Source of the DNA: Nitrosopumilus sp.
Lineage (GTDB): Archaea > Thermoproteota > Nitrososphaeria > Nitrososphaerales > Nitrosopumilaceae
NCBI GenBank assembly: GCA_965218695.1
Contig: OZ244651.1
Coordinates: forward strand, 160,001-224,000
DNA: 64,000 nucleotides
Direction: 5' to 3'
Part shown: positions 1 through 64,000 of the stretch, piece by piece
How the letters are laid out: each line of letters starts with the position of its first letter
How positions within the stretch are numbered: position 1 is the first letter of the stretch
Notes under the pieces: generated by a model
Database searches by the model: none
Seen by the model: the letters and a program-made list of their open reading frames with translations, nothing else
Told to the model about the DNA's origin: nothing
Made by a program: the position numbers and the translations under genes

Positions 1-497
1 CAATCAAAGGGCAGTTCTACAACACCCTGCCTCATGATTGACATGACTGCACTGGCCATCCAGTGATCTTCAAAGTCAGGACAAACCTCTGTGCATCATT
101 GGTGCCGAACCCGAGCCGTCTGGTGAAACTCATACGGCGGGTTGGAATTTTGTGACCTGTATCTGAACGCGTATACCAATATGGATAACGTGTGGAATGC
201 ATCTCTGAATTTCTGCGGAATGTGTCTATCTGGAGTAACTGTGAGCATTTATTGAGACTCGATGTCTATCTCCAGCTCTTCTGCCAGACCCTTCCACCAT
301 TGCTCAGCCGCCTCATCCATTATTATTCAATAAATGCCGTGCTCCTTTATAGATCTGTCGATTCTCATGCGTGGCGCAGTCACGTCCGTCATCTGTTCGG
401 ATACAGATCCTGTGATCATTGGACGTTGCCTGGCGTGACATGCCTCTGCGTATGGTGGGCAGACAGTTCGGATGTGTCCTGTGCGGGCCTGAACGCT

Positions 498-719
498 TCA
501 AGAACTCTTCTTCATCTTTCTGTATATGATTATCATGAGAGTGCCCCCGGCACATGCCCAGAACAACGGGGACAGTCCAGGCCCTACAGACGGCTGGAAC
601 ACGCCCACGAAACTCAGTGACATCACAACCACTAGAACCAGTCCCACAACCTCCAATATCCTTATCAATATCTTCCCACCCTCCATCTGGAAATCAAAAA
701 GATATATGGTTTTGTACAT
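498..719 (-). CDS. small membrane protein (2 TM), hypothetical
   Basis: 73-aa ORF with two hydrophobic segments and basic C-terminus; true start may be the Met at about 686. Confidence 0.45.
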   Translation of the reverse strand: MYKTIYLFDFQMEGGKILIRILEVVGLVLVVVMSLSFVGVFQPSVGPGLSPLFWACAGGTLMIIIYRKMKKSS

Positions 720-730
720 ACCTCTAACCT

Positions 731-949
731 GTGGATAAGTACCTTATAGTGATCATGGCATTCATGGTGGTCAGCATACCAATCGCCTTCATATCGCCTA
801 CCACAGGTGAGCTCAGGGAGGAGCCCCTGTTCCTGTTGTTCTATGCTGCAATCGCCGGAATGTCAATCATCATAGTCTACAGTTCCTACAAGGATCGGAA
901 GGTTCGCCAGAGGGAGAACAGAAGACGGCGATCAAAAAAACGTGATTAG
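731..949 (+). CDS. small 2-TM membrane protein with basic tail
   Basis: GTG-start 72-aa ORF, two TM helices, Arg/Lys-rich C-terminus. Confidence 0.7.
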   Translation: MDKYLIVIMAFMVVSIPIAFISPTTGELREEPLFLLFYAAIAGMSIIIVYSSYKDRKVRQRENRRRRSKKRD

Positions 950-1028
950 GATAAGACCATGCCGGACTCGTTGTGTAACGTCTGGACAGGGTGATCCATG
1001 GGAAGCAAAAAAGATTAAAAAAATATGA

Positions 1029-1310
1029 CTAGACATCCATGCCAAAAGACTCGGCTATGCTGGAGAATCTTGCATAAGACTCCAGATACTGCCTGCCTCT
1101 CGGTGTAATAACAAATGTGTTCTTGCCGTCAAACTCTATCTTGTTGATGAGTCCTGCGCCGGTAAGGTTTGCCATAAATTTGGATAGTCTTGAATGGGAG
1201 ATGTTTGCCTTGGTTAGAAGGGACGTTGTCTTGATTCCCTCCTGCCCGAACTCCTCGGTGGCCTTTAACAGATCCGCCACGATATGCATACTTGTTCTAT
1301 ATGTAGTCAT
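1029..1310 (-). CDS. winged-helix transcriptional regulator (HTH_45-like)
   Basis: YRTSMHIVADLL...ANISHSRL...ITPRGRQYL pattern; ATG at 1310 with AT-rich TATA-like box about 22 nt upstream. Confidence 0.85.
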   Translation of the reverse strand: MTTYRTSMHIVADLLKATEEFGQEGIKTTSLLTKANISHSRLSKFMANLTGAGLINKIEFDGKNTFVITPRGRQYLESYARFSSIAESFGMDV

Positions 1311-1536
1311 GTCAACGTAACTAGCTTGTACTATTATATATAGATGCAACCGCATCTGCCCCGCCCCTTCAGGCATGACTCTGCTTGGTTGGTTCGCCAT
1401 GCAGTCCTGCACCACGTGCGTACATGCCCAAGATCTGTCTGGGCATAAGCAGTGTGGTTGTGTAGCCGTTTATGCCTGCCTCCTACTGGTTTTACCTTCC
1501 CACAAGATAAATAAGATTCAGTCTGTTCATCATCTA

Positions 1537-2121
1537 ATGCGTCCAAATTCGCCCATTCGGTGGTTTGATGATTTTGTAGGAGTGGCCTACAGGTATTACG
1601 ATCTCCGAATGAATGTCGTTCCGCTGTTCTCTGAACGCAAACCTGCCATTGATCTCTGGCATGAGACCATCCACTGGTGGGTAAATGCGTCCATTCGAAT
1701 CCGGTTTGTCGATGTAGGCAAAATGTACTGGTTTGTCATGGGTTCAGAGTCCCAGAGACCTGCAACAAACGTGTCATTCTTCAAACTTCTCCCAAAATCC
1801 GACCACTATGAGCGGTTCAGACGCGGTCATGATGGGGAGGCATATATCCGGCTGGGGGTGTATGCAAAGCACTCCCTTGACGATGCCAAAAAGGACGAGG
1901 AATGCAAGTGCGGTCACGAGGCACAGGACCATGACGAGGGGGATGATGACGTGTGCCTGTTCAACGAGTGTGACTGTAAAAAGTTTTCCAGCTTTCAGGT
2001 TACCCTTCTCAAGAGAACAAAGACAGTCACTGACATTGCGTTTCTGGATGAGAAGGACGTAAAGGATGATCCGCTTGCATGGAACTGCCTTAACGTACAC
2101 AAGTATTCCAAAGAGAACTAG
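1537..2121 (+). CDS. conserved hypothetical protein with Cys/His metal-binding motif
   Basis: ORF from ATG 1537; CKCGH...H...C...C.C motif. Confidence 0.75.
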   Translation: MRPNSPIRWFDDFVGVAYRYYDLRMNVVPLFSERKPAIDLWHETIHWWVNASIRIRFVDVGKMYWFVMGSESQRPATNVSFFKLLPKSDHYERFRRGHDGEAYIRLGVYAKHSLDDAKKDEECKCGHEAQDHDEGDDDVCLFNECDCKKFSSFQVTLLKRTKTVTDIAFLDEKDVKDDPLAWNCLNVHKYSKEN

Positions 2122-2285
2122 TCAAGATCCTTGTTTACCCGGACATGATCTCCGGGATAGTAATCGCTGAGTCTTTTTGAGTAACAGTCCCCGCATATAG
2201 TCCCGCTTATTCCCCATTCCTTCATGGGGGTGTAGCGCAACATGACCTTCCCGCCACACGCAACACACGTCCCCTTTGAGCCCAA
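2118..2285 (-). CDS. small Zn-finger protein (55 aa, not in the ORF track)
   Basis: manual translation MGSKGTCVACGGKVMLRYTPMKEWGISGTICGDCYSKRLSDYYPGDHVRVNKDLD; two CxxC motifs; TTG start with TTTATACA box 22 nt upstream. Confidence 0.8.
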   Translation of the reverse strand: MGSKGTCVACGGKVMLRYTPMKEWGISGTICGDCYSKRLSDYYPGDHVRVNKDLD

Positions 2286-2331
2286 ACTGCATCTGCTTTA
2301 TGCCATTTGTATAAAAAACATTCCATATGGT

Positions 2332-3623
2332 CAGTTAAGTCAAATGTGCGCCCCAACTACGGAGGCGGTTCAGGCTCCGGTTTGATCTCGAACATGGCCA
2401 TCATCAAGGTCTCCAAAAATGTGATCTGTGCAATGACTGGCTCGCCGTCCCATCGGGATTGTGCCAACTCGACGTTTGCGCACACCCACATGTTGTACAT
2501 GAGCAGCGCGTACGCAAAGTAAATCGTCCTGGGGGCCACGCCGGCGCTCGAGGTCTTTATCCGGGTATTTTCGATCATCCGGTATCCGGTCTCTATCCCC
2601 CAGCGCATGGCGTACTTTTCAACGTCAAGCCAGGGGGCGTTCGTGGCAAACATGATGAATTTTTCTTCAGGCTTTAGATCCTTCTTTTCTTTCTTCTTTT
2701 TGCTGATTCTCTTTCTTGGGACGATGATTCCATAGTATGACGCGCTGATCTTGTCGGGGTTGGAGATGCTCATCTTGGATACCTTTTTGGATCCGGTGGA
2801 TGCATGGTGTGCCAGAGCCTTCTTGATGGGACCTGTGTTGATGCACGGAATCAGGTACCGCACTCCCGTGGAGTCAAGCGTCCTGATCACGTCCGTGGAG
2901 TAAAACTCGCGGTCAAGCAAGAACAGTCTGGGGTTTACGCCTGCATGCCTGACTTGTTCGATGATTTTACGCACGAAAACTGCATTCAAGGAGTGCTGCG
3001 TCATGTTCAGGACCGCAAGGTTCAGCCGCGAGCCCGCGTTGACGCATTGGGCCGTGATGTACGTCTCAAACACGTTCGTGCCACCCTTGCGCTTGCTGCG
3101 CACCAGCTTGTTCTCCCATTTTTTGTCGTACCGCGGTATGAGGTGCTTGTCTATTGCCACGACGGGTCTTTTTGGGAACCTTCCTGCTGCCCTGATCGAG
3201 GCGACCTGCCCGGATATGATCGTGCCGATGCATCCTTCCGCGAGACCAGTCTCTACGTTCTTTGTGCGTTGCCTGAACCACTCTGCAGTCGGCATGCGGG
3301 GGTTCCGTGCAGAAGTCGCCATCCTCGACTCCCGGATGGCTGTTACGACCGACGTCAGGTTGGAGCCGGTCATCACCGCCTTTATCATCATCTTGTGGAA
3401 TATTTCGGGATCGTAGACGGTGTTGTACCTGTCCGAAAAACTGATGCACGACAGGCCCCCCAGCATGGCCACGTAGATACGTGAATATATGGAAACATTG
3501 TGTCCAATGTTGCGTTTCAGGTGGCGTTTGTTTGGTCGCAATATGTCATCTGGAACGCACTTTCATAGATCTGTTTCGGTTCCAGCCTAATCGGGTTCAT
3601 TTGGTGCACATTTGACTTAACTG
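2332..3623 (-). mobile_element. ISH3-family insertion sequence
   Basis: 18-bp perfect TIR CAGTTAAGTCAAATGTGC (2332-2349 / 3606-3623); 5-bp TSD ATGGT (2327-2331 / 3624-3628). Confidence 0.92.
2357..3541 (-). CDS. ISH3/IS4-type DDE transposase
   Basis: VAIDKH, LLDREFYS and YAMRWGIETGYR motifs. Confidence 0.9.
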   Translation of the reverse strand: MRPNKRHLKRNIGHNVSIYSRIYVAMLGGLSCISFSDRYNTVYDPEIFHKMMIKAVMTGSNLTSVVTAIRESRMATSARNPRMPTAEWFRQRTKNVETGLAEGCIGTIISGQVASIRAAGRFPKRPVVAIDKHLIPRYDKKWENKLVRSKRKGGTNVFETYITAQCVNAGSRLNLAVLNMTQHSLNAVFVRKIIEQVRHAGVNPRLFLLDREFYSTDVIRTLDSTGVRYLIPCINTGPIKKALAHHASTGSKKVSKMSISNPDKISASYYGIIVPRKRISKKKKEKKDLKPEEKFIMFATNAPWLDVEKYAMRWGIETGYRMIENTRIKTSSAGVAPRTIYFAYALLMYNMWVCANVELAQSRWDGEPVIAQITFLETLMMAMFEIKPEPEPPP

Positions 3624-3666
3624 ATGGTTTGTAAAGCCATAATAGTTGAGAATGACAGTATCCACC

Positions 3667-3876
3667 ATGAGGATAAAATGTCCCAAATGTCATGAACCTG
3701 CCGAACTTACAGGTGATTTCTCCTCTGTACGCTGTACATCCTGCGATCTGGATATGAGCTATGGCGAGTATGTCAAGTACATTGCACACAACGAACCCGC
3801 ATACTCAGACATCCTTGGTGACTATGCAGGCAGCACGGAGGGACAGACTTCAGGATCCCTTGACGAGTGGGATTGA
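3667..3876 (+). CDS. Zn-ribbon small protein
   Basis: MRIKCPKC...RCTSC, acidic tail. Confidence 0.75.
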   Translation: MRIKCPKCHEPAELTGDFSSVRCTSCDLDMSYGEYVKYIAHNEPAYSDILGDYAGSTEGQTSGSLDEWD

Positions 3877-3923
3877 GGATCCGCTTCATCAGATTAAAAT
3901 AATTTGGATGATCCTACACATCA

Positions 3924-4565
3924 TTGGAGTTTTTACTGGTAAACATACTCAACCTCATCGGATTTCTGGTTGGTCTTGGCATAGGAATCGTGTTCCTGAT
4001 GGGATTCAGAAGTACTGGAAGCCCCACACTGTTCAGGCTTACAATCGCATTTCTATCCATCGGCATAGGATTCCTTGTCATATGGGCCGGATATCTGGTG
4101 GACGATCTTGTAACGAAGAACGGCTACATTGAGAGATGGGTTCAGACATTGGGAACGGGAATTCAAACGGTGGGATACTTTTTCATAGCGTTCTCGCACA
4201 GCATAAAATCATTTTCCCCAAAGTCAAACTACTTTAGATCGGTGGGCATTCTTCCGCTGTTTCTGGTATCGTCTGTCCAGCTGGAGCACATATTCCGTTC
4301 CGTCTCGTTTATCCTGCTGGCATATGGGGCCATTGAGACCATACTGTCATATATTGACAACAGAAACAAGGGAACGATCTCCGTGGCTGCAGGCCTGGCA
4401 CTTTTGGCACTGGGCGAATTTCTGGGGTGGTACTCGTTCGTATTCCCAGAGTCGATCCTGTATCCTGTATCCGTAATAATCAAGATATGTGGCCTGGTAG
4501 CGCTGTTCATTCCGGTAAGCAGGGCACTGCTGACTCGGATAAAGTTTAGTGGCCTGCCTGAATGA
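3924..4565 (+). CDS. multi-pass (about 7 TM) membrane protein
   Basis: 213 aa with repeated hydrophobic helices. Confidence 0.8.
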   Translation: MEFLLVNILNLIGFLVGLGIGIVFLMGFRSTGSPTLFRLTIAFLSIGIGFLVIWAGYLVDDLVTKNGYIERWVQTLGTGIQTVGYFFIAFSHSIKSFSPKSNYFRSVGILPLFLVSSVQLEHIFRSVSFILLAYGAIETILSYIDNRNKGTISVAAGLALLALGEFLGWYSFVFPESILYPVSVIIKICGLVALFIPVSRALLTRIKFSGLPE

Positions 4566-4741
4566 CCATGCCGGCATAACCAATGAGTGGTTTCATGCGT
4601 GCCATCCATTCGGAGATGAATCCGTATGCCTCTTGCAATTACCTGACTTGGCCGGTTATTCCGTGCTTGTCAAGATCTTTTATCTTTTTGGTATATTGAA
4701 AAATATTCTACACTATCATATGGGTTTTGTAATACTGCGGT

Positions 4742-5017
4742 ATGGCGGGGTATCGGACACACATCAAGATTGTGGGTGACATACTGACAACTGCCCGGGA
4801 TGAGGACGGATCCACCGTTACCCATCTGATAAGAACTGCAAACATACCACATTCCAGAATCTCAGGAATCCTGCAGATTCTGGTATCGCATGGACTCTTA
4901 GAGGTAACGCAGACTGGGGGTTCCAACATGTTTATGATAAGCAGGTCCGGGAGGGAGTTTCTCCAGGCGTACTATGAGTTTGTAGACTTTGTAGATCACT
5001 TTGGGCTTAACATCTAG
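4742..5017 (+). CDS. winged-helix transcriptional regulator (HTH_45-like), paralog of 1029-1310
   Basis: YRTHIKIVGDIL...ANIPHSRI...ISRSGREFL. Confidence 0.85.
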   Translation: MAGYRTHIKIVGDILTTARDEDGSTVTHLIRTANIPHSRISGILQILVSHGLLEVTQTGGSNMFMISRSGREFLQAYYEFVDFVDHFGLNI

Positions 5018-5182
5018 TCAAACTCGCCGTCTTCAAAGTCGTCTTCAAAGTCAGTATCCCAGGATTCAAGGGGTTCGGACATACTCGGAGGGAAATCCGA
5101 TCCCGTTAAAAGTCTATAGCTAAAATCACAAGTCCGTGCGTTTTTACACCACTTTTTACAAAAACAAATCCTAATTACCGGC

Positions 5183-5392
5183 ATGATCGTTGGCAAAGGC
5201 ATCATTGCAGATGTCGAGGTCGTCACAAGGCGCGAGGATCACGGTTCGAGTCGTTCTGTAAAGTACAGCTTGACAAGTCGGCTTGAACCCGACAACAACA
5301 ACGACACAAGAAGGTCTGACAGAGCACCGGAAAGAGCATCAGGACAAGATACAGAGAAATCTGTCTGCACGAATTTTTGCTCGTCGCTATAC
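5183..5392 (+). ncRNA. candidate solitary TnpB-tail/omegaRNA-like structured element (also a 73-aa ORF 5183-5404)
   Basis: 45/52 nt identical to 31766-31817, which follows a TnpB NAAxNI motif; stem 5243-5253/5279-5289; TTTTTACA box at 5153-5160. Confidence 0.45.
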
Positions 5393-5430
5393 CCAAAATG
5401 GTAATAAGCCAAGTGCTGACAGGACTGCCA

Positions 5431-6027
5431 TTGAGGGTAACTTGTAGCAGGCATGGGATACAGCAGGCGTCTGAGATTATAATGCGTGGCGGAATTGCCG
5501 TATTTCCCACGGATACGGTTTATGGAATAGGATGCAATCCGCGTAACAGGGAGTCTGTCCAAAGGATCTACAAGATAAAGTCCCGGGATCCCTCAAAACC
5601 TCTGCCCGTTCTGGCTCACTCCCGGGAAACGGCAGAAAAGATAGCCATATTTGATGATGCCAGTAGCAGGATGGCCGCAAGATTCTGGCCAGGCCCGCTG
5701 ACTCTGCTGCTGAAGGTGGCAGATGAGAGTCTGAAGACTGCATTGAACCTGGATGATAAAATTGCACTCCGTGTGCCGAATCACAGATGTACACAGGAAC
5801 TTCTCAGGATATGTGGCATGCTGGTGGGCACCAGTGCAAACGTCTCTGGACACGTACCGTTTACGAATCCTGAACACTGCCCCGAAGAGATACGAAACTG
5901 TGATGTCTTTGTGGATGGGGGGGTAGTTCAGGGCGGTGTCGAATCTACAATAGTCGAGTCAGAAAACGGAGAGATTAGAATAATCCGGGAGGGATTCTTG
6001 GACAGGGAGACGGTGTTGGGGTTATGA
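5431..6027 (+). CDS. sua5: L-threonylcarbamoyladenylate synthase (Sua5/TsaC)
   Basis: FPTDTVYGIG, KSR...KPL, FWPGPLT and TSANVSG motifs; TTG start inferred. Confidence 0.95.
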   Translation: MRVTCSRHGIQQASEIIMRGGIAVFPTDTVYGIGCNPRNRESVQRIYKIKSRDPSKPLPVLAHSRETAEKIAIFDDASSRMAARFWPGPLTLLLKVADESLKTALNLDDKIALRVPNHRCTQELLRICGMLVGTSANVSGHVPFTNPEHCPEEIRNCDVFVDGGVVQGGVESTIVESENGEIRIIREGFLDRETVLGL

Positions 6028-6566
6028 ACCTGATCGTCACATGCCCACGACATTACGAGCCCGACGCAGCCGATGAGATCCGGGGCATTTTAGATGTGCT
6101 TGGAGACCCGGACGCCGAGACATCGATTACCAAGATTTCCGGAATACTTACTGCCAGTACAAGTCTTGAGCCGGTGGAGACTGTGAGAAAGATCAGGGAC
6201 ATGCTTCTTGACGAGCCGTGGAGCATCAGGTACTGCATGAGGGTCATACCGATTCAGCAGACCGTTGATACCGAAATCGAGGAGATCCAGAAGGCGGTGG
6301 CAGGACTGCCAGAACAAATCTCCGACGGAGAAACATACAGAATTTCAGTCGAGAAGAGAAACACGAACATCTCCAGCAGAGACGTCATCTCAAGACTTGC
6401 AGACATGGTAAACGGTACCGTCTCTCTGGAATTCCCAGACAAGATCATTCTGGTTGAGATTCTAGGTGGCAGAACCGGGGTCTCAATACTGAAGAGCTCA
6501 GACATACTGAGTGTAGAGAAGACAAAACGCAGCATGTCAGAGCAGGACAGCAGCTCTCTCGACTAG
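6024..6566 (+). CDS. THUMP-domain RNA-binding protein (Tan1-like)
   Basis: NLIVTC...RVIPI...YRISVEKR...VSLEFPDKIILVEILG. Confidence 0.88.
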   Translation: MNLIVTCPRHYEPDAADEIRGILDVLGDPDAETSITKISGILTASTSLEPVETVRKIRDMLLDEPWSIRYCMRVIPIQQTVDTEIEEIQKAVAGLPEQISDGETYRISVEKRNTNISSRDVISRLADMVNGTVSLEFPDKIILVEILGGRTGVSILKSSDILSVEKTKRSMSEQDSSSLD

Positions 6567-7307
6567 AATATCTTCCAGAGGAGTGTCTGAGCAGACAACA
6601 TCAAGCTGTCTTTTCGTAATCTTGAAGTGTCTTTTGAGAAAACCGCTGCTGCCTTTTAGGAACAGACCGTCTGAGAGTGGTGCCAGTCTCCTGCATAGCG
6701 AGTTTAACGTATTCCTGTTTCCGATGGCAATTAGGATAAAGCCGTGTCCGGGTCTGATTCCAGCGTTTGTTATGGCCTCAGAGATCTGTCCTGTCAGAGC
6801 AAAACGCATTAGTATGTCCGTCTCCAGTTTTTTTGAAAGTAGGATGTCGTTTCTTTCTGCCTCCAATGAAATGTTGAGAATTTTTTCAAGATGCCCCCGG
6901 CCCGCCACAAAATTCTTAGAGACTGCCTGGAACCGGATTTCTGGATATGTGCGTCTTAAATCCTCTAGAAACCCTACCCCGATGGCCCCATTCCCCCTGA
7001 GGCCTATTATCTGAATCTGTTTTCTGCGTATCCTCAGGGACAGTATTCCTGATCCTCCGTGGATGAGTGGTATGATACTTACAACGTCGGCGTCGTGTAT
7101 TATTGTGGACCTGCCCTGCATTGCCGAAGAATCAGTACCGTTGACTGCGATCAGTATGTTTACAGTGTCAAATTCGTAGGAATCTGCAGGCTTCATCTCT
7201 ACTAACAAATCAAGCAGATCCTCAATGGAGAGATCAACTCGGCTGATCCGTATCTGGTCGGTTTGAAAGGATTTTTGTGCACCACCCATAAGGTTCACAG
7301 TGATCAT
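6537..7307 (-). CDS. cgi121: ubiquitin-like (Urm1/MoaD/ThiS) domain fused to KEOPS subunit Cgi121
   Basis: N-terminal domain ends IIPLIHGG; C-terminal domain ETDILMRFALTGQISEAI...GI. Confidence 0.85.
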   Translation of the reverse strand: MITVNLMGGAQKSFQTDQIRISRVDLSIEDLLDLLVEMKPADSYEFDTVNILIAVNGTDSSAMQGRSTIIHDADVVSIIPLIHGGSGILSLRIRRKQIQIIGLRGNGAIGVGFLEDLRRTYPEIRFQAVSKNFVAGRGHLEKILNISLEAERNDILLSKKLETDILMRFALTGQISEAITNAGIRPGHGFILIAIGNRNTLNSLCRRLAPLSDGLFLKGSSGFLKRHFKITKRQLDVVCSDTPLEDILVERAAVLL

Positions 7308-7339
7308 CTATCCAATTTGGAGACTGGGGGATAATACTG

Positions 7340-7810
7340 TTATTCCGTCCTTGCAGGCTCTTCATCCGTGCCAGAAATGTTCTCTGGTGGTTTGGAATCT
7401 GTTTGTACCGATTTCGTGACTGCTTGCTCTGCCACCGGCTCTGAAACCGCCTGCTCTTGCTCTGCCACCGGCTCTGAAACCGCCTGCTCTTGCTCTGCCA
7501 CCGGCTCTGAAACCGCCTGCTCTTGCTCTGAAACCGCCTGCTCTGCTGTTGATTCTAGTTTGGCTGCCTTGGCAGCCAGTTCTGCCAATTCATTGGCGTG
7601 TGCAGCGTCAATCTGCGCCTGCTTGGTTTTTCTTTGGCGAATTTCCTTTTTGATGAATTTTGTAATGTATCCGGCAATCTCGTTTCTGAGACCCTTGGAA
7701 CGGATAATTGACACCTCTCCGAGAATCTTCTTATTGTCAGCAAAATTCTCTCCAAATTTTGACTTGTGCTTGTCCAGTACGTCATACGAGAGGCGTTTTA
7801 TCCTATCCAC
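7340..7810 (-). CDS. rps17e: 30S ribosomal protein S17e with acidic repeat extension
   Basis: FGENFADNKKIL...SKGLRNEIAGYIT. Confidence 0.92.
   Translation of the reverse strand: MDRIKRLSYDVLDKHKSKFGENFADNKKILGEVSIIRSKGLRNEIAGYITKFIKKEIRQRKTKQAQIDAAHANELAELAAKAAKLESTAEQAVSEQEQAVSEPVAEQEQAVSEPVAEQEQAVSEPVAEQAVTKSVQTDSKPPENISGTDEEPARTE
7423..7544 (-). repeat. 33-bp tandem repeat (3 units plus partial) encoding AVSEPVAEQEQ
   Basis: unit CTTGCTCTGCCACCGGCTCTGAAACCGCCTGCT repeated. Confidence 0.95.
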
Positions 7811-7840
7811 GCTCGTCTAAACAGACGGGGTTTTTTATAC

Positions 7841-8596
7841 CTATATTCCAAGGAACGATTCCGTGTTTTTCTCTAACATGGCCGCCGTCTCGTCAAACGT
7901 TCTTCCAATGACCTTTGATGCGCAAAATATGACACTTGGAATAAAACTAACCTGCCCTGATTTTCCCTCAAAGCATCTGGAAAACCTTACAGGACCGTCA
8001 GTCTCTACAAGAATTCTTGACTTGTCTGTTCTAGACAGCAAGACCTGCTTGTCATTTGCGTAAACCGCCACAGGCCCGTAGGATACAAAAAATCCCATGT
8101 CCATTGCCCTTTGAAGCTGTCTTTTGTTTCCGTCAAACCAATGAAGCAAGGCATGGGTTGAATCATAGGACGTCATTATTTCAAGGATATCGTCAAGGCT
8201 CTTTCTTGCGTGAATGGATACGGGTTTGTCAAACCTCTCTGCATATGCCATCAGCGTTTCAAAGACATGAACCTGTCTCCTTGCCTCCTTGTCATCCTTT
8301 GTGTATGTGGGATCCAGTCCTATCTCCCCTATTCCGGCGATATCAGAGTGGGATCGCTCTATCATCCCAGTCATCTCTTCAAGATTATCATCTGCATGCT
8401 CTGGATGAATCCCGACAAAGGGAAGAACCAAGTCGTCCCTCTCTGCAATTCTGATTGTCTGTAGGGAATTTTCCACGCTTACCGAGACGCAACATGCCTT
8501 GATCCTCAAATGTCTCATCTGCATCAAGATGAGATCCATGTCTTTGGCGTAGGCGGGATCAGACAGGTGAATGTGGGCGTCAAAGTACCAAGTCAT
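7841..8596 (-). CDS. tatD: TatD family deoxyribonuclease
   Basis: DAHIH, GIHP, GIGEIGLD, LHWF and ETDGP motifs. Confidence 0.95.
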   Translation of the reverse strand: MTWYFDAHIHLSDPAYAKDMDLILMQMRHLRIKACCVSVSVENSLQTIRIAERDDLVLPFVGIHPEHADDNLEEMTGMIERSHSDIAGIGEIGLDPTYTKDDKEARRQVHVFETLMAYAERFDKPVSIHARKSLDDILEIMTSYDSTHALLHWFDGNKRQLQRAMDMGFFVSYGPVAVYANDKQVLLSRTDKSRILVETDGPVRFSRCFEGKSGQVSFIPSVIFCASKVIGRTFDETAAMLEKNTESFLGI

Positions 8597-8685
8597 TGTC
8601 TGTCACTCCAAGAGCAGTAGTATTTGATGTCCTGTTAATATTTTTTCACTCATCCTCTTTTTTTAAGGAAACCAGAGCAAATTTC

Positions 8686-8907
8686 ATGCGATCATCGGAA
8701 CTGGGAATGTCTGCCATGTATAGATTCCTGAAGAAGGCGGGAGCCGAGAGGGTCAGCGACGAATCTGCAGACGAACTAAGAAGGGTGGTAGAGGAGATTG
8801 CCAGTAGCATTGCAAGGAATGCCGTAGAGATGGCATCACATGCAAGGCGGAGAACGGTAAAGGGCGAGGACGTAAAGATGGCCTCAAGGCAGTTTACCCG
8901 GTTTTAA
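8686..8907 (+). CDS. archaeal histone
   Basis: KKAGAERVSDE...ASHARRRTVKGEDV histone fold. Confidence 0.93.
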   Translation: MRSSELGMSAMYRFLKKAGAERVSDESADELRRVVEEIASSIARNAVEMASHARRRTVKGEDVKMASRQFTRF

Positions 8908-8946
8908 TCTAAAGGATTTAATTATTCACATCATGTTTTGCAAAAC

Positions 8947-9018
8947 GGTGCGGTGGCAGAACGGTTATGCGTGGGCCTGCAAAGCCTATACAAGGGGGTT
9001 CGACTCCCTCCCTCACCT
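8947..9018 (+). tRNA. tRNA-Cys (GCA)
   Basis: cloverleaf: acceptor GGTGCGG/CCTCACC, anticodon loop CTGCAAA, T-loop GTTCGAC. Confidence 0.93.
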
Positions 9019-9019
9019 T

Positions 9020-9445
9020 CTACTCTACAACCACTTGTCCCACCATCCATGGATGGAGGGTACAAAAGTAGTCAAACGTGCCTGCCTGCTCGAAGGTAAC
9101 CGTGTATGAATCGTATGGATTCATGTATCCGCTATCAAACAGATCAGTCGGGGCATCATAAAAGCCAGATGTCACACTATGGAATGCAGAATCCTCGTTG
9201 ACCCATGTCACGTCTACCCCCCTTTCAACTGTGATCCTAGTCGGAACGTAACACCCCTCAGTCTCCTCGCAGCCCGGGCGGGATACCTTTGTGGGCATTA
9301 TCACGTCGCCTGTCACGTCTGTATCCTCCGTCTTCTCTAATTCCATATCTACCGACTCGGCATCATTATTGGAAGTGCCAAGCGCGACTGCGATGACAAG
9401 TACAAGAACCGCCATTCCACCAACCGCTATCATCTTCTTTGGCAA
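9020..9445 (-). CDS. secreted plastocyanin/azurin-like blue copper protein
   Basis: signal peptide; HSVTSG...FDSG...YFCTLHPWM. Confidence 0.93.
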   Translation of the reverse strand: MPKKMIAVGGMAVLVLVIAVALGTSNNDAESVDMELEKTEDTDVTGDVIMPTKVSRPGCEETEGCYVPTRITVERGVDVTWVNEDSAFHSVTSGFYDAPTDLFDSGYMNPYDSYTVTFEQAGTFDYFCTLHPWMVGQVVVE

Positions 9446-9735
9446 GTCATCTCACACCCCTGAGATCATTCATGATGATTACTGGTATATCGAGACACAT
9501 TATCATTGTAACTGATCGCCCGTGGCACAAATCTGAATTATGCGTACAAGCCACCCACATAATCGGAACTGTCTGACACTTCCGATGAACAGGTCCATGC
9601 AGCCGGTTAGTTGCATCCTACAGGCCGTATGATGCTGCATCTGCTATCTGCCAGGATCTAAAATCCCTGATTTGACGCAACAGGCGAATCCGGCATTCGT
9701 AAAAAGATAAAAAGAGTCTGTTATCCATGTTCTTC

Positions 9736-10017
9736 ATGAGCCGTACCTGTACAAAGTGCAAGGGTGTAATACCTGATGACGAGAATCTTGACATGGTCGC
9801 AGCAAAGTATCCTGCATGCAACAAGTGCTGGAACGAATGGAAGGAATACCGCATAATGGTGATGAACGAGATGAGGCTTGATATGTCGATGCCAGACCAT
9901 AGAAAACTGGTCAAAAAACACGAGAAGATCTTCATTGGTGTCATGTCCCCTGAAGGAGATGTAATAGACTATTCCAACGAGGACAATCGGAAGCCCGATG
10001 ATCCCCCGGCCTGCTAG
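9736..10017 (+). CDS. Fe(II)-trafficking/oxidative-damage protection YggX-like protein
   Basis: CTKC...CWNEW...MVMNEMRLDM pattern. Confidence 0.7.
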   Translation: MSRTCTKCKGVIPDDENLDMVAAKYPACNKCWNEWKEYRIMVMNEMRLDMSMPDHRKLVKKHEKIFIGVMSPEGDVIDYSNEDNRKPDDPPAC

Positions 10018-10475
10018 ACTCCAAGGTGCCTTTTGGCGTTATCCGGAATCATGAGCAGCATTCTTCTCTTGTCTGCCGCGTCAAGGCTATCTATGATTCC
10101 CCTGACAGTCTTTGAAAGTATGTCCTTCTCTCTTGCGTCGAGCATCAGAAATATCTCCAGAATGCCGTCCAGATTGAACTCAATCAGCTTTTGCGGGGAT
10201 TGCAGTGATGCTGTAATGTATGCCCGGAACAGCCCCTCCCTCTGCTCCTCAGTCAGCGTTGCAAGTATCTCAAGCCATGTCTTGAAGAGCTTTGCAAAGT
10301 TAGGAAACGGGATAGTCGGCCCTGCATCCAGCGCATGGCCAATAACTTCATCCCTCTCCGATTCCGAGAGCGAAAAGAACTCCATCATCCTCTTCTTTAG
10401 AATAGGGGTTCTTAGAAAGTCGGGAAGGCTGGCAAGATTGACTATTATGTTTCCTGCAAAGTTCTCTCCTAACAT
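10014..10475 (-). CDS. conserved hypothetical protein
   Basis: 153-aa helical ORF, convergent overlap with neighbour. Confidence 0.75.
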   Translation of the reverse strand: MLGENFAGNIIVNLASLPDFLRTPILKKRMMEFFSLSESERDEVIGHALDAGPTIPFPNFAKLFKTWLEILATLTEEQREGLFRAYITASLQSPQKLIEFNLDGILEIFLMLDAREKDILSKTVRGIIDSLDAADKRRMLLMIPDNAKRHLGV

Positions 10476-10546
10476 GATTCTGCTCTGGAATGCGCCTTCT
10501 TATAAAAGCACTTTAGATTAAATACACGTAGCAAGAACCCCTCAAC

Positions 10547-11548
10547 ATGACGCTGACTGTGGTTGTCGGGGGTTTTTTTGGAGATGAGGGCAAGGGAAAG
10601 ATCATCTCATATCTGGCAGTCCGGGACAATCCTGCGATTGTAGTCCGAGGAGGGGCCGGCCCCAACGCAGGCCACACCATAAAGGACGATAACCAGACCT
10701 ACAAAGTCCGAATGCTTCCATGCGGATTTCTAAACCAGAACGCAAAGGTAATGATAGGCCCCGGCGTTGTAGTTGATCCTGCTGTGCTTGAACGGGAGAT
10801 TGACAGCTATGCCCCAGGACGCTCGTTCATAGACCGGAACTGTGGAATTATTGAGGACGCCCACCGGACCAGGGATTCCAAGGGGGATCTTAAGGAGAAG
10901 ATCGGTAGTACAGGATCCGGCACGGGCCCTGCCAATGCAGACAGGGCGATGAGGGTGCTGCGTCTTGCAAAGGACTTTGACTCCCTGTCGCATATCACTG
11001 CAGACGTCCCATTGGAGATCAACTCCGTGCTGTCTGCAGGCCGCAACGTCCTGATAGAGGGGACACAGGGCACGTTTCTGTCACTGTGGCACGGGACGTA
11101 CCCATTTGTGACCTCAAAGGACGTGACTGCATCCGGAATATGTGCTGATGTCGGCATAGGGCCCACCAAGGTCGACGAGGTGGTTATAGTCTTCAAGTCG
11201 TATGTGACCCGTGTGGGTACAGGACCACTTGGCAGGGAGCTTTTGCCAGAAGAGATGGAAAGAAAGGGATGGACCGAGTTTGGAACAGTCACAGGTCGCC
11301 CAAGACGTGCAGCAGAATTTGATTTTGATCTGGCCCGGCGTGCCATCATGCTTAACAGCGCAACCCAGATATCCATAACAAAGCTTGATGTGCTGTTCCC
11401 TGACTGTGCAGGCAGTACGTCCTATGATGGACTCTCAGATGATGCCAAGTCATTCATACAAAAGATCGAGGATGAGCTGGGCATCCCTGTAACGCTCATA
11501 GGAACCGGACCGGCAGTACAGGATGTCATTGACAGAAGGACTGGATAG
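10547..11548 (+). CDS. purA: adenylosuccinate synthetase
   Basis: GDEGKGK, GPNAGHT, EGTQG, YPFVTS and EFGTVTGRPRR motifs. Confidence 0.98.
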   Translation: MTLTVVVGGFFGDEGKGKIISYLAVRDNPAIVVRGGAGPNAGHTIKDDNQTYKVRMLPCGFLNQNAKVMIGPGVVVDPAVLEREIDSYAPGRSFIDRNCGIIEDAHRTRDSKGDLKEKIGSTGSGTGPANADRAMRVLRLAKDFDSLSHITADVPLEINSVLSAGRNVLIEGTQGTFLSLWHGTYPFVTSKDVTASGICADVGIGPTKVDEVVIVFKSYVTRVGTGPLGRELLPEEMERKGWTEFGTVTGRPRRAAEFDFDLARRAIMLNSATQISITKLDVLFPDCAGSTSYDGLSDDAKSFIQKIEDELGIPVTLIGTGPAVQDVIDRRTG

Positions 11549-12266
11549 GTTTAATTTGAAAGAACCCGGAAGCCCATTCGTGAGCAAACACCCTGATTCT
11601 CCTGATGACGTGCTACCGCGATACATACAGGTGAACTCAATTCTGGAGTTTTCCAGACTCGTCTGCGCACTGGAGAGGGCACCACGCATATCATTTCTGC
11701 ACGATCACAACGGGCAGAAGATCCTCTCAACACAGATGGACATGCTTATGGACAAGCCCGTAATCTATTACACTCCGATGGAACATGACGGCCACTACCT
11801 GTGCTACGGACTGAGGAGTGGAAGGGAGGAGTCTGGAATAGTCGACTCCATTGCAGATACCTGCAAAATATATTCGCCGATTGTCAGGATTAAGTCGCTT
11901 CCCAAGACACTGCTTCCAGGCAACGGAACCCATGACAGGTATCTCCCAATCGAGCTGGAGGATACGTCCAGTCTTGTAAAGCTTACGTGGAATCTTGAGG
12001 AGGTGCCGTTTCCGCTGTTTCTATTCCCGTGCAGGGGCAAATGGCTGCTGGGACTCTTCATGACCTTTACTGAGGGCGGCGTGTCATACTTTTGTCATGT
12101 GGTGCTTGACGAGGATCCCCAGATGCCGTTTCTCAAGTTTTCAACTGCCAACGGCCACATGCCAGAGTTTGTCCGGGATCCATCCGAGCATGGCTACTCG
12201 TACATCAAGGTAATAAAACTCAAAGATACGCATCCGCTGATTGACTATGGCCACCTTCAAAACTAG
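11523..12266 (+). CDS. conserved hypothetical protein
   Basis: 247-aa ORF filling the purA-pyrF gap; start uncertain. Confidence 0.7.
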   Translation: MSLTEGLDRFNLKEPGSPFVSKHPDSPDDVLPRYIQVNSILEFSRLVCALERAPRISFLHDHNGQKILSTQMDMLMDKPVIYYTPMEHDGHYLCYGLRSGREESGIVDSIADTCKIYSPIVRIKSLPKTLLPGNGTHDRYLPIELEDTSSLVKLTWNLEEVPFPLFLFPCRGKWLLGLFMTFTEGGVSYFCHVVLDEDPQMPFLKFSTANGHMPEFVRDPSEHGYSYIKVIKLKDTHPLIDYGHLQN

Positions 12267-12984
12267 ACTCCTGAATATTGCACAGTCAAACGGCAGGGTG
12301 ATCCTTGCAAGCGACTACGACCTGCCTGCACAGGATCTGTACCAAAAGACACTCCGGAACATCAAGGAACTGCACCCCCATGTATGTGGCATCAAGATCA
12401 ACTTCCACCTGCTTGTCCCGCTGGGCGGCAAGGAGATTGCATCCATCAACGAGGCTGCACACGAATACGGCCTGCAGACGATTGCCGACATCAAGCTCAA
12501 CGACATTCGAAACACAAACCGGATTGCAGCAGGACGCCTGTGGGATCTGGGATTTGACGCAGTCATTGCAAATCCGATAATGGGCCCGGAGAGCCTCAAG
12601 GATCTGACCGGACTGGCACACAGGGACGGAAAGGGTGTCATCTCGCTGTGCCACATGAGTGCCCCCGAGGCCAGAATCTCATACGAACTCCAGACAGGAA
12701 CCCGGGGGCAGCCACTGTACCGCCTGTTTCTGGAGTGGGCCCTTGCATCTGATGCAGATGGTATCATAGTGGGTGCCACATTCCCGGACATAATCCGATA
12801 CTGCTCTGAGCATGCAGCAGGACGACTAGACATATTCTCCCCCGGCGTGGGCACCCAGGGCGGCGATGCAGGCAGCACCGTCTCGTCTGGTGCAGACTAT
12901 CTTATAGTGGGCAGGACTATTCTTGGTGCCAGGGATCCTGTTGAGACTGCATCAAAACTCCGCCTACGCACCCTTGGCAAGTAG
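12247..12984 (+). CDS. pyrF: orotidine-5'-phosphate decarboxylase
   Basis: ADIKLNDI, SPGVGTQGG and IVGRTI motifs. Confidence 0.96.
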   Translation: MATFKTRLLNIAQSNGRVILASDYDLPAQDLYQKTLRNIKELHPHVCGIKINFHLLVPLGGKEIASINEAAHEYGLQTIADIKLNDIRNTNRIAAGRLWDLGFDAVIANPIMGPESLKDLTGLAHRDGKGVISLCHMSAPEARISYELQTGTRGQPLYRLFLEWALASDADGIIVGATFPDIIRYCSEHAAGRLDIFSPGVGTQGGDAGSTVSSGADYLIVGRTILGARDPVETASKLRLRTLGK

Positions 12985-13386
12985 TAGCGCCTGCGCCCTT
13001 GTAAGCACCCTTCTTGCATTCTCAAACGTGGTCTTCTTCATGGCCTCGTCGTATTCAAGCCACGTATAGTTAAGATGCTCGTGGGATATCTGAATCCTGT
13101 CAGTACCAGTCTCGGCCAGGAAGAAGACAACCTTCTTGTATATTGGCTCCCCGTCGTGCTGGAAACTGTACCTGATCCACTCCTCAAAGTCCCCTACAAA
13201 GGACACGTCTGTAATCCCTGTCTCCTCCGTAGTCTCTCTTAATGCAGTCTGAAGCGCAGTCTCCCCTCCCTCCATCTTACCCTTTACAAAGTCCCAGTGG
13301 CCCGAGGGGTAGTGCAACAGCAGAAAAAGAGTCCTTGGACCGTTCCTTCTAAACAACACAATTCCTGCAGACGTCTCCCTTATCAT
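12964..13386 (-). CDS. Nudix hydrolase (Ap4A hydrolase-like)
   Basis: GHWDFVKG...ALRETTEETG Nudix box. Confidence 0.92.
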   Translation of the reverse strand: MIRETSAGIVLFRRNGPRTLFLLLHYPSGHWDFVKGKMEGGETALQTALRETTEETGITDVSFVGDFEEWIRYSFQHDGEPIYKKVVFFLAETGTDRIQISHEHLNYTWLEYDEAMKKTTFENARRVLTRAQALLLAKGA

Positions 13387-14174
13387 CTTCCGAGCCTTCT
13401 CTTCCTTTCCTGAAATGTTCTGATTGCCCTCATCAAATCAATTTTTCTAAACTCGGGCCAGAATATATCCATAAAGACCAGCTCGCTGTATGCGCTTTGC
13501 CATATCAAAAACCCGCTCAACCTCTTCTCACCGGAGGTTCGTAGAATCATGTCAGGGGACGACTGCGGAAGGTGCGATGTGTACAGGTTAGACTCGATCT
13601 CATCCCTGTCAATCTTGTCCACATCCAGATCCCCGCCAACGACCTTTTGGCATATCTTTCTTACCGCATCGACCAGCTCGTACTGTCCGCCGTATGCCAG
13701 TGCAATATTCAAAAAGTGACCGTCGTACTCTTTGGTATCCTCGTCAAGCCTCCTTAGAACATCCCTTATTGGGTCCGGAAGCATCTCTGTTCTCCCGATT
13801 GCCTTGACTCTCATCTTGCATCTGTGAATTCTCGGATCCGCAAGTAGCTTCTCCAGTCTCATCTGAATCAGCTTGTAGATGTACACCAGTTCGTCATCCT
13901 TCCTCCTGAGATTCTCTGCAGACAGCGCATACAGTGTCACAATCCCGATGTCAAGCTCCTCGCACCAATCCAGAAGATTCTCCACTGCATCGGCTCCCTT
14001 CCCGTGTCCCTTTTGAGGCATCACCAGATGCCTTTGGGCCCACCGTCTGTTCCCGTCAAGAATCAACGCCACGTGGTTTGGTATGTCCCCGTTTCGAATC
14101 TCCCTTTCCAGTCTTCTCTCATAGATCCTGTAAAGACCCGAGAATCGAAATACGCCATCCTTTATCTTGTTAAT
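13383..14174 (-). CDS. uppS: cis-prenyltransferase (polyprenyl diphosphate synthase)
   Basis: PNHVALILDGNRRWA, YGG, RTSGEKRLSGF; frame is open upstream of GTG 14072 to a putative ATT start at 14174. Confidence 0.93.
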   Translation of the reverse strand: MNKIKDGVFRFSGLYRIYERRLEREIRNGDIPNHVALILDGNRRWAQRHLVMPQKGHGKGADAVENLLDWCEELDIGIVTLYALSAENLRRKDDELVYIYKLIQMRLEKLLADPRIHRCKMRVKAIGRTEMLPDPIRDVLRRLDEDTKEYDGHFLNIALAYGGQYELVDAVRKICQKVVGGDLDVDKIDRDEIESNLYTSHLPQSSPDMILRTSGEKRLSGFLIWQSAYSELVFMDIFWPEFRKIDLMRAIRTFQERKRRLGR

Positions 14175-14491
14175 ACCTGCCCACCTTTGGTATCATACCA
14201 CCATTGAAGATATCAGTGTTTTTAGGGGGAAATGCAGCAGTAGCCCAGCCAGCCCGAACTTTGGCGTATGTGCTTTGCGTGGCACGCTACTTTTGGCCAA
14301 TTGGCAAGAACCTGCCTTCTTGTCTGCCGATGTTCATGTCTGCGCAAGATCCAAGTGGCTGTTCTGGCAGCATCTGTAGTTATCCTGGTCCTTTCGTTAG
14401 TCGCATCGCAGCCAACTCCTGTTAGATTGCTTGGGTCGCCGTTTAGAGTGGTTGGCTATGGGCATCATGCGGCTTTTGGATATGCGGCACC

Positions 14492-15634
14492 TCAGTCTGA
14501 GACCATCTGCTGATCCTTGCGTCTTCTGTACTTTTTGAACAGGATCGTAGCTGAGATCAGCGTGACTGCCAAGCCGCCGAGTATGGGCGGAATCAGAGTA
14601 AAGGAGTTCTCATCATGAATCATTATGTTGGTGAACTGATGTATCGTCGGATACAGCGATGCCAGTACCACGATTCTTAGGATGTCCGTAATCTGTCTTG
14701 GAACTCCTCCGATCCAGTTGCTTAGCAGCGTTCCGGCAAGAATGGATCCCATCCCAATCCACAGGATCGGCAGCGATCCGGATATGAACTGTCCAATGAT
14801 TACCTTGTTTGTAATGATGTTGATGATCTCTGTTGATTCGTACAGACTGAAATCCACCGAATCGATTCCGGACGGAACAGATCCCAAAAGCAGCAGGATT
14901 CCTGCCAGCATTGTAAAGATCCTGACGAATCCCATCGGGGTGGGTTTGGACCAGCTTGTCCATCTCTTGTCTACGTCAAAGGCCCTGATCAAAAACGCCC
15001 CACCCAAGATGCTTACCAGCACTGCGAATATCTCTGCTGTATAGTTAAAGACGGTGGCGATTCCGCCAATCAACAAAAGAATTCCGGGAACCCCCAGAAA
15101 GAATTTGGAGTATCTAGAGTCATATGCGATCATCTTCAGATACCTTCCAAAGACTGCATACGAGTACTCTACACTCCTGCTTACCTTCATTACGACACGC
15201 TGGACTGACACTACCGGCAGAACGTTCTGGATGACGGGAATGACTGACTCGTCATCCTCACCATCAGACACTATGACTGCCCCGTCTGCCGAGAATCTTT
15301 CAATTACCTGTCTTGTCTCGGCAAGAATCTTCTGATCGGCTTGAACCCCTCTGTTCTTGACTCCTGCAATGGTGACCACCTCCACCTGATAGTTCTTGCT
15401 GACTAGATCTTCGTATGTCTTGATTGCCGCGAAGATGGAGTTTGAATCCGCATCCTCGGGATCCTCCAATGCCAGTCTCTGCGCAGCCTCGATGCATGCA
15501 TCCCTGCCTACCACCGGGGTCGTGATCCCTGCCTTCTCGCCTACGTCGTTGTCCCTGTCAACACAGATTACAAGCAGCCTGCTGGATGCAGACGCACTTA
15601 CATCCTTTTCGATTTTTTTGGAACGTTGGGACAC
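14492..15634 (-). CDS. DUF373 family membrane protein
   Basis: LVICVDRDNDVG...DPEDADSN...VSDGEDDE; GTG start inferred. Confidence 0.88.
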   Translation of the reverse strand: MSQRSKKIEKDVSASASSRLLVICVDRDNDVGEKAGITTPVVGRDACIEAAQRLALEDPEDADSNSIFAAIKTYEDLVSKNYQVEVVTIAGVKNRGVQADQKILAETRQVIERFSADGAVIVSDGEDDESVIPVIQNVLPVVSVQRVVMKVSRSVEYSYAVFGRYLKMIAYDSRYSKFFLGVPGILLLIGGIATVFNYTAEIFAVLVSILGGAFLIRAFDVDKRWTSWSKPTPMGFVRIFTMLAGILLLLGSVPSGIDSVDFSLYESTEIINIITNKVIIGQFISGSLPILWIGMGSILAGTLLSNWIGGVPRQITDILRIVVLASLYPTIHQFTNIMIHDENSFTLIPPILGGLAVTLISATILFKKYRRRKDQQMVSD

Positions 15635-15711
15635 GATCTTGTTATACAAAATTTCCTTTTTAACTTTAATAATTTTTGGCGCCTGCATGTACCATGTTGG
15701 GGTGTACCAAC

Positions 15712-16209
15712 CTATGGTCTGGCATTATCTGATGCCTTTACCCGTTCTTGGGATTCTGCCCTTAGTGATTCTATCCTCTGCATGGTCTGTGTAATCTGCT
15801 CTTCTGATTCTTCGTCTTCAATCATGCCTGCAAGAACCCTGGTCTCTGCAATGTATGTGTTGAACGTCTTCATTGCCTCCATGTACTCTATGTAGCTTGC
15901 CTGCCATTCCTCCGGCGGCTTTGATGTGACAAACTCGCTTATCTGGGATGTTACCTGTGATGACGTGGTCTCTGTTATTGCAACATACTCCTCTGATGTG
16001 ATGCTGCCGTTGAGAAGATTCTGGTACTCGATACTGATTGACTCCTGTAGCACCTCGTGAATGCCCTGTACCCCGTCGAGATGCTGTCTGTAGTCTGATA
16101 TGACAAACGTTGAATCGTTGCCCTGCGGCACCAACCATATCAGAAAACTTACCGCCGTCACTGCAGCCAGAATGATCCCTGTTGCGATCACTCCCTTTTT
16201 TGAGGCCAT
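15712..16209 (-). CDS. membrane-anchored hypothetical protein
   Basis: N-terminal TM, helical acidic body. Confidence 0.8.
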   Translation of the reverse strand: MASKKGVIATGIILAAVTAVSFLIWLVPQGNDSTFVISDYRQHLDGVQGIHEVLQESISIEYQNLLNGSITSEEYVAITETTSSQVTSQISEFVTSKPPEEWQASYIEYMEAMKTFNTYIAETRVLAGMIEDEESEEQITQTMQRIESLRAESQERVKASDNARP

Positions 16210-16488
16210 TTTGTGTTTTATAATCCTGATGCTTATAACTCATATCTGCCACCACGACATCCTGCAGTCTTCGTGTCATGAAGAGCCTCGTAATCCTGAT
16301 GCAGGCAGCACTCTCTCTTCCACACCAAGCATGCATCCAGTCGGATTGTCCCAAAAGCATGTTCCTGAAACCCGTATCATCCCTGGATTCAGGAATTCTG
16401 GTGGCAGAAGCAATTAGCATATCTCAACCCTATAGTCAAATAGCTTTCACAAACTCTTCCTAAATAACCCCACATAATCAGTTTGGGA

Positions 16489-16632
16489 ATGGCTGAAGCA
16501 TACTGTGTAAAATGCAGAGCAAAACGGGAGATAAAAAACCCTGAAACAACGACGCTCAAGAACGGACGCCCCGCCGTAAGGGGAACATGCCCCACGTGTG
16601 GAACAAAAGTCTTCCGGATAGGAAAAGTCTAG
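16489..16632 (+). CDS. small Zn-ribbon protein (DUF5679-like, 47 aa, not in the ORF track)
   Basis: MAEAYCVKCRAKREIKNPETTTLKNGRPAVRGTCPTCGTKVFRIGKV. Confidence 0.85.
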   Translation: MAEAYCVKCRAKREIKNPETTTLKNGRPAVRGTCPTCGTKVFRIGKV

Positions 16633-16691
16633 TGGGCACCACCACCTTTATTTTTCAAAACCAATATAGTGCTCCTCTGTTAATCCATGTC

Positions 16692-17114
16692 ATGAATGAG
16701 GAGCAATACACGAGTCTGCTTGGACGCATCCAGGGCAGTTTGGGAGACACTGACAAGAATGCCTCTGCAAGGTTCGAACTTCCGGTAGTGGATGTGCTGT
16801 GGGAGGGACAAAAGACGTTTCTGCGAAATTTTTCGGACTTCCCCAAGGTTCTGCGCAGGGATCCAGACAAGGTTCTTCAGTACCTCTCAAAGGAGTTTGC
16901 AGTTCCCGCAGAGAAGCTCGGGGACAAGGCAATGTTTATTGGCCGACGTGCCCCTGACGACTTTACAAGACTGTTTCAGATTTATGTCAAGGACTATCTG
17001 GAATGCCATACCTGCAAGAGTCCGGATACAAAGATCCACAAAGAGAACCGAATATCGTTTCTGATCTGTGAGGCATGTGGGGCAAGATCCACATTGAAGG
17101 GCAAGTATGCATGA
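16692..17114 (+). CDS. eif2b: translation initiation factor aIF-2 beta
   Basis: RFELP...NFSDF...CHTCKSPDT...CEACGA. Confidence 0.95.
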   Translation: MNEEQYTSLLGRIQGSLGDTDKNASARFELPVVDVLWEGQKTFLRNFSDFPKVLRRDPDKVLQYLSKEFAVPAEKLGDKAMFIGRRAPDDFTRLFQIYVKDYLECHTCKSPDTKIHKENRISFLICEACGARSTLKGKYA

Positions 17115-17407
17115 TGCAATTTTCAGTAAGAATGACTGACTATCAGCACAATCTGATGCTCAACATATGCGATGCCGATATTCTGGAACGCCACCTGATA
17201 GATGGCGATCTTCATATGCATATTAGCAAGGGCTGTTATGGTGAGAATCTGGTGGGGTGGAAGGCGGCAGAGGATCTACTGGAAAAGTCCTCCATAATTA
17301 ACATGGCTGGAGAAAAGATAGTCCGTCTGTCAATAGAGATCGGCGTGGGCTCTGAGGCCGGAATAAAGACCATATCTGACATTCCGTTCCTAATAGTCTT
17401 CAAGTAG
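17111..17407 (+). CDS. DUF424 family protein
   Basis: NICDADIL...IINMAGE pattern. Confidence 0.85.
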   Translation: MMQFSVRMTDYQHNLMLNICDADILERHLIDGDLHMHISKGCYGENLVGWKAAEDLLEKSSIINMAGEKIVRLSIEIGVGSEAGIKTISDIPFLIVFK

Positions 17408-17577
17408 TCCCGGTTGCATGGATTCGACAAAAGGAGGCCACGCGTGATATCCAATATTTAAAATTTCTGTAATCCTGCCAGTCGGCGTGTGCCTGATGCA
17501 GAATGGAGAATATTCAAACCACGGTTCCAGTGACCTTCAATGGAAATCCATTTACCCTGAGACATGTAAATTCTTTC

Positions 17578-18357
17578 ATGTCTGATGAGGTTGGCCGAAA
17601 GCTCGGATCCAAGATAGACCGAAAGCTTAGCCAAAAGTCCCGACATGGGGGTCTCAAGGATGGCTTCAAGAAGGGAAAGGTCGTCAACGAGGTGTTGGAC
17701 AAGCCCACTGTCATGACGCTATACAAGATGATTTCAGATCATATCATAGCATACGTCAACGGCGCAGTCAGTGCAGGCAAGGAGTCAGTACTGTTCTGGG
17801 GGGTTGATGAGAACGGCGTCAGCATCGCACTTAAAATCTATCTGGTCAGCACATCAAATTTCAAAAAGCGCGAGATCTACATTGCAGGGGATCCCAGATT
17901 CTCATACATGAAAAGAGGTACCAGAAATTTGGTTTATCTGTGGGCAAAAAAAGAATTTCGCAACCTATCCAAGTGTTACGATGCCGGCCTTGATGTTCCA
18001 AGACCGCTGTATGTGGCAAACAACATACTTGCCATGGAGTTTGTAGGTAGGGACGGCCGGCCCGCAGCATCCCTGCTTGAATCCGATGTGGACCGCGACG
18101 ACTATGATCAGGCAGTATCGATCATTCGTGACATGTACTGCAAGGCGCGTCTGGTACACAGCGACTATTCAGAGTATAACATATTCAAGACACATGATGG
18201 CCTGATACCATTTGACATGGGCTCTGCAGTAGACCTGAGACACCCAAACTCCATGGAGTTTCTTAAAAGAGATATTAACAACATTACACGGTTCTTCAGT
18301 AAAAGGGGAGTCTCCGTTGAAGATCCAGCAAAAATACTTGGGGATGTGACAAGATGA
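17578..18357 (+). CDS. rio1: RIO1-family Ser/Thr kinase
   Basis: SAGKES, WAKKEFRNL, LVHSDYSEYNI and FLKRDINNI motifs. Confidence 0.95.
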   Translation: MSDEVGRKLGSKIDRKLSQKSRHGGLKDGFKKGKVVNEVLDKPTVMTLYKMISDHIIAYVNGAVSAGKESVLFWGVDENGVSIALKIYLVSTSNFKKREIYIAGDPRFSYMKRGTRNLVYLWAKKEFRNLSKCYDAGLDVPRPLYVANNILAMEFVGRDGRPAASLLESDVDRDDYDQAVSIIRDMYCKARLVHSDYSEYNIFKTHDGLIPFDMGSAVDLRHPNSMEFLKRDINNITRFFSKRGVSVEDPAKILGDVTR

Positions 18358-18926
18358 GCTTTGAAAAACTTGTTCGTATTCCAGATGACAGAATCGCAGT
18401 CCTAATTGGAAAGTCGGGATCCGTAAAATCCCGAATAGAAGCATCCTGCCATGTCATGCTGGAGATTGATGGCAACACAGGCGAGATTCTTGTAAAATCT
18501 GACGGTGACGTGGCAAAGATCAAGCCGTTCAAGGCCGTGGAGATAGTCATGGCCATCGGAAGGGGGTTTTCACCCCAGACTGCCATGACCCTGTTGAAGG
18601 GCCAGAATACGCTGCATATTATCGATCTCAAGGAGTTTGCCGGCAGGTCCAAGACTGGCATTGAAAGGATTAAAGGTAGACTTATTGGAGAAGGCGGTAG
18701 GGCTAGACGAAACATGGAAAATCTAAGTGGTACCAGCATCTCAGTTTACGGCAAAACCGTCTCCATCATTGGCAGTATAGACAGGCTGCGGCTGGCAGTT
18801 GATGCAGTCTCGTCGATCTCAAAGGGTAGCATGCATGGAGCCGTGTATGGCAGACTGGAGGCTGCAAACAGGCGAACCCGGCAGGAAAGGATGATACTAT
18901 GGGAAGATCAAAATGTCCTTGATTAA
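18354..18926 (+). CDS. KH-domain rRNA-processing protein (Dim2/Pno1)
   Basis: LIGKSG, AIGRGFSP and GRLIGEGG motifs. Confidence 0.93.
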   Translation: MSFEKLVRIPDDRIAVLIGKSGSVKSRIEASCHVMLEIDGNTGEILVKSDGDVAKIKPFKAVEIVMAIGRGFSPQTAMTLLKGQNTLHIIDLKEFAGRSKTGIERIKGRLIGEGGRARRNMENLSGTSISVYGKTVSIIGSIDRLRLAVDAVSSISKGSMHGAVYGRLEAANRRTRQERMILWEDQNVLD

Positions 18927-20772
18927 GGAACAGTTCAACCAGATATCCCCCAGCGAGTTCTTTTACAGCAACCGGGATCTGGCAGGATTCAGTAATCCCA
19001 CGCGCTCGCTTTATACGGCTGTACGGGAGTTTGTCGAGAACTCGCTTGATGCGTGTGATCAGAAGGGAATCCTTCCCACCGTCCATCTTACAATTAAGCC
19101 AGTTGATCCTGACAAGCACGATCCGCGTCACTACATCCTTACTGTTCGTGACAACGGTCCGGGCATTGATCCAAAGCACATCCCACTTGCGTTTGGAACC
19201 GTCCTGTATGGCTCCAAGTTTGGCCTCAAGCAGGCGCGGGGCATGTTCGGACTTGGTGCGACCATGGCAATCCTGTACGGCCAGATTACCACCAACAAAC
19301 CTGTAACAGTAAAGAGCTCCACCGATGGAAAGACCCAGCACATATTTGAGATACTGCTGGACATTCAGAAGAACAAGCCTGTGATAGTCAGGCATGAAAC
19401 TGTAGAGACTTCGACTAGGGGACTTTCTGTGAGTATCTGTCTGGAGGGAGATTACTCCAAGGCCGGAATCAAGATTCGCAACTACGTCTACGAGACATCC
19501 CTCATTACGCCGTATGCCACCATCACATTTGATGATCCCAAGGGACAGACATTCCGCAACACCAGGTTTGTAAAAGACATTCCCCCTGCCCCTACCATAA
19601 TCCAGCCTCATCCGCACGGAATTGATGTAGAACGGATAAGAAGAATGATAGCCGAATCCAGATTTGAGATTCCCACCATTACTGATGCGATGATTGACAA
19701 GATTCGAAAGGATCTGAATCTTTCCAAGGGCAACTTCAAGTATGCTGCAATCATGGAAAGGACAAAAAAGAAATGGAAGGGCCTGTCGCGCCAGGTACGG
19801 GTCTCGCTTGCCATGATGTCATTTCTAAAGATGGATTTTGAAAAATTAAGCAAGATCAAGATCGAAGAGATTGATGTTCCCAACAAAAAGATATCCTATT
19901 GGGACTTTGGAGTCTCCCAATCCAAGTCAGTCAGTATGAATACTGCAAGCCAGTATTACAGACAGCTAACAAACACTGTTCAGGGGGAGCCGCTTGACAC
20001 GTTTCTAACCAAGAGGTTCCAACGCGTAGGTCCTACCACTGCAGCAAAGTTTGCCGAGTTTGCCGGTTTCAAACCTGAGAAAAGAATGGGAACCATGACC
20101 AATCAGGAACTGGTAATGCTAAGCGACTCTCTTCAAAAATTTGACGGTTTTCTAACACCGGATTCGAGCTGCCTTGCACCACTTGGAACAAAATCCCTTG
20201 AGAAGGGAATCAACAAGTTCTTCAACCCACAGTTTACTACCGTAATACAGCGTCCGGCCTCTGCCTACTCTGGGTTTCCGTTTATAGTTGAAATGGGCAT
20301 CGCCTACGGGGGAGACATCAAGGCCGGCGGACCACATGTCTACCGATACGCAAATCGGATTCCATTGCTCTATGACGAGGGAAGTGACGTGGTTCTCAAG
20401 GTGATAAACGAGATCGACTGGGGAAGGTACAAGGTCAAAGGCGAGCCGCCGTTTGTCATCATATCCCACATATGCTCCACTAGAATTCCGTACAAGACGG
20501 CCGGAAAGGAGAACGTTGCAGACCGGCAGGAGATCGAACGGGAGATCAGACTGGCAATACAGTATCTGTCAAGAAAGCTTGCCTCATACATGTCAAAGAG
20601 GGGGCAGGCAGACGCGGCCAAGAAACGGGCCAACCTGTATGCAAAGTACATCCCACTCATCTCCCAGTTTTGTACGGAGCTTGCAGGCAAGAAGCAGGAA
20701 CCAAAATACGGGAGAATGTTGGAAGTCCAGGGTCCGGTGGTACCTGACAGGATTGCAGAGGGGAAAGAATGA
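18913..20772 (+). CDS. top6B: DNA topoisomerase VI subunit B
   Basis: EFVENSLDA, DNGPG, RGMFGLG and RYANRIPLL motifs. Confidence 0.98.
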   Translation: MSLIKEQFNQISPSEFFYSNRDLAGFSNPTRSLYTAVREFVENSLDACDQKGILPTVHLTIKPVDPDKHDPRHYILTVRDNGPGIDPKHIPLAFGTVLYGSKFGLKQARGMFGLGATMAILYGQITTNKPVTVKSSTDGKTQHIFEILLDIQKNKPVIVRHETVETSTRGLSVSICLEGDYSKAGIKIRNYVYETSLITPYATITFDDPKGQTFRNTRFVKDIPPAPTIIQPHPHGIDVERIRRMIAESRFEIPTITDAMIDKIRKDLNLSKGNFKYAAIMERTKKKWKGLSRQVRVSLAMMSFLKMDFEKLSKIKIEEIDVPNKKISYWDFGVSQSKSVSMNTASQYYRQLTNTVQGEPLDTFLTKRFQRVGPTTAAKFAEFAGFKPEKRMGTMTNQELVMLSDSLQKFDGFLTPDSSCLAPLGTKSLEKGINKFFNPQFTTVIQRPASAYSGFPFIVEMGIAYGGDIKAGGPHVYRYANRIPLLYDEGSDVVLKVINEIDWGRYKVKGEPPFVIISHICSTRIPYKTAGKENVADRQEIEREIRLAIQYLSRKLASYMSKRGQADAAKKRANLYAKYIPLISQFCTELAGKKQEPKYGRMLEVQGPVVPDRIAEGKE

Positions 20773-22292
20773 TGGCAAGCAAGAAGGCACGTACTAATGG
20801 TAAAAAGGCTGCTTCCGCCAAGAAGACCGGCGCCACCAAAAAGACACCTGCAACCAAGCAGACCACTCTCATCAAGAGGAAATCCTCAGGCATCAAAGCA
20901 GCTGCTTCCGCCAAGAAGACCGGCGCCACCAAAAAGACACCTGCAACCAAGCAGACCACTCTTGCCAGAAAGAAGTCCGTCGACGCCAAGAAGGCTACTA
21001 CTCAGATCAAGAAGATCGCTATCACCAAAAAGAAAACAACCGATACCAAAAAACCCACTTCCGCTACGAGGACTACTCCTGCCAAGAAAACAGCCGCCAC
21101 CAAAAAGAAAACAGCCGCCACCAAAAAGAAAACAGCCGCCACCAAAAAGAAAACAGCCGCCACCAAAAAGAAAACAGCCGCCACCAAAAAGTCCGCTTCC
21201 ATTAGGAAGGCCGCCACCAATGTCATGATAAAACAAAAGAACGTGCTTGATGCACTCCGGATTCATGGCACAAAGATATACGACGATTTGAACGCTGGAA
21301 AATTTCCGCAGTTTTCGATACCTAGCAGATCAGTCAATAACATCGTCTATGACAAAAAGCATAGGCAGTATATCCTGGGAAACAATTCGGCATTGAGAAG
21401 CGCAAAGAACTCGTCCCAACTAAGATCCTTTACACAGCTTATGTGGCTTGCATTCTTTGCCAACAGGCTGACCCATGAGAAAAAGTCCTCGACTCTGAGG
21501 GATGTCTACTATTCGTCGCAGGCCTTTGCGATTGATTTTGACAGCCAGTCAGAATCTGACAACATTATAGTGGATCTAGAGACGGTAACTGCAAAACCGC
21601 GGGAAGATTTTCACATATTCCCAGAAGAGAGGAGCTCCATATTTGGTGACTTGGACATTGAGTACACGGTTCCGGGTTATGAGGGAAATTCTATGAACCT
21701 GTCCAACCATCCAGACGGGTATGCCATAGGGCCCAGTCTGACTACTGCCGAACTGGTAGGTACGAGTGCCGAGATTGTTATCGCAATCGAGAAAGGCGGA
21801 CTCTTTACAAGATTCGTTGAAGAACAGGTAGACAAAAAATTCAAGTCCATAATCATAAACACCGGAGGGCAGGCACCCCGTTCCACCAGAACCCTTCTCA
21901 AGAGGCTCCATGATGAGATGGGGTTGCCCATCATCATCCTTACTGACGGTGATGTGTACGGGGAGCATATTGCCATGGTTATAAAATCCGGATCTGCCAA
22001 CGCGGCCCATCTCAGGGAACTGACCGTCCCTGATGCAAAGTGGGTTGGTGTGTGGGCAACTGACATTGAAAAATACAAACTGCCTACGATTCCGATGACA
22101 GAGTCTGACATCAAGAGATGCTACGATCTGAAGAAGGATCCCAGATATGCCGACGGAATATGGAAAAAGGAGCTGGAGGTATTCTTGAGGCTTAAGAAAA
22201 AGGCAGAGCTGGAGGCCTTTTCAAAATACGGTCTTACAAACATAACTGACAAGTACCTGCCGCACAAGCTGGAACTGGCAAAGAGCCTCTGA
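20769..22292 (+). CDS. top6A: DNA topoisomerase VI subunit A with Lys/Ala/Thr-rich N-terminal extension
   Basis: STLRDVYY, IEKGG, TDGDVYG and KAELEA motifs. Confidence 0.97.
   Translation: MMASKKARTNGKKAASAKKTGATKKTPATKQTTLIKRKSSGIKAAASAKKTGATKKTPATKQTTLARKKSVDAKKATTQIKKIAITKKKTTDTKKPTSATRTTPAKKTAATKKKTAATKKKTAATKKKTAATKKKTAATKKSASIRKAATNVMIKQKNVLDALRIHGTKIYDDLNAGKFPQFSIPSRSVNNIVYDKKHRQYILGNNSALRSAKNSSQLRSFTQLMWLAFFANRLTHEKKSSTLRDVYYSSQAFAIDFDSQSESDNIIVDLETVTAKPREDFHIFPEERSSIFGDLDIEYTVPGYEGNSMNLSNHPDGYAIGPSLTTAELVGTSAEIVIAIEKGGLFTRFVEEQVDKKFKSIIINTGGQAPRSTRTLLKRLHDEMGLPIIILTDGDVYGEHIAMVIKSGSANAAHLRELTVPDAKWVGVWATDIEKYKLPTIPMTESDIKRCYDLKKDPRYADGIWKKELEVFLRLKKKAELEAFSKYGLTNITDKYLPHKLELAKSL
20810..21192 (+). 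repeat. in-frame tandem repeats in the top6A 5' region (one long duplication plus 21-bp KKTAATK units, about 5)
   Basis: unit AAAAAGAAAACAGCCGCCACC repeated; AASAKKTGATKKTPATKQTTL duplicated. Confidence 0.92.
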
Positions 22293-22751
22293 TTATTTTA
22301 TTCTCAGCGTCAGGACTCCGTTTCTATACTTGAAGTCCAGTATCTGCATGTTGCCTGCACCTTCTATTGGAACCTCCCTTGTGAATCCTGCAGTCCCGCG
22401 TAGATGCAGGATACCGCCAATGAGCCTAACTGTGATCTTATCCTCGGGTCCGGGAACCTCCGCCACAAAGACAAACTCGTTTTCACCCTTTATGAGATCG
22501 TATACCCAGTTTTTTGACTCCTGTTCCCTCACACTGCTGTAAAACGGCTTTTGCTCCTTTGTGATCTTTCTGAGGTGCCTGACCCAGTAGAACATGGTCA
22601 GCGCAGCCACACCAATCAGGATAAAACTCACAAATCCTGAATCCTGTCTCTGTGCCATGATGTAGATTATCCCAAGAAGCACGATAACTACAATCGGAAT
22701 GACAAAGTTCAGTGACTGTTCATTTGAGTATGTGCCCTTGTAGCTTGCCAA
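22293..22751 (-). CDS. membrane-anchored Hsp20/alpha-crystallin-like protein
   Basis: 2 TM plus VAEVPG...YRNGVL. Confidence 0.8.
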   Translation of the reverse strand: MASYKGTYSNEQSLNFVIPIVVIVLLGIIYIMAQRQDSGFVSFILIGVAALTMFYWVRHLRKITKEQKPFYSSVREQESKNWVYDLIKGENEFVFVAEVPGPEDKITVRLIGGILHLRGTAGFTREVPIEGAGNMQILDFKYRNGVLTLRIK

Positions 22752-22998
22752 ACAACACGGATACTGCTCTGCCAAATATAAAAGACTCTATGCGGAATCC
22801 TGCGTCCGCATTGGAGATGGCATTACCAATCTGAATTACAGGAGCCTGTGAATGTGAGCCGAGATCACACGAACTATTGTGGCAGATTGACACCCGTCTG
22901 CCTAGGCACAAATCAACGCATCCATACTAACCCCTGCACACTTCTCTGTACGACTGGCGATCTCGTACTTTTTATTACCATTCAGCATAGTCCTGCCG

Positions 22999-23220
22999 TT
23001 GGCAGATGGGCCAAAGCTTCCCGTATTCACAAAGAGGGACATAATGCTGAGGGGAACGGTAATCGCCGTGCTAATCTCGGTTCCATCACTTGTAGCCTTT
23101 GTGCTGGTCTGGATAATTCTAGGCGACATGATACTTGGGGCCATACTTGGTGCCATCATTCACTTCATAGCCATGGGGTTCTCCCTGAAAATATCAAAGA
23201 GGCTGCTGGTCAGAGGATGA
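22999..23220 (+). CDS. small 2-TM membrane protein
   Basis: hydrophobic 73-aa ORF with TATA-like upstream sequence. Confidence 0.7.
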   Translation: MADGPKLPVFTKRDIMLRGTVIAVLISVPSLVAFVLVWIILGDMILGAILGAIIHFIAMGFSLKISKRLLVRG

Positions 23221-23277
23221 TACATAAGACCTTATGCGCACCTATTACGTATAAGGTCTATATTTCCCACGTCCGTC

Positions 23278-23640
23278 TTGGGAATGGTGAGCATATCACA
23301 GATCGAGGCGAACCTAGTCTCTGAGATAGGACTGAGTCATGTACAGGCAAGAGTGTATCTGCTGGTTACGTGCCATGGAAAGATGTCGTCTGCAGAGATT
23401 TCCCGACGATTGGGAATTCAGCCTGATGATGCCCGGAAGGCAGCCGGGGATCTGATGGCGCTAGGTGCATTCATCGACATTTCAGATACTGAGTTTGAAG
23501 CGATGCATCCACGGTTCACGGCAGTCAATATGTTTCGAAAGATGTGCCAGCGGACGGGGACGACCTTTCAGAGGAACCGGACAGTCGACAACATAGGGGT
23601 TCTGCTGGAGAAGCCGTATGATGATGCAAGAACTAAATAA
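23278..23640 (+). CDS. TrmB-like HTH protein
   Basis: GLS..QARVYL...SAEISRRLGI pattern. Confidence 0.75.
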   Translation: MGMVSISQIEANLVSEIGLSHVQARVYLLVTCHGKMSSAEISRRLGIQPDDARKAAGDLMALGAFIDISDTEFEAMHPRFTAVNMFRKMCQRTGTTFQRNRTVDNIGVLLEKPYDDARTK

Positions 23641-24055
23641 CGCAGGTAATGGCTTGATGGCATTGGACACCGAGACCTGTAAGCATCAGCCTGTATACTA
23701 TGGAGTGGTAAACATCAACATAAACGAAAGGACAATCGGTTCTGTCGATGTATGGCGATGTGGTGCCTGCAAAAAACGGTTCTGTGAAGAAAAGCAGCTT
23801 GGAATCGAGGAACTGGCGGATCTGGTGGGCATGCCCAAAATAAGCCCCGATCAAAAGTGGGCAGTGACAGTATGCAAGTTACAAAAGGACAAGTACCGAT
23901 GGAAACTGGTGAGGTTAAACCAAAACGGCACCATCAACCACGAGTGCATTGATGAGCGGCAAGTCGTACTCAATGTTGCAGAATACAAGGTCGACGATGA
24001 TGGTCACTGGAGCTTTCTAATCGACGACAACATCAACAAGGCAGTAGAGATTTAG
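23618..24055 (+). CDS. conserved hypothetical Cys-containing protein
   Basis: CKH...WRCGACKKRFC; start may be further downstream. Confidence 0.75.
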   Translation: MMMQELNNAGNGLMALDTETCKHQPVYYGVVNININERTIGSVDVWRCGACKKRFCEEKQLGIEELADLVGMPKISPDQKWAVTVCKLQKDKYRWKLVRLNQNGTINHECIDERQVVLNVAEYKVDDDGHWSFLIDDNINKAVEI

Positions 24056-24061
24056 GTTCTG

Positions 24062-24346
24062 ATGGATCTCAAAGTTCACATAAATGATGTTCACGGCAGT
24101 CAGATGGCAGCCAAGATCAACGGCCGATTCGTTTTGGACGGCACCGAATTTCATTTTACTGCAATTGCATTTGGCAGGATAGGTGGTCAGAACATAGGCG
24201 CAAATATCTCCAAAGCCACTGAAAAAAAACTGCGGGATATGGGTTACGATACAGATGAGGTCATCATGCTACTCCAAAGGAGCCTGCTTCAGGGAGACCT
24301 GGATCTTCCGGAGGGTCTTAAAAGAGAGTCTTTTGCAGACGACTAG
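24062..24346 (+). CDS. conserved hypothetical protein
   Basis: 94-aa [16 protein letters not shown], operonic spacing. Confidence 0.75.
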
Positions 24347-25134
24347 AACTCGGCCTCTTCTAGCGCCTTGGCACAGGAGCATCCCCTCGAATGTGGAATC
24401 CTGTCTATCAGGCCTGTCAGAAGATCCCTTGTCCTCTTGACGTTTTCAGATATGGTCGCCATGACCTCTTTTGTGGTAACTGGTTTTTCCGCCCATACGT
24501 CATAGTCTGTTACAGTCGCTATTGACACATAGCACATCTGAGCCTCCCTTGCCAGCTGGCACTCCGGAACCAGCGTCATTCCGATTATGTCTGCACCCGT
24601 AGACCTGTAGAATCGTGACTCGGCCTTTGTTGAAAACCGCGGTCCCTCGATGCATACGTATGTGGCATCGGTATGAATCTGCATGTCCTTCTCCTGCGCT
24701 GCTGCAAGTACTGACGATTGCATCTCCGGACAGAATGGATCTGCCACTGATATGTGAATCACCCTGCCTTCTTCTGAAAACGAGCCCTTCCTTGACTTTG
24801 TAAAATCCAGAAACTGTGACGGCATGACAAAGCGACCCGGTGCCAGCTCCTCCCTGAGGCTTCCCACTGCCGAGGGTGACACGATTCTGCTAATTCCAAG
24901 CTCCCTGAATGCCCATATGTTTGCCCTGAAGTTGATCATGTGGGGCGGAATGGTATGGCCTCTTCCATGCCTTGGAAGAAACGCGATTCTTCTTCCCTTG
25001 AAGGTTCCCACCGTGATGGCATCTGAGGGCATCCCGTACGGCGTCTTGATGGTAATCTCGCGTACATCATCAAGAAGACCAGAGTCATAAATCCCGGTGC
25101 CGCCGAATATTCCTATCTCTGCACTCTCTTCCAC
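24343..25134 (-). CDS. mtnP: S-methyl-5'-thioadenosine phosphorylase
   Basis: [23 protein letters not shown] and TDYDVW motifs. Confidence 0.96.
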
Positions 25135-25646
25135 TAGTATTTCACCAATGACTTGCAGTTGTACCCTTTGATCTTTTTGGTTCCGTTGAGATCCGTCAGC
25201 TCGATGATGAATGCAAATCCTGCGACCGTCCCACCAATCTTCTCGACGAGTCTTGCAGATGTCATGGCAGTACCGCCGGTTGCAAGCATGTCATCACATA
25301 TGACCACCCTCTGCCCGTTGCTGATGGCATCCTTTTGGATTTCCATCGTGTCCTTGCTGTATTCTGTGGTGTATGTTGATTTTGCAGTCTTTCCGGGAAG
25401 CTTTCCTGCCTTTCTAATCATTACCATACCCTTGTTGTATCTTGTGGCAAGCAAGCATGCCAGAATGAATCCCCTTGAGTCAATCCCTGCAAACAGATCG
25501 ACATCCCTGGGATTGTAATGCCTTGAAAACTCATCTGCAATGGTGCTCAAGGCAGAAGGATCCCTGAGCATGGGGCCAAAGTCCCTGAATATGATTCCCT
25601 TTTTGGGAAAGTTTGGATAATCTGCTATTCTGTCTCTTAGGTTCAT
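25134..25646 (-). CDS. apt: adenine phosphoribosyltransferase
   Basis: [20 protein letters not shown] and DDMLATGGT motifs. Confidence 0.96.
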
Positions 25647-25909
25647 ACCACTCTGGCAAAACAGGTAAAATAAAATTGTTTGATTCTGCCGTGTATGGCA
25701 CCGTTCAGGGGGTGGGCCTGAATATGACGCACAACTCTCATGAAACCTGGAACATCCGCGCCTGCATTCCGGATGCCGTCAGAGTATCTTGCATGTGGCA
25801 GAATTTCTGATGAATCCATATGGACATGTAATGGCACTGGCACTACCCTATCGTATGTGTGGTATTTGCAGACCGGAACACTTGTTGGCCGGAATTATCA
25901 CGTTGGCAG

Positions 25910-28120
25910 CTATCTAGATCCTATCTGGTATGTGGTCTCTGCAGATCCGAAATGGTCATTGGCCTTTATGGTGTATACGCCGGGTTCTAGGTCTGATGGA
26001 ATGATCCATGGGGTGCTGGCTTCCCCTGAATCTGTGGATACGATCTCCAGCATATCTATGACGTCGCCGTCACTTGAGGTTATTGTTATGATTACCTGGT
26101 TCCCGCTGCTGCCTGCAACCTTGATATCGAGCGCTCCTGAAATTCCCTCCCATGGGATTACCTGTATCGACATTCCATCCTTGGCCGGCGCAAATACGTC
26201 GATGTCTATGGTGTCAAAGTTGGCACCGCTTCTTGCAGTGATGGTCCATGTGCCGAGTGCCGCATTGGGCGGAATTCTGAAGGTGGACTCTGTTATCTTT
26301 CCCTCCATGTCCGAGTACGTCTCCTTGACCCTGATCACGTCCCCTTCGGGGTTCCTCAGTATGAGATCTAGCAGGATGTTGGGAGACGCCTCACCCAGTA
26401 TCAGCATCTGGTCGTCTGGTTCATAGTCGGGTTTTGTGGTCTTGATTTCAATCTTTTCGGTTCCCGTATCCAGTCCTACCGAGAACATCTCCTCGTTTGC
26501 TGAAGTCCCCCTATTGACGATTGCAGTATATATTCCTGGGACGTAGCCTGACAGATCAAGCAGGTACGTCTGTTTTCCGTCTACCTGCAGTGTTATTGAT
26601 GTTGCATTGTTTTTGGGTTTGTTAAACGGATCAATTATGAGCAGACTGACGATATCGGACGCATCTCCGCTCAATGTAATTATTGCAGTATCATCTGGAC
26701 TGTAGTTTAGCTCATCAAACTGCAAGTTGACTGGAATCTCGGGCAGCTGTCCAAGTCCTGCATAGATGAGCTCTATTTCAACGCCCTGTGTTGCAATAAG
26801 CGTGTATGTCCCCACCGGCGAGTTCCGCGTGGTTTCATAGATGAGGTCTATTCTGCCATCCTTGTCTGTACGCAGTTCATCTGAGAGTAGCTCGTTTCCA
26901 AACGGATCCTCCAGAATCATCCTGATTGCCGTGTCTGGCAACGCTGTTCCGTTAAAGACAATGGCATCGCCGCGGTCAAATTTTAACATGGGGGTGGATA
27001 TCATGATGACCTGATTTGATTCCACCGTCATCTGTCTCTGTATATTCTCCCGTCCGTCGCTGACTGTTATGCTGAATTTGCCAAACGGTGCATCCAGCGG
27101 CACGATGATAGGCTCGTCCAGACTCCAGTCACCCCTTGAATCAATCTCGGCTGTTCGGGAGTTTGTTATTGCGCCATTCGGGGCTCTCATTTCAACTGTT
27201 ACGGCGTTGCCAGGATTTCCAGTACCTGACAGGTCCAGGGGAGTTCCCCTGTGTGCCACTCTTGGGATTCCATCAATTCCCAAATCTATGTTATCTGATA
27301 CGGGAATATTGACTGGTGTCTCCCCTATCCTTATACTGATCTCCTTTTCTTGACCATCTTCTGCTATGACTGCAAACACCATCCTGCCTGGTTCGATATT
27401 GCCTGGTATGTTCATCGTGGTGACGAATTTGCCTTTCTCATCTGTAGTAAAACTACCTGCCTCTGCTGTATCTATGTAAAAGTTAAATTCCCTGTCTGCC
27501 CCAAAACCGTCTCCGACTACCCTGATAGTTGATCCCACGTTGGGCCTATCTGGAATTATCCTAAAGACTGATCCTGGCAGTACGCTTGGCTCATCCTCTT
27601 TTGGAGGTATCACATCTGGAGGACAGTCTGGATGTATCACCCCTGGGGAATCACAGTCTGGTGGCGGCTGTTCATTGGAAATCTCTCCGGCAAACGTCTT
27701 GTCTATGTCTATCTGGTTGCCGTCTGCATCCAGTGCCCTCCAGTTGATTCCAGAGGAACTCGAATCCATCTTTACCCCGAATTTTACAGACTCCCCTGGC
27801 ATGAGCGGCGTCGCTGATGTAAATATCAGCACTCCTTGGGCGGTTCTCTCACCTGTCCAGCCACTTTCTGCCTTGAATGACTGGAATGTGACGCCGGTAC
27901 TGGGCCAGATTCTGACCAGTTCCATGTCCACTTCTGACTCGTTAGTAAACTCTATGATTGTGGTTCCCTCCAACGCTATGCTACTGACGTCGATTCCCTC
28001 TGCATGCGCCTCGGGCGTATATGCAACAGGTGTAGCTACAAGTACTGCTACAAGTACTGCTACAAGCACAGCAAACGAAAGGAAAACCCTTCCTGATGGG
28101 GTTCTGTGCATTGACTTCAA
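25910..28120 (-). CDS. large secreted/surface protein with repeated Ig-like beta-sandwich domains
   Basis: signal peptide, acidic composition, repeated G..P...P.G.YT motifs. Confidence 0.8.
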   Translation of the reverse strand: MKSMHRTPSGRVFLSFAVLVAVLVAVLVATPVAYTPEAHAEGIDVSSIALEGTTIIEFTNESEVDMELVRIWPSTGVTFQSFKAESGWTGERTAQGVLIFTSATPLMPGESVKFGVKMDSSSSGINWRALDADGNQIDIDKTFAGEISNEQPPPDCDSPGVIHPDCPPDVIPPKEDEPSVLPGSVFRIIPDRPNVGSTIRVVGDGFGADREFNFYIDTAEAGSFTTDEKGKFVTTMNIPGNIEPGRMVFAVIAEDGQEKEISIRIGETPVNIPVSDNIDLGIDGIPRVAHRGTPLDLSGTGNPGNAVTVEMRAPNGAITNSRTAEIDSRGDWSLDEPIIVPLDAPFGKFSITVSDGRENIQRQMTVESNQVIMISTPMLKFDRGDAIVFNGTALPDTAIRMILEDPFGNELLSDELRTDKDGRIDLIYETTRNSPVGTYTLIATQGVEIELIYAGLGQLPEIPVNLQFDELNYSPDDTAIITLSGDASDIVSLLIIDPFNKPKNNATSITLQVDGKQTYLLDLSGYVPGIYTAIVNRGTSANEEMFSVGLDTGTEKIEIKTTKPDYEPDDQMLILGEASPNILLDLILRNPEGDVIRVKETYSDMEGKITESTFRIPPNAALGTWTITARSGANFDTIDIDVFAPAKDGMSIQVIPWEGISGALDIKVAGSSGNQVIITITSSDGDVIDMLEIVSTDSGEASTPWIIPSDLEPGVYTIKANDHFGSAETTYQIGSR

Positions 28121-28282
28121 GTTCTTGATCTCTCACTTAAACCTTAAAGAACTTTTACCGTCACACCCAAGTCCATGCTCAGGCTCTGATCAGAGACAAG
28201 CATGAATTCTGACATGACCGCATATGTCCGTACCTGCATTTTTTCCCTGATATGTTGCTGTGAGGTGCCGTATCCACTTGTC

Positions 28283-30373
28283 TCAGCGACTGGATCTCGT
28301 GTCTTTATAATTGGGAGCCGGAGTGGTATTCTGATACTGCCTGATTCTCTCTGCAATAAGCCTGTACAACGATCTGAACTGATCCTTGGTTTTGTCCGAG
28401 AGGAAGCCGGTCTCACCCAACGTGATCTTTTCACAGACGTATCTTGTGATGTCCTCATTGTCAAACACTCCCCAGCCGTCGTCTGCATGCTCCTCCCAGA
28501 CAGTTCTCAGCTTGTCCAGTATCCCCCTTCCATTCTTTGGCATGACGTCTTGGGCAGTGATGTTTGCAAACCCCTCGTTTCTCAGTTTTATCTCATATGT
28601 CTGGTTTACCGGATACATGTAATCCTCAGGTACGATATAGTCCTCTATCGACTCCAACTTGCTTCCGTTCATCTCAAAGATGATCGTCTGTACCGGTGAA
28701 AAGCCGTTGGAATTCAAATGTGTCGAGATCTGCTTGGATTCGTCCGTGTTGTCCAGCAGGATAAACGTCTTGTATCCGTGGTTTCTGTAAAATATTGCCA
28801 GAGGAAGGACGGCGTTCTTGTTGTATGCAGCTACAACGTTGAGCGGATTCATTGATATGTTTGGATCCTGAAGGAACTTGTCAAATGCGTTGAGATACAT
28901 CGCATCAGACATCGTCTCCACTATGATTACCGGTCGTGAGTTTGTTCCAATCTCCCTGTCCACTATGGATTCAACTTGGCCCCTTGAGAGTCCATAGAGG
29001 ATAGGCGTCAGCGTCTTGTCATCTGCATTCCAATAATCATAAAAGATCCTGCTGAGGTGCTTTCTCTTGTCCAGCTCCACTACAAGCAGGTTTCCCGGCG
29101 TGTAGTCAAATATCATGAACGGTGAGTGGGTTGCATACAGAACCTGGTTGGATCCGGCAAGGTTCTTGAGCAGGTTCGAGATACCCATCTGCTGTGTGGG
29201 GTGGAGGTTTCTTGCAGGCTCGTCTAGCAGCAATAACGCCTCCTTCAGCTCCGCTCTCTGAGTTTCGGCTGCAAAGTTGACAATAAATGAAAACGTCCAC
29301 TTGAAGCCTTCGGCCCTCCTGTTGAGTAGTCCTGTGTTTGTAATTGTTCCATCCTTGTGTACATCTGAAATTACCACACTCATGATGTTTCCCGGATTGT
29401 ATCTTAGATCCACATGGATTGGTTCTCCCTTCCATGCAGGATTCAACTTGCTAGTCAGTCTGTTGCCTGCCATGTTGAGAAGCTTTATGCATTTTGACGG
29501 GTTGTTCTTTACTGTCTCAAGCTCATCTATGTTGAGCTCTGCAAGATAAAAGAGGTTTCTTACAGTTTCAGCCCTGTCAAACTCCTCCATGATCTCGATG
29601 GAATTGGTCTTCTGATTGCTCTCTTCCCTGATAAACTCGTTAAGGTTGATGCTGCCGTAGATCTTTTTGTAGTCTGAAAAGTAGACAAATCTTGGATGCA
29701 TCTCTGATTCGATAAAATTCTGCATGGCAGTCTTTTCGCTGTTGCCGCTAAGCAGACTGGCAAACTGGTTTTCAGGACTATTGCAGATCTCCTCCCACTT
29801 CTCAATGACCTTTGGTTCCTGAACTGCTATCACCTGAAAATGGTTGCTAAACTCTGCCAACTCCCCTTCAAACGCCTCCTGGTTCTTTGGAATAGGCCCG
29901 TCAAAGAATTTTGTATCTATCTGTATTCTCAGATGGTTTGGAATCGTATCCAGAAACTCGATAACCTGTTTTGTAAAGTTCTCCCACGAGTTAATAGTGT
30001 CGCTATCCCCGTCGTCCAACTCGATCTCATCAAACTTGTATTGAACCTTCGATCTTCTGTTTGTCCTGAACAGTCTGATCTTTTTTATCTCCGGAATTCC
30101 CGGAAACTTTTCCCTGATTAGGGCCGTTTCACGCCGATTCAGCTCAAACTTACCTTCGACTAGCTTGACCTCGTCTTTGAGCTCTTCACTCATCTCATCG
30201 CAAAGATCCAGTTCTGATACCTGTTCGTCTTTGTTTAGCAATGTCAATGCCTGAAGGATGGTCGTCTTGCCACTCTCGTTTCTGCCAACAAAGGCTGCCA
30301 AATCCCCAACTGTTATCTCTCCAGAGTCATGAATGCAACGATATGCCCTGACTCTAAATTTTCTGAGTCGCAT
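28283..30373 (-). CDS. ABC/AAA ATPase plus TOPRIM (OLD-family ATP-dependent nuclease-like)
   Basis: GRNESGKT, LLLDEPARNLHP, ATHSPF, and TOPRIM-like IIVETMSD. Confidence 0.85.
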   Translation of the reverse strand: MRLRKFRVRAYRCIHDSGEITVGDLAAFVGRNESGKTTILQALTLLNKDEQVSELDLCDEMSEELKDEVKLVEGKFELNRRETALIREKFPGIPEIKKIRLFRTNRRSKVQYKFDEIELDDGDSDTINSWENFTKQVIEFLDTIPNHLRIQIDTKFFDGPIPKNQEAFEGELAEFSNHFQVIAVQEPKVIEKWEEICNSPENQFASLLSGNSEKTAMQNFIESEMHPRFVYFSDYKKIYGSINLNEFIREESNQKTNSIEIMEEFDRAETVRNLFYLAELNIDELETVKNNPSKCIKLLNMAGNRLTSKLNPAWKGEPIHVDLRYNPGNIMSVVISDVHKDGTITNTGLLNRRAEGFKWTFSFIVNFAAETQRAELKEALLLLDEPARNLHPTQQMGISNLLKNLAGSNQVLYATHSPFMIFDYTPGNLLVVELDKRKHLSRIFYDYWNADDKTLTPILYGLSRGQVESIVDREIGTNSRPVIIVETMSDAMYLNAFDKFLQDPNISMNPLNVVAAYNKNAVLPLAIFYRNHGYKTFILLDNTDESKQISTHLNSNGFSPVQTIIFEMNGSKLESIEDYIVPEDYMYPVNQTYEIKLRNEGFANITAQDVMPKNGRGILDKLRTVWEEHADDGWGVFDNEDITRYVCEKITLGETGFLSDKTKDQFRSLYRLIAERIRQYQNTTPAPNYKDTRSSR

Positions 30374-30395
30374 CAAGCCATATTTAGTTGGCTAC

Positions 30396-30403
30396 GATTT
30401 AAC
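30396..30403 (-). promoter_or_regulatory. putative TATA box of the OLD-like ATPase gene
   Basis: GTTAAATC on the minus strand, 22 nt upstream of ATG 30373, purine-rich BRE-like sequence adjacent. Confidence 0.55.
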
Positions 30404-30420
30404 TTATTCGACGTTTGATT

Positions 30421-31557
30421 TGCTACGTTGTACAAAAAGTAGTTCCTCCCCTAGCCAATGGAGCCGGCGTGTTTGGAAGCAAGATCAGCCTGGTGTTGAG
30501 TGGAAGCAAGGGTGTGTGGGCAAGAACGATGTACTCCAATCGGTGGCGGCATATGGGAACCCGGAGAGTACGCATCATGAAAAAGCTGGACGAATCGAAG
30601 GTAAGGTGGATACTTTCGGAGAAGGACAAGGGATCCACCAATTCATGCATCTCCAAGGCCATGGGTGTGTCGCCGCGGTGGATAAGGAGGCTGTATTCCA
30701 GGTACAGGGGACAGGAACGCAGCAGCGTGGCATATCCGATGCACATGGGCAGGCCCGCATGCGGCCTTCCCGGCCGGAAGGAACACTCTGCGGTACTGTG
30801 CGCCAAGGGCAATGACCATGTTGGGGCCGTACGCCTGCACGGGCGCATAAGGGACGTCACCGGAATAAATATTCCATACAACCGCATACACATGGTATTG
30901 CGTGACGAGGATCTGGCTGCCAGACAGCCCAACAAGAGCAAGCGCCGCAAGTGGATCCGCTTTGAGCGCACCTACTCCAACTCGATGTGGCACACCGACT
31001 ACAAGCTGCTTGACGACGGCAGGTGGTTCCTGTGCTACGAGGACGACGCCTCGCGGTTCGTGACTGCGTACGGCACGTTTGAGCGCGCAACGGCAGAAAA
31101 CGCCCTGTCGGTATTGGACGAGGCGATAAGAAACCACGGCAAGCCTGCATCCATAATGACTGACCGCGGATCCCAGTTCTACGCCACCGCATCAGAGGCA
31201 AAGAAAAAGGGTGCATCCGAGTTCGAAAAGAGGCTGGCAGAGCTTGGTATCAAGCAGATTCTGGCAGGCGTGAGGCACCCGCAGACCAACGGCAAGCTGG
31301 AGAGGCTGCACGGGGAGATCCAGCAGAAGCTGCCCGAATTTGAGGCGATAATGATGCGCAAGAGCGACCCGGTGGACCTCTTCATGCAGTGGTACAATTA
31401 CGACAGACCGCACATGTCACTTGGCCTAGACGGGGAGGAGACGCCAGCCCAGGCGTTTGTGCGCAAGATGCCACCCAAAGGAGAGATAGTAATAGACGAG
31501 CAGACAGGGGAGGAGTATCATGTGGAGTAAGGGAGGAACTACTTTTCGTATTCCACA
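30421..31557 (+). mobile_element. IS481-like insertion sequence
   Basis: IR AAAAGTAGTTCCTCCC / GGGAGGAACTACTTTT; flanking direct repeat ACGTTTGATT (30411-30420 / 31558-31567). Confidence 0.85.
30577..31530 (+). CDS. IS481-type integrase-core (rve) transposase
   Basis: WHTDYK, DDASR, TDRGSQF and HPQTNGKLERLH motifs. Confidence 0.92.
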   Translation: MKKLDESKVRWILSEKDKGSTNSCISKAMGVSPRWIRRLYSRYRGQERSSVAYPMHMGRPACGLPGRKEHSAVLCAKGNDHVGAVRLHGRIRDVTGINIPYNRIHMVLRDEDLAARQPNKSKRRKWIRFERTYSNSMWHTDYKLLDDGRWFLCYEDDASRFVTAYGTFERATAENALSVLDEAIRNHGKPASIMTDRGSQFYATASEAKKKGASEFEKRLAELGIKQILAGVRHPQTNGKLERLHGEIQQKLPEFEAIMMRKSDPVDLFMQWYNYDRPHMSLGLDGEETPAQAFVRKMPPKGEIVIDEQTGEEYHVE

Positions 31558-31569
31558 ACGTTTGATTTG

Positions 31570-31885
31570 TTCCTGAACCCGGCTTCCTACAACCGTGTAT
31601 CCTAGTCGTCCCAAAAACCAGGCATGGTTTTGCCGAGTCGATCCCATTTCTGCCTGGATCCATTCTGAACTAGTGGTGACACCACGCTAACAAGAATGCT
31701 GCGGCGAACATCTTAGCTAGCGTACGTCTCCACTTGGCGGCTGACGGCCAAACCCGATTCGTCGGAGGCATCATTGCGGATGTCTCAGTCGTCACAAGAC
31801 GTAAGGATCACGGTTCGGTTGCAGACATGCAACCGGCAGGTCGGCTAGAACCCGGCAGAGACGATGACAGTGCAGGCTGCAAGCG
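31570..31885 (+). pseudogene. tnpB: degenerate 3' end of a tnpB (IS200/IS605-type) with downstream structured region
   Basis: HANKNAAANIL at 31683 resembles the TnpB RuvC-III hADxNAAxNI motif; stops upstream; hairpins at 31812-31852. Confidence 0.55.
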
Positions 31886-32771
31886 CTTGGAAGGGCTGGC
31901 AGGCAGGGTCAAGGAATCGCTGAGCCACTCCAAATACCTCAAGCTGGACGAGACCCCGTAGTAATCGGATTAAAGATCCGGAAAAACCGATCTCGGGGCT
32001 CTACTCTTTGTTCTATCTTTCCTGCCTAGCGTATGGAGGTATCCGGCGCAGAACCGGCCTGAATGTGCCGATTTCGCCAATCTAATCGCGATCTGCGAAA
32101 TTAGTTTTTCCGGATCTTTAATCCGATTACTACCCGTACCCCATGGGGGACAAGGCCGGGTACGTCGGGGTGTGCCTGGGAGACGGCGGCACCGTGTCAG
32201 TCACGGTGGCCGGAACCCGGGGGGCGGCGGTGCTAGACGAGCACTACCCGCACTGGGACACGCCGCTTACCTGCGACGAGTTCTCCGTCTATAACGGGTT
32301 CAAGAAACGCCAACGGTGCTGGGCGCACATGCTGCGGGAATCCGAATACCGCACGCACTCAAATGATCCGCTCATGGTACTGCTGCACCACAGGCTGCAG
32401 ACGATATTCCACGACGCAAAATTCATCCCGCCAGACAAGGGCATAGACACAGGCCCCATGGCATTGGAGGTCAAGTCAATCGCGCAGGCGTACCTGCAGC
32501 ACGGCCAGCGGGTGTTTGGCACCAAACTCCACAACGCTGCAGACCATCTCTTTACCTTCGTGAATCATCCCGGCATGGATCCCACTAACAACGAGACTGA
32601 AAGGATGGTGCGCAGGATAGTGCTGCACAGGAAGATCCGCATGAGGATGGTAAATCCTGGCGGGATGAGGATGTTTGGCATTCTCATGACCTGTTTCCTT
32701 ACGTGGAGGAGACGGGGGCTTGACATACACCAGAAAATCCTAGAGGTACTTGCCTGCACCTAAACAATTAC
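31886..32771 (+). pseudogene. 5'-truncated IS66-family transposase interrupted by a MITE; right end ...CAATTAC
   Basis: LDETP|YPMG restored on MITE removal; QRCWAH and PTNNETER motifs. Confidence 0.85.
31959..32132. mobile_element. MITE, 174 bp
   Basis: 28-bp perfect TIR TAGTAATCGGATTAAAGATCCGGAAAAA; TSD CCCG (31955-31958 / 32133-32136); no ORF. Confidence 0.92.
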
Positions 32772-32798
32772 CCCGCCCGACTCTGCGAGGTTGGTGAA

Positions 32799-34130
32799 TA
32801 CATGATAACCCTACCCACCCACCACATGTGGCGGGCTGACCCCTAATTACGCATGGTCGCAAAGACCTGGTTGTTGAATGGGGCTATCCAAGCTGCTGTG
32901 TTACTGGACTCCGAGTCCTGATAGATGTATGCAGCTACCGGCCTGTCACACAAAAAAAGGGAGGTGAAAGAAATAGAAAAGAGTATTGGAATTGACATAG
33001 GAAAGAGAAAATGTGTAACGTGTATAATGGATCACAAGGGGACAATCCTGGAAAAGTCATCGTACAACAACACGTCCCGGGAGGCATTGGAGTTTGCAGC
33101 ATATCTAAAGGCCACATACGGCCAGTGCAAAGCAGTCTGCGAATCCACCGGAAACCACTGGATTAAGACTGCAGACGCCTTTGAATCCGCCGGAGTCCCG
33201 CTGACGCTTGCCAATCCGTTCAAGGTCAAGGCAATCGCATGGGCCAAAATAAAAAACGACACCATAGACGCAAGAACGCTTGCCAACCTGCTGCGGGCAG
33301 ACCTGGTTCCAGGCTGCCACATAGGTTCGGCCGAATCCAGGGGAATTAAGCAGGTCCTCAGGTACCAGATGACCCTAGTGCAGGACCGGACAAAAGTGAT
33401 CAACTTTGTGCACACGCTGACAGACAAATACGACATAAATCCAAAAAATGCAGGGACCAGCGTCTGGAGACCAAAGGTCCTAAAGTACCTTGAAGGAGCA
33501 GACATGAAGAATTTCAGGGACAGGTTTGTTCTGGACGGCTGCATATCGCAGATACGGTACTACAACGACGAGATAAAAAAGACCGAAGACGAGATCAAGT
33601 GCTACGTCCGAGACGCCCATGCCCCGAAGATACTGCTGAGCATGACGGGAATGAACGTGTTTTCTGCTGCACTGCTGGCAGCAGAGATCGACACCATCGA
33701 AAGGTTTGAGAACCCAAAAAAGCTCGTATCCTGGGCAGGCATGTGCCCGACGCTTCACCAGTCAGGCGACACGCTATACCACGGCAGGATGAAAAAGGAC
33801 TCGAACCGGAAGGTCAACTGGATCATGATCCAGTGTGCGCTTGTGGCAGTGTTCCATGACGCAAGGATGAAGGAACACTACACGCGCCTCCTGAAGAGGC
33901 ACAAGCACCACATCGCCATAACGCACGTCGCAAACAAGATGCTGACGATCATCTGGCACATGCTGACAGAAGGCAACCTGTACGAGGACAGAAACGAGAA
34001 ACTGTACCGCGCCAAGATCAAGGAAGTTATGAAGGCGTAGACGCAGAACCGGCAATGTCCGTAGACGATGATGCCTGATCTAGCGGATGCTGTGCACAAA
34101 TTATGGGAACTATGGGATGTTTCTACATGA
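32799..34130 (+). mobile_element. IS110-family element, copy 1
   Basis: bounded by direct repeat TACATGA (32799-32805 / 34124-34130); non-coding ends of about 150 and 90 nt. Confidence 0.75.
32925..34040 (+). CDS. IS110-family DEDD recombinase/transposase
   Basis: IGIDIGK, CESTG, KNDTIDA and WAGMCPTLHQSG motifs. Confidence 0.95.
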   Translation: MYAATGLSHKKREVKEIEKSIGIDIGKRKCVTCIMDHKGTILEKSSYNNTSREALEFAAYLKATYGQCKAVCESTGNHWIKTADAFESAGVPLTLANPFKVKAIAWAKIKNDTIDARTLANLLRADLVPGCHIGSAESRGIKQVLRYQMTLVQDRTKVINFVHTLTDKYDINPKNAGTSVWRPKVLKYLEGADMKNFRDRFVLDGCISQIRYYNDEIKKTEDEIKCYVRDAHAPKILLSMTGMNVFSAALLAAEIDTIERFENPKKLVSWAGMCPTLHQSGDTLYHGRMKKDSNRKVNWIMIQCALVAVFHDARMKEHYTRLLKRHKHHIAITHVANKMLTIIWHMLTEGNLYEDRNEKLYRAKIKEVMKA

Positions 34131-34235
34131 ATGCTGGGGGGCCAGCCCCCCAGACCCCCCGGAAGGGATTATGCGTGTCACACCGCGGGGCAAAAAGCCG
34201 TATTTTCTGCCGGTCGGGCAGGATTCTGCTTGCAG

Positions 34236-35448
34236 GGGTGTGTCCTAGAGGCATATACCCCCGGATGACAAAAGATATGGATCGGCGGATCACGGCATCG
34301 CCTAATGACTACAAAGAAACGCGACCAACGACAGTACGATTTGGTTCAGCAGTACCTGTCGGGCCTCATGCTGAATACCGTGCTGGGAATAATCAAGAAT
34401 CTTGGGGATCCGTACGCCGTCAGGCCCGGCCTGGGCGGCATGACGGCATACCCGCCTGGCGCCATGGCAGCTGTCTGCATCATGCTTGAGGCACAGCGCA
34501 CGACCTACCGTAAGATGGTCGGCATCCTCCGAAACAATAGCGCCATGGCAGCCAAGATGGGCCTAGAGAAAATTCCCTCCAAGAGCACGATAGCACGCGC
34601 CTACGGCCTGATCCCGGAATGGTACCTGGCAGAGGCACACCGGATTGCCATCAGGGAGGTGGAGGCAGGCTCCCTGGCAGCAGACGGTACCGGATACTCG
34701 TACCTGCGGTTTGTCAGGTGGTTTGACGTCAGGACCGACAGTTTTCGTACCAGAAAGGGATGGGTCAAACTGCACGCAATCGTGGATATCCGCACCAGGG
34801 TGATAATCGACTGCATGGTGACTGACAGCGCAGTGGCAGACATAAACGGGCTGTACGCGATGCTCGGCAGGTTAGGCCGGGGCACCGGCGACTTTTGCCT
34901 GGATTCTGCATACCTGGCAAGGCTCATGTGCAACATGATATCTGCGATGGGAATGGTGCCCCGCATCAAGCCAAAATCCAACACCATACGCAACGCCAGG
35001 GGAAGCCAGTCGTGGCGCGAGATGGTAAGCCTGTACATGGATGAACGGGACAGGTTTGACTCGGAATACCACCAGCGCAGCATCATCGAGGCAGTCTTTG
35101 CCGCCCTCAAGAAGATGTACGGGGACAGCACCAGGTGCCGAAAACACGAGAACCGGACAAGGGAGACTGCGATCCGTGTCATGTGCTACAACATCGAGCT
35201 CGTGGCCAGATTGCAGGCAAAAGACGGCAGGCTCACACAGGATCAAATCGCGACACTTGCAGCATAGCTGGCGCGTTTCACCACGCGCTTCCTAGCGGAG
35301 CCTCCGCACCGTGTCTTGGATTTGGGGGATTTTATGGGTTGTGGAGGATCGATGGTGCGGCACTGTTGGCGTCGACGGGTTCTGGCACCAATCATGTCTT
35401 TGGCATTCTGGTACATGAAATGGCATTTTTTATTACTAGGACACACCC
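34236..35448 (+). mobile_element. IS5-type element B, copy 1 (transposase 34305-35267)
   Basis: TIR GGGTGTGTCCTAG; TSD TGCTTGCAG/TGCATGCAG; empty site visible at 56808-56816. Confidence 0.92.
34305..35267 (+). CDS. IS5-family DDE transposase
   Basis: AADGTG, WVKLH, LDSAY and YHQRSIIEAVF motifs. Confidence 0.92.
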   Translation: MTTKKRDQRQYDLVQQYLSGLMLNTVLGIIKNLGDPYAVRPGLGGMTAYPPGAMAAVCIMLEAQRTTYRKMVGILRNNSAMAAKMGLEKIPSKSTIARAYGLIPEWYLAEAHRIAIREVEAGSLAADGTGYSYLRFVRWFDVRTDSFRTRKGWVKLHAIVDIRTRVIIDCMVTDSAVADINGLYAMLGRLGRGTGDFCLDSAYLARLMCNMISAMGMVPRIKPKSNTIRNARGSQSWREMVSLYMDERDRFDSEYHQRSIIEAVFAALKKMYGDSTRCRKHENRTRETAIRVMCYNIELVARLQAKDGRLTQDQIATLAA

Positions 35449-35612
35449 TGCATGCAGGTAACGCTTAAGAAGTCAAAAAACATACCCAAGGTGACAAGTT
35501 GGACGCAAAACCTGGATAAGTCCGGGGATGGGTTAACATAGATGCGTAATTCTTCTGACCGCCTAGTCTAGTCCGATACGTTCAATGATCCCATGATCGC
35601 CCGCACGCGATA

Positions 35613-36622
35613 ATGATCAAACACAACAGACGGGAAAGATACTGACAGTACTACGAACTTGCAAACGAAGTCGAGGCATCCCACCTGAGGAGGACGCTGA
35701 TTGAAATGATTCTTGAGAACCCCTGCCCGCGCTCCGAAAACGACAACAGGGGCCGTCCTCGGATTCACTCCAAGGACAAGCTGGATTTTGCCTGCCTGCC
35801 TGCCTGCTGATGAGGGCATACAACAACACATTCCGCAGGATCGAGTCAGACCTGCACGACATGCGGACTCCCTGGGACGGCGAACCCGTGCCGGATCACA
35901 CCACGATAGTCAGGCACCTCCAGATCATCCCGCCAGACTGGATGGATTTGGTGCTGGCCGAGACTGCTCGCCGATGCATCGCCGGGGCGTCCGGGGCAAC
36001 CGGACCGCTGGCTGCAGACAGCAGCGGAGTGGAGACTACCCGGTACGAGGACATCGAAAAACCCTGCAAAAGGGAGCGCGATTTCGTCGAGATGCGCCAA
36101 AAGGCCTACTGGAAATACCACGTAACGGCCATCATGGGGCTACAGATCGTGCTGGCCGCGTTTGGCACGCCTGGCAACGTCAACGACGTCACGATGCTGC
36201 CAGTCATGCTGGCAGAGATCAGGCGCCGCGGGTATGACTTTTCGGGGCGCGTCTTTGATGCGGACCGCGGGTATGACGCCGACTACAACTTCAAGGAGCT
36301 GTTCTGGATGGGCATGACGCCCAACATCAAGCAGAGAAAGGACGCCGTCAGCAGGGGCAAGCCAAGCAGGAAGAAGGCAGCCGGGCTGTTTGACTCGCAC
36401 GAGTACAGGACAAGAGCCCTGGTGGAAGGCATATTCGGGGCCGAGGAGAGCCGGCGGCACCAGCTTCACTGCAGGTTCGTGCGCGAAGACAATCGGCGCC
36501 GGTTTGCCAAGGGACGAGCAATCTCATGGAACATCCGGATCCTCAACCGGTTTAAGTGTGCCTGCCGGCTAAATATACCGATACCGTCCTACGGCGGTTC
36601 GGCTCGCACGGAGTGCGCCTGA
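35613..36622 (+). pseudogene. IS5-A transposase with in-frame TGA (35643) and (CCTG)4 frameshift (35791-35806)
   Basis: N-terminal RGRPRIHSKDKLDFACL is out of frame with MRAYNN...ADSSG...DADRGYD...YRTRALVE. Confidence 0.85.
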
Positions 36623-38015
36623 TGATCCAACCCGTCCGTATCTGACCCCGTCCGTGAGAATGCGGCGGGAAATATTCAGATTAGGACATATCGGAATTAT
36701 GCACCAACCTCCGACTGTATGAGTTCACCTGCCCCTTATATCAGTCGACCAACTTCTTCGGCCACGCTCTTGCCATGTGCCCTCCACGTGAGGACGCATG
36801 TAACAAAATCTGCAAGACGCTTCATGGACTTGGGCCCACCCTTGGTCTGCCCGCTTATCTTGCGGAACACCACCAGATAGCGCAGTGCCCTCTCGCCGGC
36901 GTTGTTTGTAGGGTCGACACCTGGATGCTCCAGGAACGCAAACATGCGGTGCAGGTGCCTCTCAAGCTTGTCCAGCACCTTTTGCATGTCGTCATCGTTA
37001 CCACCACCTGCATCGCGATACCGGTCAAGCATGTCCTGCATGGTGCGGTTCATCGCATGCCGCAGATGTGGCGAGTGCGCCTCCTGCGCGGCCAGCAGTT
37101 TTGCCCTCTCAAACACCCACTTGTGGTCCTCGTGGAGCTGCCGCCGCCGCCGGACGCGTTTGGTCTTGGGAGGCACGGCACAGTATTTTTCTGCCAGGTG
37201 TCTTGTCTGCCGGAGGTCGTGCGCCCAGCACGACTGGTGCATGCCGCCCTTGTCAAACCTGTCATACCCGTTGTACCCGTCAGTTATCGCCACCCCGTCA
37301 AATTTGTCCATGGCATCGAGCATGAGCGTGGCCCTGCTCTGGCTGATGTTTATTGCGATATTTTTGCCCGACTGTGCCACGTTTGCGTGCACCCTCTGGC
37401 CGTCGTTTCGCCAGCTGGTCTCGTCAAACCCGGCACAGTCAGAAGCCTCCACTTCCCCGAGGATCCTGCCTGCCTCGTGGCCCGAGGCGTCCCCGACGCG
37501 CGCCATGATGTTGTTGACAGTGGATCCTGCAAGCTCAATGTCCGTTATGGAGCGCACCGCGACCGAGATTCCCTTGAGCGGCACCCGTGCCGCGCGCAGT
37601 TCTGAGACGAGCCCGACCAGTCCCTTGCCGAAGTTGCCCCGCCGCGGCAGGTCGTTTGGGGCATCTTCCCTGCGGCCGCATGAGCCGCATATTGCAGTCT
37701 CCACGCGGTGCCGCGTCTCGCACGCAGTCACCATGATGTCCGTGATGTCCCGCACGCGCGGACTGCCAATCGCCATCCGGCCGCCGCCGCACCCGCATTC
37801 CGGGAGTACCGGCACCTGTCTCCTGCCCGACTTCCTGCGCCCGAACCTGTGGGATACGGTCCTTTCCGGGTCGTGGGAGCGCGACGCCCCCACGTGTCCA
37901 TCTCTTCCCCCGCGCTTGGCTTTGTCTCCCTTTTCCTGTTTTTTTGCCCGCTCCCTCTTCTGGGCCTTCCATTCCAGGGATTCAGATGAGGGCGGCGTGT
38001 TGGGGTTTGTATAGT

Positions 38016-39486
38016 AGATTCTATGCGTAATCGCACTTAATTTTTAATTTTAGACAGCACGCATGAATTATTGTTGGATTTGCGGATTAATTCTGCATCA
38101 AGGCATGCGGTGCCGGAGACATTTTACAAGCATTTGCAGCAATACGTGCGCACCATCCCCGCACCGCGATGTGCACCGGTTCTGTTATCAGAACGGGGCG
38201 CTGCCTGCAGGCGGGACGGCCCCGTTCCAGTCAATGACTGTCTCCCACCTGCCAGGCGGCGGCGGGCCCTTGTCTATCTTGTCCCATAGCAGGTGCAGGT
38301 TTACCAGTCCGGTGGCCACGTTGAATTCGTAGTTGAACCTGCCTATGGTCCCGTCGTACGGGTCTGTCAGGCGCGCGTATCTCTTGAGCCTTCCGATGGA
38401 GTGCTCCACGCGCACCCGGACAGAGTTGACCAGGTGGTTGTGTTCTTTTTGCTTGGCAGTCAGGATCCGGCGGTTTTTTGATCTCTTGTGGGGGATCATG
38501 AGCGTTGAGCCCGGCAGATCCTTGCCGGTTCCCTGGTAGCCCCTGTCTGCCCAGACGCGGATCCTGTCTTTTTCCGGCGTGGAGGCCTCGCGCATGGAAT
38601 CGGCCCACCTGCCAAACGGCATAGGATCCTCCCTGAGCAGCGTAATGTCGCCGGTGGAGCCGACGGAGCTTTTCGAGATCCCGATTATCACCCCGTCGGC
38701 GTTGGTGTAGACTGTGGTGTTGTAGGTAAAGCGCTTCTTCTTGCCCGAGTACATCATGCGCCTGAGGGTCTTTTCTGACGGGCGCCGCACCGGACAGTGC
38801 GTGCCGTCTGCGATGATGTTGCCCCCGTCGGATCCGGGCACGATTTTTTTGAATTCCTCCTTGGTCTTGCACGAGGCCACCTCTTTTGAGACGTTTTTGG
38901 CAGTGGGAAGCACCCCGGCCAGCATCTTGTCCATCACCTTGAGGTACCTGCACACGCTGGTCTGGTCGATTCCGAATATTGCCTGCAGCGTGCCCTGCGT
39001 GGGGTTGTCTTTTTTGTGCATGAGCGACATGAGCAGGGCGTGCCGGAGGCGCAGCCTGCACCTGTTTCCCGGATCAGAGGCCCGGGATTCGTCGTCGCGA
39101 AACAGCGGCATGTCGCCGGATGCGGTGGCGTACGCCAACACCCGCTCCAGAACGTGCCGGAACTCCTCCCTGCTGCACAGGGTCGCAGAGCGCAGGCTGG
39201 ACTCGTCTGATATGACGCCGTCAAAGACCTCGATCCTGTGCAGGTCCGTGCTGTTCCCCGGGTCCCAGCCCTCCTCCCTGTTCTTCCACAGGCGGCGCTC
39301 GATGTCCAGCTCCTTGTCCTTTTGGTCTAATTCCTTGTCTTTCTGTGCCAGAGTCTCGTTTAGTTTTTTAATTTCCTGTTGCATCTTGCGTATGGCTTGA
39401 TCAGACGAATCCTGCATTTGGAATGTAGCGAGATTATGTCTGATCTAAACTTATTGGATTGATGGGTGGGATTACGCATAAAATCT
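38016..39486 (-). mobile_element. IS5-family (DDE_Tnp_4/ISL2-Harbinger-like) element inserted in IS66-B
   Basis: TIR AGATT(C/T)TATGCGTAATC; TSD AGT (or TAGTA if the ends are 1 nt shorter). Confidence 0.88.
38188..39417 (-). CDS. DDE_Tnp_4-type transposase
   Basis: IIADGTHCPV, YSGKKK, ADRGYQG and RVRVEHSIGRLK motifs. Confidence 0.92.
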   Translation of the reverse strand: MQDSSDQAIRKMQQEIKKLNETLAQKDKELDQKDKELDIERRLWKNREEGWDPGNSTDLHRIEVFDGVISDESSLRSATLCSREEFRHVLERVLAYATASGDMPLFRDDESRASDPGNRCRLRLRHALLMSLMHKKDNPTQGTLQAIFGIDQTSVCRYLKVMDKMLAGVLPTAKNVSKEVASCKTKEEFKKIVPGSDGGNIIADGTHCPVRRPSEKTLRRMMYSGKKKRFTYNTTVYTNADGVIIGISKSSVGSTGDITLLREDPMPFGRWADSMREASTPEKDRIRVWADRGYQGTGKDLPGSTLMIPHKRSKNRRILTAKQKEHNHLVNSVRVRVEHSIGRLKRYARLTDPYDGTIGRFNYEFNVATGLVNLHLLWDKIDKGPPPPGRWETVIDWNGAVPPAGSAPF

Positions 39487-39735
39487 AGTATGTCATGATG
39501 CGCTCGCTGTACCCCAAGGCCCTTTCAAGACGTTCGATCTTGGCAAGCACCTCTTCAATCTTGGACTCGAGCATGGCATTTTTCTTCCTTTCCTCAGCCA
39601 GTTCCCTCTCCAGCTGTTCCCTGTTCATGTGCCGTGGGTTCCCCATGGACAGGGATGTGTATTACCAGCATATGGATCAGTATGATCATTTTTTTGTGAC
39701 AGGAAGGACAGGTGAATTCATACCTCCGACTCTGC

Positions 39736-40948
39736 GGGTGTGTCCTAGAGAGATATACTCTAGGATGACAAAAGATATGGATCGGCAGATCACGGCATCG
39801 CCTAATGACTACAAAGAAACGCGACCAACGACAGTACGATCTGGTTCAGCAGTACATGCCGGGCCTCATGCTGAATACCGTGCTGGGGATAATCAAAGAG
39901 CTTGGGGATCCGTACGCCGTCTGGCCCGGCTTGGGCGGCATGACGGCATACCCGCCTGGCGCCATGGCAGCTGTCTGCATCATGCTTGAGGCACAGCGCA
40001 CGACCTACCGCAAGATGGTCGGCATTCTCCGAAGTAACGGCGTCATGGCAGCCAGGATGGGCCTGGACAGAATTCCCTCCAAGAGCACGATAGCACGCGC
40101 CTACGGCCTGATCCCGGAATGGTATCTGGCAGAGACACACCGGATTGCCATCAGGGAGGTGGGGACAGGCTCCCTGGCAGCAGACAGTACCGGGTACTCG
40201 TACCTGCGGTTTGTCAGGTGGTTTAACGTCCGGACCGACAGTTTTCGTACCAGAAAGGGATGGGTCAAGCTGCACGCAATCGTGGACATACGCACCAGGG
40301 TGATAATCGACTGCATGGCAACTGACAGCGCGGTGGCAGACATAAACGGGCTGTACGCGATGCTCGGCAGGCTCGGCCTAGGCACCGGTGACTTTTGCCT
40401 GGATTCTGCATACCTGGCAAGGCTAATGTGCAACATGATATCTGCGATGGGAATGGTGCCCCGCATCAAGCCAAAATCCAACACCATACGCAACGCCAGG
40501 GGAAGCCAGTCGTGGCGCGAAATGGTAAGCCTGTACATGGATGACAAGGACAGGTTTGACTCGGAATACCACCAGCGCAGCATCATCGAGGCAGTCTTTG
40601 CAGCCCTCAAGAAGATGTACGGGGACAGCACCAGGTGCCGAAAACACGAGAACCGGACAAGGGAGACTGCGATCCGTGTCATGTGCTACAACGTCGAGCT
40701 CGTGGCCAGATTGCAGGCAAAAGACGGCAGGCTCACACAGGATCAAATCGCGACACTTGCAGCGTAACCGGTGCGTCTTGACACGCGCCTCCTAGCGGAG
40801 CCTCCGCACAGTGTCTTGGATTTGGGGGATTTTATGGGTTGTGAAAGATTGACGGTGCGGCACTGTTGGCGTCGACGGGTTCTGGCACCAATCGTGTCTT
40901 TGGCATCTTGGCACATGAAATGGCATTTTTTATTACTAGGACACACCC
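39736..40948 (+). mobile_element. IS5-type element B, copy 2 (transposase 39805-40767)
   Basis: TIR GGGTGTGTCCTAG; TSD CGACTCTGC (right copy split by an IS66). Confidence 0.92.
39805..40767 (+). CDS. IS5-family DDE transposase
   Basis: near-identical to 34305-35267. Confidence 0.92.
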   Translation: MTTKKRDQRQYDLVQQYMPGLMLNTVLGIIKELGDPYAVWPGLGGMTAYPPGAMAAVCIMLEAQRTTYRKMVGILRSNGVMAARMGLDRIPSKSTIARAYGLIPEWYLAETHRIAIREVGTGSLAADSTGYSYLRFVRWFNVRTDSFRTRKGWVKLHAIVDIRTRVIIDCMATDSAVADINGLYAMLGRLGLGTGDFCLDSAYLARLMCNMISAMGMVPRIKPKSNTIRNARGSQSWREMVSLYMDDKDRFDSEYHQRSIIEAVFAALKKMYGDSTRCRKHENRTRETAIRVMCYNVELVARLQAKDGRLTQDQIATLAA

Positions 40949-40953
40949 CGACT

Positions 40954-42492
40954 GTATGAATTCACCTGTCCTTCCTGTCACAAAAAAATGATCATACTGA
41001 TCCATATGCTGGCAATACACATCACTTTACATGGTAAATTCACGGCACATGAGCAGGGACCAGCTAAAAGAGGAACTCCTAGCACGGAACCGGGAGATTG
41101 CCACCCTCAAATCCGATCTTGAGAAGGCACTTGGCAGGATAGAACGTCTTGAAAGGGCCTTGGGGTACAGCGAACGCCTCATGACATACTATACAAACCC
41201 CAACACGCCGCCCTCATCTGAATCCCTGGAATGGAAGGCCCAGAAGAGGGAGCGGGCAAAAAAACAGGAAAAGGAGGGCAAATCCAAGCGCGGGGGAAGA
41301 AAGGGACACGCGGGGGCGTCGCGCCCCCACGACCCGGAAAGGACCGTATCCCACAGGTTCGGGCGCAGGAAGTCGGGCAGGAGGCGGGTGCCGGTGCTCC
41401 CGGAATGCGGGTGCGGCGGCGGCCGGATGGCGATTGGCAGTCCGCGCGTGCGGGACATCACGGACATCAGGGTGACTGCGTGCGAGACGCGGCACCGCGT
41501 GGAGACTGCAGTATGCGGCTCATGCGGCCGCAGGGAAGATGCTCCAAACGACCTGCCGCGGCGGGGCAACTTCGGCAAGGGCATGGTCGGACTCGTCTCA
41601 GAACTGCGCGCGGCACGGGTGCCGCTCAAGGGAATCTCGGTCGCGGTGCGCTCCATAACGGGCATTATGCTTGCAGGATCCACCGTCAACAACATCATGG
41701 CACGCGTCGGGGACGCCTCGGGCCACGAGGCAGGCAGGATCCTCGGGGAAGTGGAGGCTTCTGACTGTGCCGGGTTTGACGAAACCAGCTGGCGAAACGA
41801 CGGCCAGAAGGTACACGCAAACGTGGCACAGTCGGGCAAAAATATCGCAATAAACATCAGCCAGAGCAGGGCCACGCTCATGCTCGATGCCATGGACAAA
41901 TTTGACGGGGTGGCGATAACTGACGGGTACAACGGATATGACAGGTTTGACAAGGGCGGCATGCACCAGTCGTGCTGGGCGCACGACCTCCGGCAGACAA
42001 GGCACCTGGCAGAAAAATACTGCGCCGTGCCTCCCGAGACCAAACGTGTCCGGCGGCGGCAGCAGCAGCTCCACGAGGACCACAAGTGGGTGTTTGAGAG
42101 GGCAAAACTGCTGGCCGCGCAGGAGGCGCGCTCGCCACAGCTGCGGCATACGATGAACCGCACCATGCAGGACGTGCTTGACCGGTACCGCGATGCCGGT
42201 GGTGGTGGTAACGATGACGACATGCAAAAGGTGCTGGACAAGCTCGAGAGGCACCTGCACCGCATGTTTGCGTTCCTGGAGCATCCCGGCGTCGAGCCTA
42301 CAAACAACGCCAGCGAGAGGGCGCTGCGCTACCTGGTGGTGTTCCGCAAGATAAGCGGGCAGACCAAGGGCGGCTCCAAGGCCATGAAGCGCCTTGCAGA
42401 TTTTGTCACGTGCGTCCTCACGTGGAGGGCACATGGCAAGAGCGTGGCCGAAGAAGTTGGTCGACTGATATAAGGGGCAGGTGAATTCATAC
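40954..42492 (+). mobile_element. IS66-family element B, copy 2 (intact)
   Basis: TIR GTATGAATTCACCTG; 8-bp TSD CCCCGACT (40946-40953 / 42493-42500). Confidence 0.93.
41031..42473 (+). CDS. IS66-family transposase
   Basis: coiled coil, NTPPSS, Zn ribbon, FDETSW, QSCWAH and PTNNASER motifs. Confidence 0.93.
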   Translation: MVNSRHMSRDQLKEELLARNREIATLKSDLEKALGRIERLERALGYSERLMTYYTNPNTPPSSESLEWKAQKRERAKKQEKEGKSKRGGRKGHAGASRPHDPERTVSHRFGRRKSGRRRVPVLPECGCGGGRMAIGSPRVRDITDIRVTACETRHRVETAVCGSCGRREDAPNDLPRRGNFGKGMVGLVSELRAARVPLKGISVAVRSITGIMLAGSTVNNIMARVGDASGHEAGRILGEVEASDCAGFDETSWRNDGQKVHANVAQSGKNIAINISQSRATLMLDAMDKFDGVAITDGYNGYDRFDKGGMHQSCWAHDLRQTRHLAEKYCAVPPETKRVRRRQQQLHEDHKWVFERAKLLAAQEARSPQLRHTMNRTMQDVLDRYRDAGGGGNDDDMQKVLDKLERHLHRMFAFLEHPGVEPTNNASERALRYLVVFRKISGQTKGGSKAMKRLADFVTCVLTWRAHGKSVAEEVGRLI

Positions 42493-42504
42493 CCCCGACT
42501 CTGC

Positions 42505-43717
42505 GGGTGTGTCCTAGTAATAAAAAATGCCATTTCATGTACCAGAATGCCAAAGACATGATTGGTGCCAGAACCCGTCGACGCCAACAGTGCCGCACCG
42601 TCAATCTTTCACAACCCATAAAATCCCCCAAATCCAAGACACTGTGCGGAGGCTCCGCTAGGAGGCGCGTGGTGAAACGCGCCAGCTATGCTGCAAGTGT
42701 CGCGATTTGATCCTGTGTGAGCCTGCCGTCTTTTGCCTGCAATCTGGCCACGAGCTCGACGTTGTAGCACATGACACGGATCGCAGTCTCCCTTGTCCGG
42801 TTCTCGTGTTTTCGGCACCTGGTGCTGTCCCCGTACATCTTCTTGAGGGCTGCAAAGACTGCCTCGATGATGCTGCGCTGGTGGTATTCCGAGTCAAACC
42901 TGTCCTTGTCATCCATGTACAGGCTTACCATCTCGCGCCACGACTGACTTCCCCTGGCGTTGCGTATGGTGTTGGATTTTGGCTTGATGCGGGGTACCAT
43001 TCCCATCGCAGATATCATGTTGCACATTAGCCTTGCCAGGTATGCAGAATCCAGGCAAAAGTCGCCGGTGCCCCGGCCTAACCTGCCGAGCATCGCGTAC
43101 AGCCCGTTTATGTCTGCCACTGCGCTGTCAGTCACCATGCAGTCGATTATCACCCTGGTGCGTATGTCCACGATTGCGTGCAGTTTGACCCATCCCTTTC
43201 TGGTACGAAAACTGTCGGTCCTGACGTCAAACCACCTGACAAACCGCAGGTACGAGTATCCGGTACCGTCTGCTGCCAGGGAGCCTGCCTCCACCTCCCT
43301 GATGGCAATCCGGTGTGCCTCTGCCAGGTACCATTCCGGGATCAGGCCGTAGGCGCGTGCTATCGTGCTCTTGGAGGGAATTTTCTCTAGGCCCATCTTG
43401 GCTGCCATGGCGCTATTGTTTCGGAGGATGCCGACCATCTTACGGTAGGTCGTGCGCTGTGCCTCAAGCATGATGCAGACAGCTGCCATGGCGCCAGGCG
43501 GGTATGCCGTCATGCCGCCCAGGCCGGGCCTGACGGCGTACGGATCCCCAAGATTCTTGATTATTCCCAGCACGGTATTCAGCATGAGGCCCGACAGGTA
43601 CTGCTGAACCAAATCGTACTGTCGTTGGTCGCGTTTCTTTGTAGTCATTAGGCGATGCCGTGATCCGCCGATCCATATCTTTTGTCATCCGGGGGTATAT
43701 GCCTCTAGGACACACCC
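42505..43717 (-). mobile_element. IS5-type element B, copy 3 (transposase 42686-43648)
   Basis: TIR GGGTGTGTCCTAG; perfect TSD CGACTCTGC (42496-42504 / 43718-43726). Confidence 0.93.
42686..43648 (-). CDS. IS5-family DDE transposase
   Basis: near-identical to the other two copies. Confidence 0.92.
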   Translation of the reverse strand: MTTKKRDQRQYDLVQQYLSGLMLNTVLGIIKNLGDPYAVRPGLGGMTAYPPGAMAAVCIMLEAQRTTYRKMVGILRNNSAMAAKMGLEKIPSKSTIARAYGLIPEWYLAEAHRIAIREVEAGSLAADGTGYSYLRFVRWFDVRTDSFRTRKGWVKLHAIVDIRTRVIIDCMVTDSAVADINGLYAMLGRLGRGTGDFCLDSAYLARLMCNMISAMGMVPRIKPKSNTIRNARGSQSWREMVSLYMDDKDRFDSEYHQRSIIEAVFAALKKMYGDSTRCRKHENRTRETAIRVMCYNVELVARLQAKDGRLTQDQIATLAA

Positions 43718-43732
43718 CGACTCTGCTAAATA

Positions 43733-43740
43733 GATATAAG
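43733..43740 (+). promoter_or_regulatory. putative TATA box of the 43764 gene
   Basis: TAAATA-GATATAAG, 23 nt upstream of the ATG. Confidence 0.6.
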
Positions 43741-43763
43741 GGAATTGGAGATCCTAAAACAAA

Positions 43764-44207
43764 ATGGCAACAAAGACAGTTCTTATATTTATACTGCCTG
43801 TATTGTTCTCGATAGTGTTTGGATCCGCAGTCATGGCCGATATTCTTCAAAAGCCTGATCGTACCCTGAATATGTGGCCTGTGTCATCTGAAACCACATC
43901 TCATTACACCCTTGAGATCATCGGACTATCCGAGCAATACTCTGTATCCGAGTCAATAACAGCACAATTCGTAGTATCTGATATCTCTTATGACTGCGCC
44001 GATCTGTATGTTACAATTTATTCAGAAAACGTGCCTGTCAGCCAAAACGGATTCTTTAAACAATGTTTTGGAAATGAAGGTATCATTCCGGTAGACGATA
44101 CGTTCTCTGAGACTATTGACACACCGGGATCCTATGAATTGGTGGCACAGCTTGGCTCAGAAAACTTGGGATTCATTCTGACTAGCGCAATATTTACTGT
44201 TAAATAG
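43764..44207 (+). CDS. membrane-anchored/secreted hypothetical protein
   Basis: N-terminal TM plus beta-rich domain. Confidence 0.8.
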   Translation: MATKTVLIFILPVLFSIVFGSAVMADILQKPDRTLNMWPVSSETTSHYTLEIIGLSEQYSVSESITAQFVVSDISYDCADLYVTIYSENVPVSQNGFFKQCFGNEGIIPVDDTFSETIDTPGSYELVAQLGSENLGFILTSAIFTVK

Positions 44208-44252
44208 GAATATCCTATGATAAATATGAGGCGATTCTGAAGGTGTGGTGTC

Positions 44253-45170
44253 ATGGAAGTAACAGGTGATTCTCAAACCATAGAAGAGATCCGGGCAGAG
44301 ATTGATGAACTAAAAAGGAAGGCGATGATTCTGGATTCGTCGTCCACAAGCACTGTTAAGGAATCCTATTCAAAGAAATCCGTACCAAGGCCCACAGCCA
44401 AGAAACCTGCCGCAAAGCCTGCAGCCAAGAAACCTGCCGCAAAGCCTGCAGCCAAGAAACCTGCCGCAAAGCCTGCAGCCAAGAAACCTGCCGCAAAGCC
44501 TGCAGCCAAGAAACCTGCCGCAAAGCCTGCAGCCAAGAAACCTGCCGCAAAGCCTGCAGCCAAGAAACCTGCCGCAAAGCCTGCAGCCAAGAAACCTGCC
44601 GCAAAGCCTGCAGCCAAGAAACCTGCCGCAAAGCCTGCAGCCAAGAAACCTGCCGCAAAGCCTGCAGCCAAGAAGCCTGCAGCCAAGTCCAAACCAAAAA
44701 AATCCACAGCCAAGAAACCCGAGCCCAAAGAATCTGAAAAAACACCAGAGGAGGAGATGGAGGCAAACCTCTCTGATGAGGAGATTGAAAATTTTCGGAT
44801 TGAAAAGGTCGACATGGATAAACTCACAAACAAGGTATGCGTCATTCTGGCAGAACACGAATCAAACGGAATGCTTCAAAACGAACTGTGGAAGAAGCTC
44901 AAACTCTCAAATCGTGATGGTTCGCGTCTGTCATTGAAGCTTGAGAGAATGGGAACCATTACCCGAGAGAAGCTTCTTCAGAAGAACCGCTGGACTTACA
45001 AACTAATCCTAAAAAAGACCCCAGTCAGTACCAAATCGATCGAGAATGCCCCCTGTCTAGTGTGTCCTGTTGAACAAAGATGTACCATAGACGGTGAAAT
45101 CAGCCCTAAAAATTGTCAGCTTATTGAGGACTGGGTAATCAATTCGATGAAGAAGCCGAAGTCCCGATGA
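44253..45170 (+). CDS. Rpc34/TFE-beta-like winged-helix plus Fe-S transcription factor with PAAK-repeat N-terminal region
   Basis: w[11 protein letters not shown]...[10 protein letters not shown]; C-terminal PCLVC-x5-C-x10-C...W motif. Confidence 0.75.
44395..44687 (+). repeat. 27-bp perfect tandem repeat (about 10 units) encoding KKPAAKPAA
   Basis: unit GCCAAGAAACCTGCCGCAAAGCCTGCA. Confidence 0.97.
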
Positions 45171-45757
45171 AGCTCATAGACGCCCGCAAGGATCCTTACA
45201 GAAAACTGGCCCATGAGCAGGGCTATAGGAGTCGGGCTGCATACAAGCTCAAGGAACTGAACCAGTCTTACCGCATAATCGGTCCGGGGTTCAACGTACT
45301 CGATCTCGGATGTGCTCCCGGAGGCTGGACCCAGATGGCTGTAAAACTGGCAGGAAACCAGGGCAAGGTAATGGGAATAGATCTGTCCTATGTGGAGGAG
45401 ATTTCAGGAGCTTACATCATCCGAGATGATATAGGAAACGAGGCTGTCATAGACGAGATCATGTCGTATTTTGAACGTAAGGTCAACGCCGTAATATGCG
45501 ATCTCTCTCCGCAGGTCAGTGGAAACTGGTCAGTTGATCATGCTAAGCAGATCTCACTCAACTATGACTGTGCCCGAATCATGGATCAGGTTCTAGCACG
45601 CAAGGGGAATGCCGTCTTCAAGTTGTTTGACGGGGAGTATTCCATGGAGTTTCGGGACTACATACGCAAGAAGTTTGCCCGGACAAACCTTACCAAACCC
45701 AAGGCAAGTAGAAAACAGAGCAGCGAGTTGTACTGCGTATGCCTGGGCTTTATGTGA
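45167..45757 (+). CDS. rlmE: 23S rRNA Um2552 methyltransferase RlmE/FtsJ
   Basis: YRSRAAYKL, DLGCAPGGW and KPKASRKQSSELY motifs. Confidence 0.95.
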   Translation: MKLIDARKDPYRKLAHEQGYRSRAAYKLKELNQSYRIIGPGFNVLDLGCAPGGWTQMAVKLAGNQGKVMGIDLSYVEEISGAYIIRDDIGNEAVIDEIMSYFERKVNAVICDLSPQVSGNWSVDHAKQISLNYDCARIMDQVLARKGNAVFKLFDGEYSMEFRDYIRKKFARTNLTKPKASRKQSSELYCVCLGFM

Positions 45758-46910
45758 TCGACGAAAAGATCTCCCCAACCTCGTCAATTCTGGCATCGGT
45801 TCTGAATCCTGTAGGGTCAAGCGATGTGGGGCTGGCAAGAAAACCCCTTCTCTGCAGGTAACGTATTGCGTCCTCCAGACTGGGTGGCGAGATCCCCCTA
45901 CTTGAGGCTACCTCGTCAAGTGTAAAATACGTTCCAGGCATCTCTGATTCCATCACGCATCTGTCGATGATCCTACGACAGGCCTTGTTTACATTCAAAC
46001 CTGCAACCTCTAATGACATTGCCTGCACAAACTCTCTCTCAAAGATCTGCCCTGTCCACAGGGACCCTGCCGTACTCACATCCTGTCTGCATATCTGGCA
46101 TTTGGAATCCATTACAGACGAGACTCTTCTGTGTTTGCAGTTATTACAGTGCAGAATGTAACCTATGTTCTCCTGCGGATCCGGCCTTCTTTGGACCCTG
46201 ACATACGTTCTGTAGTAGTGCATGTTGCTCTCTACAAACACCGGCGTTATCGTGACTCCCAGCCTTGCAGCAACCGTCCCCAGGCATCCCAGAATCAGCC
46301 TTATTGCAATCTCATTTCTATACACGGCCCTGACAGGAATTCCCCCGTATCTTCTCTTACACGCATCATTAAAGAGTCCGTTGAGCACTTGAAGATCCGT
46401 TGCCGTTGCAGAGAGAATTCCCTTGTGCATGGTTGCGCGAATCCCACAGTCAAAGAACTGGGCAGGCGAGCCAAACGGATCAATGTCGACAATTGCCCCC
46501 CTGCTTCCGCTTCTTGAACAACTACTCAGAAACCTGCATGCCTCATCCCCGGAAAACTCTACGTTTTCCATACCGTTGAGTTTTGCAGAATGGCGAGCCA
46601 TCTCCAGTGCAGACGGGTTTAGATCATTGATGATGACGCTCTGTACATCAAGCTCGTTTCCAACCCTTAGTCCTCTGGCCCCCACCCCGGAAAGCGCCTC
46701 CAGAAACACCCTTGCACCGTCAAAGCCTCTTAGAAATGCAGCATATGCGGCCATCGACAAGTCCCGGGTAAGAGACGCCCTGGGATTGAAAAACGCCGGC
46801 CTTCTTGGCGGAATACTCTCTGTCATTGACTTGCTTGGAACCAGCAACCTTGTCCTGCCCTCGACAATCTCCACAAGTGATCCGTCCAAAACTTCCAATT
46901 GACTCTCCAC
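45750..46910 (-). CDS. trm1: tRNA (guanine-26) N2-dimethyltransferase
   Basis: FFNP...RDLS, SGVGARGLR and DIDPFGSP motifs. Confidence 0.95.
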   Translation of the reverse strand: MESQLEVLDGSLVEIVEGRTRLLVPSKSMTESIPPRRPAFFNPRASLTRDLSMAAYAAFLRGFDGARVFLEALSGVGARGLRVGNELDVQSVIINDLNPSALEMARHSAKLNGMENVEFSGDEACRFLSSCSRSGSRGAIVDIDPFGSPAQFFDCGIRATMHKGILSATATDLQVLNGLFNDACKRRYGGIPVRAVYRNEIAIRLILGCLGTVAARLGVTITPVFVESNMHYYRTYVRVQRRPDPQENIGYILHCNNCKHRRVSSVMDSKCQICRQDVSTAGSLWTGQIFEREFVQAMSLEVAGLNVNKACRRIIDRCVMESEMPGTYFTLDEVASSRGISPPSLEDAIRYLQRRGFLASPTSLDPTGFRTDARIDEVGEIFSSIT

Positions 46911-46956
46911 TGTCGGAGACTACAACGGTTTAATACCTGTATCTTGGGACAAAATC

Positions 46957-47574
46957 GTGCAAATATCGGGGGTCGACGAGGCCGGGCGCGGTTCCATGCT
47001 GGGCCCGTTGGTAGTTGCAGGGATTAGGATAGAACGAAACCGGATACGCCAGTTGTCTGCACTGGGCATCAAGGACTCCAAGAAACTCTCTCCAAAATCC
47101 CGCCAGAACCTCTATCATAAGATAACCGGGATGGCAGACGACTACTGCATAGTAAGGGTACCCCCCAGATCCATTGATGCAAGCGTCAGAATGCACCACC
47201 TCAACATGTTGGAGGCCAGATACATGGCAAGGGTCGTCTCAAGACTAGCCCCTGACGTATCGTACGTTGATTCATGCGATGTCAACGCCGGCAGGTTTGG
47301 AAGGGAGGTCTCCCGTCTCTCCGGGCACAAGGTTCGTTCATACCATCATGCAGACAGCAAGTTTGTAGTGGTGTCTGCTGCCTCCATTCTTGCAAAGGTT
47401 GCCCGGGACGAGGCAGTTGCCAAACTGCGCCGGGTTCATGATCTGGGAAGCGGATACCCGTCGGATCGTACCACGGTAAAATTTGTAACCCGATACTATG
47501 AGGCACATCACGCCATGCCAAGCTTTGTGCGCAAGAGCTGGAAGCCGATCCGGCGAATCATGAATCAGTTATGA
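46957..47574 (+). CDS. rnhB: ribonuclease HII
   Basis: GVDEAGRG, DSKKL, SAASILAKV and GSGYPSD motifs. Confidence 0.97.
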   Translation: MQISGVDEAGRGSMLGPLVVAGIRIERNRIRQLSALGIKDSKKLSPKSRQNLYHKITGMADDYCIVRVPPRSIDASVRMHHLNMLEARYMARVVSRLAPDVSYVDSCDVNAGRFGREVSRLSGHKVRSYHHADSKFVVVSAASILAKVARDEAVAKLRRVHDLGSGYPSDRTTVKFVTRYYEAHHAMPSFVRKSWKPIRRIMNQL

Positions 47575-48239
47575 TACCTTGCAATAACAATTGCATGATC
47601 CTTGTCATACGGGTGCAGGTCGATGGTCTGCATTATGTCAAATCTTCCTCTCAGCTTTTCTGACTCCTCCCTGACAATCCTCTGCGGTTCCTTTGTCACA
47701 TCTATGCTTCTTGTCTTGATTACCAGTAGCAGGTATCCCCCGTCCTTGAGAAACGCCTCGCAGTTCAATATTGCAATCCTTGTCTGATCCGGCTGCGCAA
47801 TGTCAGTATACACGACATCCACCCTGCCAAACACTGCAAAGTATTCCTTTGGGTTTCTTGCATCCTGAAGTACGGGAATTATGTTTGATCTGTGCGAGGC
47901 CACCCTGTCCAGAAAGTCCCTTGCAACCCTGCTTGCATGTTCCACACCAAAGACTATTCCGCCGGAGCCTACTATATCTGAGATATGGCTGACAGTGGTT
48001 CCAGTCGAGGCTCCAAGGTAGAGAACCTTGGTCCTGTTTTCAAATGGAAACTCTCCAAGACCGTTCATTATTGCAGCTGCCAGCTTGCTTCTGAACGGAT
48101 CCCACAACCTGTACTCTGTTCCCTTTTTGACTAGTAGTTTCTCCTTGTACACCTGGCATCCGGGCACCATGTTCTCCGTTGCCAGTCTTTTCTCCCCATC
48201 TGATCTTATCCAATGGAATGGTGGGTTATCTCCGTCCAA
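47565..48239 (-). CDS. flpA: fibrillarin-like rRNA 2'-O-methyltransferase
   Basis: WDPFRSKLAA, YLGASTGTTVSH and DIAQPDQ motifs; TTG start at 48239 inferred (the longer ORF overlaps nop5). Confidence 0.95.
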   Translation of the reverse strand: MDGDNPPFHWIRSDGEKRLATENMVPGCQVYKEKLLVKKGTEYRLWDPFRSKLAAAIMNGLGEFPFENRTKVLYLGASTGTTVSHISDIVGSGGIVFGVEHASRVARDFLDRVASHRSNIIPVLQDARNPKEYFAVFGRVDVVYTDIAQPDQTRIAILNCEAFLKDGGYLLLVIKTRSIDVTKEPQRIVREESEKLRGRFDIMQTIDLHPYDKDHAIVIARYHN

Positions 48240-49512
48240 ACTTTTCTCTCTTCTTGCCACTCGCATCGGGTTTTTTCCCGCCTTTTTTGTACCTGTCCCC
48301 TCTTCTGGAACTCTCCCCTCTTCTGGAATTGTTCCTTCCTCTGGAGCCGTCTCTTGGCCCGTCATGCCTGAACGGCTGGGTTCTTGGATCCCTCTCGACC
48401 GGGTTCTCATACTTTTTACCTATCTCATCCACCCTGATGTTGAGTTTTTCAAGCAGGGTGTTGTTTATCCCCTCTCCGTATACGTCCACCCTTGCTGCAA
48501 TTACCGCCTTTGCTGCAATTGCCCGCGCAATCTTTCCCCTCTGCCATCTCGGAGCGGAATGAACCATCGCATGCTGGAAGAGCAGTCCGTGCTTTGGGGG
48601 CTGGGATCCTGTCTTAAGTGATCTGAACAGGGCCCTTTCTGCTCCTATTACCTGTATGGTGCTGGCCGGCAGTGATGCCAACCTCTTGACGCTTCCGGCC
48701 CGTGCAAGAATTCTTGCACCAACTGCAGTCCCAAGTATGATCGAAAGGTTTGGTGCGACCTCCTCCATGCCGATTCTGATGTGTTCTTCAAGACTCCTTC
48801 GCATCTCGTACAGGCTTAGCAACTGTTTTGCCATGGACTGTACTATTGCCAGATTCCCATCAGAGATGTCCCCGCCCCTGCTCCTTGATGCCACCAGCAG
48901 AAGCATCTCTACCTTGGATTCTGGAAATCCTGCATTCTCAAAGGACTGCCTCGTAAGGGAGCTGCGCCTTCCTGCAGAGACGATCTGCGCGTAGCCGTTG
49001 ATGCTGTCAATGACGTTGTCCAGCTCTGGAAAATGCAGTCCGTACCACTCCCTCAGTCTGGAGCTTAACGCGTTTGCTATCTTGTCAATCTCATCAAGCG
49101 AGTTTATTGCCTGTATGATGTGCAGGTCCGGACTCTCAGAGGCCTCGGTAACTCTGGATGAGGAGAGTCCGAGTGCAAACTCCCTCAGTTTTCCCAGTGC
49201 GTCATGCGGATTGGATGCAAAACCCGAATCCACTATCACCTGGGGCTTGGATGCCTGGACTGCCTCAATCTCAGAATCCTCCATGATTCTGGCATCAATG
49301 GAGTTCCTCTTCAGAATGCTGAGAAGCGACTGGTCGCTCACTGTCACCCCCCTCTGAATGGATGTAAGGTAATCGCTCAGCTGGCTAAGCTCTGCCTTCT
49401 TGTTCTTTACTGCAAGATAGTCCCTGACCGATTCTCTGAACGCAAACGATTTCTGCAATGCCTCATCGTCAAACACCGCGATTCCAAGTTCTGTCAGGAT
49501 TACAGAATACAT
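48226..49512 (-). CDS. nop5: C/D box sRNP protein Nop5 (Nop56/58)
   Basis: REWYGLHFPEL, PASTIQVIGAE, PPKHG and RGKIAR motifs. Confidence 0.96.
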   Translation of the reverse strand: MYSVILTELGIAVFDDEALQKSFAFRESVRDYLAVKNKKAELSQLSDYLTSIQRGVTVSDQSLLSILKRNSIDARIMEDSEIEAVQASKPQVIVDSGFASNPHDALGKLREFALGLSSSRVTEASESPDLHIIQAINSLDEIDKIANALSSRLREWYGLHFPELDNVIDSINGYAQIVSAGRRSSLTRQSFENAGFPESKVEMLLLVASRSRGGDISDGNLAIVQSMAKQLLSLYEMRRSLEEHIRIGMEEVAPNLSIILGTAVGARILARAGSVKRLASLPASTIQVIGAERALFRSLKTGSQPPKHGLLFQHAMVHSAPRWQRGKIARAIAAKAVIAARVDVYGEGINNTLLEKLNIRVDEIGKKYENPVERDPRTQPFRHDGPRDGSRGRNNSRRGESSRRGDRYKKGGKKPDASGKKREKFGRR

Positions 49513-49648
49513 GACTGATACACCCACGAGGCCTTTAAAAAAGATACCAGAACCGTCTCAGGACAGATAGGTGTAGATGGGATGGCCGTGTCCATGTATG
49601 ATTGCACTGCCGCAGAGGATATGATGCCTGCAGACAGTTTTCTGGCGG

Positions 49649-49831
49649 CTAGCGCTTCCTTCTTCTCTGCCCGGGTTTGTTCTGTCCTGGAAACCTGCCA
49701 AGCACAAACCGCTTCTTGAAGTTGCTTTTGTTTCGAAGGCTGGAGTTGGTTCCGACGATCTTTCTTCCCTCCACCTTTGGAGTCTGTCCCCGTACCTTTC
49801 CTGCCTTGGTCAGCGAACCGTGGGTTGCCAT
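49649..49831 (-). CDS. rps30e: 30S ribosomal protein S30e
   Basis: HGSLTKAGKVRGQTPK. Confidence 0.96.
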   Translation of the reverse strand: MATHGSLTKAGKVRGQTPKVEGRKIVGTNSSLRNKSNFKKRFVLGRFPGQNKPGQRRRKR

Positions 49832-49940
49832 ATCTTAGATGAGACTGCAAGTGAATTTATGTATTTGGAATGACTGACCTGTCACTTGTTTCATATCCAC
49901 TGACGCCTGCCATGAACTGCCGGGCAGAATGGTACTATTA

Positions 49941-51665
49941 CTACCAGTATTTGGTCTTTACAGTCTCGATTACCTGCTCGTGTTCCTTGCTCTTCTTTCG
50001 GGCGTATCTTTCCATGGCTCCTAGTGGAACGCCGCCGAGGGATCTTGCAATGGCATTAAAGAAATATCTCTGGGGACCCTTGGCACCCGTCTTGGTCATG
50101 AACTTCTGGATGCCATACTTGAAGTTGTGCTGCCATGTCTTGTAAAGGACACCAAGCTGTGCAGGCGTCATCTCGTTTCCAATGTTGAAAAAGTCGGACT
50201 TTTCAAGCAGTCCTATGGGAACAAATGTCAGCGCTGTGGCCGTAAACATCGATTCAGGCTGCTCGCGTTCCAGATCATTAATCAAACGTATGGTCTCCCA
50301 CGAGTCCTCCGGAGTCTCGTCGTTATCAAGTCCCATGATGAGGGTAAATGCCGGAATCCAGTAGTCCTGATTCAGGGTCTTGACGCCCTCCTTGACAACC
50401 CAGTGCCACTCGTCTGGGCTGTATGGTGCAAGCTTTCTATCGGCATACTTGCCTATCAGCCTCAGACTTCCTGTCTCAAATCCTGCCTGGACGCCGATCA
50501 TGTTGTCAGGCCCTGCCTTCATGATCTTTGAGAGGTTTGGAATCAGTTTTTCATCGGCAATGGCTCCTGCAAGCGTGCCGTGGGTCGGATTTGTATGTTT
50601 GACGCCTGTGGACATGATTGCCGTGAACAGCTCCTCTAGCGCCTCCCTGTTTGGCTCCATGCCCTTGGCGGTTCTAGGATTCATTCCATAGACAAAGATG
50701 TCGTCGCTGTGTATCCATGCAGACGTGGCACCGCCCTTCTTCATGTTGATCTCAATCTCTTTTTTGACCTTCTCTGGCGGATAGTATCTGAGCGACCTCA
50801 ATGTGACATCGCAAAACTTGCATCCCCTTCCGCAACCCCTCATCACCTCGACCATTCCGTGCATGCTGGGCTCCACTATGTTGGGAATCTCATCAAGATC
50901 CGGCCTGTCCCAAAAGTTCACGAACCTGGCATGTATCTTCTTGCCATCTCTTTCAAACTCCTTTATGTTGACCTTGAAATCGCTCCTCTTCCTGAACGGA
51001 TCCATGTTTTCAAAGTCGCCGTTAATCAGATAGTTGAAGAATCTTCCTGCGTGGCCGTCGATCTCGGGGGCTATCCCTCCAAGTTCCCCTTCCAAAATGG
51101 CATATATTCCAAATTCCTCGATCTTTGCCGGATCATAGTTGTACTGCCATGTTCCGGATGCGCCGGAGATTACCTTGGCCTTGCTTCCTGTCTTGGCCTT
51201 GGCAACCTTGATTCTATGATGAAGCTCCGTATTGTAGTATTCGTCATATGAGATCTGTTTTCTGCCGTACGTAAACGTCATGGTTACCGGACCCATTCCG
51301 AGCGGATCCATCTCGTATGTTCCTACAGCCTCTGTACTGGGCCCGATGAACTTCTCTATGTGATCCGGATGCGCCACCACCACCTCGCTTCTGTCAAATC
51401 CGTCTCGCAGCAGTCCTGCCTCAAGCTTTCTTAGTCCGTATGGTGCATAGTTTGCAACGCCGTTGGTATGGGGAGCGTAGTTGCAGATAAAATCAAACAG
51501 AACCTTGGGGGTTACCTGTTTTCCAAGAATCTTGTACAGCAGGCTGCTCTTGTCCCTGTGCGGATCGAGTGCAGGCGCACATCCAAAGAACGTGGCAAGA
51601 GACAGTCCCCTGTATGGAGACATCAAAGTACGATCTGCTGTCAGGACTATTTTTGGTGTTTTCAT
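49941..51665 (-). CDS. B12-binding-like radical SAM protein, GDGT ring synthase (GrsA/B)-like
   Basis: IVLTADRTLMS, APYGLRKLEA, MDPLGMGP and RGCGRGCKFC motifs. Confidence 0.75.
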   Translation of the reverse strand: MKTPKIVLTADRTLMSPYRGLSLATFFGCAPALDPHRDKSSLLYKILGKQVTPKVLFDFICNYAPHTNGVANYAPYGLRKLEAGLLRDGFDRSEVVVAHPDHIEKFIGPSTEAVGTYEMDPLGMGPVTMTFTYGRKQISYDEYYNTELHHRIKVAKAKTGSKAKVISGASGTWQYNYDPAKIEEFGIYAILEGELGGIAPEIDGHAGRFFNYLINGDFENMDPFRKRSDFKVNIKEFERDGKKIHARFVNFWDRPDLDEIPNIVEPSMHGMVEVMRGCGRGCKFCDVTLRSLRYYPPEKVKKEIEINMKKGGATSAWIHSDDIFVYGMNPRTAKGMEPNREALEELFTAIMSTGVKHTNPTHGTLAGAIADEKLIPNLSKIMKAGPDNMIGVQAGFETGSLRLIGKYADRKLAPYSPDEWHWVVKEGVKTLNQDYWIPAFTLIMGLDNDETPEDSWETIRLINDLEREQPESMFTATALTFVPIGLLEKSDFFNIGNEMTPAQLGVLYKTWQHNFKYGIQKFMTKTGAKGPQRYFFNAIARSLGGVPLGAMERYARKKSKEHEQVIETVKTKYW

Positions 51666-51703
51666 CCCCAACAGAATAATCAAATGATTTATTTTAAATC
51701 TTG

Positions 51704-52522
51704 CTACCGCTGATATGCCTCTAAAATTCCGGCCTTATTCCTGTAAAAATGCCCAAATTCCCTGTTTTGTAGAAGATGTTCTCCGTCAAAGACTGTTCCG
51801 TCCCTGCAGACAAGATCTTCTCCCGTACAGCAACTGCCGCAGATTCCCACCCCGCACTTCATCATCCGCTCAAGACTGGCCTGTACAAAGATTCCGCGTG
51901 AGTGCGCAGCCTGCACGGTCTTGTGCATCATAATCTCAGGTCCGCAGACGTACACGCCGTCATATGGCATCTTGCCGACTAGGCTCTTGACAAATTCGGT
52001 AACGAGTCCTCTCTCCCCATAACTCCCGTCGTCAGTAGATACCATTATCCTGTGCCGTTTGCCTGTCAGGAGCCTGCCTGCAAGATCTTCAAAGAATACC
52101 TCCTCTCTTGACCTTGCCCCGATTAGGACCGTGACATCGTCTTCTGGACTGACAGTGGTAAGCAGTCTCATTATGGGAACCAGGCCGGTACCGCCTCCCA
52201 CCATCAAGAGCCTGCCTGTCTTGAGGCAAAACGAGTTTCCATAGGGCCCGCGTACTCCGATCTTCCCCCCTACCCCTACCTGAAACAGTCCTGACGATGC
52301 AGGTCCGTGACGTCTTACGGTAAATGCAGCCTTTCCTGCCTCTTCTGATACCATCACACTCATGGGCAGCTCGTTTATGCCCGGAACCCAGACCATTGCA
52401 AACTGTCCGGGAAGGGCACTTGACATTATCTCATCTGAGAATACCAGGGTTCTGACAGTCGGGGTCTCATCAATCACCCTTTCGACTGTGACGATTGCAG
52501 GATGGTTACGATCCCTGTGCAA
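51704..52522 (-). CDS. pyrK: dihydroorotate dehydrogenase electron transfer subunit
   Basis: PGQFAM, GPYG, GGGTG and ERMMKCGVGICGSC motifs. Confidence 0.95.
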   Translation of the reverse strand: MHRDRNHPAIVTVERVIDETPTVRTLVFSDEIMSSALPGQFAMVWVPGINELPMSVMVSEEAGKAAFTVRRHGPASSGLFQVGVGGKIGVRGPYGNSFCLKTGRLLMVGGGTGLVPIMRLLTTVSPEDDVTVLIGARSREEVFFEDLAGRLLTGKRHRIMVSTDDGSYGERGLVTEFVKSLVGKMPYDGVYVCGPEIMMHKTVQAAHSRGIFVQASLERMMKCGVGICGSCCTGEDLVCRDGTVFDGEHLLQNREFGHFYRNKAGILEAYQR

Positions 52523-53417
52523 GTCCCACCATGTCCGTTATCCTGGCAATGTCCATCTCTGTCATGTACTGTAATATGCCGCCGTTGATCTCGTCAAATA
52601 TGTTGATCCATCTGTCTCCCACTGCGCTTCCAATCTGGACTGCGCATGCTCCTGCCAGAAGAAACTCGACGGCATCCTCCCACGATGATATGCCACCGCA
52701 TCCGATGACAGGGATGTCGTACTTGGAGACTATCTCATAGACGCAGCGCAGCGCGATCTGCTTGATAGGGGTTCCGGAGAGCCCCCCGAACCCATTGCTG
52801 AGAATGGGCCTCTGTGTTCTGACATCAATTGCAATGGATCGGACAGTGTTTATGGCAGTTATTGCATCAATTCCCGCGCTGATGGCAGTCCCTACGGTAT
52901 CAAGGTAGTGTGTCGTGCCTAGGCCCACTTTTGCAATGACTGGCACGTCAGATGCGCCCTTGACTGCAGTCACGATATCCTCTACCAGCCTTGGGTCATC
53001 GCCTACCTCCAGTCCGACCTTCTCCACATGCGGACATGACAGGTTCAGCTCGTATGCCGTAACCCTGCAACCCTTAAACCGGGAGATCATCGTCTCAAAC
53101 TCCTCCGGGACGGAACCCACAAGACTTACAATTATTGGAACATCCTGGTTGGGTCTGATAATTTCTGCAAATGCCGTCGCTCCAGGATTGGACAGCCCTA
53201 CTGCATTGATCCATCCTCCCCCCTTTACGCTGATTATGGTGGGGTTGGAGTATCCCTCCCACGGCTCATTACTCAGGGACTTTGTTACAACTGCACCTGC
53301 CCCCGAACGGTACAGCCTGTCAAAGACATCCATGGAGATTCCAAGGATGCCTGATGCCAGTATCACCGGTCTGTCCAGTCGTATTGTGCCTATGCAGGTT
53401 GCTAAGCTGGGCTCCAC
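52506..53417 (-). CDS. pyrD: dihydroorotate dehydrogenase (family 1B) catalytic subunit
   Basis: NAVGLSNPG, ELNLSCPH, GGLSG and VQIGSA motifs; GTG start inferred. Confidence 0.96.
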   Translation of the reverse strand: MEPSLATCIGTIRLDRPVILASGILGISMDVFDRLYRSGAGAVVTKSLSNEPWEGYSNPTIISVKGGGWINAVGLSNPGATAFAEIIRPNQDVPIIVSLVGSVPEEFETMISRFKGCRVTAYELNLSCPHVEKVGLEVGDDPRLVEDIVTAVKGASDVPVIAKVGLGTTHYLDTVGTAISAGIDAITAINTVRSIAIDVRTQRPILSNGFGGLSGTPIKQIALRCVYEIVSKYDIPVIGCGGISSWEDAVEFLLAGACAVQIGSAVGDRWINIFDEINGGILQYMTEMDIARITDMVGLAQGS

Positions 53418-54364
53418 CTTGTTCAATTGGCTTGGCTTTGAATATAACAGTTGTTTGCGCGTTATGTCAAAGGCAGTGGTCAAGTCCAAACCCATGGAGT
53501 TGTGGGCATGGCTGTGGAGATGTTTATGGATGGAATGGTGCCAGATCATATCATTCTCTTGCCCCCGAACATCCAGAAGATGGTCTGGGATACCGATCTC
53601 TAAGATACCGCCTACCTCATGCTGATAGACATGGGAACAGGAAGGTGCAGATCTGATTGGATGAATACTGCACAGGTCCCAATGGGCTGTGGCGACTTGC
53701 TGTTTTTTACGAGGTTGGTGAATACATGATAACCCTACCCACCCACCACATGTGGCGGGCTGACCCCTAATTACGCATGGTCGCAAAGACCTGGTTGTTG
53801 AATGGGGCTATCCAAGCTGCTGTGTTACTGGACTCCGAGTCATGATAGATGTATGCAGCTACCGGCCTGTCACACAAAAAAAGGGAGGTGAAAGAAATAG
53901 AAAAGAGTATTGGAATTGACATAGGAAAGAGAAAATGTGTAACGTGTATAATGGATCACAAGGGGACAATCCTGGAAAAGTCATCGTACAACAACACGTC
54001 CCGGGAGGCATTGGAGTTTGCAGCATATCTAAAGGCCACATACGGCCAGTGCAAAGCAGTCTGCGAATCCACCGGAAACCACTGGATTAAGACTGCAGAC
54101 GCCTTTGAATCCGCCGGAGTCCCGCTGACGCTTGCCAATCCGTTCAAGGTCAAGGCAATCGCATGGGCCAAAATAAAAAACGACACCATAGACGCAAGAA
54201 CGCTTGCCAACCTGCTGCGGGCAGACCTGGTTCCAGGCTGCCACATAGGTTCGGCCGAATCCAGGGGAATTAAGCAGGTCCTCAGGTACCAGATGACCCT
54301 AGTGCAGGACCGGACAAAAGTGATCAACTTTGTGCACACGCTGACAGACAAATACGACATAAAT

Positions 54365-56015
54365 GTAACTGCATAGTTTTTTGATCAAATGTTGAACTCC
54401 ATGCCTACGCGCGTCTATGCAGTTTTTTGACGTGGAGCCAGGCCCTCGCGCAGGATCGTGCCAAGATCATCTCCCCTTGCCTTGCATGTCTGCTTGATGC
54501 TCATCAGCGTGGCAATGGCATCTGCGCCATCCTTGGATCTGCTCCCGTTGCTGTTCTTGCGCAGGATGACGCACGGCCTGATGGCCCGCTCTGCCCGGTT
54601 GTTGTGGTATTCGACGCCGTCTGTCTCCAGAAACGCAAACAGGTGATCCCTTTCCCGCACCAGCCTCTTGCGCATCCTGTTGCAGTGCTTGCAGTCGCGG
54701 TCCTTTTCGAGCCTGCCGATAAGTGACGCGATACGACGATCCAGCCTCTTCTTTGCGGCAAGCGCGTCTGCCCCTCCCGGAACGGCGCCGTCGATGTGCG
54801 AGTCCCACAGTATCGCGCGCAGCGTCCTTGCGTGACGCTTGTAGTCGTAGCCGGGATTCTTGTATTTCAGGGTGTCCTTGATGTCCCGGGCGTAATGAAG
54901 GTGGCACTTTTGGTGTTCGGATCCGATGACGTTCCACGCGGCCCACGAGTCAGACGTGACGCATCCCGGGTAGTCCTTGCCGAGCATCTTTTTTGGAACC
55001 TTCGAGTTCCTGTGGCGGTGCACCTCGTAGATTACGGCGTACCTGGCTACAGCCACCCACAGCCAGTAGTTCGTGCCGTCGACGCGCCAGATTGTCTCGT
55101 CCCCGTTTATCGCACGCGAGTTTCTTACCTCCTCCTTGATCTTCTCGTACAGCGGCCCGAGCTCCCGGGCCATCCTGCACACCATGCGGTTTATCGCAGA
55201 TTCCGTGATTCTTGCCGAGTACATCATCATGACAATATTGCATATTCTGAGGTCTGACATGCCGTGCAGCCGGAGGATGACCATCATTATCATAAAGTTG
55301 ATCCCGTACCTGGAGTTTGGCAGTGCCAGCGGAGTCCTGCCGGACACGGTCCTCTTGCAGTTCCTGCAACGCCTTCTCTTTAGTCACCTTGATGTGCTTT
55401 AGTTCCGTCTTGGCAGCCTCCCTTACCACCTTTGTGTACGTGGACACGCATTCTGAGAGGTCGGAGCTGCCGCAGTTGTCGCACGTGTGGGGATCTGCCG
55501 TCTCCTCTGCGTCTATTCTTTCAGGACGCGCAAGGCCCGTGCGTTTGTGGTCACTTGGCTTGCCCTTGCCCTTGCCCTTGCCCTTGCCCTTGCCCTTTGC
55601 GCGGCGCCGGGTACTGCCGGTCTTTTTGTCCGGTTTTGCGCCGATGCTCCTTGCAACGGCAGCCGATATGATGCCCTTTGCCTCCTGCAACTCTGCCGTG
55701 AGATCCTGGATCTGTTTGAGGGCGGCAGCGTAAAGATCAGCGAGTTTGGCCATCTGCCGGTCTTTTTCGGCCATCTGCCGGTCTTTTTCGGCCATCTGCT
55801 CTGCCATCACACCCACTTTTTCCTCCAGTTCTGCAATCCTTGACTCGGAATTATCATCAGACATATGCAAACCGTGGGCAACAATGATCTAAAAATTAGG
55901 ACGGAGAGAAAAACTCGATCAAGTGATCAAAAATAGTTTTAAAAAATTAGACAGACGCGGATTTTCTGATTGTAGATATGGAGTTCAACATTTGATCAAA
56001 AAACTACACAGATAC
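54365..56015 (-). mobile_element. IS66-family element D (transposase 55870-54415, frameshifted near 55380)
   Basis: about 38-bp imperfect TIR ending TAGTTTTTTGATCAAATGTTGAACTCCAT; 8-bp TSD ACATAAAT; DET, QKCHLH and NNRAER motifs. Confidence 0.92.
55559..55596 (-). repeat. hexamer repeat (TTGCCC)n encoding a GK run
   Basis: about 6 perfect units. Confidence 0.9.
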
Positions 56016-56971
56016 ACATAAATCCAAAAAATGCAGGGACCAGCGTCTGGAGACCAAAGGTCCTAAAGTACCTTGAAGGAGCAGACATGAAGAATTTCAG
56101 GGACAGGTTTGTTCTGGACGGCTGCATATCGCAGATACGGTACTACAACGACGAGATAAAAAAGACCGAAGACGAGATCAAGTGCTACGTCCGAGACGCC
56201 CATGCCCCGAAGATACTGCTGAGCATGACGGGAATGAACGTGTTTTCTGCTGCACTGCTGGCAGCAGAGATCGACACCATCGAAAGGTTTGAGAACCCAA
56301 AAAAGCTCGTATCCTGGGCAGGCATGTGCCCGACGCTTCACCAGTCAGGCGACACGCTATACCACGGCAGGATGAAAAAGGACTCGAACCGGAAGGTCAA
56401 CTGGATCATGATCCAGTGTGCGCTTGTGGCAGTGTTCCATGACGCAAGGATGAAGGAACACTACACGCGCCTCCTGAAGAGGCACAAGCACCACATCGCC
56501 ATAACGCACGTCGCAAACAAGATGCTGACGATCATCTGGCACATGCTGACAGAAGGCAACCTGTACGAGGACAGAAACGAGAAACTGTACCGCGCCAAGA
56601 TCAAGGAAGTTATGAAGGCGTAGACGCAGAACCGGCAATGTCCGTAGACGATGATGCCTGATCTAGCGGATGCTGTGCACAAATTATGGGAATGGCGGGT
56701 GTTTTTACATGAATGCTGGGGGGCCAGCCCCCCAGACCCCCCGAAGGAGGATTATGCATGTCACGCCGCGGGACAAAAGCCGCATTTTTGCGGATCTGGT
56801 AGGATCCTGCATGCAGGTAACGCTTAAGAAGTCAAAAAACATACCCAAGGTGACAAGTTGGACGCAAAACCTGGATAAGTCCGGGGATGGGTTAACATAG
56901 ATGCGTAATTCTTCTGACCGCCTAGTCTAGTCCGATACGTTCAATGATCCCATGATCGCCCGCACGCGATA

Positions 56972-57981
56972 ATGATCAAACACAACAGACGGGAAAGATA
57001 CTGACAGTACTACGAACTTGCAAACGAAGTCGAGGCATCCCACCTGAGGAGGACGCTGATTGAAATGATTCTTGAGAACCCCTGCCCGCGCTCCGAAAAC
57101 GACAACAGGGGCCGTCCTCGGATTCACTCCAAGGACAAGCTGGATTTTGCCTGCCTGCCTGCCTGCTGATGAGGGCATACAACAACACATTCCGCAGGAT
57201 CGAGTCAGACCTGCACGACATGCGGACTCCCTGGGACGGCGAACCCGTGCCGGATCACACCACGATAGTCAGGCACCTCCAGATCATCCCGCCAGACTGG
57301 ATGGATTTGGTGCTGGCCGAGACTGCTCGCCGATGCATCGCCGGGGCGTCCGGGGCAACCGGACCGCTGGCTGCAGACAGCAGCGGAGTGGAGACTACCC
57401 GGTACGAGGACATCGAAAAACCCTGCAAAAGGGAGCGCGATTTCGTCGAGATGCGCCAAAAGGCCTACTGGAAATACCACGTAACGGCCATCATGGGGCT
57501 ACAGATCGTGCTGGCCGCGTTTGGCACGCCTGGCAACGTCAACGACGTCACGATGCTGCCAGTCATGCTGGCAGAGATCAGGCGCCGCGGGTATGACTTT
57601 TCGGGGCGCGTCTTTGATGCGGACCGCGGGTATGACGCCGACTACAACTTCAAGGAGCTGTTCTGGATGGGCATGACGCCCAACATCAAGCAGAGAAAGG
57701 ACGCCGTCAGCAGGGGCAAGCCAAGCAGGAAGAAGGCAGCCGGGCTGTTTGACTCGCACGAGTACAGGACAAGAGCCCTGGTGGAAGGCATATTCGGGGC
57801 CGAGGAGAGCCGGCGGCACCAGCTTCACTGCAGGTTCGTGCGCGAAGACAATCGGCGCCGGTTTGCCAAGGGACGAGCAATCTCATGGAACATCCGGATC
57901 CTCAACCGGTTTAAGTGTGCCTGCCGGCTAAATATACCGATACCGTCCTACGGCGGTTCGGCTCGCACGGAGTGCGCCTGA
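56972..57981 (+). pseudogene. IS5-A transposase copy 2 (same stop and frameshift as copy 1)
   Basis: matches 35613-36622. Confidence 0.85.
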
Positions 57982-58200
57982 TGATCCAACCCGTCCGTAT
58001 CTGACCCCGTCCGTGAGAATGCGGCGGGAAATATTCAGATTAGGACATATCGGAATTATGCACCAACCTCGTTTTTCAGTAGATGGAAATGTGTTTTTTC
58101 AGGACAACCTGATCTTGCCGCGTTCCTTATGATCACTAGGCGTTCGCCATTATTAGACTCTGGGTGTTAAAAATGGAGCGCGCGAGTCTTACACGTTCAA

Positions 58201-59346
58201 ATGAAAAACAAGCAATCGCTCCAAATACAGTCCGCCGAATCTGCATATAAGATCATCGGCCCCGTACTGTTTTCCCTGTTGCAGATCAAGTTCTCAGACA
58301 GGTACAACGCCCTATACGGACCGGTCCACTTTTTTGAACGCTTGTTTGGCATGTGCAGGCACACCGAATACGCAGAGACTGCATGGTCCAGCGACCCGGA
58401 CGGCGGGACGGGCATTCCCACGGGCAGGTGGCTGCTTGACAGGATACGCCATATCCGGTACGACTACATGTTAAAGCGGTGCCAGGCAATAACGGATCGC
58501 ACCGTGCGCAGGATGAGGCGGCACGGCATGTTCAGGGAGCCGGTGGACATTGCAATCGACAAACACCTGGTCTGCAGGTACGACAGGTTCCGGAGGATCG
58601 TCAACACCATAAAGTCAAAACCAAAAAAGGGAACGTACAACTTTAACTGCCTGGCGACTGCAAACTGCATCGTGGCAGGCTCCAGGGCGTTTCTGGCAGC
58701 CCGGCTGGTCAGAAGGGGAGATACAGACCTCGAGGTGGTCTCAGGACTGATAGCAGACTGCAGAAGGCAGGGGATAAGGATCAAGTCACTAAAGATAGAC
58801 CGGGAGTTCTTTTCTGTGGACATCATTAACATGCTGGAGCGTGAAGGGATCCCGTTCATGGTGCCTGCAATCAAGACCAAGGGCGTCAAAAAAGCCGTAG
58901 AGGAGTTCAAAGACGGCGGGAAGGCGACGGTGTCGCGGCATTCCATAGATTCGGGACGCGATACTGCCGAGTTTACACTGATAATCCAAAAGAGGAAGAA
59001 CGGCCACTTTACGCTTGCCACCAACGCCACGGTGCCGCAGGTGCTGGGGTTCGAGTCCAGCAACGGCCTGACAGGCGCACACGGATTCGCAGAACAGTAC
59101 CGTCTCCGCTGGGGAGTGGAGACTGCGTACAGCAACTACGAGTCACTCAGGCCCCGCACCACGAGCAGGAACGAGTCGGTGCGCATGCTGCTGCTGTTCT
59201 TCCCGATATTCATTTACAACGCCTGGGCGCTGGTCCGCCACCTGCTCCGGATCTCATTCCACGGCAGGCACATGACGCTCATAAAGATGCTCAGGCTGTT
59301 TCTCAGGTTCATGAAAGAGTTGGGCCTGGCCGAACCACCCACGTGA
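58201..59346 (+). CDS. ISH3-type DDE transposase
   Basis: IAIDKH, IDREFFS and YRLRWGVETAY motifs; homologous to 2357-3541. Confidence 0.92.
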   Translation: MKNKQSLQIQSAESAYKIIGPVLFSLLQIKFSDRYNALYGPVHFFERLFGMCRHTEYAETAWSSDPDGGTGIPTGRWLLDRIRHIRYDYMLKRCQAITDRTVRRMRRHGMFREPVDIAIDKHLVCRYDRFRRIVNTIKSKPKKGTYNFNCLATANCIVAGSRAFLAARLVRRGDTDLEVVSGLIADCRRQGIRIKSLKIDREFFSVDIINMLEREGIPFMVPAIKTKGVKKAVEEFKDGGKATVSRHSIDSGRDTAEFTLIIQKRKNGHFTLATNATVPQVLGFESSNGLTGAHGFAEQYRLRWGVETAYSNYESLRPRTTSRNESVRMLLLFFPIFIYNAWALVRHLLRISFHGRHMTLIKMLRLFLRFMKELGLAEPPT

Positions 59347-59542
59347 ATTGTGTTTCTTGACGCATTCGTATGCAAGTGCCGGCCGCAAGGCTGCGCGGAC
59401 ATGCAGCAACCGGTGCCGGGGTGCCAACGGAATGTGCGCAGGACAGTCAACTGGGATTATCTTTCGGATTTGTGGGCAGCTGGTTGTTAATCATGGGTTT
59501 GATAAAGGGGGTGTCAGGCATGTGCAATTAGACACATTTCCA

Positions 59543-61734
59543 GTACGCGTTCACCTCCCCCCTTGCCAATTCCACGCTAGTCGGGATGTCATACATGGGC
59601 ATGTGATTGACTCCATCATGGAATCATCCACCAGAAGACACGTCGGTGTGAAAATGTATGGCAATGCCATCCTGCAGGCAGGCCTGAGGCTTTTTGCGGC
59701 ATGATCTGCGATGCATCCTGCCTAAGCCAAATGGTGCGGCAACGATCCGGATCTGCGGGATGTCGTGGCACGGTTATTTGAGATTCGGAAATATCGGGGG
59801 CGGTATTCCGGACCCGAACATGTCCTGCGAGGCATCGGCAGTCACCGCGTCCCCCGAGAACATTCCAAGCTTTTCTGCCGTGGCGTGAATCGTCTGGAGT
59901 TTGGCAAAAGTGTCGGCTGCCTTCCAGTTGGGAAACGCGTGGTGTATGTCGCGCGGCCTTACGATGTGCGTTCGTACGGCCCTCTCGCACGCGTTGTTGT
60001 TGCCGTCCATTCCAGGATGCCTGATAAACTCTGTAAGGTATGGCGCGGCGCGTTCAAGCGAGCCTGCAAAATCGCGGCTCTTCTCGTCTGAGACGCATCC
60101 GTTGCGGCAGGCATCGACGAGCGTCAGGATGCGTTTTTGCAGGGAATCCTGGCTTGATTTGACGTATTCTTCCAGTCCCGGGGTGTTTTTGACGAGTCGG
60201 CCTGCGTCGCAGGCCGACTCTTCTGCCCTGCCGGCCATCTCGAGTGCATTCCTTGCGGCGGTCTTGGCGTCCCGATATATCTTGAGCAGCGTCACGTACC
60301 ACGCATACTCGAAGGAATTGACTCCGTGGCGTATGGCCAGGCCCTCGCACTTGCGAACCACGTGGACAAAGCACGTCTGAAAGTCCCCCTCAAGGGCGTT
60401 GCCGGCACGGTACATGTCTGCCACGAACGGCCTGTTCAGCACCATCCAAAGCACGTCCCTCATGGTCTCCTTGGTCTTGTCAGGCCTGATGCATACCAGC
60501 ACGCAGTATTTTGAGATCAGTAGTATGGCCTGCACGTTCTTTCCTGCGACCTTTTCGCCGGACTCGTCTTCGGACACGCTTGGCGCCATGCTCATCTTTT
60601 CTGTTATCTGCGTGATGAGCGGCCGCCTCATCAGGCCGTTCCATGCGGTATGGCCGCCGGCGTCGGGTTCGGGGCGCGCAGGCGTGGGGAACGGCGCCCC
60701 GAACAAGGGAGACGGCATGTCCTCCTTTGGCTCCGGCAGCCTCGGGGCGTCTCCGAGGCTGCCGCGCGTTGCTATTGCCTCTAGGGCGTGGGATATGCAC
60801 CCCAGTGATGCCCTGATGCCGTGGTTTGATGCCAGCAGGTACTGCATGCTTCTGAGCGAAACCGATACCCTGTGCATGTTGGCAATCTTCTTTCTCAGGT
60901 TGGGGCCAAACCACGTTCCGGGAATCGAGTCCGCGTCAGGATACGTGACTGCCTGGCACGTGAGGCAGTACCCGGGCGCGATCATCTCGGCATAACAGAC
61001 TGGCTTGCCGGATTCGGTGACATCTATCACCGTCTTCCAAAAGGCATCCTCGGGCAGCATGTAGGTGCCGCCGCAGTTTTTGCACATGGGCGCACTGCAC
61101 ATCCTGATGTCAGCCGGCCTGCGGCCGTGGGAGACTCCCGGCTGACCCGGCCGGTGTCCGGGCTTTTTGCCCGTATCTGGGGCATCGCCCGTGTCTGCCC
61201 TTACCTGCGGATCACTTTTGAAGGCTCTTCGCTTCCGGGTAAACAGCACGGCGCCCCTGGATGAATGGTTCCAACTCTCGTGGACTGAAAGTTCCCGGGC
61301 CAGCTGCTTCTTCTCTGCCTTCAGGGTCCGGATCTCCTCTGCCTGGTGCGCCGTCTCCTCGATAACGACAGCCAGCGTCTTTCCGGTGGTTCCCAGAGAG
61401 GCTGCGACCAGGCCCAGCAGGATCTCCACGATTCCCCACACGCGGCGCAGCTCTGCCTGCAGTATGATCCTTTCGGATTTCGGGACAACCATTCAGGACT
61501 GCACCTGCATCCGCCGCGACGCCGTGCAGTTTGCATTCTTAAATACGGATTCTGCGTGTGTATATTGGCGCACGTGCGTGTGGGTCATGGTAATTCACAT
61601 CTCACGTGCAGCCGTTTTAATCACCTAATCTAAAAAATCTAATTTTGTTTGTAAATTCTGACCCATCCAATTGTCATATGTGCCAAAAGGCTCAACAGTG
61701 TCGCACCAAATGGAGGGGGGAGGTGAACGCGTAC
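59543..61734 (-). mobile_element. IS66-family element E
   Basis: TIR GTACGCGTTCACCTCCCCC; 8-bp TSD CATTTCCA (59535-59542 / 61735-61742). Confidence 0.93.
59774..61492 (-). CDS. IS66-family transposase (long variant)
   Basis: KPGHRPGQPG, two CxxC, EDES, QTCFVH and NNNACER motifs. Confidence 0.88.
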   Translation of the reverse strand: MVVPKSERIILQAELRRVWGIVEILLGLVAASLGTTGKTLAVVIEETAHQAEEIRTLKAEKKQLARELSVHESWNHSSRGAVLFTRKRRAFKSDPQVRADTGDAPDTGKKPGHRPGQPGVSHGRRPADIRMCSAPMCKNCGGTYMLPEDAFWKTVIDVTESGKPVCYAEMIAPGYCLTCQAVTYPDADSIPGTWFGPNLRKKIANMHRVSVSLRSMQYLLASNHGIRASLGCISHALEAIATRGSLGDAPRLPEPKEDMPSPLFGAPFPTPARPEPDAGGHTAWNGLMRRPLITQITEKMSMAPSVSEDESGEKVAGKNVQAILLISKYCVLVCIRPDKTKETMRDVLWMVLNRPFVADMYRAGNALEGDFQTCFVHVVRKCEGLAIRHGVNSFEYAWYVTLLKIYRDAKTAARNALEMAGRAEESACDAGRLVKNTPGLEEYVKSSQDSLQKRILTLVDACRNGCVSDEKSRDFAGSLERAAPYLTEFIRHPGMDGNNNACERAVRTHIVRPRDIHHAFPNWKAADTFAKLQTIHATAEKLGMFSGDAVTADASQDMFGSGIPPPIFPNLK

Positions 61735-61763
61735 CATTTCCAACTACTGTTTTTTACGGTAAC

Positions 61764-61771
61764 TTTATAAG
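61764..61771 (+). promoter_or_regulatory. TATA box of radA
   Basis: GGTAAC-TTTATAAG, 21 nt upstream of the ATG. Confidence 0.75.
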
Positions 61772-61792
61772 TACGGTACCATACGGTATATC

Positions 61793-62914
61793 ATGGTAGA
61801 TGATATCAGACTCAATAGTTTGGAGGGCGTTGGCCCCGTAACTACAAGAAAGCTATCTGACGCAGGTATTCACAACGTTATGGATCTCATAGTAAGGGGT
61901 CCTGTGGAAATATCTGAGATAACCGGTATGGAGAGGGAGACTGCAGACAAGATTGTCAACAAGGCCAGACAGCATATGGTTGAAGGCGGAATGATTGCCA
62001 AGGATTTTGTTAGTGCAAGCGAGATCTACAAACACAGACAGAGCATCGGCAAGATTACAACCGGCACAAACTGCCTTGATACGTTGTTTGACGGCGGAGT
62101 TGAGACCCAGGCTCTGACAGAAGTCTATGGAGAGTTCGGATGCGGCAAGACACAATTTGCCCATACCATGTCTGTCATGGTTCAAAAAACCAAGGCGGAA
62201 GGCGGACTTGAGGGCGGTGTCTTGTATATTGACACTGAAAACACCTTCAGGCCCGAAAGAATCGTCTCGATTGCCCAGGCACATGAGATGGATCCAGAAA
62301 AGGTTCTAGACAACATCATCGTTGCACGTGCCTACAACAGCGCACACCAGACACTGATTCTAGAAGAGGCAGGTCAGGTAATTGAAGAGAACAACATCCG
62401 ACTGATCGTCGCAGATTCTGCAGTGGGGCTTTTCCGTTCCGAATATCTTGGAAGGGGAACGTTGTCCAACAGGCAACAAAAACTAAATCATTTTGTGCAC
62501 CTGTTGTCCCGAATTGCAGAGACATACAACTGTGCTGCAATTGCAACCAACCAGGTCATGGCATCCCCTGACGTCTTTTTTGGAGATCCAACACGTCCGA
62601 TTGGCGGAAACGTCGTTGCGCACACAAGCACCTACCGGATATACTTCAAGAAATCCGGCAAGAAGCGAATCGCCAGAATGGTCGACAGTCCTCACCACCC
62701 AGAGGAGGAGACAATATTTGCCCTAGGTGAGGCAGGCGTCGTGGATCTCGAAGAGACTGTCAAGAAGACCAAAAAGAGTACCAAAAAAGAGACTTCCAAA
62801 AAGTCCAATACTACGACATCCGATGAAACCGAATCCGAAAATGCTACTGCTGCTGCTGTGAGTGCAGAACCTGCAGCAGATCTCAGTGACGATGATCCTG
62901 AACCCATAGAGTAA
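61793..62914 (+). CDS. radA: DNA repair and recombination protein RadA with Lys-rich then acidic C-terminal tail
   Basis: GEFGCGKTQ, YIDTENTFRPER and TNQV motifs. Confidence 0.98.
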   Translation: MVDDIRLNSLEGVGPVTTRKLSDAGIHNVMDLIVRGPVEISEITGMERETADKIVNKARQHMVEGGMIAKDFVSASEIYKHRQSIGKITTGTNCLDTLFDGGVETQALTEVYGEFGCGKTQFAHTMSVMVQKTKAEGGLEGGVLYIDTENTFRPERIVSIAQAHEMDPEKVLDNIIVARAYNSAHQTLILEEAGQVIEENNIRLIVADSAVGLFRSEYLGRGTLSNRQQKLNHFVHLLSRIAETYNCAAIATNQVMASPDVFFGDPTRPIGGNVVAHTSTYRIYFKKSGKKRIARMVDSPHHPEEETIFALGEAGVVDLEETVKKTKKSTKKETSKKSNTTTSDETESENATAAAVSAEPAADLSDDDPEPIE

Positions 62915-63282
62915 ACCACCCTCTTTTTATTTTATAATCAATTAGACCGGTCCCGCATGGCAGATTTCTTCCGGAATTGTTGAGGCCCGCATGGGGCAGA
63001 GTCATGATCCGGGACTTTTATCAAAGGATGCATTCTGGAATTCGGTCCTTTCGGTCATGCAATCCCTGCAGCAGCAGCATCCCGGTATATCCTATACACG
63101 GTATGGTGGCCGGTTCCTGCACGCCATTCCGATGTGCCATTACCTGGATGCCATCCAGAGGAAAAATATCTGCCATGTCTGTCCTCGGCTGTGAACCGGG
63201 GTTGTCGCATAAATCATGTTGAGCGTATGATCGTACGTCATTGACTCATACCGGCTAAGGATCACAAAGTGTGTCCCCTTTA

Positions 63283-63575
63283 ATGAATCACAAGAGAAAG
63301 GCTAACTACTGGAATAGTTATCACAGGGCACACACTACTGAGCGCAACTTTCGGATAAAAATTATCGTGTCTTTGGTCGGGAGGAACCCGCCGCCGGCAA
63401 AACAGGGCAGTGGTAAACGCGGGAGACCCAGAATACACTCTGCAGAGAAGATGGCCTGCGTATGTGCCATCATGATCTTCGAGGGCCTCACGTTCAGGAA
63501 CGCGCAAAACTGCGTACCGGATGGTACCTTCCGTGGCACAAGCCGGTTCCGGACCATTCAACGATAGCGTGATTC
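63283..63575 (+). pseudogene. truncated, frameshifted IS5-A-related transposase fragment
   Basis: RGRPRIHSAEKMACVCAIM and PWHKPVPDHSTI align with the IS5-A N-terminus. Confidence 0.75.
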
Positions 63576-63848
63576 CTTGAGACGATTCCAATCTGGTGAC
63601 TGGAACGAATCCTGAGGGAAGCTGCGCGTCAATGCATGGAGGCGGCAGGTACGACAGATTATGACTTGACGGATTTACGCGACCACCCCCTGTGAACCAA
63701 CTTTGTTTCCTAATTATCTTCAACCACGCCTAACTCTTCCAGAGTCATGTCAGTCAGTCAGCCCAGACGAATTTGAATACCGTGTCAAACACTTTCAATA
63801 GAAAACTGTATTGATCAGAGAGGCGTGCAGACAGTCAGGCCAACAACC

Positions 63849-64000
63849 ATGACTGAAAACACGCCATCTCCAGACAAGACGGGCACGCATGACGCTAAAA
63901 AATCTTTCAAATCAGAAGGGCGCAGGTTCCGGTACGATGACCGCAGGTACATAGACCGCGGTCAGCTGTGGTCCCTCCAGATAAACCAGGAGATCCTGAC
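63849..64000 (+). CDS. partial ORF running off the window, possibly another transposase
   Basis: ATG 63849 is open to the window end; IS-rich context. Confidence 0.3.
   Translation, partial: MTENTPSPDKTGTHDAKKSFKSEGRRFRYDDRRYIDRGQLWSLQINQEIL

Follow-up and report, generated by a model that had tools for sequence, protein, structure and literature searches.

The window, that is, the whole stretch of 64,000 nucleotides analysed here, holds insertion sequences (IS) whose target-site duplications (TSDs) lie a few nucleotides from TATA-like boxes (Table 1). In the cluster at 30396-43766, an IS481-like element is separated by 7 nt, counted from its TSD ACGTTTGATTTG, from the TATA-like box GATTTAAC of a gene starting at the minus-strand ATG 30373. 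The IS5-type element whose right TSD ends at 43726 leaves a 6-nt gap (TAAATA) before GATATAAG at 43733-43740 and an ATG at 43764, which opens a 147-aa ORF absent from our own gene calls. The same spacing recurs for the nested IS5-type copy at 34236-35448, where GTAACG (6 nt) precedes the TATA-like CTTAAGAA at 35464-35471. All five elements in the interval 32787-43717 occupy one re-duplicated 9-bp target, in the layout CGACTCTGC(X02)CGACT(IS66)CTCCGACTCTGC(IS5)CGACT(IS66)CCCCGACTCTGC(IS5)CGACTCTGC, and they are not independent promoter events. In each of the two IS66 TSDs of this cluster, 3 nt come from an IS5-type end.

At radA, the second X02 copy (TSD GTTTTTTAC) is followed by a 6-nt gap, GGTAAC, and then by TTTATAAG, and the ISH3-like element at 58077-61749 (TSD TTTTT) has a 9-nt gap. 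Both X02 copies carry a nested IS110. For each of the two ISH3-like elements, 38 nt separate the end of the right TSD copy from an ATG (3628 to 3667; 61754 to 61793); to the right of the copy at 2332-3623, a 10-nt gap leads to ATAATA (3639-3644) and to the ATG at 3667, which starts just a 69-codon ORF. The TATA-like TTTTAAAT lies 7 nt beyond the right TSD of the F08 copy, outside the window. The spacings that a preliminary description had read for the IS5-type, IS481-like and ISH3-like elements were all recovered. For four IS66 insertions it had given gaps of 10, 10, 13 and 21 nt: 10 nt to GATATAAG was read again for the copy at 40954-42492 after removing the later IS5, and the two larger values, 13 and 21 nt, prove incidental, one of these copies interrupting an IS110 transposase gene and the other lying within the ISH3-like inverted repeat.

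Table 1. Coordinates of insertion sequences and adjoining promoter elements in the window
Feature	Position (strand)	TSD or sequence	Remarks
ISH3-like F25 (DDE_Tnp_1)	2332-3623 (-)	ATGGT	TSD at 2327-2331 and 3624-3628
TATA-like box	30396-30403 (-)	GATTTAAC; minus strand GTTAAATC	Serves AAA-ATPase gene 28283-30373, ATG at 30373
IS481-like F21 (rve)	30423-31557 (+)	ACGTTTGATTTG	TSD at 30411-30422 and 31558-31569
X02 ("IS5-A", DDE_Tnp_1), first copy	32787-36711 (+)	CGACTCTGC	Left TSD at 32778-32786; 1177 bp when intact
IS110	32797-35544		Nested in first X02 copy
IS5-type F03	34236-35448 (-)	TGCWTGCAG = TGCTTGCAG/TGCATGCAG	Nested in that IS110
IS66-type F02	36717-39723 (+)	CTCCGACT	TSD is 3 nt of X02 end + CGACT
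Single-copy DDE_Tnp_4 IS	38016-39486	AGT	Interrupts F02 copy 36717-39723
IS5-type F03	39736-40948 (-)	CGACTCTGC	Target shared with neighbours
IS66-type F02	40954-42492 (-)	CCCCGACT	TSD is 3 nt of IS5 end + CGACT
IS5-type F03	42505-43717 (+)	CGACTCTGC	TSD at 42496-42504 and 43718-43726
Spared promoter	43727-43766 (+)	GATATAAG	A-rich BRE-position TAAATA 43727-43732; TATA-like 43733-43740
X02, second copy	53711-58070 (+)	GTTTTTTAC	Left TSD copy 53702-53710
IS110	53721-56903		Nested in second X02 copy
IS66-type F05	54365-56015	ACATAAAT	Interrupts IS110 53721-56903
ISH3-like F33	58077-61749 (-)	TTTTT	Inserted into right TSD copy of X02
IS66-type F30	59543-61734	CATTTCCA	Nested in F33 at positions 8-15 of ISH3-like IR
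Spared radA promoter	61758-61795 (+)	TTTATAAG	Gap GGTAAC 61758-61763; TTTATAAG 61764-61771; ATG 61793
F08, left part (DDE_Tnp_1)	63699-64000 (+)	TGTGAACC	TSD at 63691-63698; continues past window end

Excision of insertions and scoring of flanks

The source genome of the window has a size of 2.63 Mb, with ~29% repeats, and 39 IS families were defined in it. We excised 336 full-length IS copies with matching TSDs, 309 of them passing the strictest criterion, under which the boundaries must be exact and the TSD perfect; IS boundaries and TSD lengths were assigned partly by eye. The set leaves out all truncated copies, the repeat clusters F20, F24, F29, F31, F34 and F38 and most second-round clusters, whose ends or TSDs could not be fixed, and 34 full-length copies with mismatched TSDs. 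Many of these 34 have swapped TSDs, which points to recombination between IS copies. The IS5/IS4 group (F03, X02, F08 and F17) has DDE_Tnp_1 transposases (PF01609), terminal inverted repeats and 8-9-bp TSDs. DDE_Tnp_1-type families with CAG... termini and 5-bp TSDs (F06, F12, F15, F25, F26, F32, F33, F35 and F36) are what we take to be ISH3 by ISfinder criteria. IS481 (F21 and F11) is defined by an rve integrase core (PF00665) and long, variable TSDs of 12-15 bp, and IS66 (F02, F00, F05, F16, F23, F28 and F30) by its DDE transposase (PF03050), GTA... termini and 8-bp TSDs.

Genes were called on the IS-free sequence with a simple gene finder of our own (1672 genes, 74% coding), which is blind to IS positions and TATA boxes, yet a TATA/BRE profile emerges from its genes. 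Flanks were scored for an all-A/T hexamer at a family-specific gap from the TSD edge, a plain criterion that took the place of an EM-trained BRE/TATA weight matrix of 16 nt; the matrix was too poor in information (~2.7 bits), and its mean-score profiles were unclear. The gap windows were picked for each family from the same data, and the promoter-proximal subset yields identical windows. A family-agnostic test applied one fixed window to all families, comparing gap 5-12 with control gap 30-37.

Insertion peak and family-specific registers

Genome-wide and outside the window, the TSD edge lies 35-44 nt before a start codon at 29 of 175 unique intergenic sites, against ~4 expected (binomial p 1.4e-16); the next two 10-nt bins, 45-54 and 55-64 nt, hold 3 sites each. 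Counted back from start codons, 200 intergenic events put 24 insertions in the 35-39 nt bin and 13 in the 40-44 nt bin (2.3 expected per bin), compared to 3 in 45-54 nt (4.4 expected), and the interval 0-29 nt before start codons is depleted (5 events, 15.6 expected). Available room makes no difference: intergenic regions of at least 300 nt have 15 events in the 10-nt peak bin, and the following 100 nt hold 25. Insertion density reaches ~3.4/kb in the peak, against 0.42/kb in all intergenic DNA and 0.11/kb in IS DNA. Unmasked top-level insertions are intergenic in 200 of 242 cases, though 74% of unmasked bases are genic, and insertions are sparsest in convergent spacers (15 events over 86 kb; divergent, 74 over 143 kb). 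The promoter-proximal positional association is confirmed: insertion at a fixed upstream position, read directly in the window, is reproduced by the excision pipeline and generalises genome-wide.

Insertions of the responsive families have a polar BRE-TATA-like element on one flank, at a gap set by the IS family. From TSD to A/T run, this gap measures 5-9 nt for IS5-like and IS481-like elements, 9-11 for ISH3-like elements and 10-12 for one IS66 lineage (F02), the hexamer start being confined to windows of 2-3 nt per responsive family (5-7, 6-7, 7-8, 9-11 and 10-11 nt). An all-A/T hexamer stands at the family gap in 100 of 155 events (~15.5 expected) and on both flanks in only 7 of those 100; the other 55 have no perfect hexamer, and at least five of six positions at the register are A/T in 82-100% of events in most families. 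Genic (6/14, 0.4 expected), masked (9/17, 0.8) and nested sites (3/8, 0.4) also carry the hexamer. With the fixed window, gap 5-12 exceeds the control for DDE_Tnp_1 elements with 8-9-bp TSDs (36 vs 12 of 50), ISH3-like elements (40 vs 15 of 59), rve elements (12 vs 2 of 19) and IS66 F02 (18 vs 3 of 25).

The element resembles that of genes. At sites away from called genes, A makes up 39, 54, 67 and 49% at -6 to -3, G only 3% at -4, and the polarity is T-then-A, for comparison with A at 38, 39, 49 and 40% at -6 to -3 in real gene promoters; 37 of 62 such "non-proximal" hits have an ORF of at least 50 codons downstream at leaderless distance, as do 23% of controls. Hexamer runs positioned as promoters carry an insertion in 29 of 687 cases, other intergenic runs in 50 of 10,476 (odds ratio 9.2). 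IS orientation is unbiased (~51 toward, ~54 away). The TSDs of F03, F02, F06, F08 and F17 are diverse, and the conserved part lies outside the TSD, on one side only. This bears out the earlier proposal that position relative to the BRE-TATA element, and not TSD sequence, is conserved, and that unrelated IS types are involved: at least three transposase superfamilies take part, namely DDE_Tnp_1 (IS5-like and ISH3-like), rve (IS481-like) and one IS66 lineage. The single fixed register also proposed there gives way to gaps that vary by family, from 5-7 up to 10-12 nt. A regional preference for A/T-rich DNA that lacks a fixed register does not describe the responsive families; it fits the IS66 lineages F00 and F05, whose own TSDs are A/T-rich.

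Other families in the same genome do not follow the register. IS630-like elements (10/75 at gap 5-12, 13/75 at the control gap) and DDE_Tnp_4 elements (7/38 and 10/38) have none, IS66 lineages other than F02 lack it in the fixed-window test, and IS110 is sequence-specific, always inserting at ..TTG^CRTAATT... Conserved TSD sequence is confined to IS110 and the IS630-like families, where the TSD is TA. The effect is multi-family; the family-independent landing pad of the preliminary description is not supported, and the promoter edge is not a universal one.

In two sister genomes, 26 of 35 IS copies show a BRE-TATA-like element; these 35 remain of 37 loci after 2 whose ends were not found, and ~3 of them appear to share a site with G000 and are not independent. 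The radA promoter has received independent insertions in three genomes, by different IS families. IS66 F02 had no match in the 5 sister genomes searched. DNA contigs covering the promoter sites broke off at IS ends, with no empty-site joint among them, and the one RNA run found, a metatranscriptome in contig form, contained a small share (0.07).

Target choice and competing explanations

What the data show is a positional association with its polarity, a register set by the family, the motif also at genic, masked and nested sites, a ~9-fold preference for the TATA boxes of real promoters, and recurrence of the pattern in sister genomes. On balance we favour, with some reserve, the reading that these IS lineages of a Nitrosopumilus-related archaeon pick targets via the promoter element, the feature read out being TBP/TFB-bound, bent promoter DNA. 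The staggered cuts leave the TSD end 5-12 bp, depending on the family, upstream of the A/T run of the BRE-TATA element, which puts the TSD ~35-50 bp ahead of the start codon; the genes are mostly leaderless. This element lies on one side of the TSD only, with the TSD on its upstream (BRE) side, and the IS can face either way. The promoter and gene therefore survive, and the duplicated target is open to re-use. We infer that what is read is promoter DNA that TBP and TFB have bent and occupied, or else the border of the pre-initiation complex; it would be captured by transpososomes as a pre-bent, accessible target beside a protein barrier, the geometry of each transpososome setting its family's offset. 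The evidence for this role of TBP/TFB is indirect, namely the polar BRE-TATA motif and the ~9-fold preference for real promoters. More tentatively, archaeal promoters with TBP/TFB bound may serve DDE transposases from several superfamilies as a general platform for target capture.

Nested insertions offer a selection-free look at transposase promoters: none of 47 falls in the interval 30-50 nt ahead of the start of its parent transposase, with ~6 of 47 expected if IS promoters attracted insertions like host promoters. The IS promoters may be weak, or the transposase starts may be wrongly assigned; the result speaks, though weakly, against a simple TBP/TFB version.

Each responsive transposase could instead recognise, with no host protein, an A-rich tract and a T-to-A hexamer lying at a fixed distance from its cut sites, either by their sequence or by their shape, the habit being convergent since copies end up in harmless places. 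The motif is indeed a simple local DNA feature, found even at genic and nested sites; its register differs by family, nested insertions ignore transposase promoters, and other IS families in the same cell disregard promoters. Against this, the determinant is one-sided and IS orientation random, a combination unusual in transpososomes with two-fold symmetry. Convergence on one polar composite motif would be required of three unrelated superfamilies, and real promoters are hit ~9 times more often than other A/T hexamers, part of which better BRE matches could explain; we judge this reading rather unlikely. Accessibility alone would place insertions wherever DNA is open or underwound, the only such stretch being a narrow one that separates the pre-initiation complex from the chromatin upstream (histones, other nucleoid proteins), or else the negatively supercoiled DNA behind an active polymerase, with no bend capture or direct contact. 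It would account for the sharp upstream limit of the peak at ~45 nt, the depletion next to start codons, the preference for real promoters and the unbiased orientation; however, family offsets sharp to 1-2 nt better fit a structural ruler, and the IS630-like and DDE_Tnp_4 families of this cell make no use of such a stretch, so that we hold it to be improbable.

Purifying selection acting on random insertions in short spacers, with survivors piling up at the promoter edge, agrees with the excess of intergenic insertions, the depletion at 0-29 nt and the short divergent spacer of radA. It predicts poorly a peak rather than a step, one that persists in spacers of at least 300 nt, and the same 5-15-bp spot is re-used beside 1-4 kb of neutral IS DNA, while convergent spacers hold the fewest insertions. 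Given also the motif at genic, masked and nested sites and a peak density of 3.4 against 0.11 insertions/kb in neutral IS DNA, selection alone is inadequate, as the preliminary description had argued, and we consider it very improbable. A pipeline artefact might arise from IS boundaries set partly by eye, home-made gene calls, the crude hexamer criterion or gap windows picked after the data were seen. The exact excisions, the promoter profile recovered by a gene finder ignorant of IS and TATA positions, the agreement of the fixed-window control with the sister genomes and the legibility of the window cases by eye leave this hardly credible.

Relation to known targeting systems and significance

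A literature search found no description of promoter-register targeting by archaeal IS. In budding yeast, Ty3 integrates at Pol III start sites via TFIIIB, which contains TBP and the TFB/TFIIB relative Brf1. The arrangement described here is similar in its fixed register beside a (here predicted) TBP-containing initiation complex, sparing the gene and offering a safe harbour in a compact genome. Ty3, however, is an LTR retrotransposon with one integrase, whose factor dependence was shown biochemically, whereas several superfamilies of DDE insertion sequences act here upstream of BRE-TATA, with family-specific offsets and a putative factor dependence. Dictyostelium TRE5-A and Ty1 insert at a set distance upstream of tRNA genes, likewise tens of bp from the transcription unit and with the same sites re-hit in nested clusters, but these are retroelements using the Pol III machinery, unlike insertions at protein-gene promoters of an archaeon. 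Tf1 of fission yeast, the P element, Hermes and piggyBac prefer promoters or nucleosome-free regions; their promoter enrichment is a possible parallel to the accessibility explanation, although it is regional, over tens to hundreds of bp, and not sharp to 1-3 bp per family.

In E. coli, DNA structure or bound regulators seem to influence the spots that IS5 and IS1 prefer. To our knowledge, a fixed register relative to a core promoter element has not been described for them on a genome-wide scale, and unlike the present case they concern few loci, found via activation selection in a bacterial sigma-70 setting. One report mentions such insertions upstream of flhDC, bglGFB and glpFK (PMC9208149). 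The likeness is an IS5-type element upstream of a promoter at preferred spots. IS630 inserts at TA or CTAG. For the IS110 family, another report describes target guidance by a non-coding RNA (PMC11187229). Sequence-specific targeting of both the IS630-like (TA) and IS110 kinds operates in this genome; in contrast, the promoter-register families have unrelated TSDs and a conserved part beyond the TSD, on one side.

The safe-landing habit is known from yeast and amoeba retroelements, and its archaeal IS version appears to be new as far as the literature search shows. If true, it would be an archaeal, and prokaryotic, counterpart to Ty3/TFIIIB targeting and to the safe harbours that retroelements of yeast and Dictyostelium reach through Pol III, and a testable system for the use of protein-bent DNA by transpososomes. 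IS sites would provide a free, sequence-only promoter map that includes unannotated small genes. For annotators, IS clusters would mark promoter-proximal hot spots, where rearrangements between copies would reshuffle promoters. The habit would explain how a 2.6-Mb symbiont-type genome can hold several hundred IS copies and yet keep its genes intact, IS reaching ~29% of a small genome without gene destruction, a pattern that would be detectable in other IS-rich archaea.

Elements of the window and their host genome

The ends, inverted repeats and target-site duplications (TSDs) of the insertion sequences (IS) in the window were read directly, and their transposases were typed by Pfam. These readings corroborate the elements named in the preliminary description, and reproduce to the base five of its gaps between TSD edge and the A/T run of the TATA-like box (6, 6, 6, 7 and 9 nt), as well as its two 38-nt distances from an ISH3 end to an ATG. 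They do not sustain the notion of five independent promoter events at 32787-43717. A single 9-bp target, CGACTCTGC, houses everything in this interval and is re-duplicated by each IS5-type insertion, and both copies of the IS66-type family F02 inserted where an IS5-type end abuts this target (TSDs CTCCGACT and CCCCGACT); because of this shared target and the IS66 copies at its junctions, the elements represent serial hits on one site. At the radA locus, the ISH3-like element interrupts the right-hand copy of the X02 TSD. The IS66 gaps of 13 and 21 nt, previously counted as promoter register, are incidental, since F05 splits the IS110 transposase gene and F30 sits in the inverted repeat of the ISH3-like element, at positions 8-15, a spot that it occupies in two other ISH3-like copies as well. 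The IS66-type families F02 and F28 also prefer the final few bases of other IS, and such IS-end targeting by F30, F02 and F28 is a habit separate from the promoter register.

A metatranscriptome contig from a relative (~92% identical) matches the window from 43727 on and carries unrelated sequence before it, so that synteny breaks, at 43726/43727, exactly at the promoter-side TSD edge. Further on, the ORF at 44253-45170 contains a 27-nt unit repeated ~17 times in tandem; the repeat number varies, as 27 or 270 nt are missing there in contigs of a related strain. Degenerate 21-nt repeats elsewhere encode a lysine/threonine/alanine-rich stretch of the ORF at 20769-22292.

Features of the window and of contig C1 (window coordinates unless marked C1)
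Feature	Position	Remarks
ISH3-like element	2332-3623	
21-nt repeats	20808-21212	
IS481-like element (rve)	30423-31557	
X02 ("IS5-A"), IS5-type, copy 1	32787-36711	nested IS110 inside
X02, IS5-type, copy 2	53711-58070	nested IS110 inside
F03, IS5-type, 1213 bp		three copies in window
F02, IS66-type		two copies in window; one split by single-copy DDE_Tnp_4 IS
F05, IS66-type		within IS110 of second X02 copy
27-nt tandem repeat	44319-44777	
ISH3-like element	58077-61749	contains IS66-type F30
F30 targets in ISH3-like inverted repeats	59535-59542; C1 1074772, 2132329	three times
RadA protein	61793-62914	
IS110 copies	32797-35544, 53721-56903; C1 239030, 241654, 776512, 1621536 and others	
F11, rve-type	C1 686942-688373	
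F27	C1 917932-919268; also L002 ~1490-1500	
Copies with swapped TSD halves	C1 1092028, 1021727, 1097482, 365475 and others	

The host, whose genome (G000; window at G000:C1:160001-224000) comprises 2,627,169 bp in 9 contigs with 52.8% G+C, is an ammonia-oxidising archaeon related to Nitrosopumilus, as judged from its RadA protein, which most resembles entries from Nitrosopumilus sp. MAGs. A high G+C content together with many transposases, as found here, is described for sponge-associated members of this group in PMC7848895. Self-comparison of the genome identified 756,111 bases of repeated DNA (~29% of 2.63 Mb), and we count at least 39 IS families with more than 370 full-length copies, an extreme load for an archaeon with a ~2.63-Mb genome.

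Insertion distances in a reconstructed pre-insertion genome

IS families were defined by clustering repeats, with ends set by modal homology limits and inverted repeats, and every full-length copy flanked by the TSD expected for its family was excised, innermost first. The 336 excisions comprise 329 with a TSD and 7 of IS110, and 309 of them satisfied the strictest setting; 34 full-length copies whose flanks show no matching TSD stayed in the sequence, and the remaining 2,155,029 bp serve as a proxy for the pre-insertion genome. Many full-length copies lacking matching TSDs, such as copies of F00 and F16, bear one another's TSD halves, a sign that IS copies have recombined with each other, by inversion or otherwise. 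A simple Markov gene finder, blind to IS and promoters, called 1672 genes. Averaged over these genes, base composition upstream of the start codon shows A/T enrichment from -30 to -23 and A enrichment from -35 to -33, a TATA box and BRE preceding mostly leaderless genes. Top-level insertions (287) divide into 200 intergenic, 42 genic and 45 in residual repeats, and 49 further insertions are nested.

The preliminary description had proposed a genome-wide comparison of insertion distances, which we performed by measuring how far the promoter-side edge of each TSD lies from the next start codon pointing away from the IS. Relative to available intergenic positions, events are depleted at 0-29 nt (5 versus 15.6 expected), abundant at 35-39 nt (24 versus 2.3) and 40-44 nt (13 versus 2.3), and number 3 versus 4.4 at 45-54 nt. 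After merging insertions no more than 15 nt apart and excluding the window, 29 of 175 unique sites fall at 35-44 nt and 3 in each of the two 10-nt bins beyond (binomial p 1.4e-16 versus availability, 2e-9 versus the adjoining 20 nt). Where the spacer measures 300 nt or more, the 35-44-nt bin still holds 15 events versus 25 in the next 100 nt. Insertion density per kb is 0.52 in divergent, 0.47 in tandem and 0.17 in convergent spacers. Fourteen sites were used multiply, two to five times each, and one promoter near C1:1,280,000 received four elements of three families.

An A/T hexamer at family-specific gaps

Listing insertions family by family revealed a TATA-like motif at a constant distance from one TSD edge, even for many insertions far from called genes. 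Taking six consecutive A/T as the criterion, the hexamer starts at a gap of 5-9 for the IS5-like F03/X02, F08 and F17 and the rve-type F11/F21, of 9-11 for ISH3-like families with 5-bp TSDs, and of 10-12 for F02. Within these windows, which were picked post hoc, 100 of 155 events carry the hexamer versus ~15.5 expected from matched random positions (91 of 144 with the window excluded), and it is two-sided in only 7 cases. Promoter-proximal events (30-49 nt) match in 34 of 40 cases (expected 5.0) and by themselves yield identical windows, so the other events come close to an independent test: 12 of 14 match at 50-99 nt from the start (1.7), 33 of 55 at 100 nt or more (6.3), 3 of 7 at less than 30 nt (0.9), 6 of 14 at genic sites (0.4), 9 of 17 in masked residual repeats (0.8) and 3 of 8 at nested sites (0.4). 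With one fixed window (gap 5-12) and a control gap of 30-37, the counts are 139 versus 62 of 329 for all events, and 63-72% versus 11-25% for responsive groups.

Sites were then aligned by the position where the A/T run begins. Those away from called genes contain 39, 54, 67 and 49% A at -6 to -3, with 3% G at -4, and a hexamer of T-then-A polarity; real gene promoters contain 38, 39, 49 and 40% A, so that the tract and polarity at non-gene sites equal or surpass those of real promoters. The element is thus polar, with the IS on its BRE side. An ORF of at least 50 codons starts 20-36 nt past the run start in 37 of 62 "non-proximal" matches versus 23% of random hexamer runs, and many of these targets are therefore probably promoters missed by the gene finder, like that of the 147-aa ORF at 43764. 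Of 687 promoter-positioned hexamer runs 29 are occupied, and of the 10,476 remaining oriented runs in intergenic DNA 50 are (odds ratio 9.2, p 8e-16).

Two further genomes of the genus (radA DNA 98% and 89% identical) contain 37 full-length relatives of F03, F06, F08, F11, F12 and F17. Ends were located in 35, of which 26 show the hexamer at the gap of their family (24 of the 33 with a TSD); about three have their site in common with G000. In each of the three genomes the radA promoter has received a different IS at one common position: G000 has X02 and the ISH3-like element, G002 the end of an F27-like element, and G018 an F08-like element whose gap to CTTATTAAG is 6 nt. The only product encoded by F27 is a TnpB/Cas12f-like protein, yet the element is bounded by terminal inverted repeats, duplicates 7-8 bp of target and follows the promoter register in 2 of 2 cases.

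By Pfam, the responsive elements span three superfamilies: DDE_Tnp_1 (IS5-like, ISH3-like), rve (IS481-like) and IS66 (F02 only). Contrary to the earlier supposition, the register is not family-independent. In the fixed-window test, it is absent from the IS630-like DDE_3 families, which duplicate TA (10 of 75 versus 13 of 75 at the control gap), from DDE_Tnp_4 families with 3-bp TSDs (7 of 38 versus 10 of 38) and from the IS66 lineages F16, F23, F28, F30 and F37. F00 and F05, also IS66, duplicate A/T-rich octamers instead, and the ISH3-like F26 lacks the hexamer in its gap window (0 of 7). IS110, which leaves no TSD, invariably inserts at ..TTG^CRTAATT.., a sequence present in IS ends and typical of their terminal repeats, the left end of X02 among them. 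The two copies of the X02::IS110 composite share 99% identity, and its two parts seem to have travelled together. The sum of gap and TSD length hardly varies among DDE_Tnp_1 families (~14.5-15.5 nt), ~18.5 in F02 and ~21-23 in rve elements, so neither TSD edge nor centre is a universal register. The TSDs of F11 are unusually long (15 bp, 9 of 9 copies).

Selection, and intrinsic recognition or promoter-complex readout as proposed mechanisms

The view that selection alone is insufficient holds genome-wide. Selection can only thin insertions, yet their density per kb reaches ~3.4 at the peak, above 0.42 in intergenic DNA overall and 0.11 in host-neutral IS DNA. The distance profile is a spike and not a step, the motif is present at sites with no promoter to spare, and the same few bases are re-used with kilobases of dead IS DNA adjoining. 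IS orientation relative to the motif is random, a point against selection having favoured outward IS promoters.

Among targeting mechanisms, the best reading of these sequence statistics is a putative readout of the promoter complex by the IS, perhaps through TBP or TFB, because the BRE-TATA signature is polar, the one-sided motif goes together with random IS orientation, three superfamilies converge on it and real promoters are preferred. Intrinsic recognition of promoter-like DNA by the transposases, evolved convergently, is a serious rival. The 0 of 47 nested insertions found upstream of transposase genes fit such recognition, or else weak IS promoters. Promoter-register targeting by archaeal IS has no description in the literature searched, a body that takes in few subscription journals, and to our knowledge the closest known systems (Ty3, TRE5-A, Ty1 and Tf1) are all eukaryotic. 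Under promoter-complex readout, the responsive IS of this archaeon would sense bent DNA, a protein edge or an open stretch just upstream.

Follow-up and report, generated by a model that had tools for sequence, protein, structure and literature searches.

A 9-bp target reused by several insertion sequences upstream of a conserved TATA-like box in a Nitrosopumilus genome

Described systems and the setting of the locus

IS231A inserts into the terminal repeats of Tn4430, and Ty3 integrates at Pol III promoters; the likeness to the locus described here is that the ends of a heterologous element, or a promoter-bound complex of the TBP family, can act as integration beacons, although these are other families in other hosts and protein-guided targeting at our locus is putative. 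The targeted conservative route of IS26 is not known to create a new duplication, whereas every IS5-type hit in our array produced a duplication of 9 bp, and elements of different type can be partners (one that we call ISA beside one that we call ISB). What IS26 shares with the array is that a resident attracts the next insertion by targeted conservative cointegrate formation, so that clusters arise, and in the excerpt drawn on here this route needs sequence identity at the reacting end (PMC7885326). For IS30, a dual specificity has been described, with insertion either into hot-spot sequences or, by 'IR-targeting', beside its own inverted repeats, IS911 being cited as similar; the newcomer enters immediately next to the terminus of a resident copy, which makes IS ends preferred targets and gives rise to arrays of abutting ends, as in our case (PMC9333248, in the portion used here). 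That portion describes IR-targeting as strictly orientation-specific and as forming IRL-IRR junctions via a branched intermediate, whereas the newcomer in our array makes a normal staggered cut, re-duplicates the 9-bp target site duplication (TSD) of the resident and is found in both orientations (ISB copies B2 and B3 are inverted); moreover, ISA and ISB are IS5-type and not members of the IS30 family, and the IS66 elements of the array target termini that belong to unrelated families. Casposons arranged in tandem within ef-2, and a pair of proviruses sharing a single intergenic site, have been reported from the same archaeal phylum; there too, one target is used repeatedly and is regenerated by each integration. 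The sections concerned deal with Cas1-type or tyrosine integrases with defined attachment sites and count at most 83 IS per thaumarchaeal genome (PMC6563490, in part). Our array, in contrast, consists of DDE insertion sequences without sequence-specific sites, and about a quarter of the present genome is repeats. The likeness to a CRISPR array is formal, in that a short repeat is duplicated per event and the array could grow from one end, but the units are autonomous transposons, the 9-mer is a target duplication rather than a functional repeat, and the region is without Cas1-Cas2, a leader or dedicated recording machinery.

The stretch analysed (the window, 64,000 nt) covers positions 160,001-224,000 of the forward strand of contig OZ244651.1 (GCA_965218695.1) from Nitrosopumilus sp., an ammonia-oxidising archaeon of the Nitrosopumilaceae with a genome rich in insertion sequences: bases in at least three copies make up 26% of it, and 29 of the 461 gaps between repeat blocks genome-wide measure less than 15 nt, where about 1.75 would be expected. 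Comparison with relatives marks window positions 30423-43726 (13.3 kb) as inserted DNA just upstream of a conserved TATA-like box, and in seven of the eight congeners listed the genes on either side are adjacent and divergent, with about 100 nt between them. The array is best read as an ordinary yet unusually tidy IS nest in a former gap of about 100 nt between two divergent genes. In the closest relative, G002 (92-96% identity), the site reads ...cagttac cgcc CGACTCCGC, with CGACTCCGC present and no IS5-type elements around it; an unrelated TnpB element sits at TA immediately to the right of the homologous 9-mer.

Anatomy of the array

Table 1. Features of the inserted DNA and the adjoining box from left to right, in window coordinates.
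Feature	Position	Strand	Remark
ISF, IS481-like (rve integrase core)	30424..31557	+	leftmost insertion of the former intergenic region
Old IS66-family remnant, ends ...TTAC	31558..32771 (left limit nominal)	+	single copy
S1, first intact CGACTCTGC	32778..32786	+	left TSD of ISA
ISA, IS5-type, inverted repeats GAGGTTGGTG..., 9-bp TSD	32787..36711	+	holds nested elements
IS110-family element	32797..35544	+	follows nt 10 of the left end of ISA
ISB copy B1	34236..35448	+	within the IS110 element; flanks TGCTTGCAG / TGCATGCAG
CGACT	36712..36716	+	first 5 nt of the ISA right TSD, split off by IS66-1
IS66-1, single-ORF IS66-family, older subfamily	36717..39723	-	Pfam DDE_Tnp_IS66
Nested IS5-family element (DDE_Tnp_4), 1469 bp	38017..39485	-	inside IS66-1, 5-bp TSD TAGTA
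S2, intact CGACTCTGC regenerated right of IS66-1	39727..39735	+	left TSD of B2
ISB copy B2, IS5 family, inverted repeats GGGTGTGTCCTAG, 9-bp TSD	39736..40948	+	
IS66-2, young IS66 burst	40954..42492	+	Pfam DDE_Tnp_IS66
S3, intact CGACTCTGC right of IS66-2	42496..42504	+	TSD of B3
ISB copy B3, inverted vs B2	42505..43717	-	CGACTCTGC at either side, TSD 9/9
S4, promoter-proximal CGACTCTGC	43718..43726	+	adjoins the conserved box
Conserved TAAATAGATATAAGGG box	43727..43742	+	about 22-37 nt upstream of ATG 43764

ISF matches Pfam rve and reaches 175 bits with the NCBIfam IS481 model, below the cut-off of 224; five further copies in the genome are 98-100% identical. The IS66-family remnant beside it carries an ORF (32143-32763; Pfam DDE_Tnp_IS66, E 2.6e-14), and the window sequence 31900-32777 has no second copy in the genome. 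Its end lies 6 nt to the left of S1, where the preliminary description had placed an older IS66 end, and G002 shares both this end and the S site. What had been taken for a single IS5 element at the left is IS5-type, as claimed (transposase DDE_Tnp_1, E 3.7e-10), but it is composite: the DNA of ISA itself is 32787-32796 plus 35545-36711, and between them lies the IS110-family element carrying B1. The transposase of the latter (32925-34040) scores 219.7 bits with the NCBIfam model of the IS110 RNA-guided transposase (cut-off 140), and about 15 related left ends in the genome are each preceded by ...TG. Both IS66 elements have perfect 8/8 TSDs, CTCCGACT at 36709-36716 and 39724-39731 for IS66-1, and CCCCGACT at 40946-40953 and 42493-42500 for IS66-2, with a second CGACT at 40949-40953 between B2 and IS66-2; the element nested in IS66-1 is the sole copy of its kind in the genome. 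B2 differs from its nearest copy at 18 positions and B3 at 14, and the family assignment of B2 rests on its 94-95% identity to B1 and B3, whose transposases have DDE_Tnp_1 and DUF772 domains, IS5 being the best NCBIfam match of the B1 transposase.

At the right edge, the last 2 nt of S4 (GC) are ancestral intergenic sequence in the congeners listed, the spacer of seven of the eight reading ...GC directly before TAAATAGATATAAGGG (TGC in 5/7). The box is kept in 7/8 congeners listed, with an ATG 21-24 nt downstream, and its position and composition make it the likely BRE/TATA core promoter of the gene at 43764-44207 (147 aa).

Independence and order of the insertions

The window holds four intact copies of CGACTCTGC (at 32778, 39727, 42496 and 43718) against 0.38 expected, a number that 0 of 100 shuffles reached, and in the array these four copies and two shortened ones (CGACT) all lie at the ends of elements. 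The same 9 bases were duplicated by three IS5-type elements of two types, ISA and the two ISB copies B2 and B3, and TSDs match throughout; the repeated 9-mer, the order of the elements and the triple use of one target that had been reported all hold. Each IS66 TSD consists of 3 nt of the right end of an IS5-type element (CTC from ISA for IS66-1, CCC from B2 for IS66-2) and 5 nt of flank, which also bears out the earlier point that both IS66 insertions are younger than the IS5-type elements to their left. These observations support separate transposition events that reused one 9-bp target.

One possible explanation is that IS5-type transposases recognise CGACTCTGC itself as a hot spot, as its use three times by two element types might suggest. 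The count of other sites and their occupancy that had been proposed gives 55 occurrences of the 9-mer in the genome. Outside the array there are 51, not one of them in contact with an end of ISA, ISB or IS66, and none of the 47 on contig C1 lies at a repeat boundary, which argues that the 9-mer itself is not the cue. ISB has 26 genome copies, 19 with a perfect 9-bp TSD, and these TSDs are diverse, with no consensus among the 24 copies outside S; the other ISA TSDs are GTATTTCTG and GTTTTTTAC, and the 9-mers reused in congeners G018 and G082 are unrelated to S. Recognition of the sequence is thus close to refuted.

A 9-mer could also be spread by recombination among IS copies or their TSDs, through unequal exchange or gene conversion, and recombination of this kind has left traces in the array. 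B1 differs from the ISB copy at C1:2048094 at three positions, the approximately 150 nt to its left are foreign flank, 98% identical to the IS110 host of that copy, and the remainder of its IS110 element is 100% identical to the second copy in the window; on this pattern of identities, B1 arrived by gene conversion and not as a transposition hit. Elsewhere, the ISB copies C1:565649 and C1:1152229 have apparently exchanged flanks. As the source of the repeated 9-mer, recombination is nevertheless very improbable: tandem duplication is impossible because type, orientation and sequence all vary among the three IS5-type elements (B2 and B3, inverted, differ at 58 of about 1213 positions), no donor locus with S beside these elements exists elsewhere in the genome, and the paired elements in G018 differ from each other.

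With 26% of the genome repeated, the order or presence of blocks might instead be an assembler artefact. Among the matches listed, independent read contigs show one of the six array junctions, and run X2 has an odd joint of low support from 40981 to 42505 (depth 7, 28 letters on the shorter side). On the other hand, the junctions are all unique and the TSDs match 8/8 (both IS66), 9/9 (B3) and 5/5 (nested IS); chimeric joins are unlikely because they would not reproduce such matching pairs. The contig also reaches 2.46 Mb despite hundreds of IS copies, and the Logan contigs of both runs, X2 and X5, start in B3 at 43690 and continue without a single mismatch across S4 and the promoter and through the gene. 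Mis-assembly can hardly be the explanation.

At least six distinct transposition events, together with one gene conversion, built the array; six insertions had been proposed, whereas at least seven events took place in that stretch. The junctions fix that ISA preceded IS66-1, which preceded the nested IS, that ISA preceded B1, and that B2 preceded IS66-2. ISA, B2 and B3 may have arrived in any order, and a history running from right to left is equally compatible, so the claim that every hit fell on the promoter-proximal copy and left a chronological record does not follow. That claim amounts to polarised accretion, in which older elements are pushed to the left and the array reads from old to young. 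IS66-1 has five substitutions against its nearest copy (C1:1986049) and a nested IS, whereas IS66-2 has no private positions and a nearest copy at one substitution and one 6-bp indel, and the left element thus looks slightly older. Against such a record, ISA is 100% identical over 1262 nt to its second copy, unlike what the oldest member should be, although it could be the donor, and divergence cannot date insertions if ISB moves by cut and paste.

Candidate cues at resident ends and at the promoter

A perfect 8-bp TSD is found in 24 of the 25 IS66 copies of the genome. Ten of the 25 lie within -4 to +5 nt of the terminus of another element (TSD edge to terminus: -3 in four, -4 in two, +1 in one, +4 in one and +5 in two), an excess with a binomial P of 3e-17 if the chance rate is set to 0.5% and of 3e-11 if it is set to 2%; only two lie deep inside repeats. 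The four at -3, whose TSD is 3 nt of the resident terminus plus 5 nt of flank, sit beside two ISB, one ISA and one element of another family. It had been noted that IS66-1 and IS66-2 cut at the same base in opposite orientations, which is correct, but this is a genome-wide habit of this IS66 type rather than a property of the site.

The IS5-type elements behave similarly. An intact ISA copy at C1:879138-880314, with TSD GTATTTCTG, filled a 9-base gap, its TSD starting at an ISG terminus and ending at an ISH terminus; a second, composite copy at window 53711-58070, the right part of which is 100% identical, took a further insertion in its own right TSD, where a different IS entered 1 nt away from the end of ISA. 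A search of 121 congeners for GGACACACCC-N(0-30)-GGGTGTGTCC found facing ISB-type ends at most 30 bases apart at three distinct places in two genomes (twice in G018, once in G082), a count limited by draft genomes, which usually collapse repeats, and the reversed pattern used as control gave no hits in the 121. N is exactly 9 at all three places, and the 9-mer spacer reappears at a further flank as a shared TSD in each; the paired elements in G018 differ, in that a MITE-like element of 82 nt stands next to a full-type end and left ends have diverged. Beside unrelated residents the ISB offsets vary (-1, +1, +3, +3 and +6 nt), and the exact rule of offset 0 therefore holds only beside IS5-type ends.

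The other candidate cue is the promoter. If IS5-type elements integrated at the upstream border of the BRE/TATA box, as they might in DNA bent by TBP/TFB, accretion from the right would result, and such a preference of ISB would account for the reuse of the target equally well. S4 ends exactly at the start of the TAAATAGATATAAGGG box, 37 nt before the ATG, and in G002 the TnpB element lies right beside the homologous 9-mer. Of the 12 other ISB insertions in unique DNA, four precede the ATG of an ORF (136-387 aa) by 36-41 nt and have an AT-rich, TATA-like box 2-7 nt from the TSD, against 3.0% of 20,000 random non-ORF positions (binomial P 3e-4, for a bin picked post hoc), and an AT-rich box lies about 6 nt from one outer TSD copy in G082 and at one of the two G018 sites (L018). 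However, the order of ISA, B2 and B3 is fixed by no junction of the array, ISA elsewhere took a gap between two termini, IS66 targeting is clearly linked to termini and not to promoters, and the 193 repeat-block edges in unique DNA show no clear peak of promoter distance (9/193 at 40-55 nt against 2.5% in the control). Surviving insertions would also be concentrated at promoter edges if selection maintained the two core promoters within a spacer of 100 nt. Polarised growth from the promoter is compatible with the data and weakly hinted at, and we regard it as a tentative explanation, rather unlikely as a whole.

We favour reuse by local cues at resident IS ends, with the target regenerated by each duplication, to which we give a probability of about two in three (0.68). 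Each 9-bp duplication would restore an intact target at both sides of the newcomer, and active elements would choose targets by local cues that persist after insertion, namely the outward side of the terminus of a resident IS and, possibly, the upstream boundary of the core promoter; one 9-bp target would thus be reused because the duplication regenerates it and the cues stay in place. For ISA and the ISB family, the 9-bp staggered cut would start exactly at the resident IS5-type terminus and so duplicate the TSD of the resident again, and for IS66-type elements an 8-bp staggered cut would span the junction of terminus and flank, 3 nt inside and 5 nt outside. The incoming transpososome may recognise a protein-bound or distorted IS end, or a promoter bound by TBP/TFB. 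The same registers recur genome-wide and across species, and insertion beside the ends of resident elements is a general habit of the elements in this genome.

Composition of the insertion array

Direct reading of the sequence, together with repeats, ORFs and Pfam/NCBIfam matches, gave the map in the table below, in which the 9-mer CGACTCTGC occurs as four intact copies (S1 to S4, with S4 next to the putative promoter of the right-hand gene), compared with 0.38 expected in the window and with four or more in none of 100 shuffles. The preliminary description of these copies as interleaved with IS5-type and IS66 elements was correct, and so were its observations that each IS66 target-site duplication (TSD) contains 3 nt of the left-hand IS5-type end, that the two IS66 copies (IS66-1 and IS66-2) have opposite orientations, and that S1 has an older IS66-family end (...TTAC at 32771) 6 nt to its left. 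Repeated independent hits upon a single 9-bp target are supported. The leftmost element, ISA, is of IS5 type as described, but it is not simple, because it is a composite with an IS110-family element and with B1, one of three array copies (B1, B2 and B3) of the second IS5-type element, ISB. IS66-1 is not a simple element either and holds a nested IS5-family element, and B2 and B3 face one another with their right ends.

Genes, 9-mer copies and mobile elements of the array, in window coordinates
Feature	Position	Strand	Description	Distance to nearest copy
Left gene	28283-30376	minus	AAA ATPase	
S1	32778-32786		intact CGACTCTGC	
ISA	32787-36711		IS5-type, inverted repeats (IRs) GAGGTTGGTG	0 of 1262 nt
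IS110-family element	32797-35544		within ISA, after nt 10 of ISA left end	
B1	34236-35448		third ISB copy, within the IS110 element	
CGACT			between ISA and IS66-1	
IS66-1	36717-39723	minus	TSD CTCCGACT at both flanks	5 substitutions
Nested IS5-family element	38017-39485		1469 bp, within IS66-1, 5-bp TSD TAGTA	
S2	at 39727		intact CGACTCTGC, between IS66-1 and B2	
B2	39736-40948		ISB copy, IS5 family, IRs GGGTGTGTCCTAG	18 differences
CGACT			between B2 and IS66-2	
IS66-2	40954-42492	plus	TSD CCCCGACT at both flanks	1 substitution and one indel, 0 private positions
S3	at 42496		intact CGACTCTGC, between IS66-2 and B3	
B3	42505-43717		ISB copy, inverted	14 differences
S4	43718-43726		intact CGACTCTGC, then TAAATAGATATAAGGG, then the ATG of the right gene	
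Right gene	43764-44207			

The ISB copies have the DDE_Tnp_1 transposase, IRs and fixed-length TSD of the IS5 family: the transposases of B1 and B3, the two copies scanned, match DDE_Tnp_1 (E 4.7e-16 and 1.2e-15) and DUF772, the best NCBIfam model, transpos_IS5_2, gives 111.4 bits and so stays below its cut-off of 140, and the 9-bp TSD is perfect in 19 of 26 copies, matches at 8/9 in two and at 7/9 in one, the remaining four without a clean TSD being accounted for by later IS66 insertion or flank exchange. ISA belongs to the same family by its DDE_Tnp_1 transposase (E 3.7e-10, with the frame split over two overlapping ORFs, and only 49 bits on the NCBIfam IS5 model against a cut-off of 140), its IRs and a 9-bp TSD in 3/3 copies after later insertions are subtracted. 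IS66-1 and IS66-2 are IS66 elements by DDE_Tnp_IS66 (E 2.1e-28 and 5.1e-29) and an 8-bp TSD, with 171.6 bits on NCBIfam transpos_IS66, slightly below the cut-off of 180. The canonical tnpA/tnpB/tnpC layout of that family is absent from the 1539-bp element, which consists of one 480-aa transposase ORF (41031-42473) and is too short to leave room for two accessory genes; presumably its nearest likeness is to the subgroup of IS66 elements with a single ORF. The element nested in ISA is an IS110 member (219.7 bits against a cut-off of 140) with a DEDD transposase, no IRs and a sequence-specific target. About 15 related IS110 left ends are all preceded by ...TG, and several by GTTGGTG-like ends of other IS, which would fit a sequence-guided targeting of IS ends. 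Within the old IS66-family remnant there is a 38-nt inverted repeat (window 31958-32133, 92% complementary, 100 nt apart), and just downstream of the array the ORF at 44253-45170 contains 27-nt tandem units (about 17 copies, window 44319-44777) that give 9-aa repeats.

Within the nest every TSD pair agrees, and a chimeric assembly would not yield such agreement. When region 40909-44300 was compared with Logan contigs, those of two sequencing runs (X2 and X5) ran from 43690 within B3 through S4 and the gene with zero differences, and among the contig matches listed the junction confirmed in this way is B3/S4. Contig depth was about 4-5 for single-copy DNA and about 150 for IS. In two other runs (X1 and X6) there is a relative with 94% identity, and its contig departs from the array sequence left of 43747. 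The contigs of four runs contained no variant array short of any element, a result that does not count against the existence of such variants. One X2 contig joins 40981 to 42505, so that IS66-2 breaks off after 28 nt and B3 begins, at depth 7 and with 28 letters on the shorter side, which is under the reliability advice of the tool; this joint may be cross-mapping from a similar ISB/IS66 junction at C1:114455-117217 (C1 being the 2.46-Mb contig).

Target choice by the IS66 and IS5-type elements

A preference for the 9-mer itself could have explained the reuse of one target, and the occupancy of its other copies was counted as the preliminary description had proposed. CGACTCTGC occurs 55 times genome-wide against about 23 expected; none of the 51 copies outside the array adjoins an ISA, ISB or IS66 end, and none of the 47 other copies on C1 lies at a repeat boundary. 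The TSDs of the 26 ISB copies are also diverse, and thus the 9-mer itself is not the targeting cue. By eye, no motif is common to the 9-mer and other ISB targets; their one common trait is a raised A+T, 0.58-0.65, up to 15 nt from the TSD.

The IS66 insertions follow the ends of resident elements. We reconstructed the pre-insertion targets, with resident termini defined from multiple copies, for the 25 IS66 copies that have both ends; their 8-bp TSDs are diverse, and 24 are perfect. The TSD overlaps a resident terminus by 3 nt in four copies (an ISB at C1:114455, ISA and B2 in the array, and another family at C1:473314) and by 4 nt in two, and it lies 1-5 nt outside a terminus in four more, so that 10 of 25 are near a terminus while only two are deep within repeats. 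With about 710 repeat boundaries on the contig, the chance rate is well below 1%, and the binomial P is 3e-17 at a rate of 0.5% and 3e-11 at 2%. A 26th copy, which is truncated, is 4 nt away from the right end of an ISB, and the residents struck at their ends belong to at least four unrelated families. IS66 targeting is plainly end-directed. The cut at the same base is indeed observed in the array, and it is accounted for by this genome-wide rule, which both copies obey.

Reuse of a resident's TSD by IS5-type elements was also found outside the array. The TSD GTATTTCTG of an intact ISA copy (C1:879138-880314) starts exactly at the terminus of ISG (877766-879128, a 1363-bp element with a 7-bp TSD, GTATTTC, and 11 copies), and its other edge coincides with the end of a third element. 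ISG and another element, ISH, abut within 1-2 nt at two loci, window 63655-63700 (C1:223655-225061) and C1:877766-881120, and at the latter ISA occupies the 9-nt gap between them. A second ISA::IS110 composite (window 53711-58070) has a TSD, GTTTTTTAC, that is perfect after removal of a later 3.67-kb IS block, which sits 1 nt outside the right end of the composite with a 5-bp TSD, TTTTT, and IRs CAGTAGwTGGAAATG. The IS110 of this second composite (window 53711-61748, C1:213711-221748) is interrupted by a different 1.6-kb element.

Among 121 congeners, a search for an ISB right end, N(0-30) and an ISB left end matched three distinct places (two in genome G018 and one in G082), with zero matches for the reversed control. 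N was 9 in all three, and in every place the 9-mer spacer (CCTGAGCGC, GTGTGGGAT or CCTTGTCGC) repeats at a further flank; the abutting elements are unlike one another, and the printed flanks of the G082 site and of one G018 site contain AT-rich boxes. The genome studied here retains no uninterrupted facing-end pair of ISB type, because both pairs were invaded by IS66. Gaps shorter than 15 nt between its repeat blocks number 29 of 461, against about 1.75 expected, and about 26% of all bases (25.9%) are in at least three copies. Where ISB stands next to unrelated residents, its offsets are -1, +1, +3, +3 and +6 nt, and the old TTAC end is similarly 6 nt away from S1; thus, the exact register is seemingly tied to IS5-type ends. 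At C1:987640-990138, two direct 1247-bp IS copies (ends CAGCTAAGCG...) have only CTAAG between them, and CTAAG also follows the right copy, so that this is either a shared-duplication pair or a tandem dimer.

The site in relatives and the order of insertions

The flanking genes are divergent neighbours about 100 nt apart in seven of the eight congeners printed, with a spacer that reads ...GC and then TAAATAGATATAAGGG (TGC in 5/7), followed by the ATG 21-24 nt further on. This short spacer implies that window 30423-43726 (13.3 kb) is all inserted mobile DNA, and the conserved TATA-like box starts exactly at the end of S4. In G002, the closest relative (92-96% identity), the homologous site contains the old IS66 end and CGACTCCGC, whereas ISA, ISB and IS66 are absent from it; thus, the array was assembled after the split from G002. 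ISB is nevertheless present in the G002 genome, in at least 10 copies of 86-93% identity. In the present genome 17 copies of the IS66 element are nearly identical, whereas no match to it was obtained in G002 or G018, suggesting that its arrival and its burst are recent. At the G002 locus (G002:C1:1008600-1010700), a TnpB-only element of about 1.5 kb, with a 483-aa ORF (OrfB_IS605 and a Cas12f-like TNB domain), lies at a TA directly right of the homologous 9-mer, indicating that the sister lineage was struck at the same spot too. G002 further has a 77-nt insert, bounded by a 10-bp duplication, GGAGATCCTA, that separates the TATA-like box from the ATG.

The preliminary description had regarded the array as a chronological record, in which each hit fell on the promoter-proximal copy of the 9-mer. 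Such a record was not established, as TSD content and nesting fix the order in three cases only: IS66-1 came after ISA and was itself entered later by its nested IS, B1 came after ISA, and IS66-2 came after B2. No array junction fixes the relative order of ISA, B2 and B3. Dating by divergence from the nearest copy also fails to order the IS5-type insertions, and it is unsafe because the nearest copy may itself be the donor, because the donor may have disappeared, and because a cut-and-paste mode is possible for IS5-type elements.

B1 was considered as an independent transposition into the same site and rejected. The IS110 of the array is 100% identical to the copy that starts at window 53721, apart from some 150 nt that adjoin B1 on the left; these are 98% identical to the IS110 hosting an ISB at C1:2048094, and B1 differs from that ISB at three positions. 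This left flank shows that B1 came by gene conversion (window 34080-35460 with C1:2047998-2050755, the donor IS110::ISB locus being 89% identical), which also accounts for the mismatched TSD of B1. Ectopic conversion is thus a route by which nested insertions pass from one IS copy to another in this genome. Two other ISB copies are without matching TSDs (C1:565649-566859 and C1:1152229-1154888), but the sequence right of one copy is similar to that left of the other (GGTTGGCT), as expected for recombination between them, that is, a rearrangement.

A polarised accretion on the promoter side, which would be compatible with end-directed targeting, is the less likely reading but a live rival. It draws on the contact of S4 with the conserved box, on the slightly older look of IS66-1 than of IS66-2, and on the hit at the same junction in G002. 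In addition, when the 12 other ISB insertions into unique DNA are considered, four are placed 36-41 nt upstream of the ATG of an ORF (136-387 aa) and have a TATA-like box at a distance of 2-7 nt to the TSD, as does S4 at 37 nt; only 3.0% of 20,000 random non-ORF positions fall in this distance bin, which was picked post hoc, and for one of the four an ORF start lies closer on the opposite side. However, no junction fixes the order of hits, the other ISA site is set by IS ends, the IS66 insertions go to ends, and all repeat edges pooled give no clear promoter-distance peak. Furthermore, selection preserving two core promoters in a 100-nt spacer would itself concentrate survivors at promoter edges.

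Probable landmark-directed insertion and its relation to known systems

The reuse of the target is likely caused by landmark-directed choice, in which the landmarks are IS ends and possibly the promoter edge. In a more specific form, to which we give a probability of only about 0.15, the archaeal IS5-type transposases would read landmarks instead of sequence, namely both the upstream edge of a TBP/TFB-occupied promoter and the outer ends of IS, with growth on the promoter side, and a newly arrived IS66 would home to terminus/flank junctions of unrelated IS. The 9-bp duplication would then rebuild a landmark-adjacent target, and the site would go on capturing elements. The likeness to polarised spacer acquisition does not extend to CRISPR-like machinery, of which none was found in the array region: every Pfam-matched ORF in 30415-43648 is a transposase.

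IS nests are common, and insertion beside IS ends is known in a few bacterial families. PMC9333248 describes insertion of IS30 at hot spots or beside its own IRs, PMC7885326 deals with the targeted conservative insertion of IS26, and PMC6563490 describes the tandem integration of casposons and proviruses in Thaumarchaeota. The array resembles IS30-type end targeting in that ISB and ISA stand at offset 0 beside resident IS5-type ends; outside it, the ISA copy at C1:879138 likewise adjoins resident ends, and the facing ISB-type ends of congeners are 9 nt apart in 3/3 places. It differs in that there is no strict orientation, as B2 and B3 show, in that the TSD of the resident is re-duplicated where IS30 forms an IRL-IRR junction, and in that IS30 uses ends of its own family whereas IS66 strikes unrelated ones. 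Set against IS30, IS26, and casposons and proviruses together, the cases here are distinguished by an ordinary staggered cut that re-duplicates the TSD of the resident, by the occurrence of both orientations, by partners of different types, and by heterologous targets in the case of IS66. Less familiar are an IS5-type family that re-duplicates the 9-bp TSD of a resident in exact register in three archaeal species, and a single-ORF IS66 that cuts 3 nt inside and 5 nt outside the ends of unrelated elements; a limited full-text literature search returned no account of IS66 targeting foreign IS ends, nor of IS5-type TSD re-duplication.

If this register is real, facing ends spaced by N9 would be a simple signature that can be counted in any complete genome. 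If the more specific landmark reading is true, such arrays would be an ordered history of the IS bursts of a lineage, and archaea would have a Ty3-like, transcription-factor-guided mode of targeting. Should both registers prove to be genuine targeting rules, the confinement of new insertions to already broken DNA in IS-swollen genomes would have an explanation.
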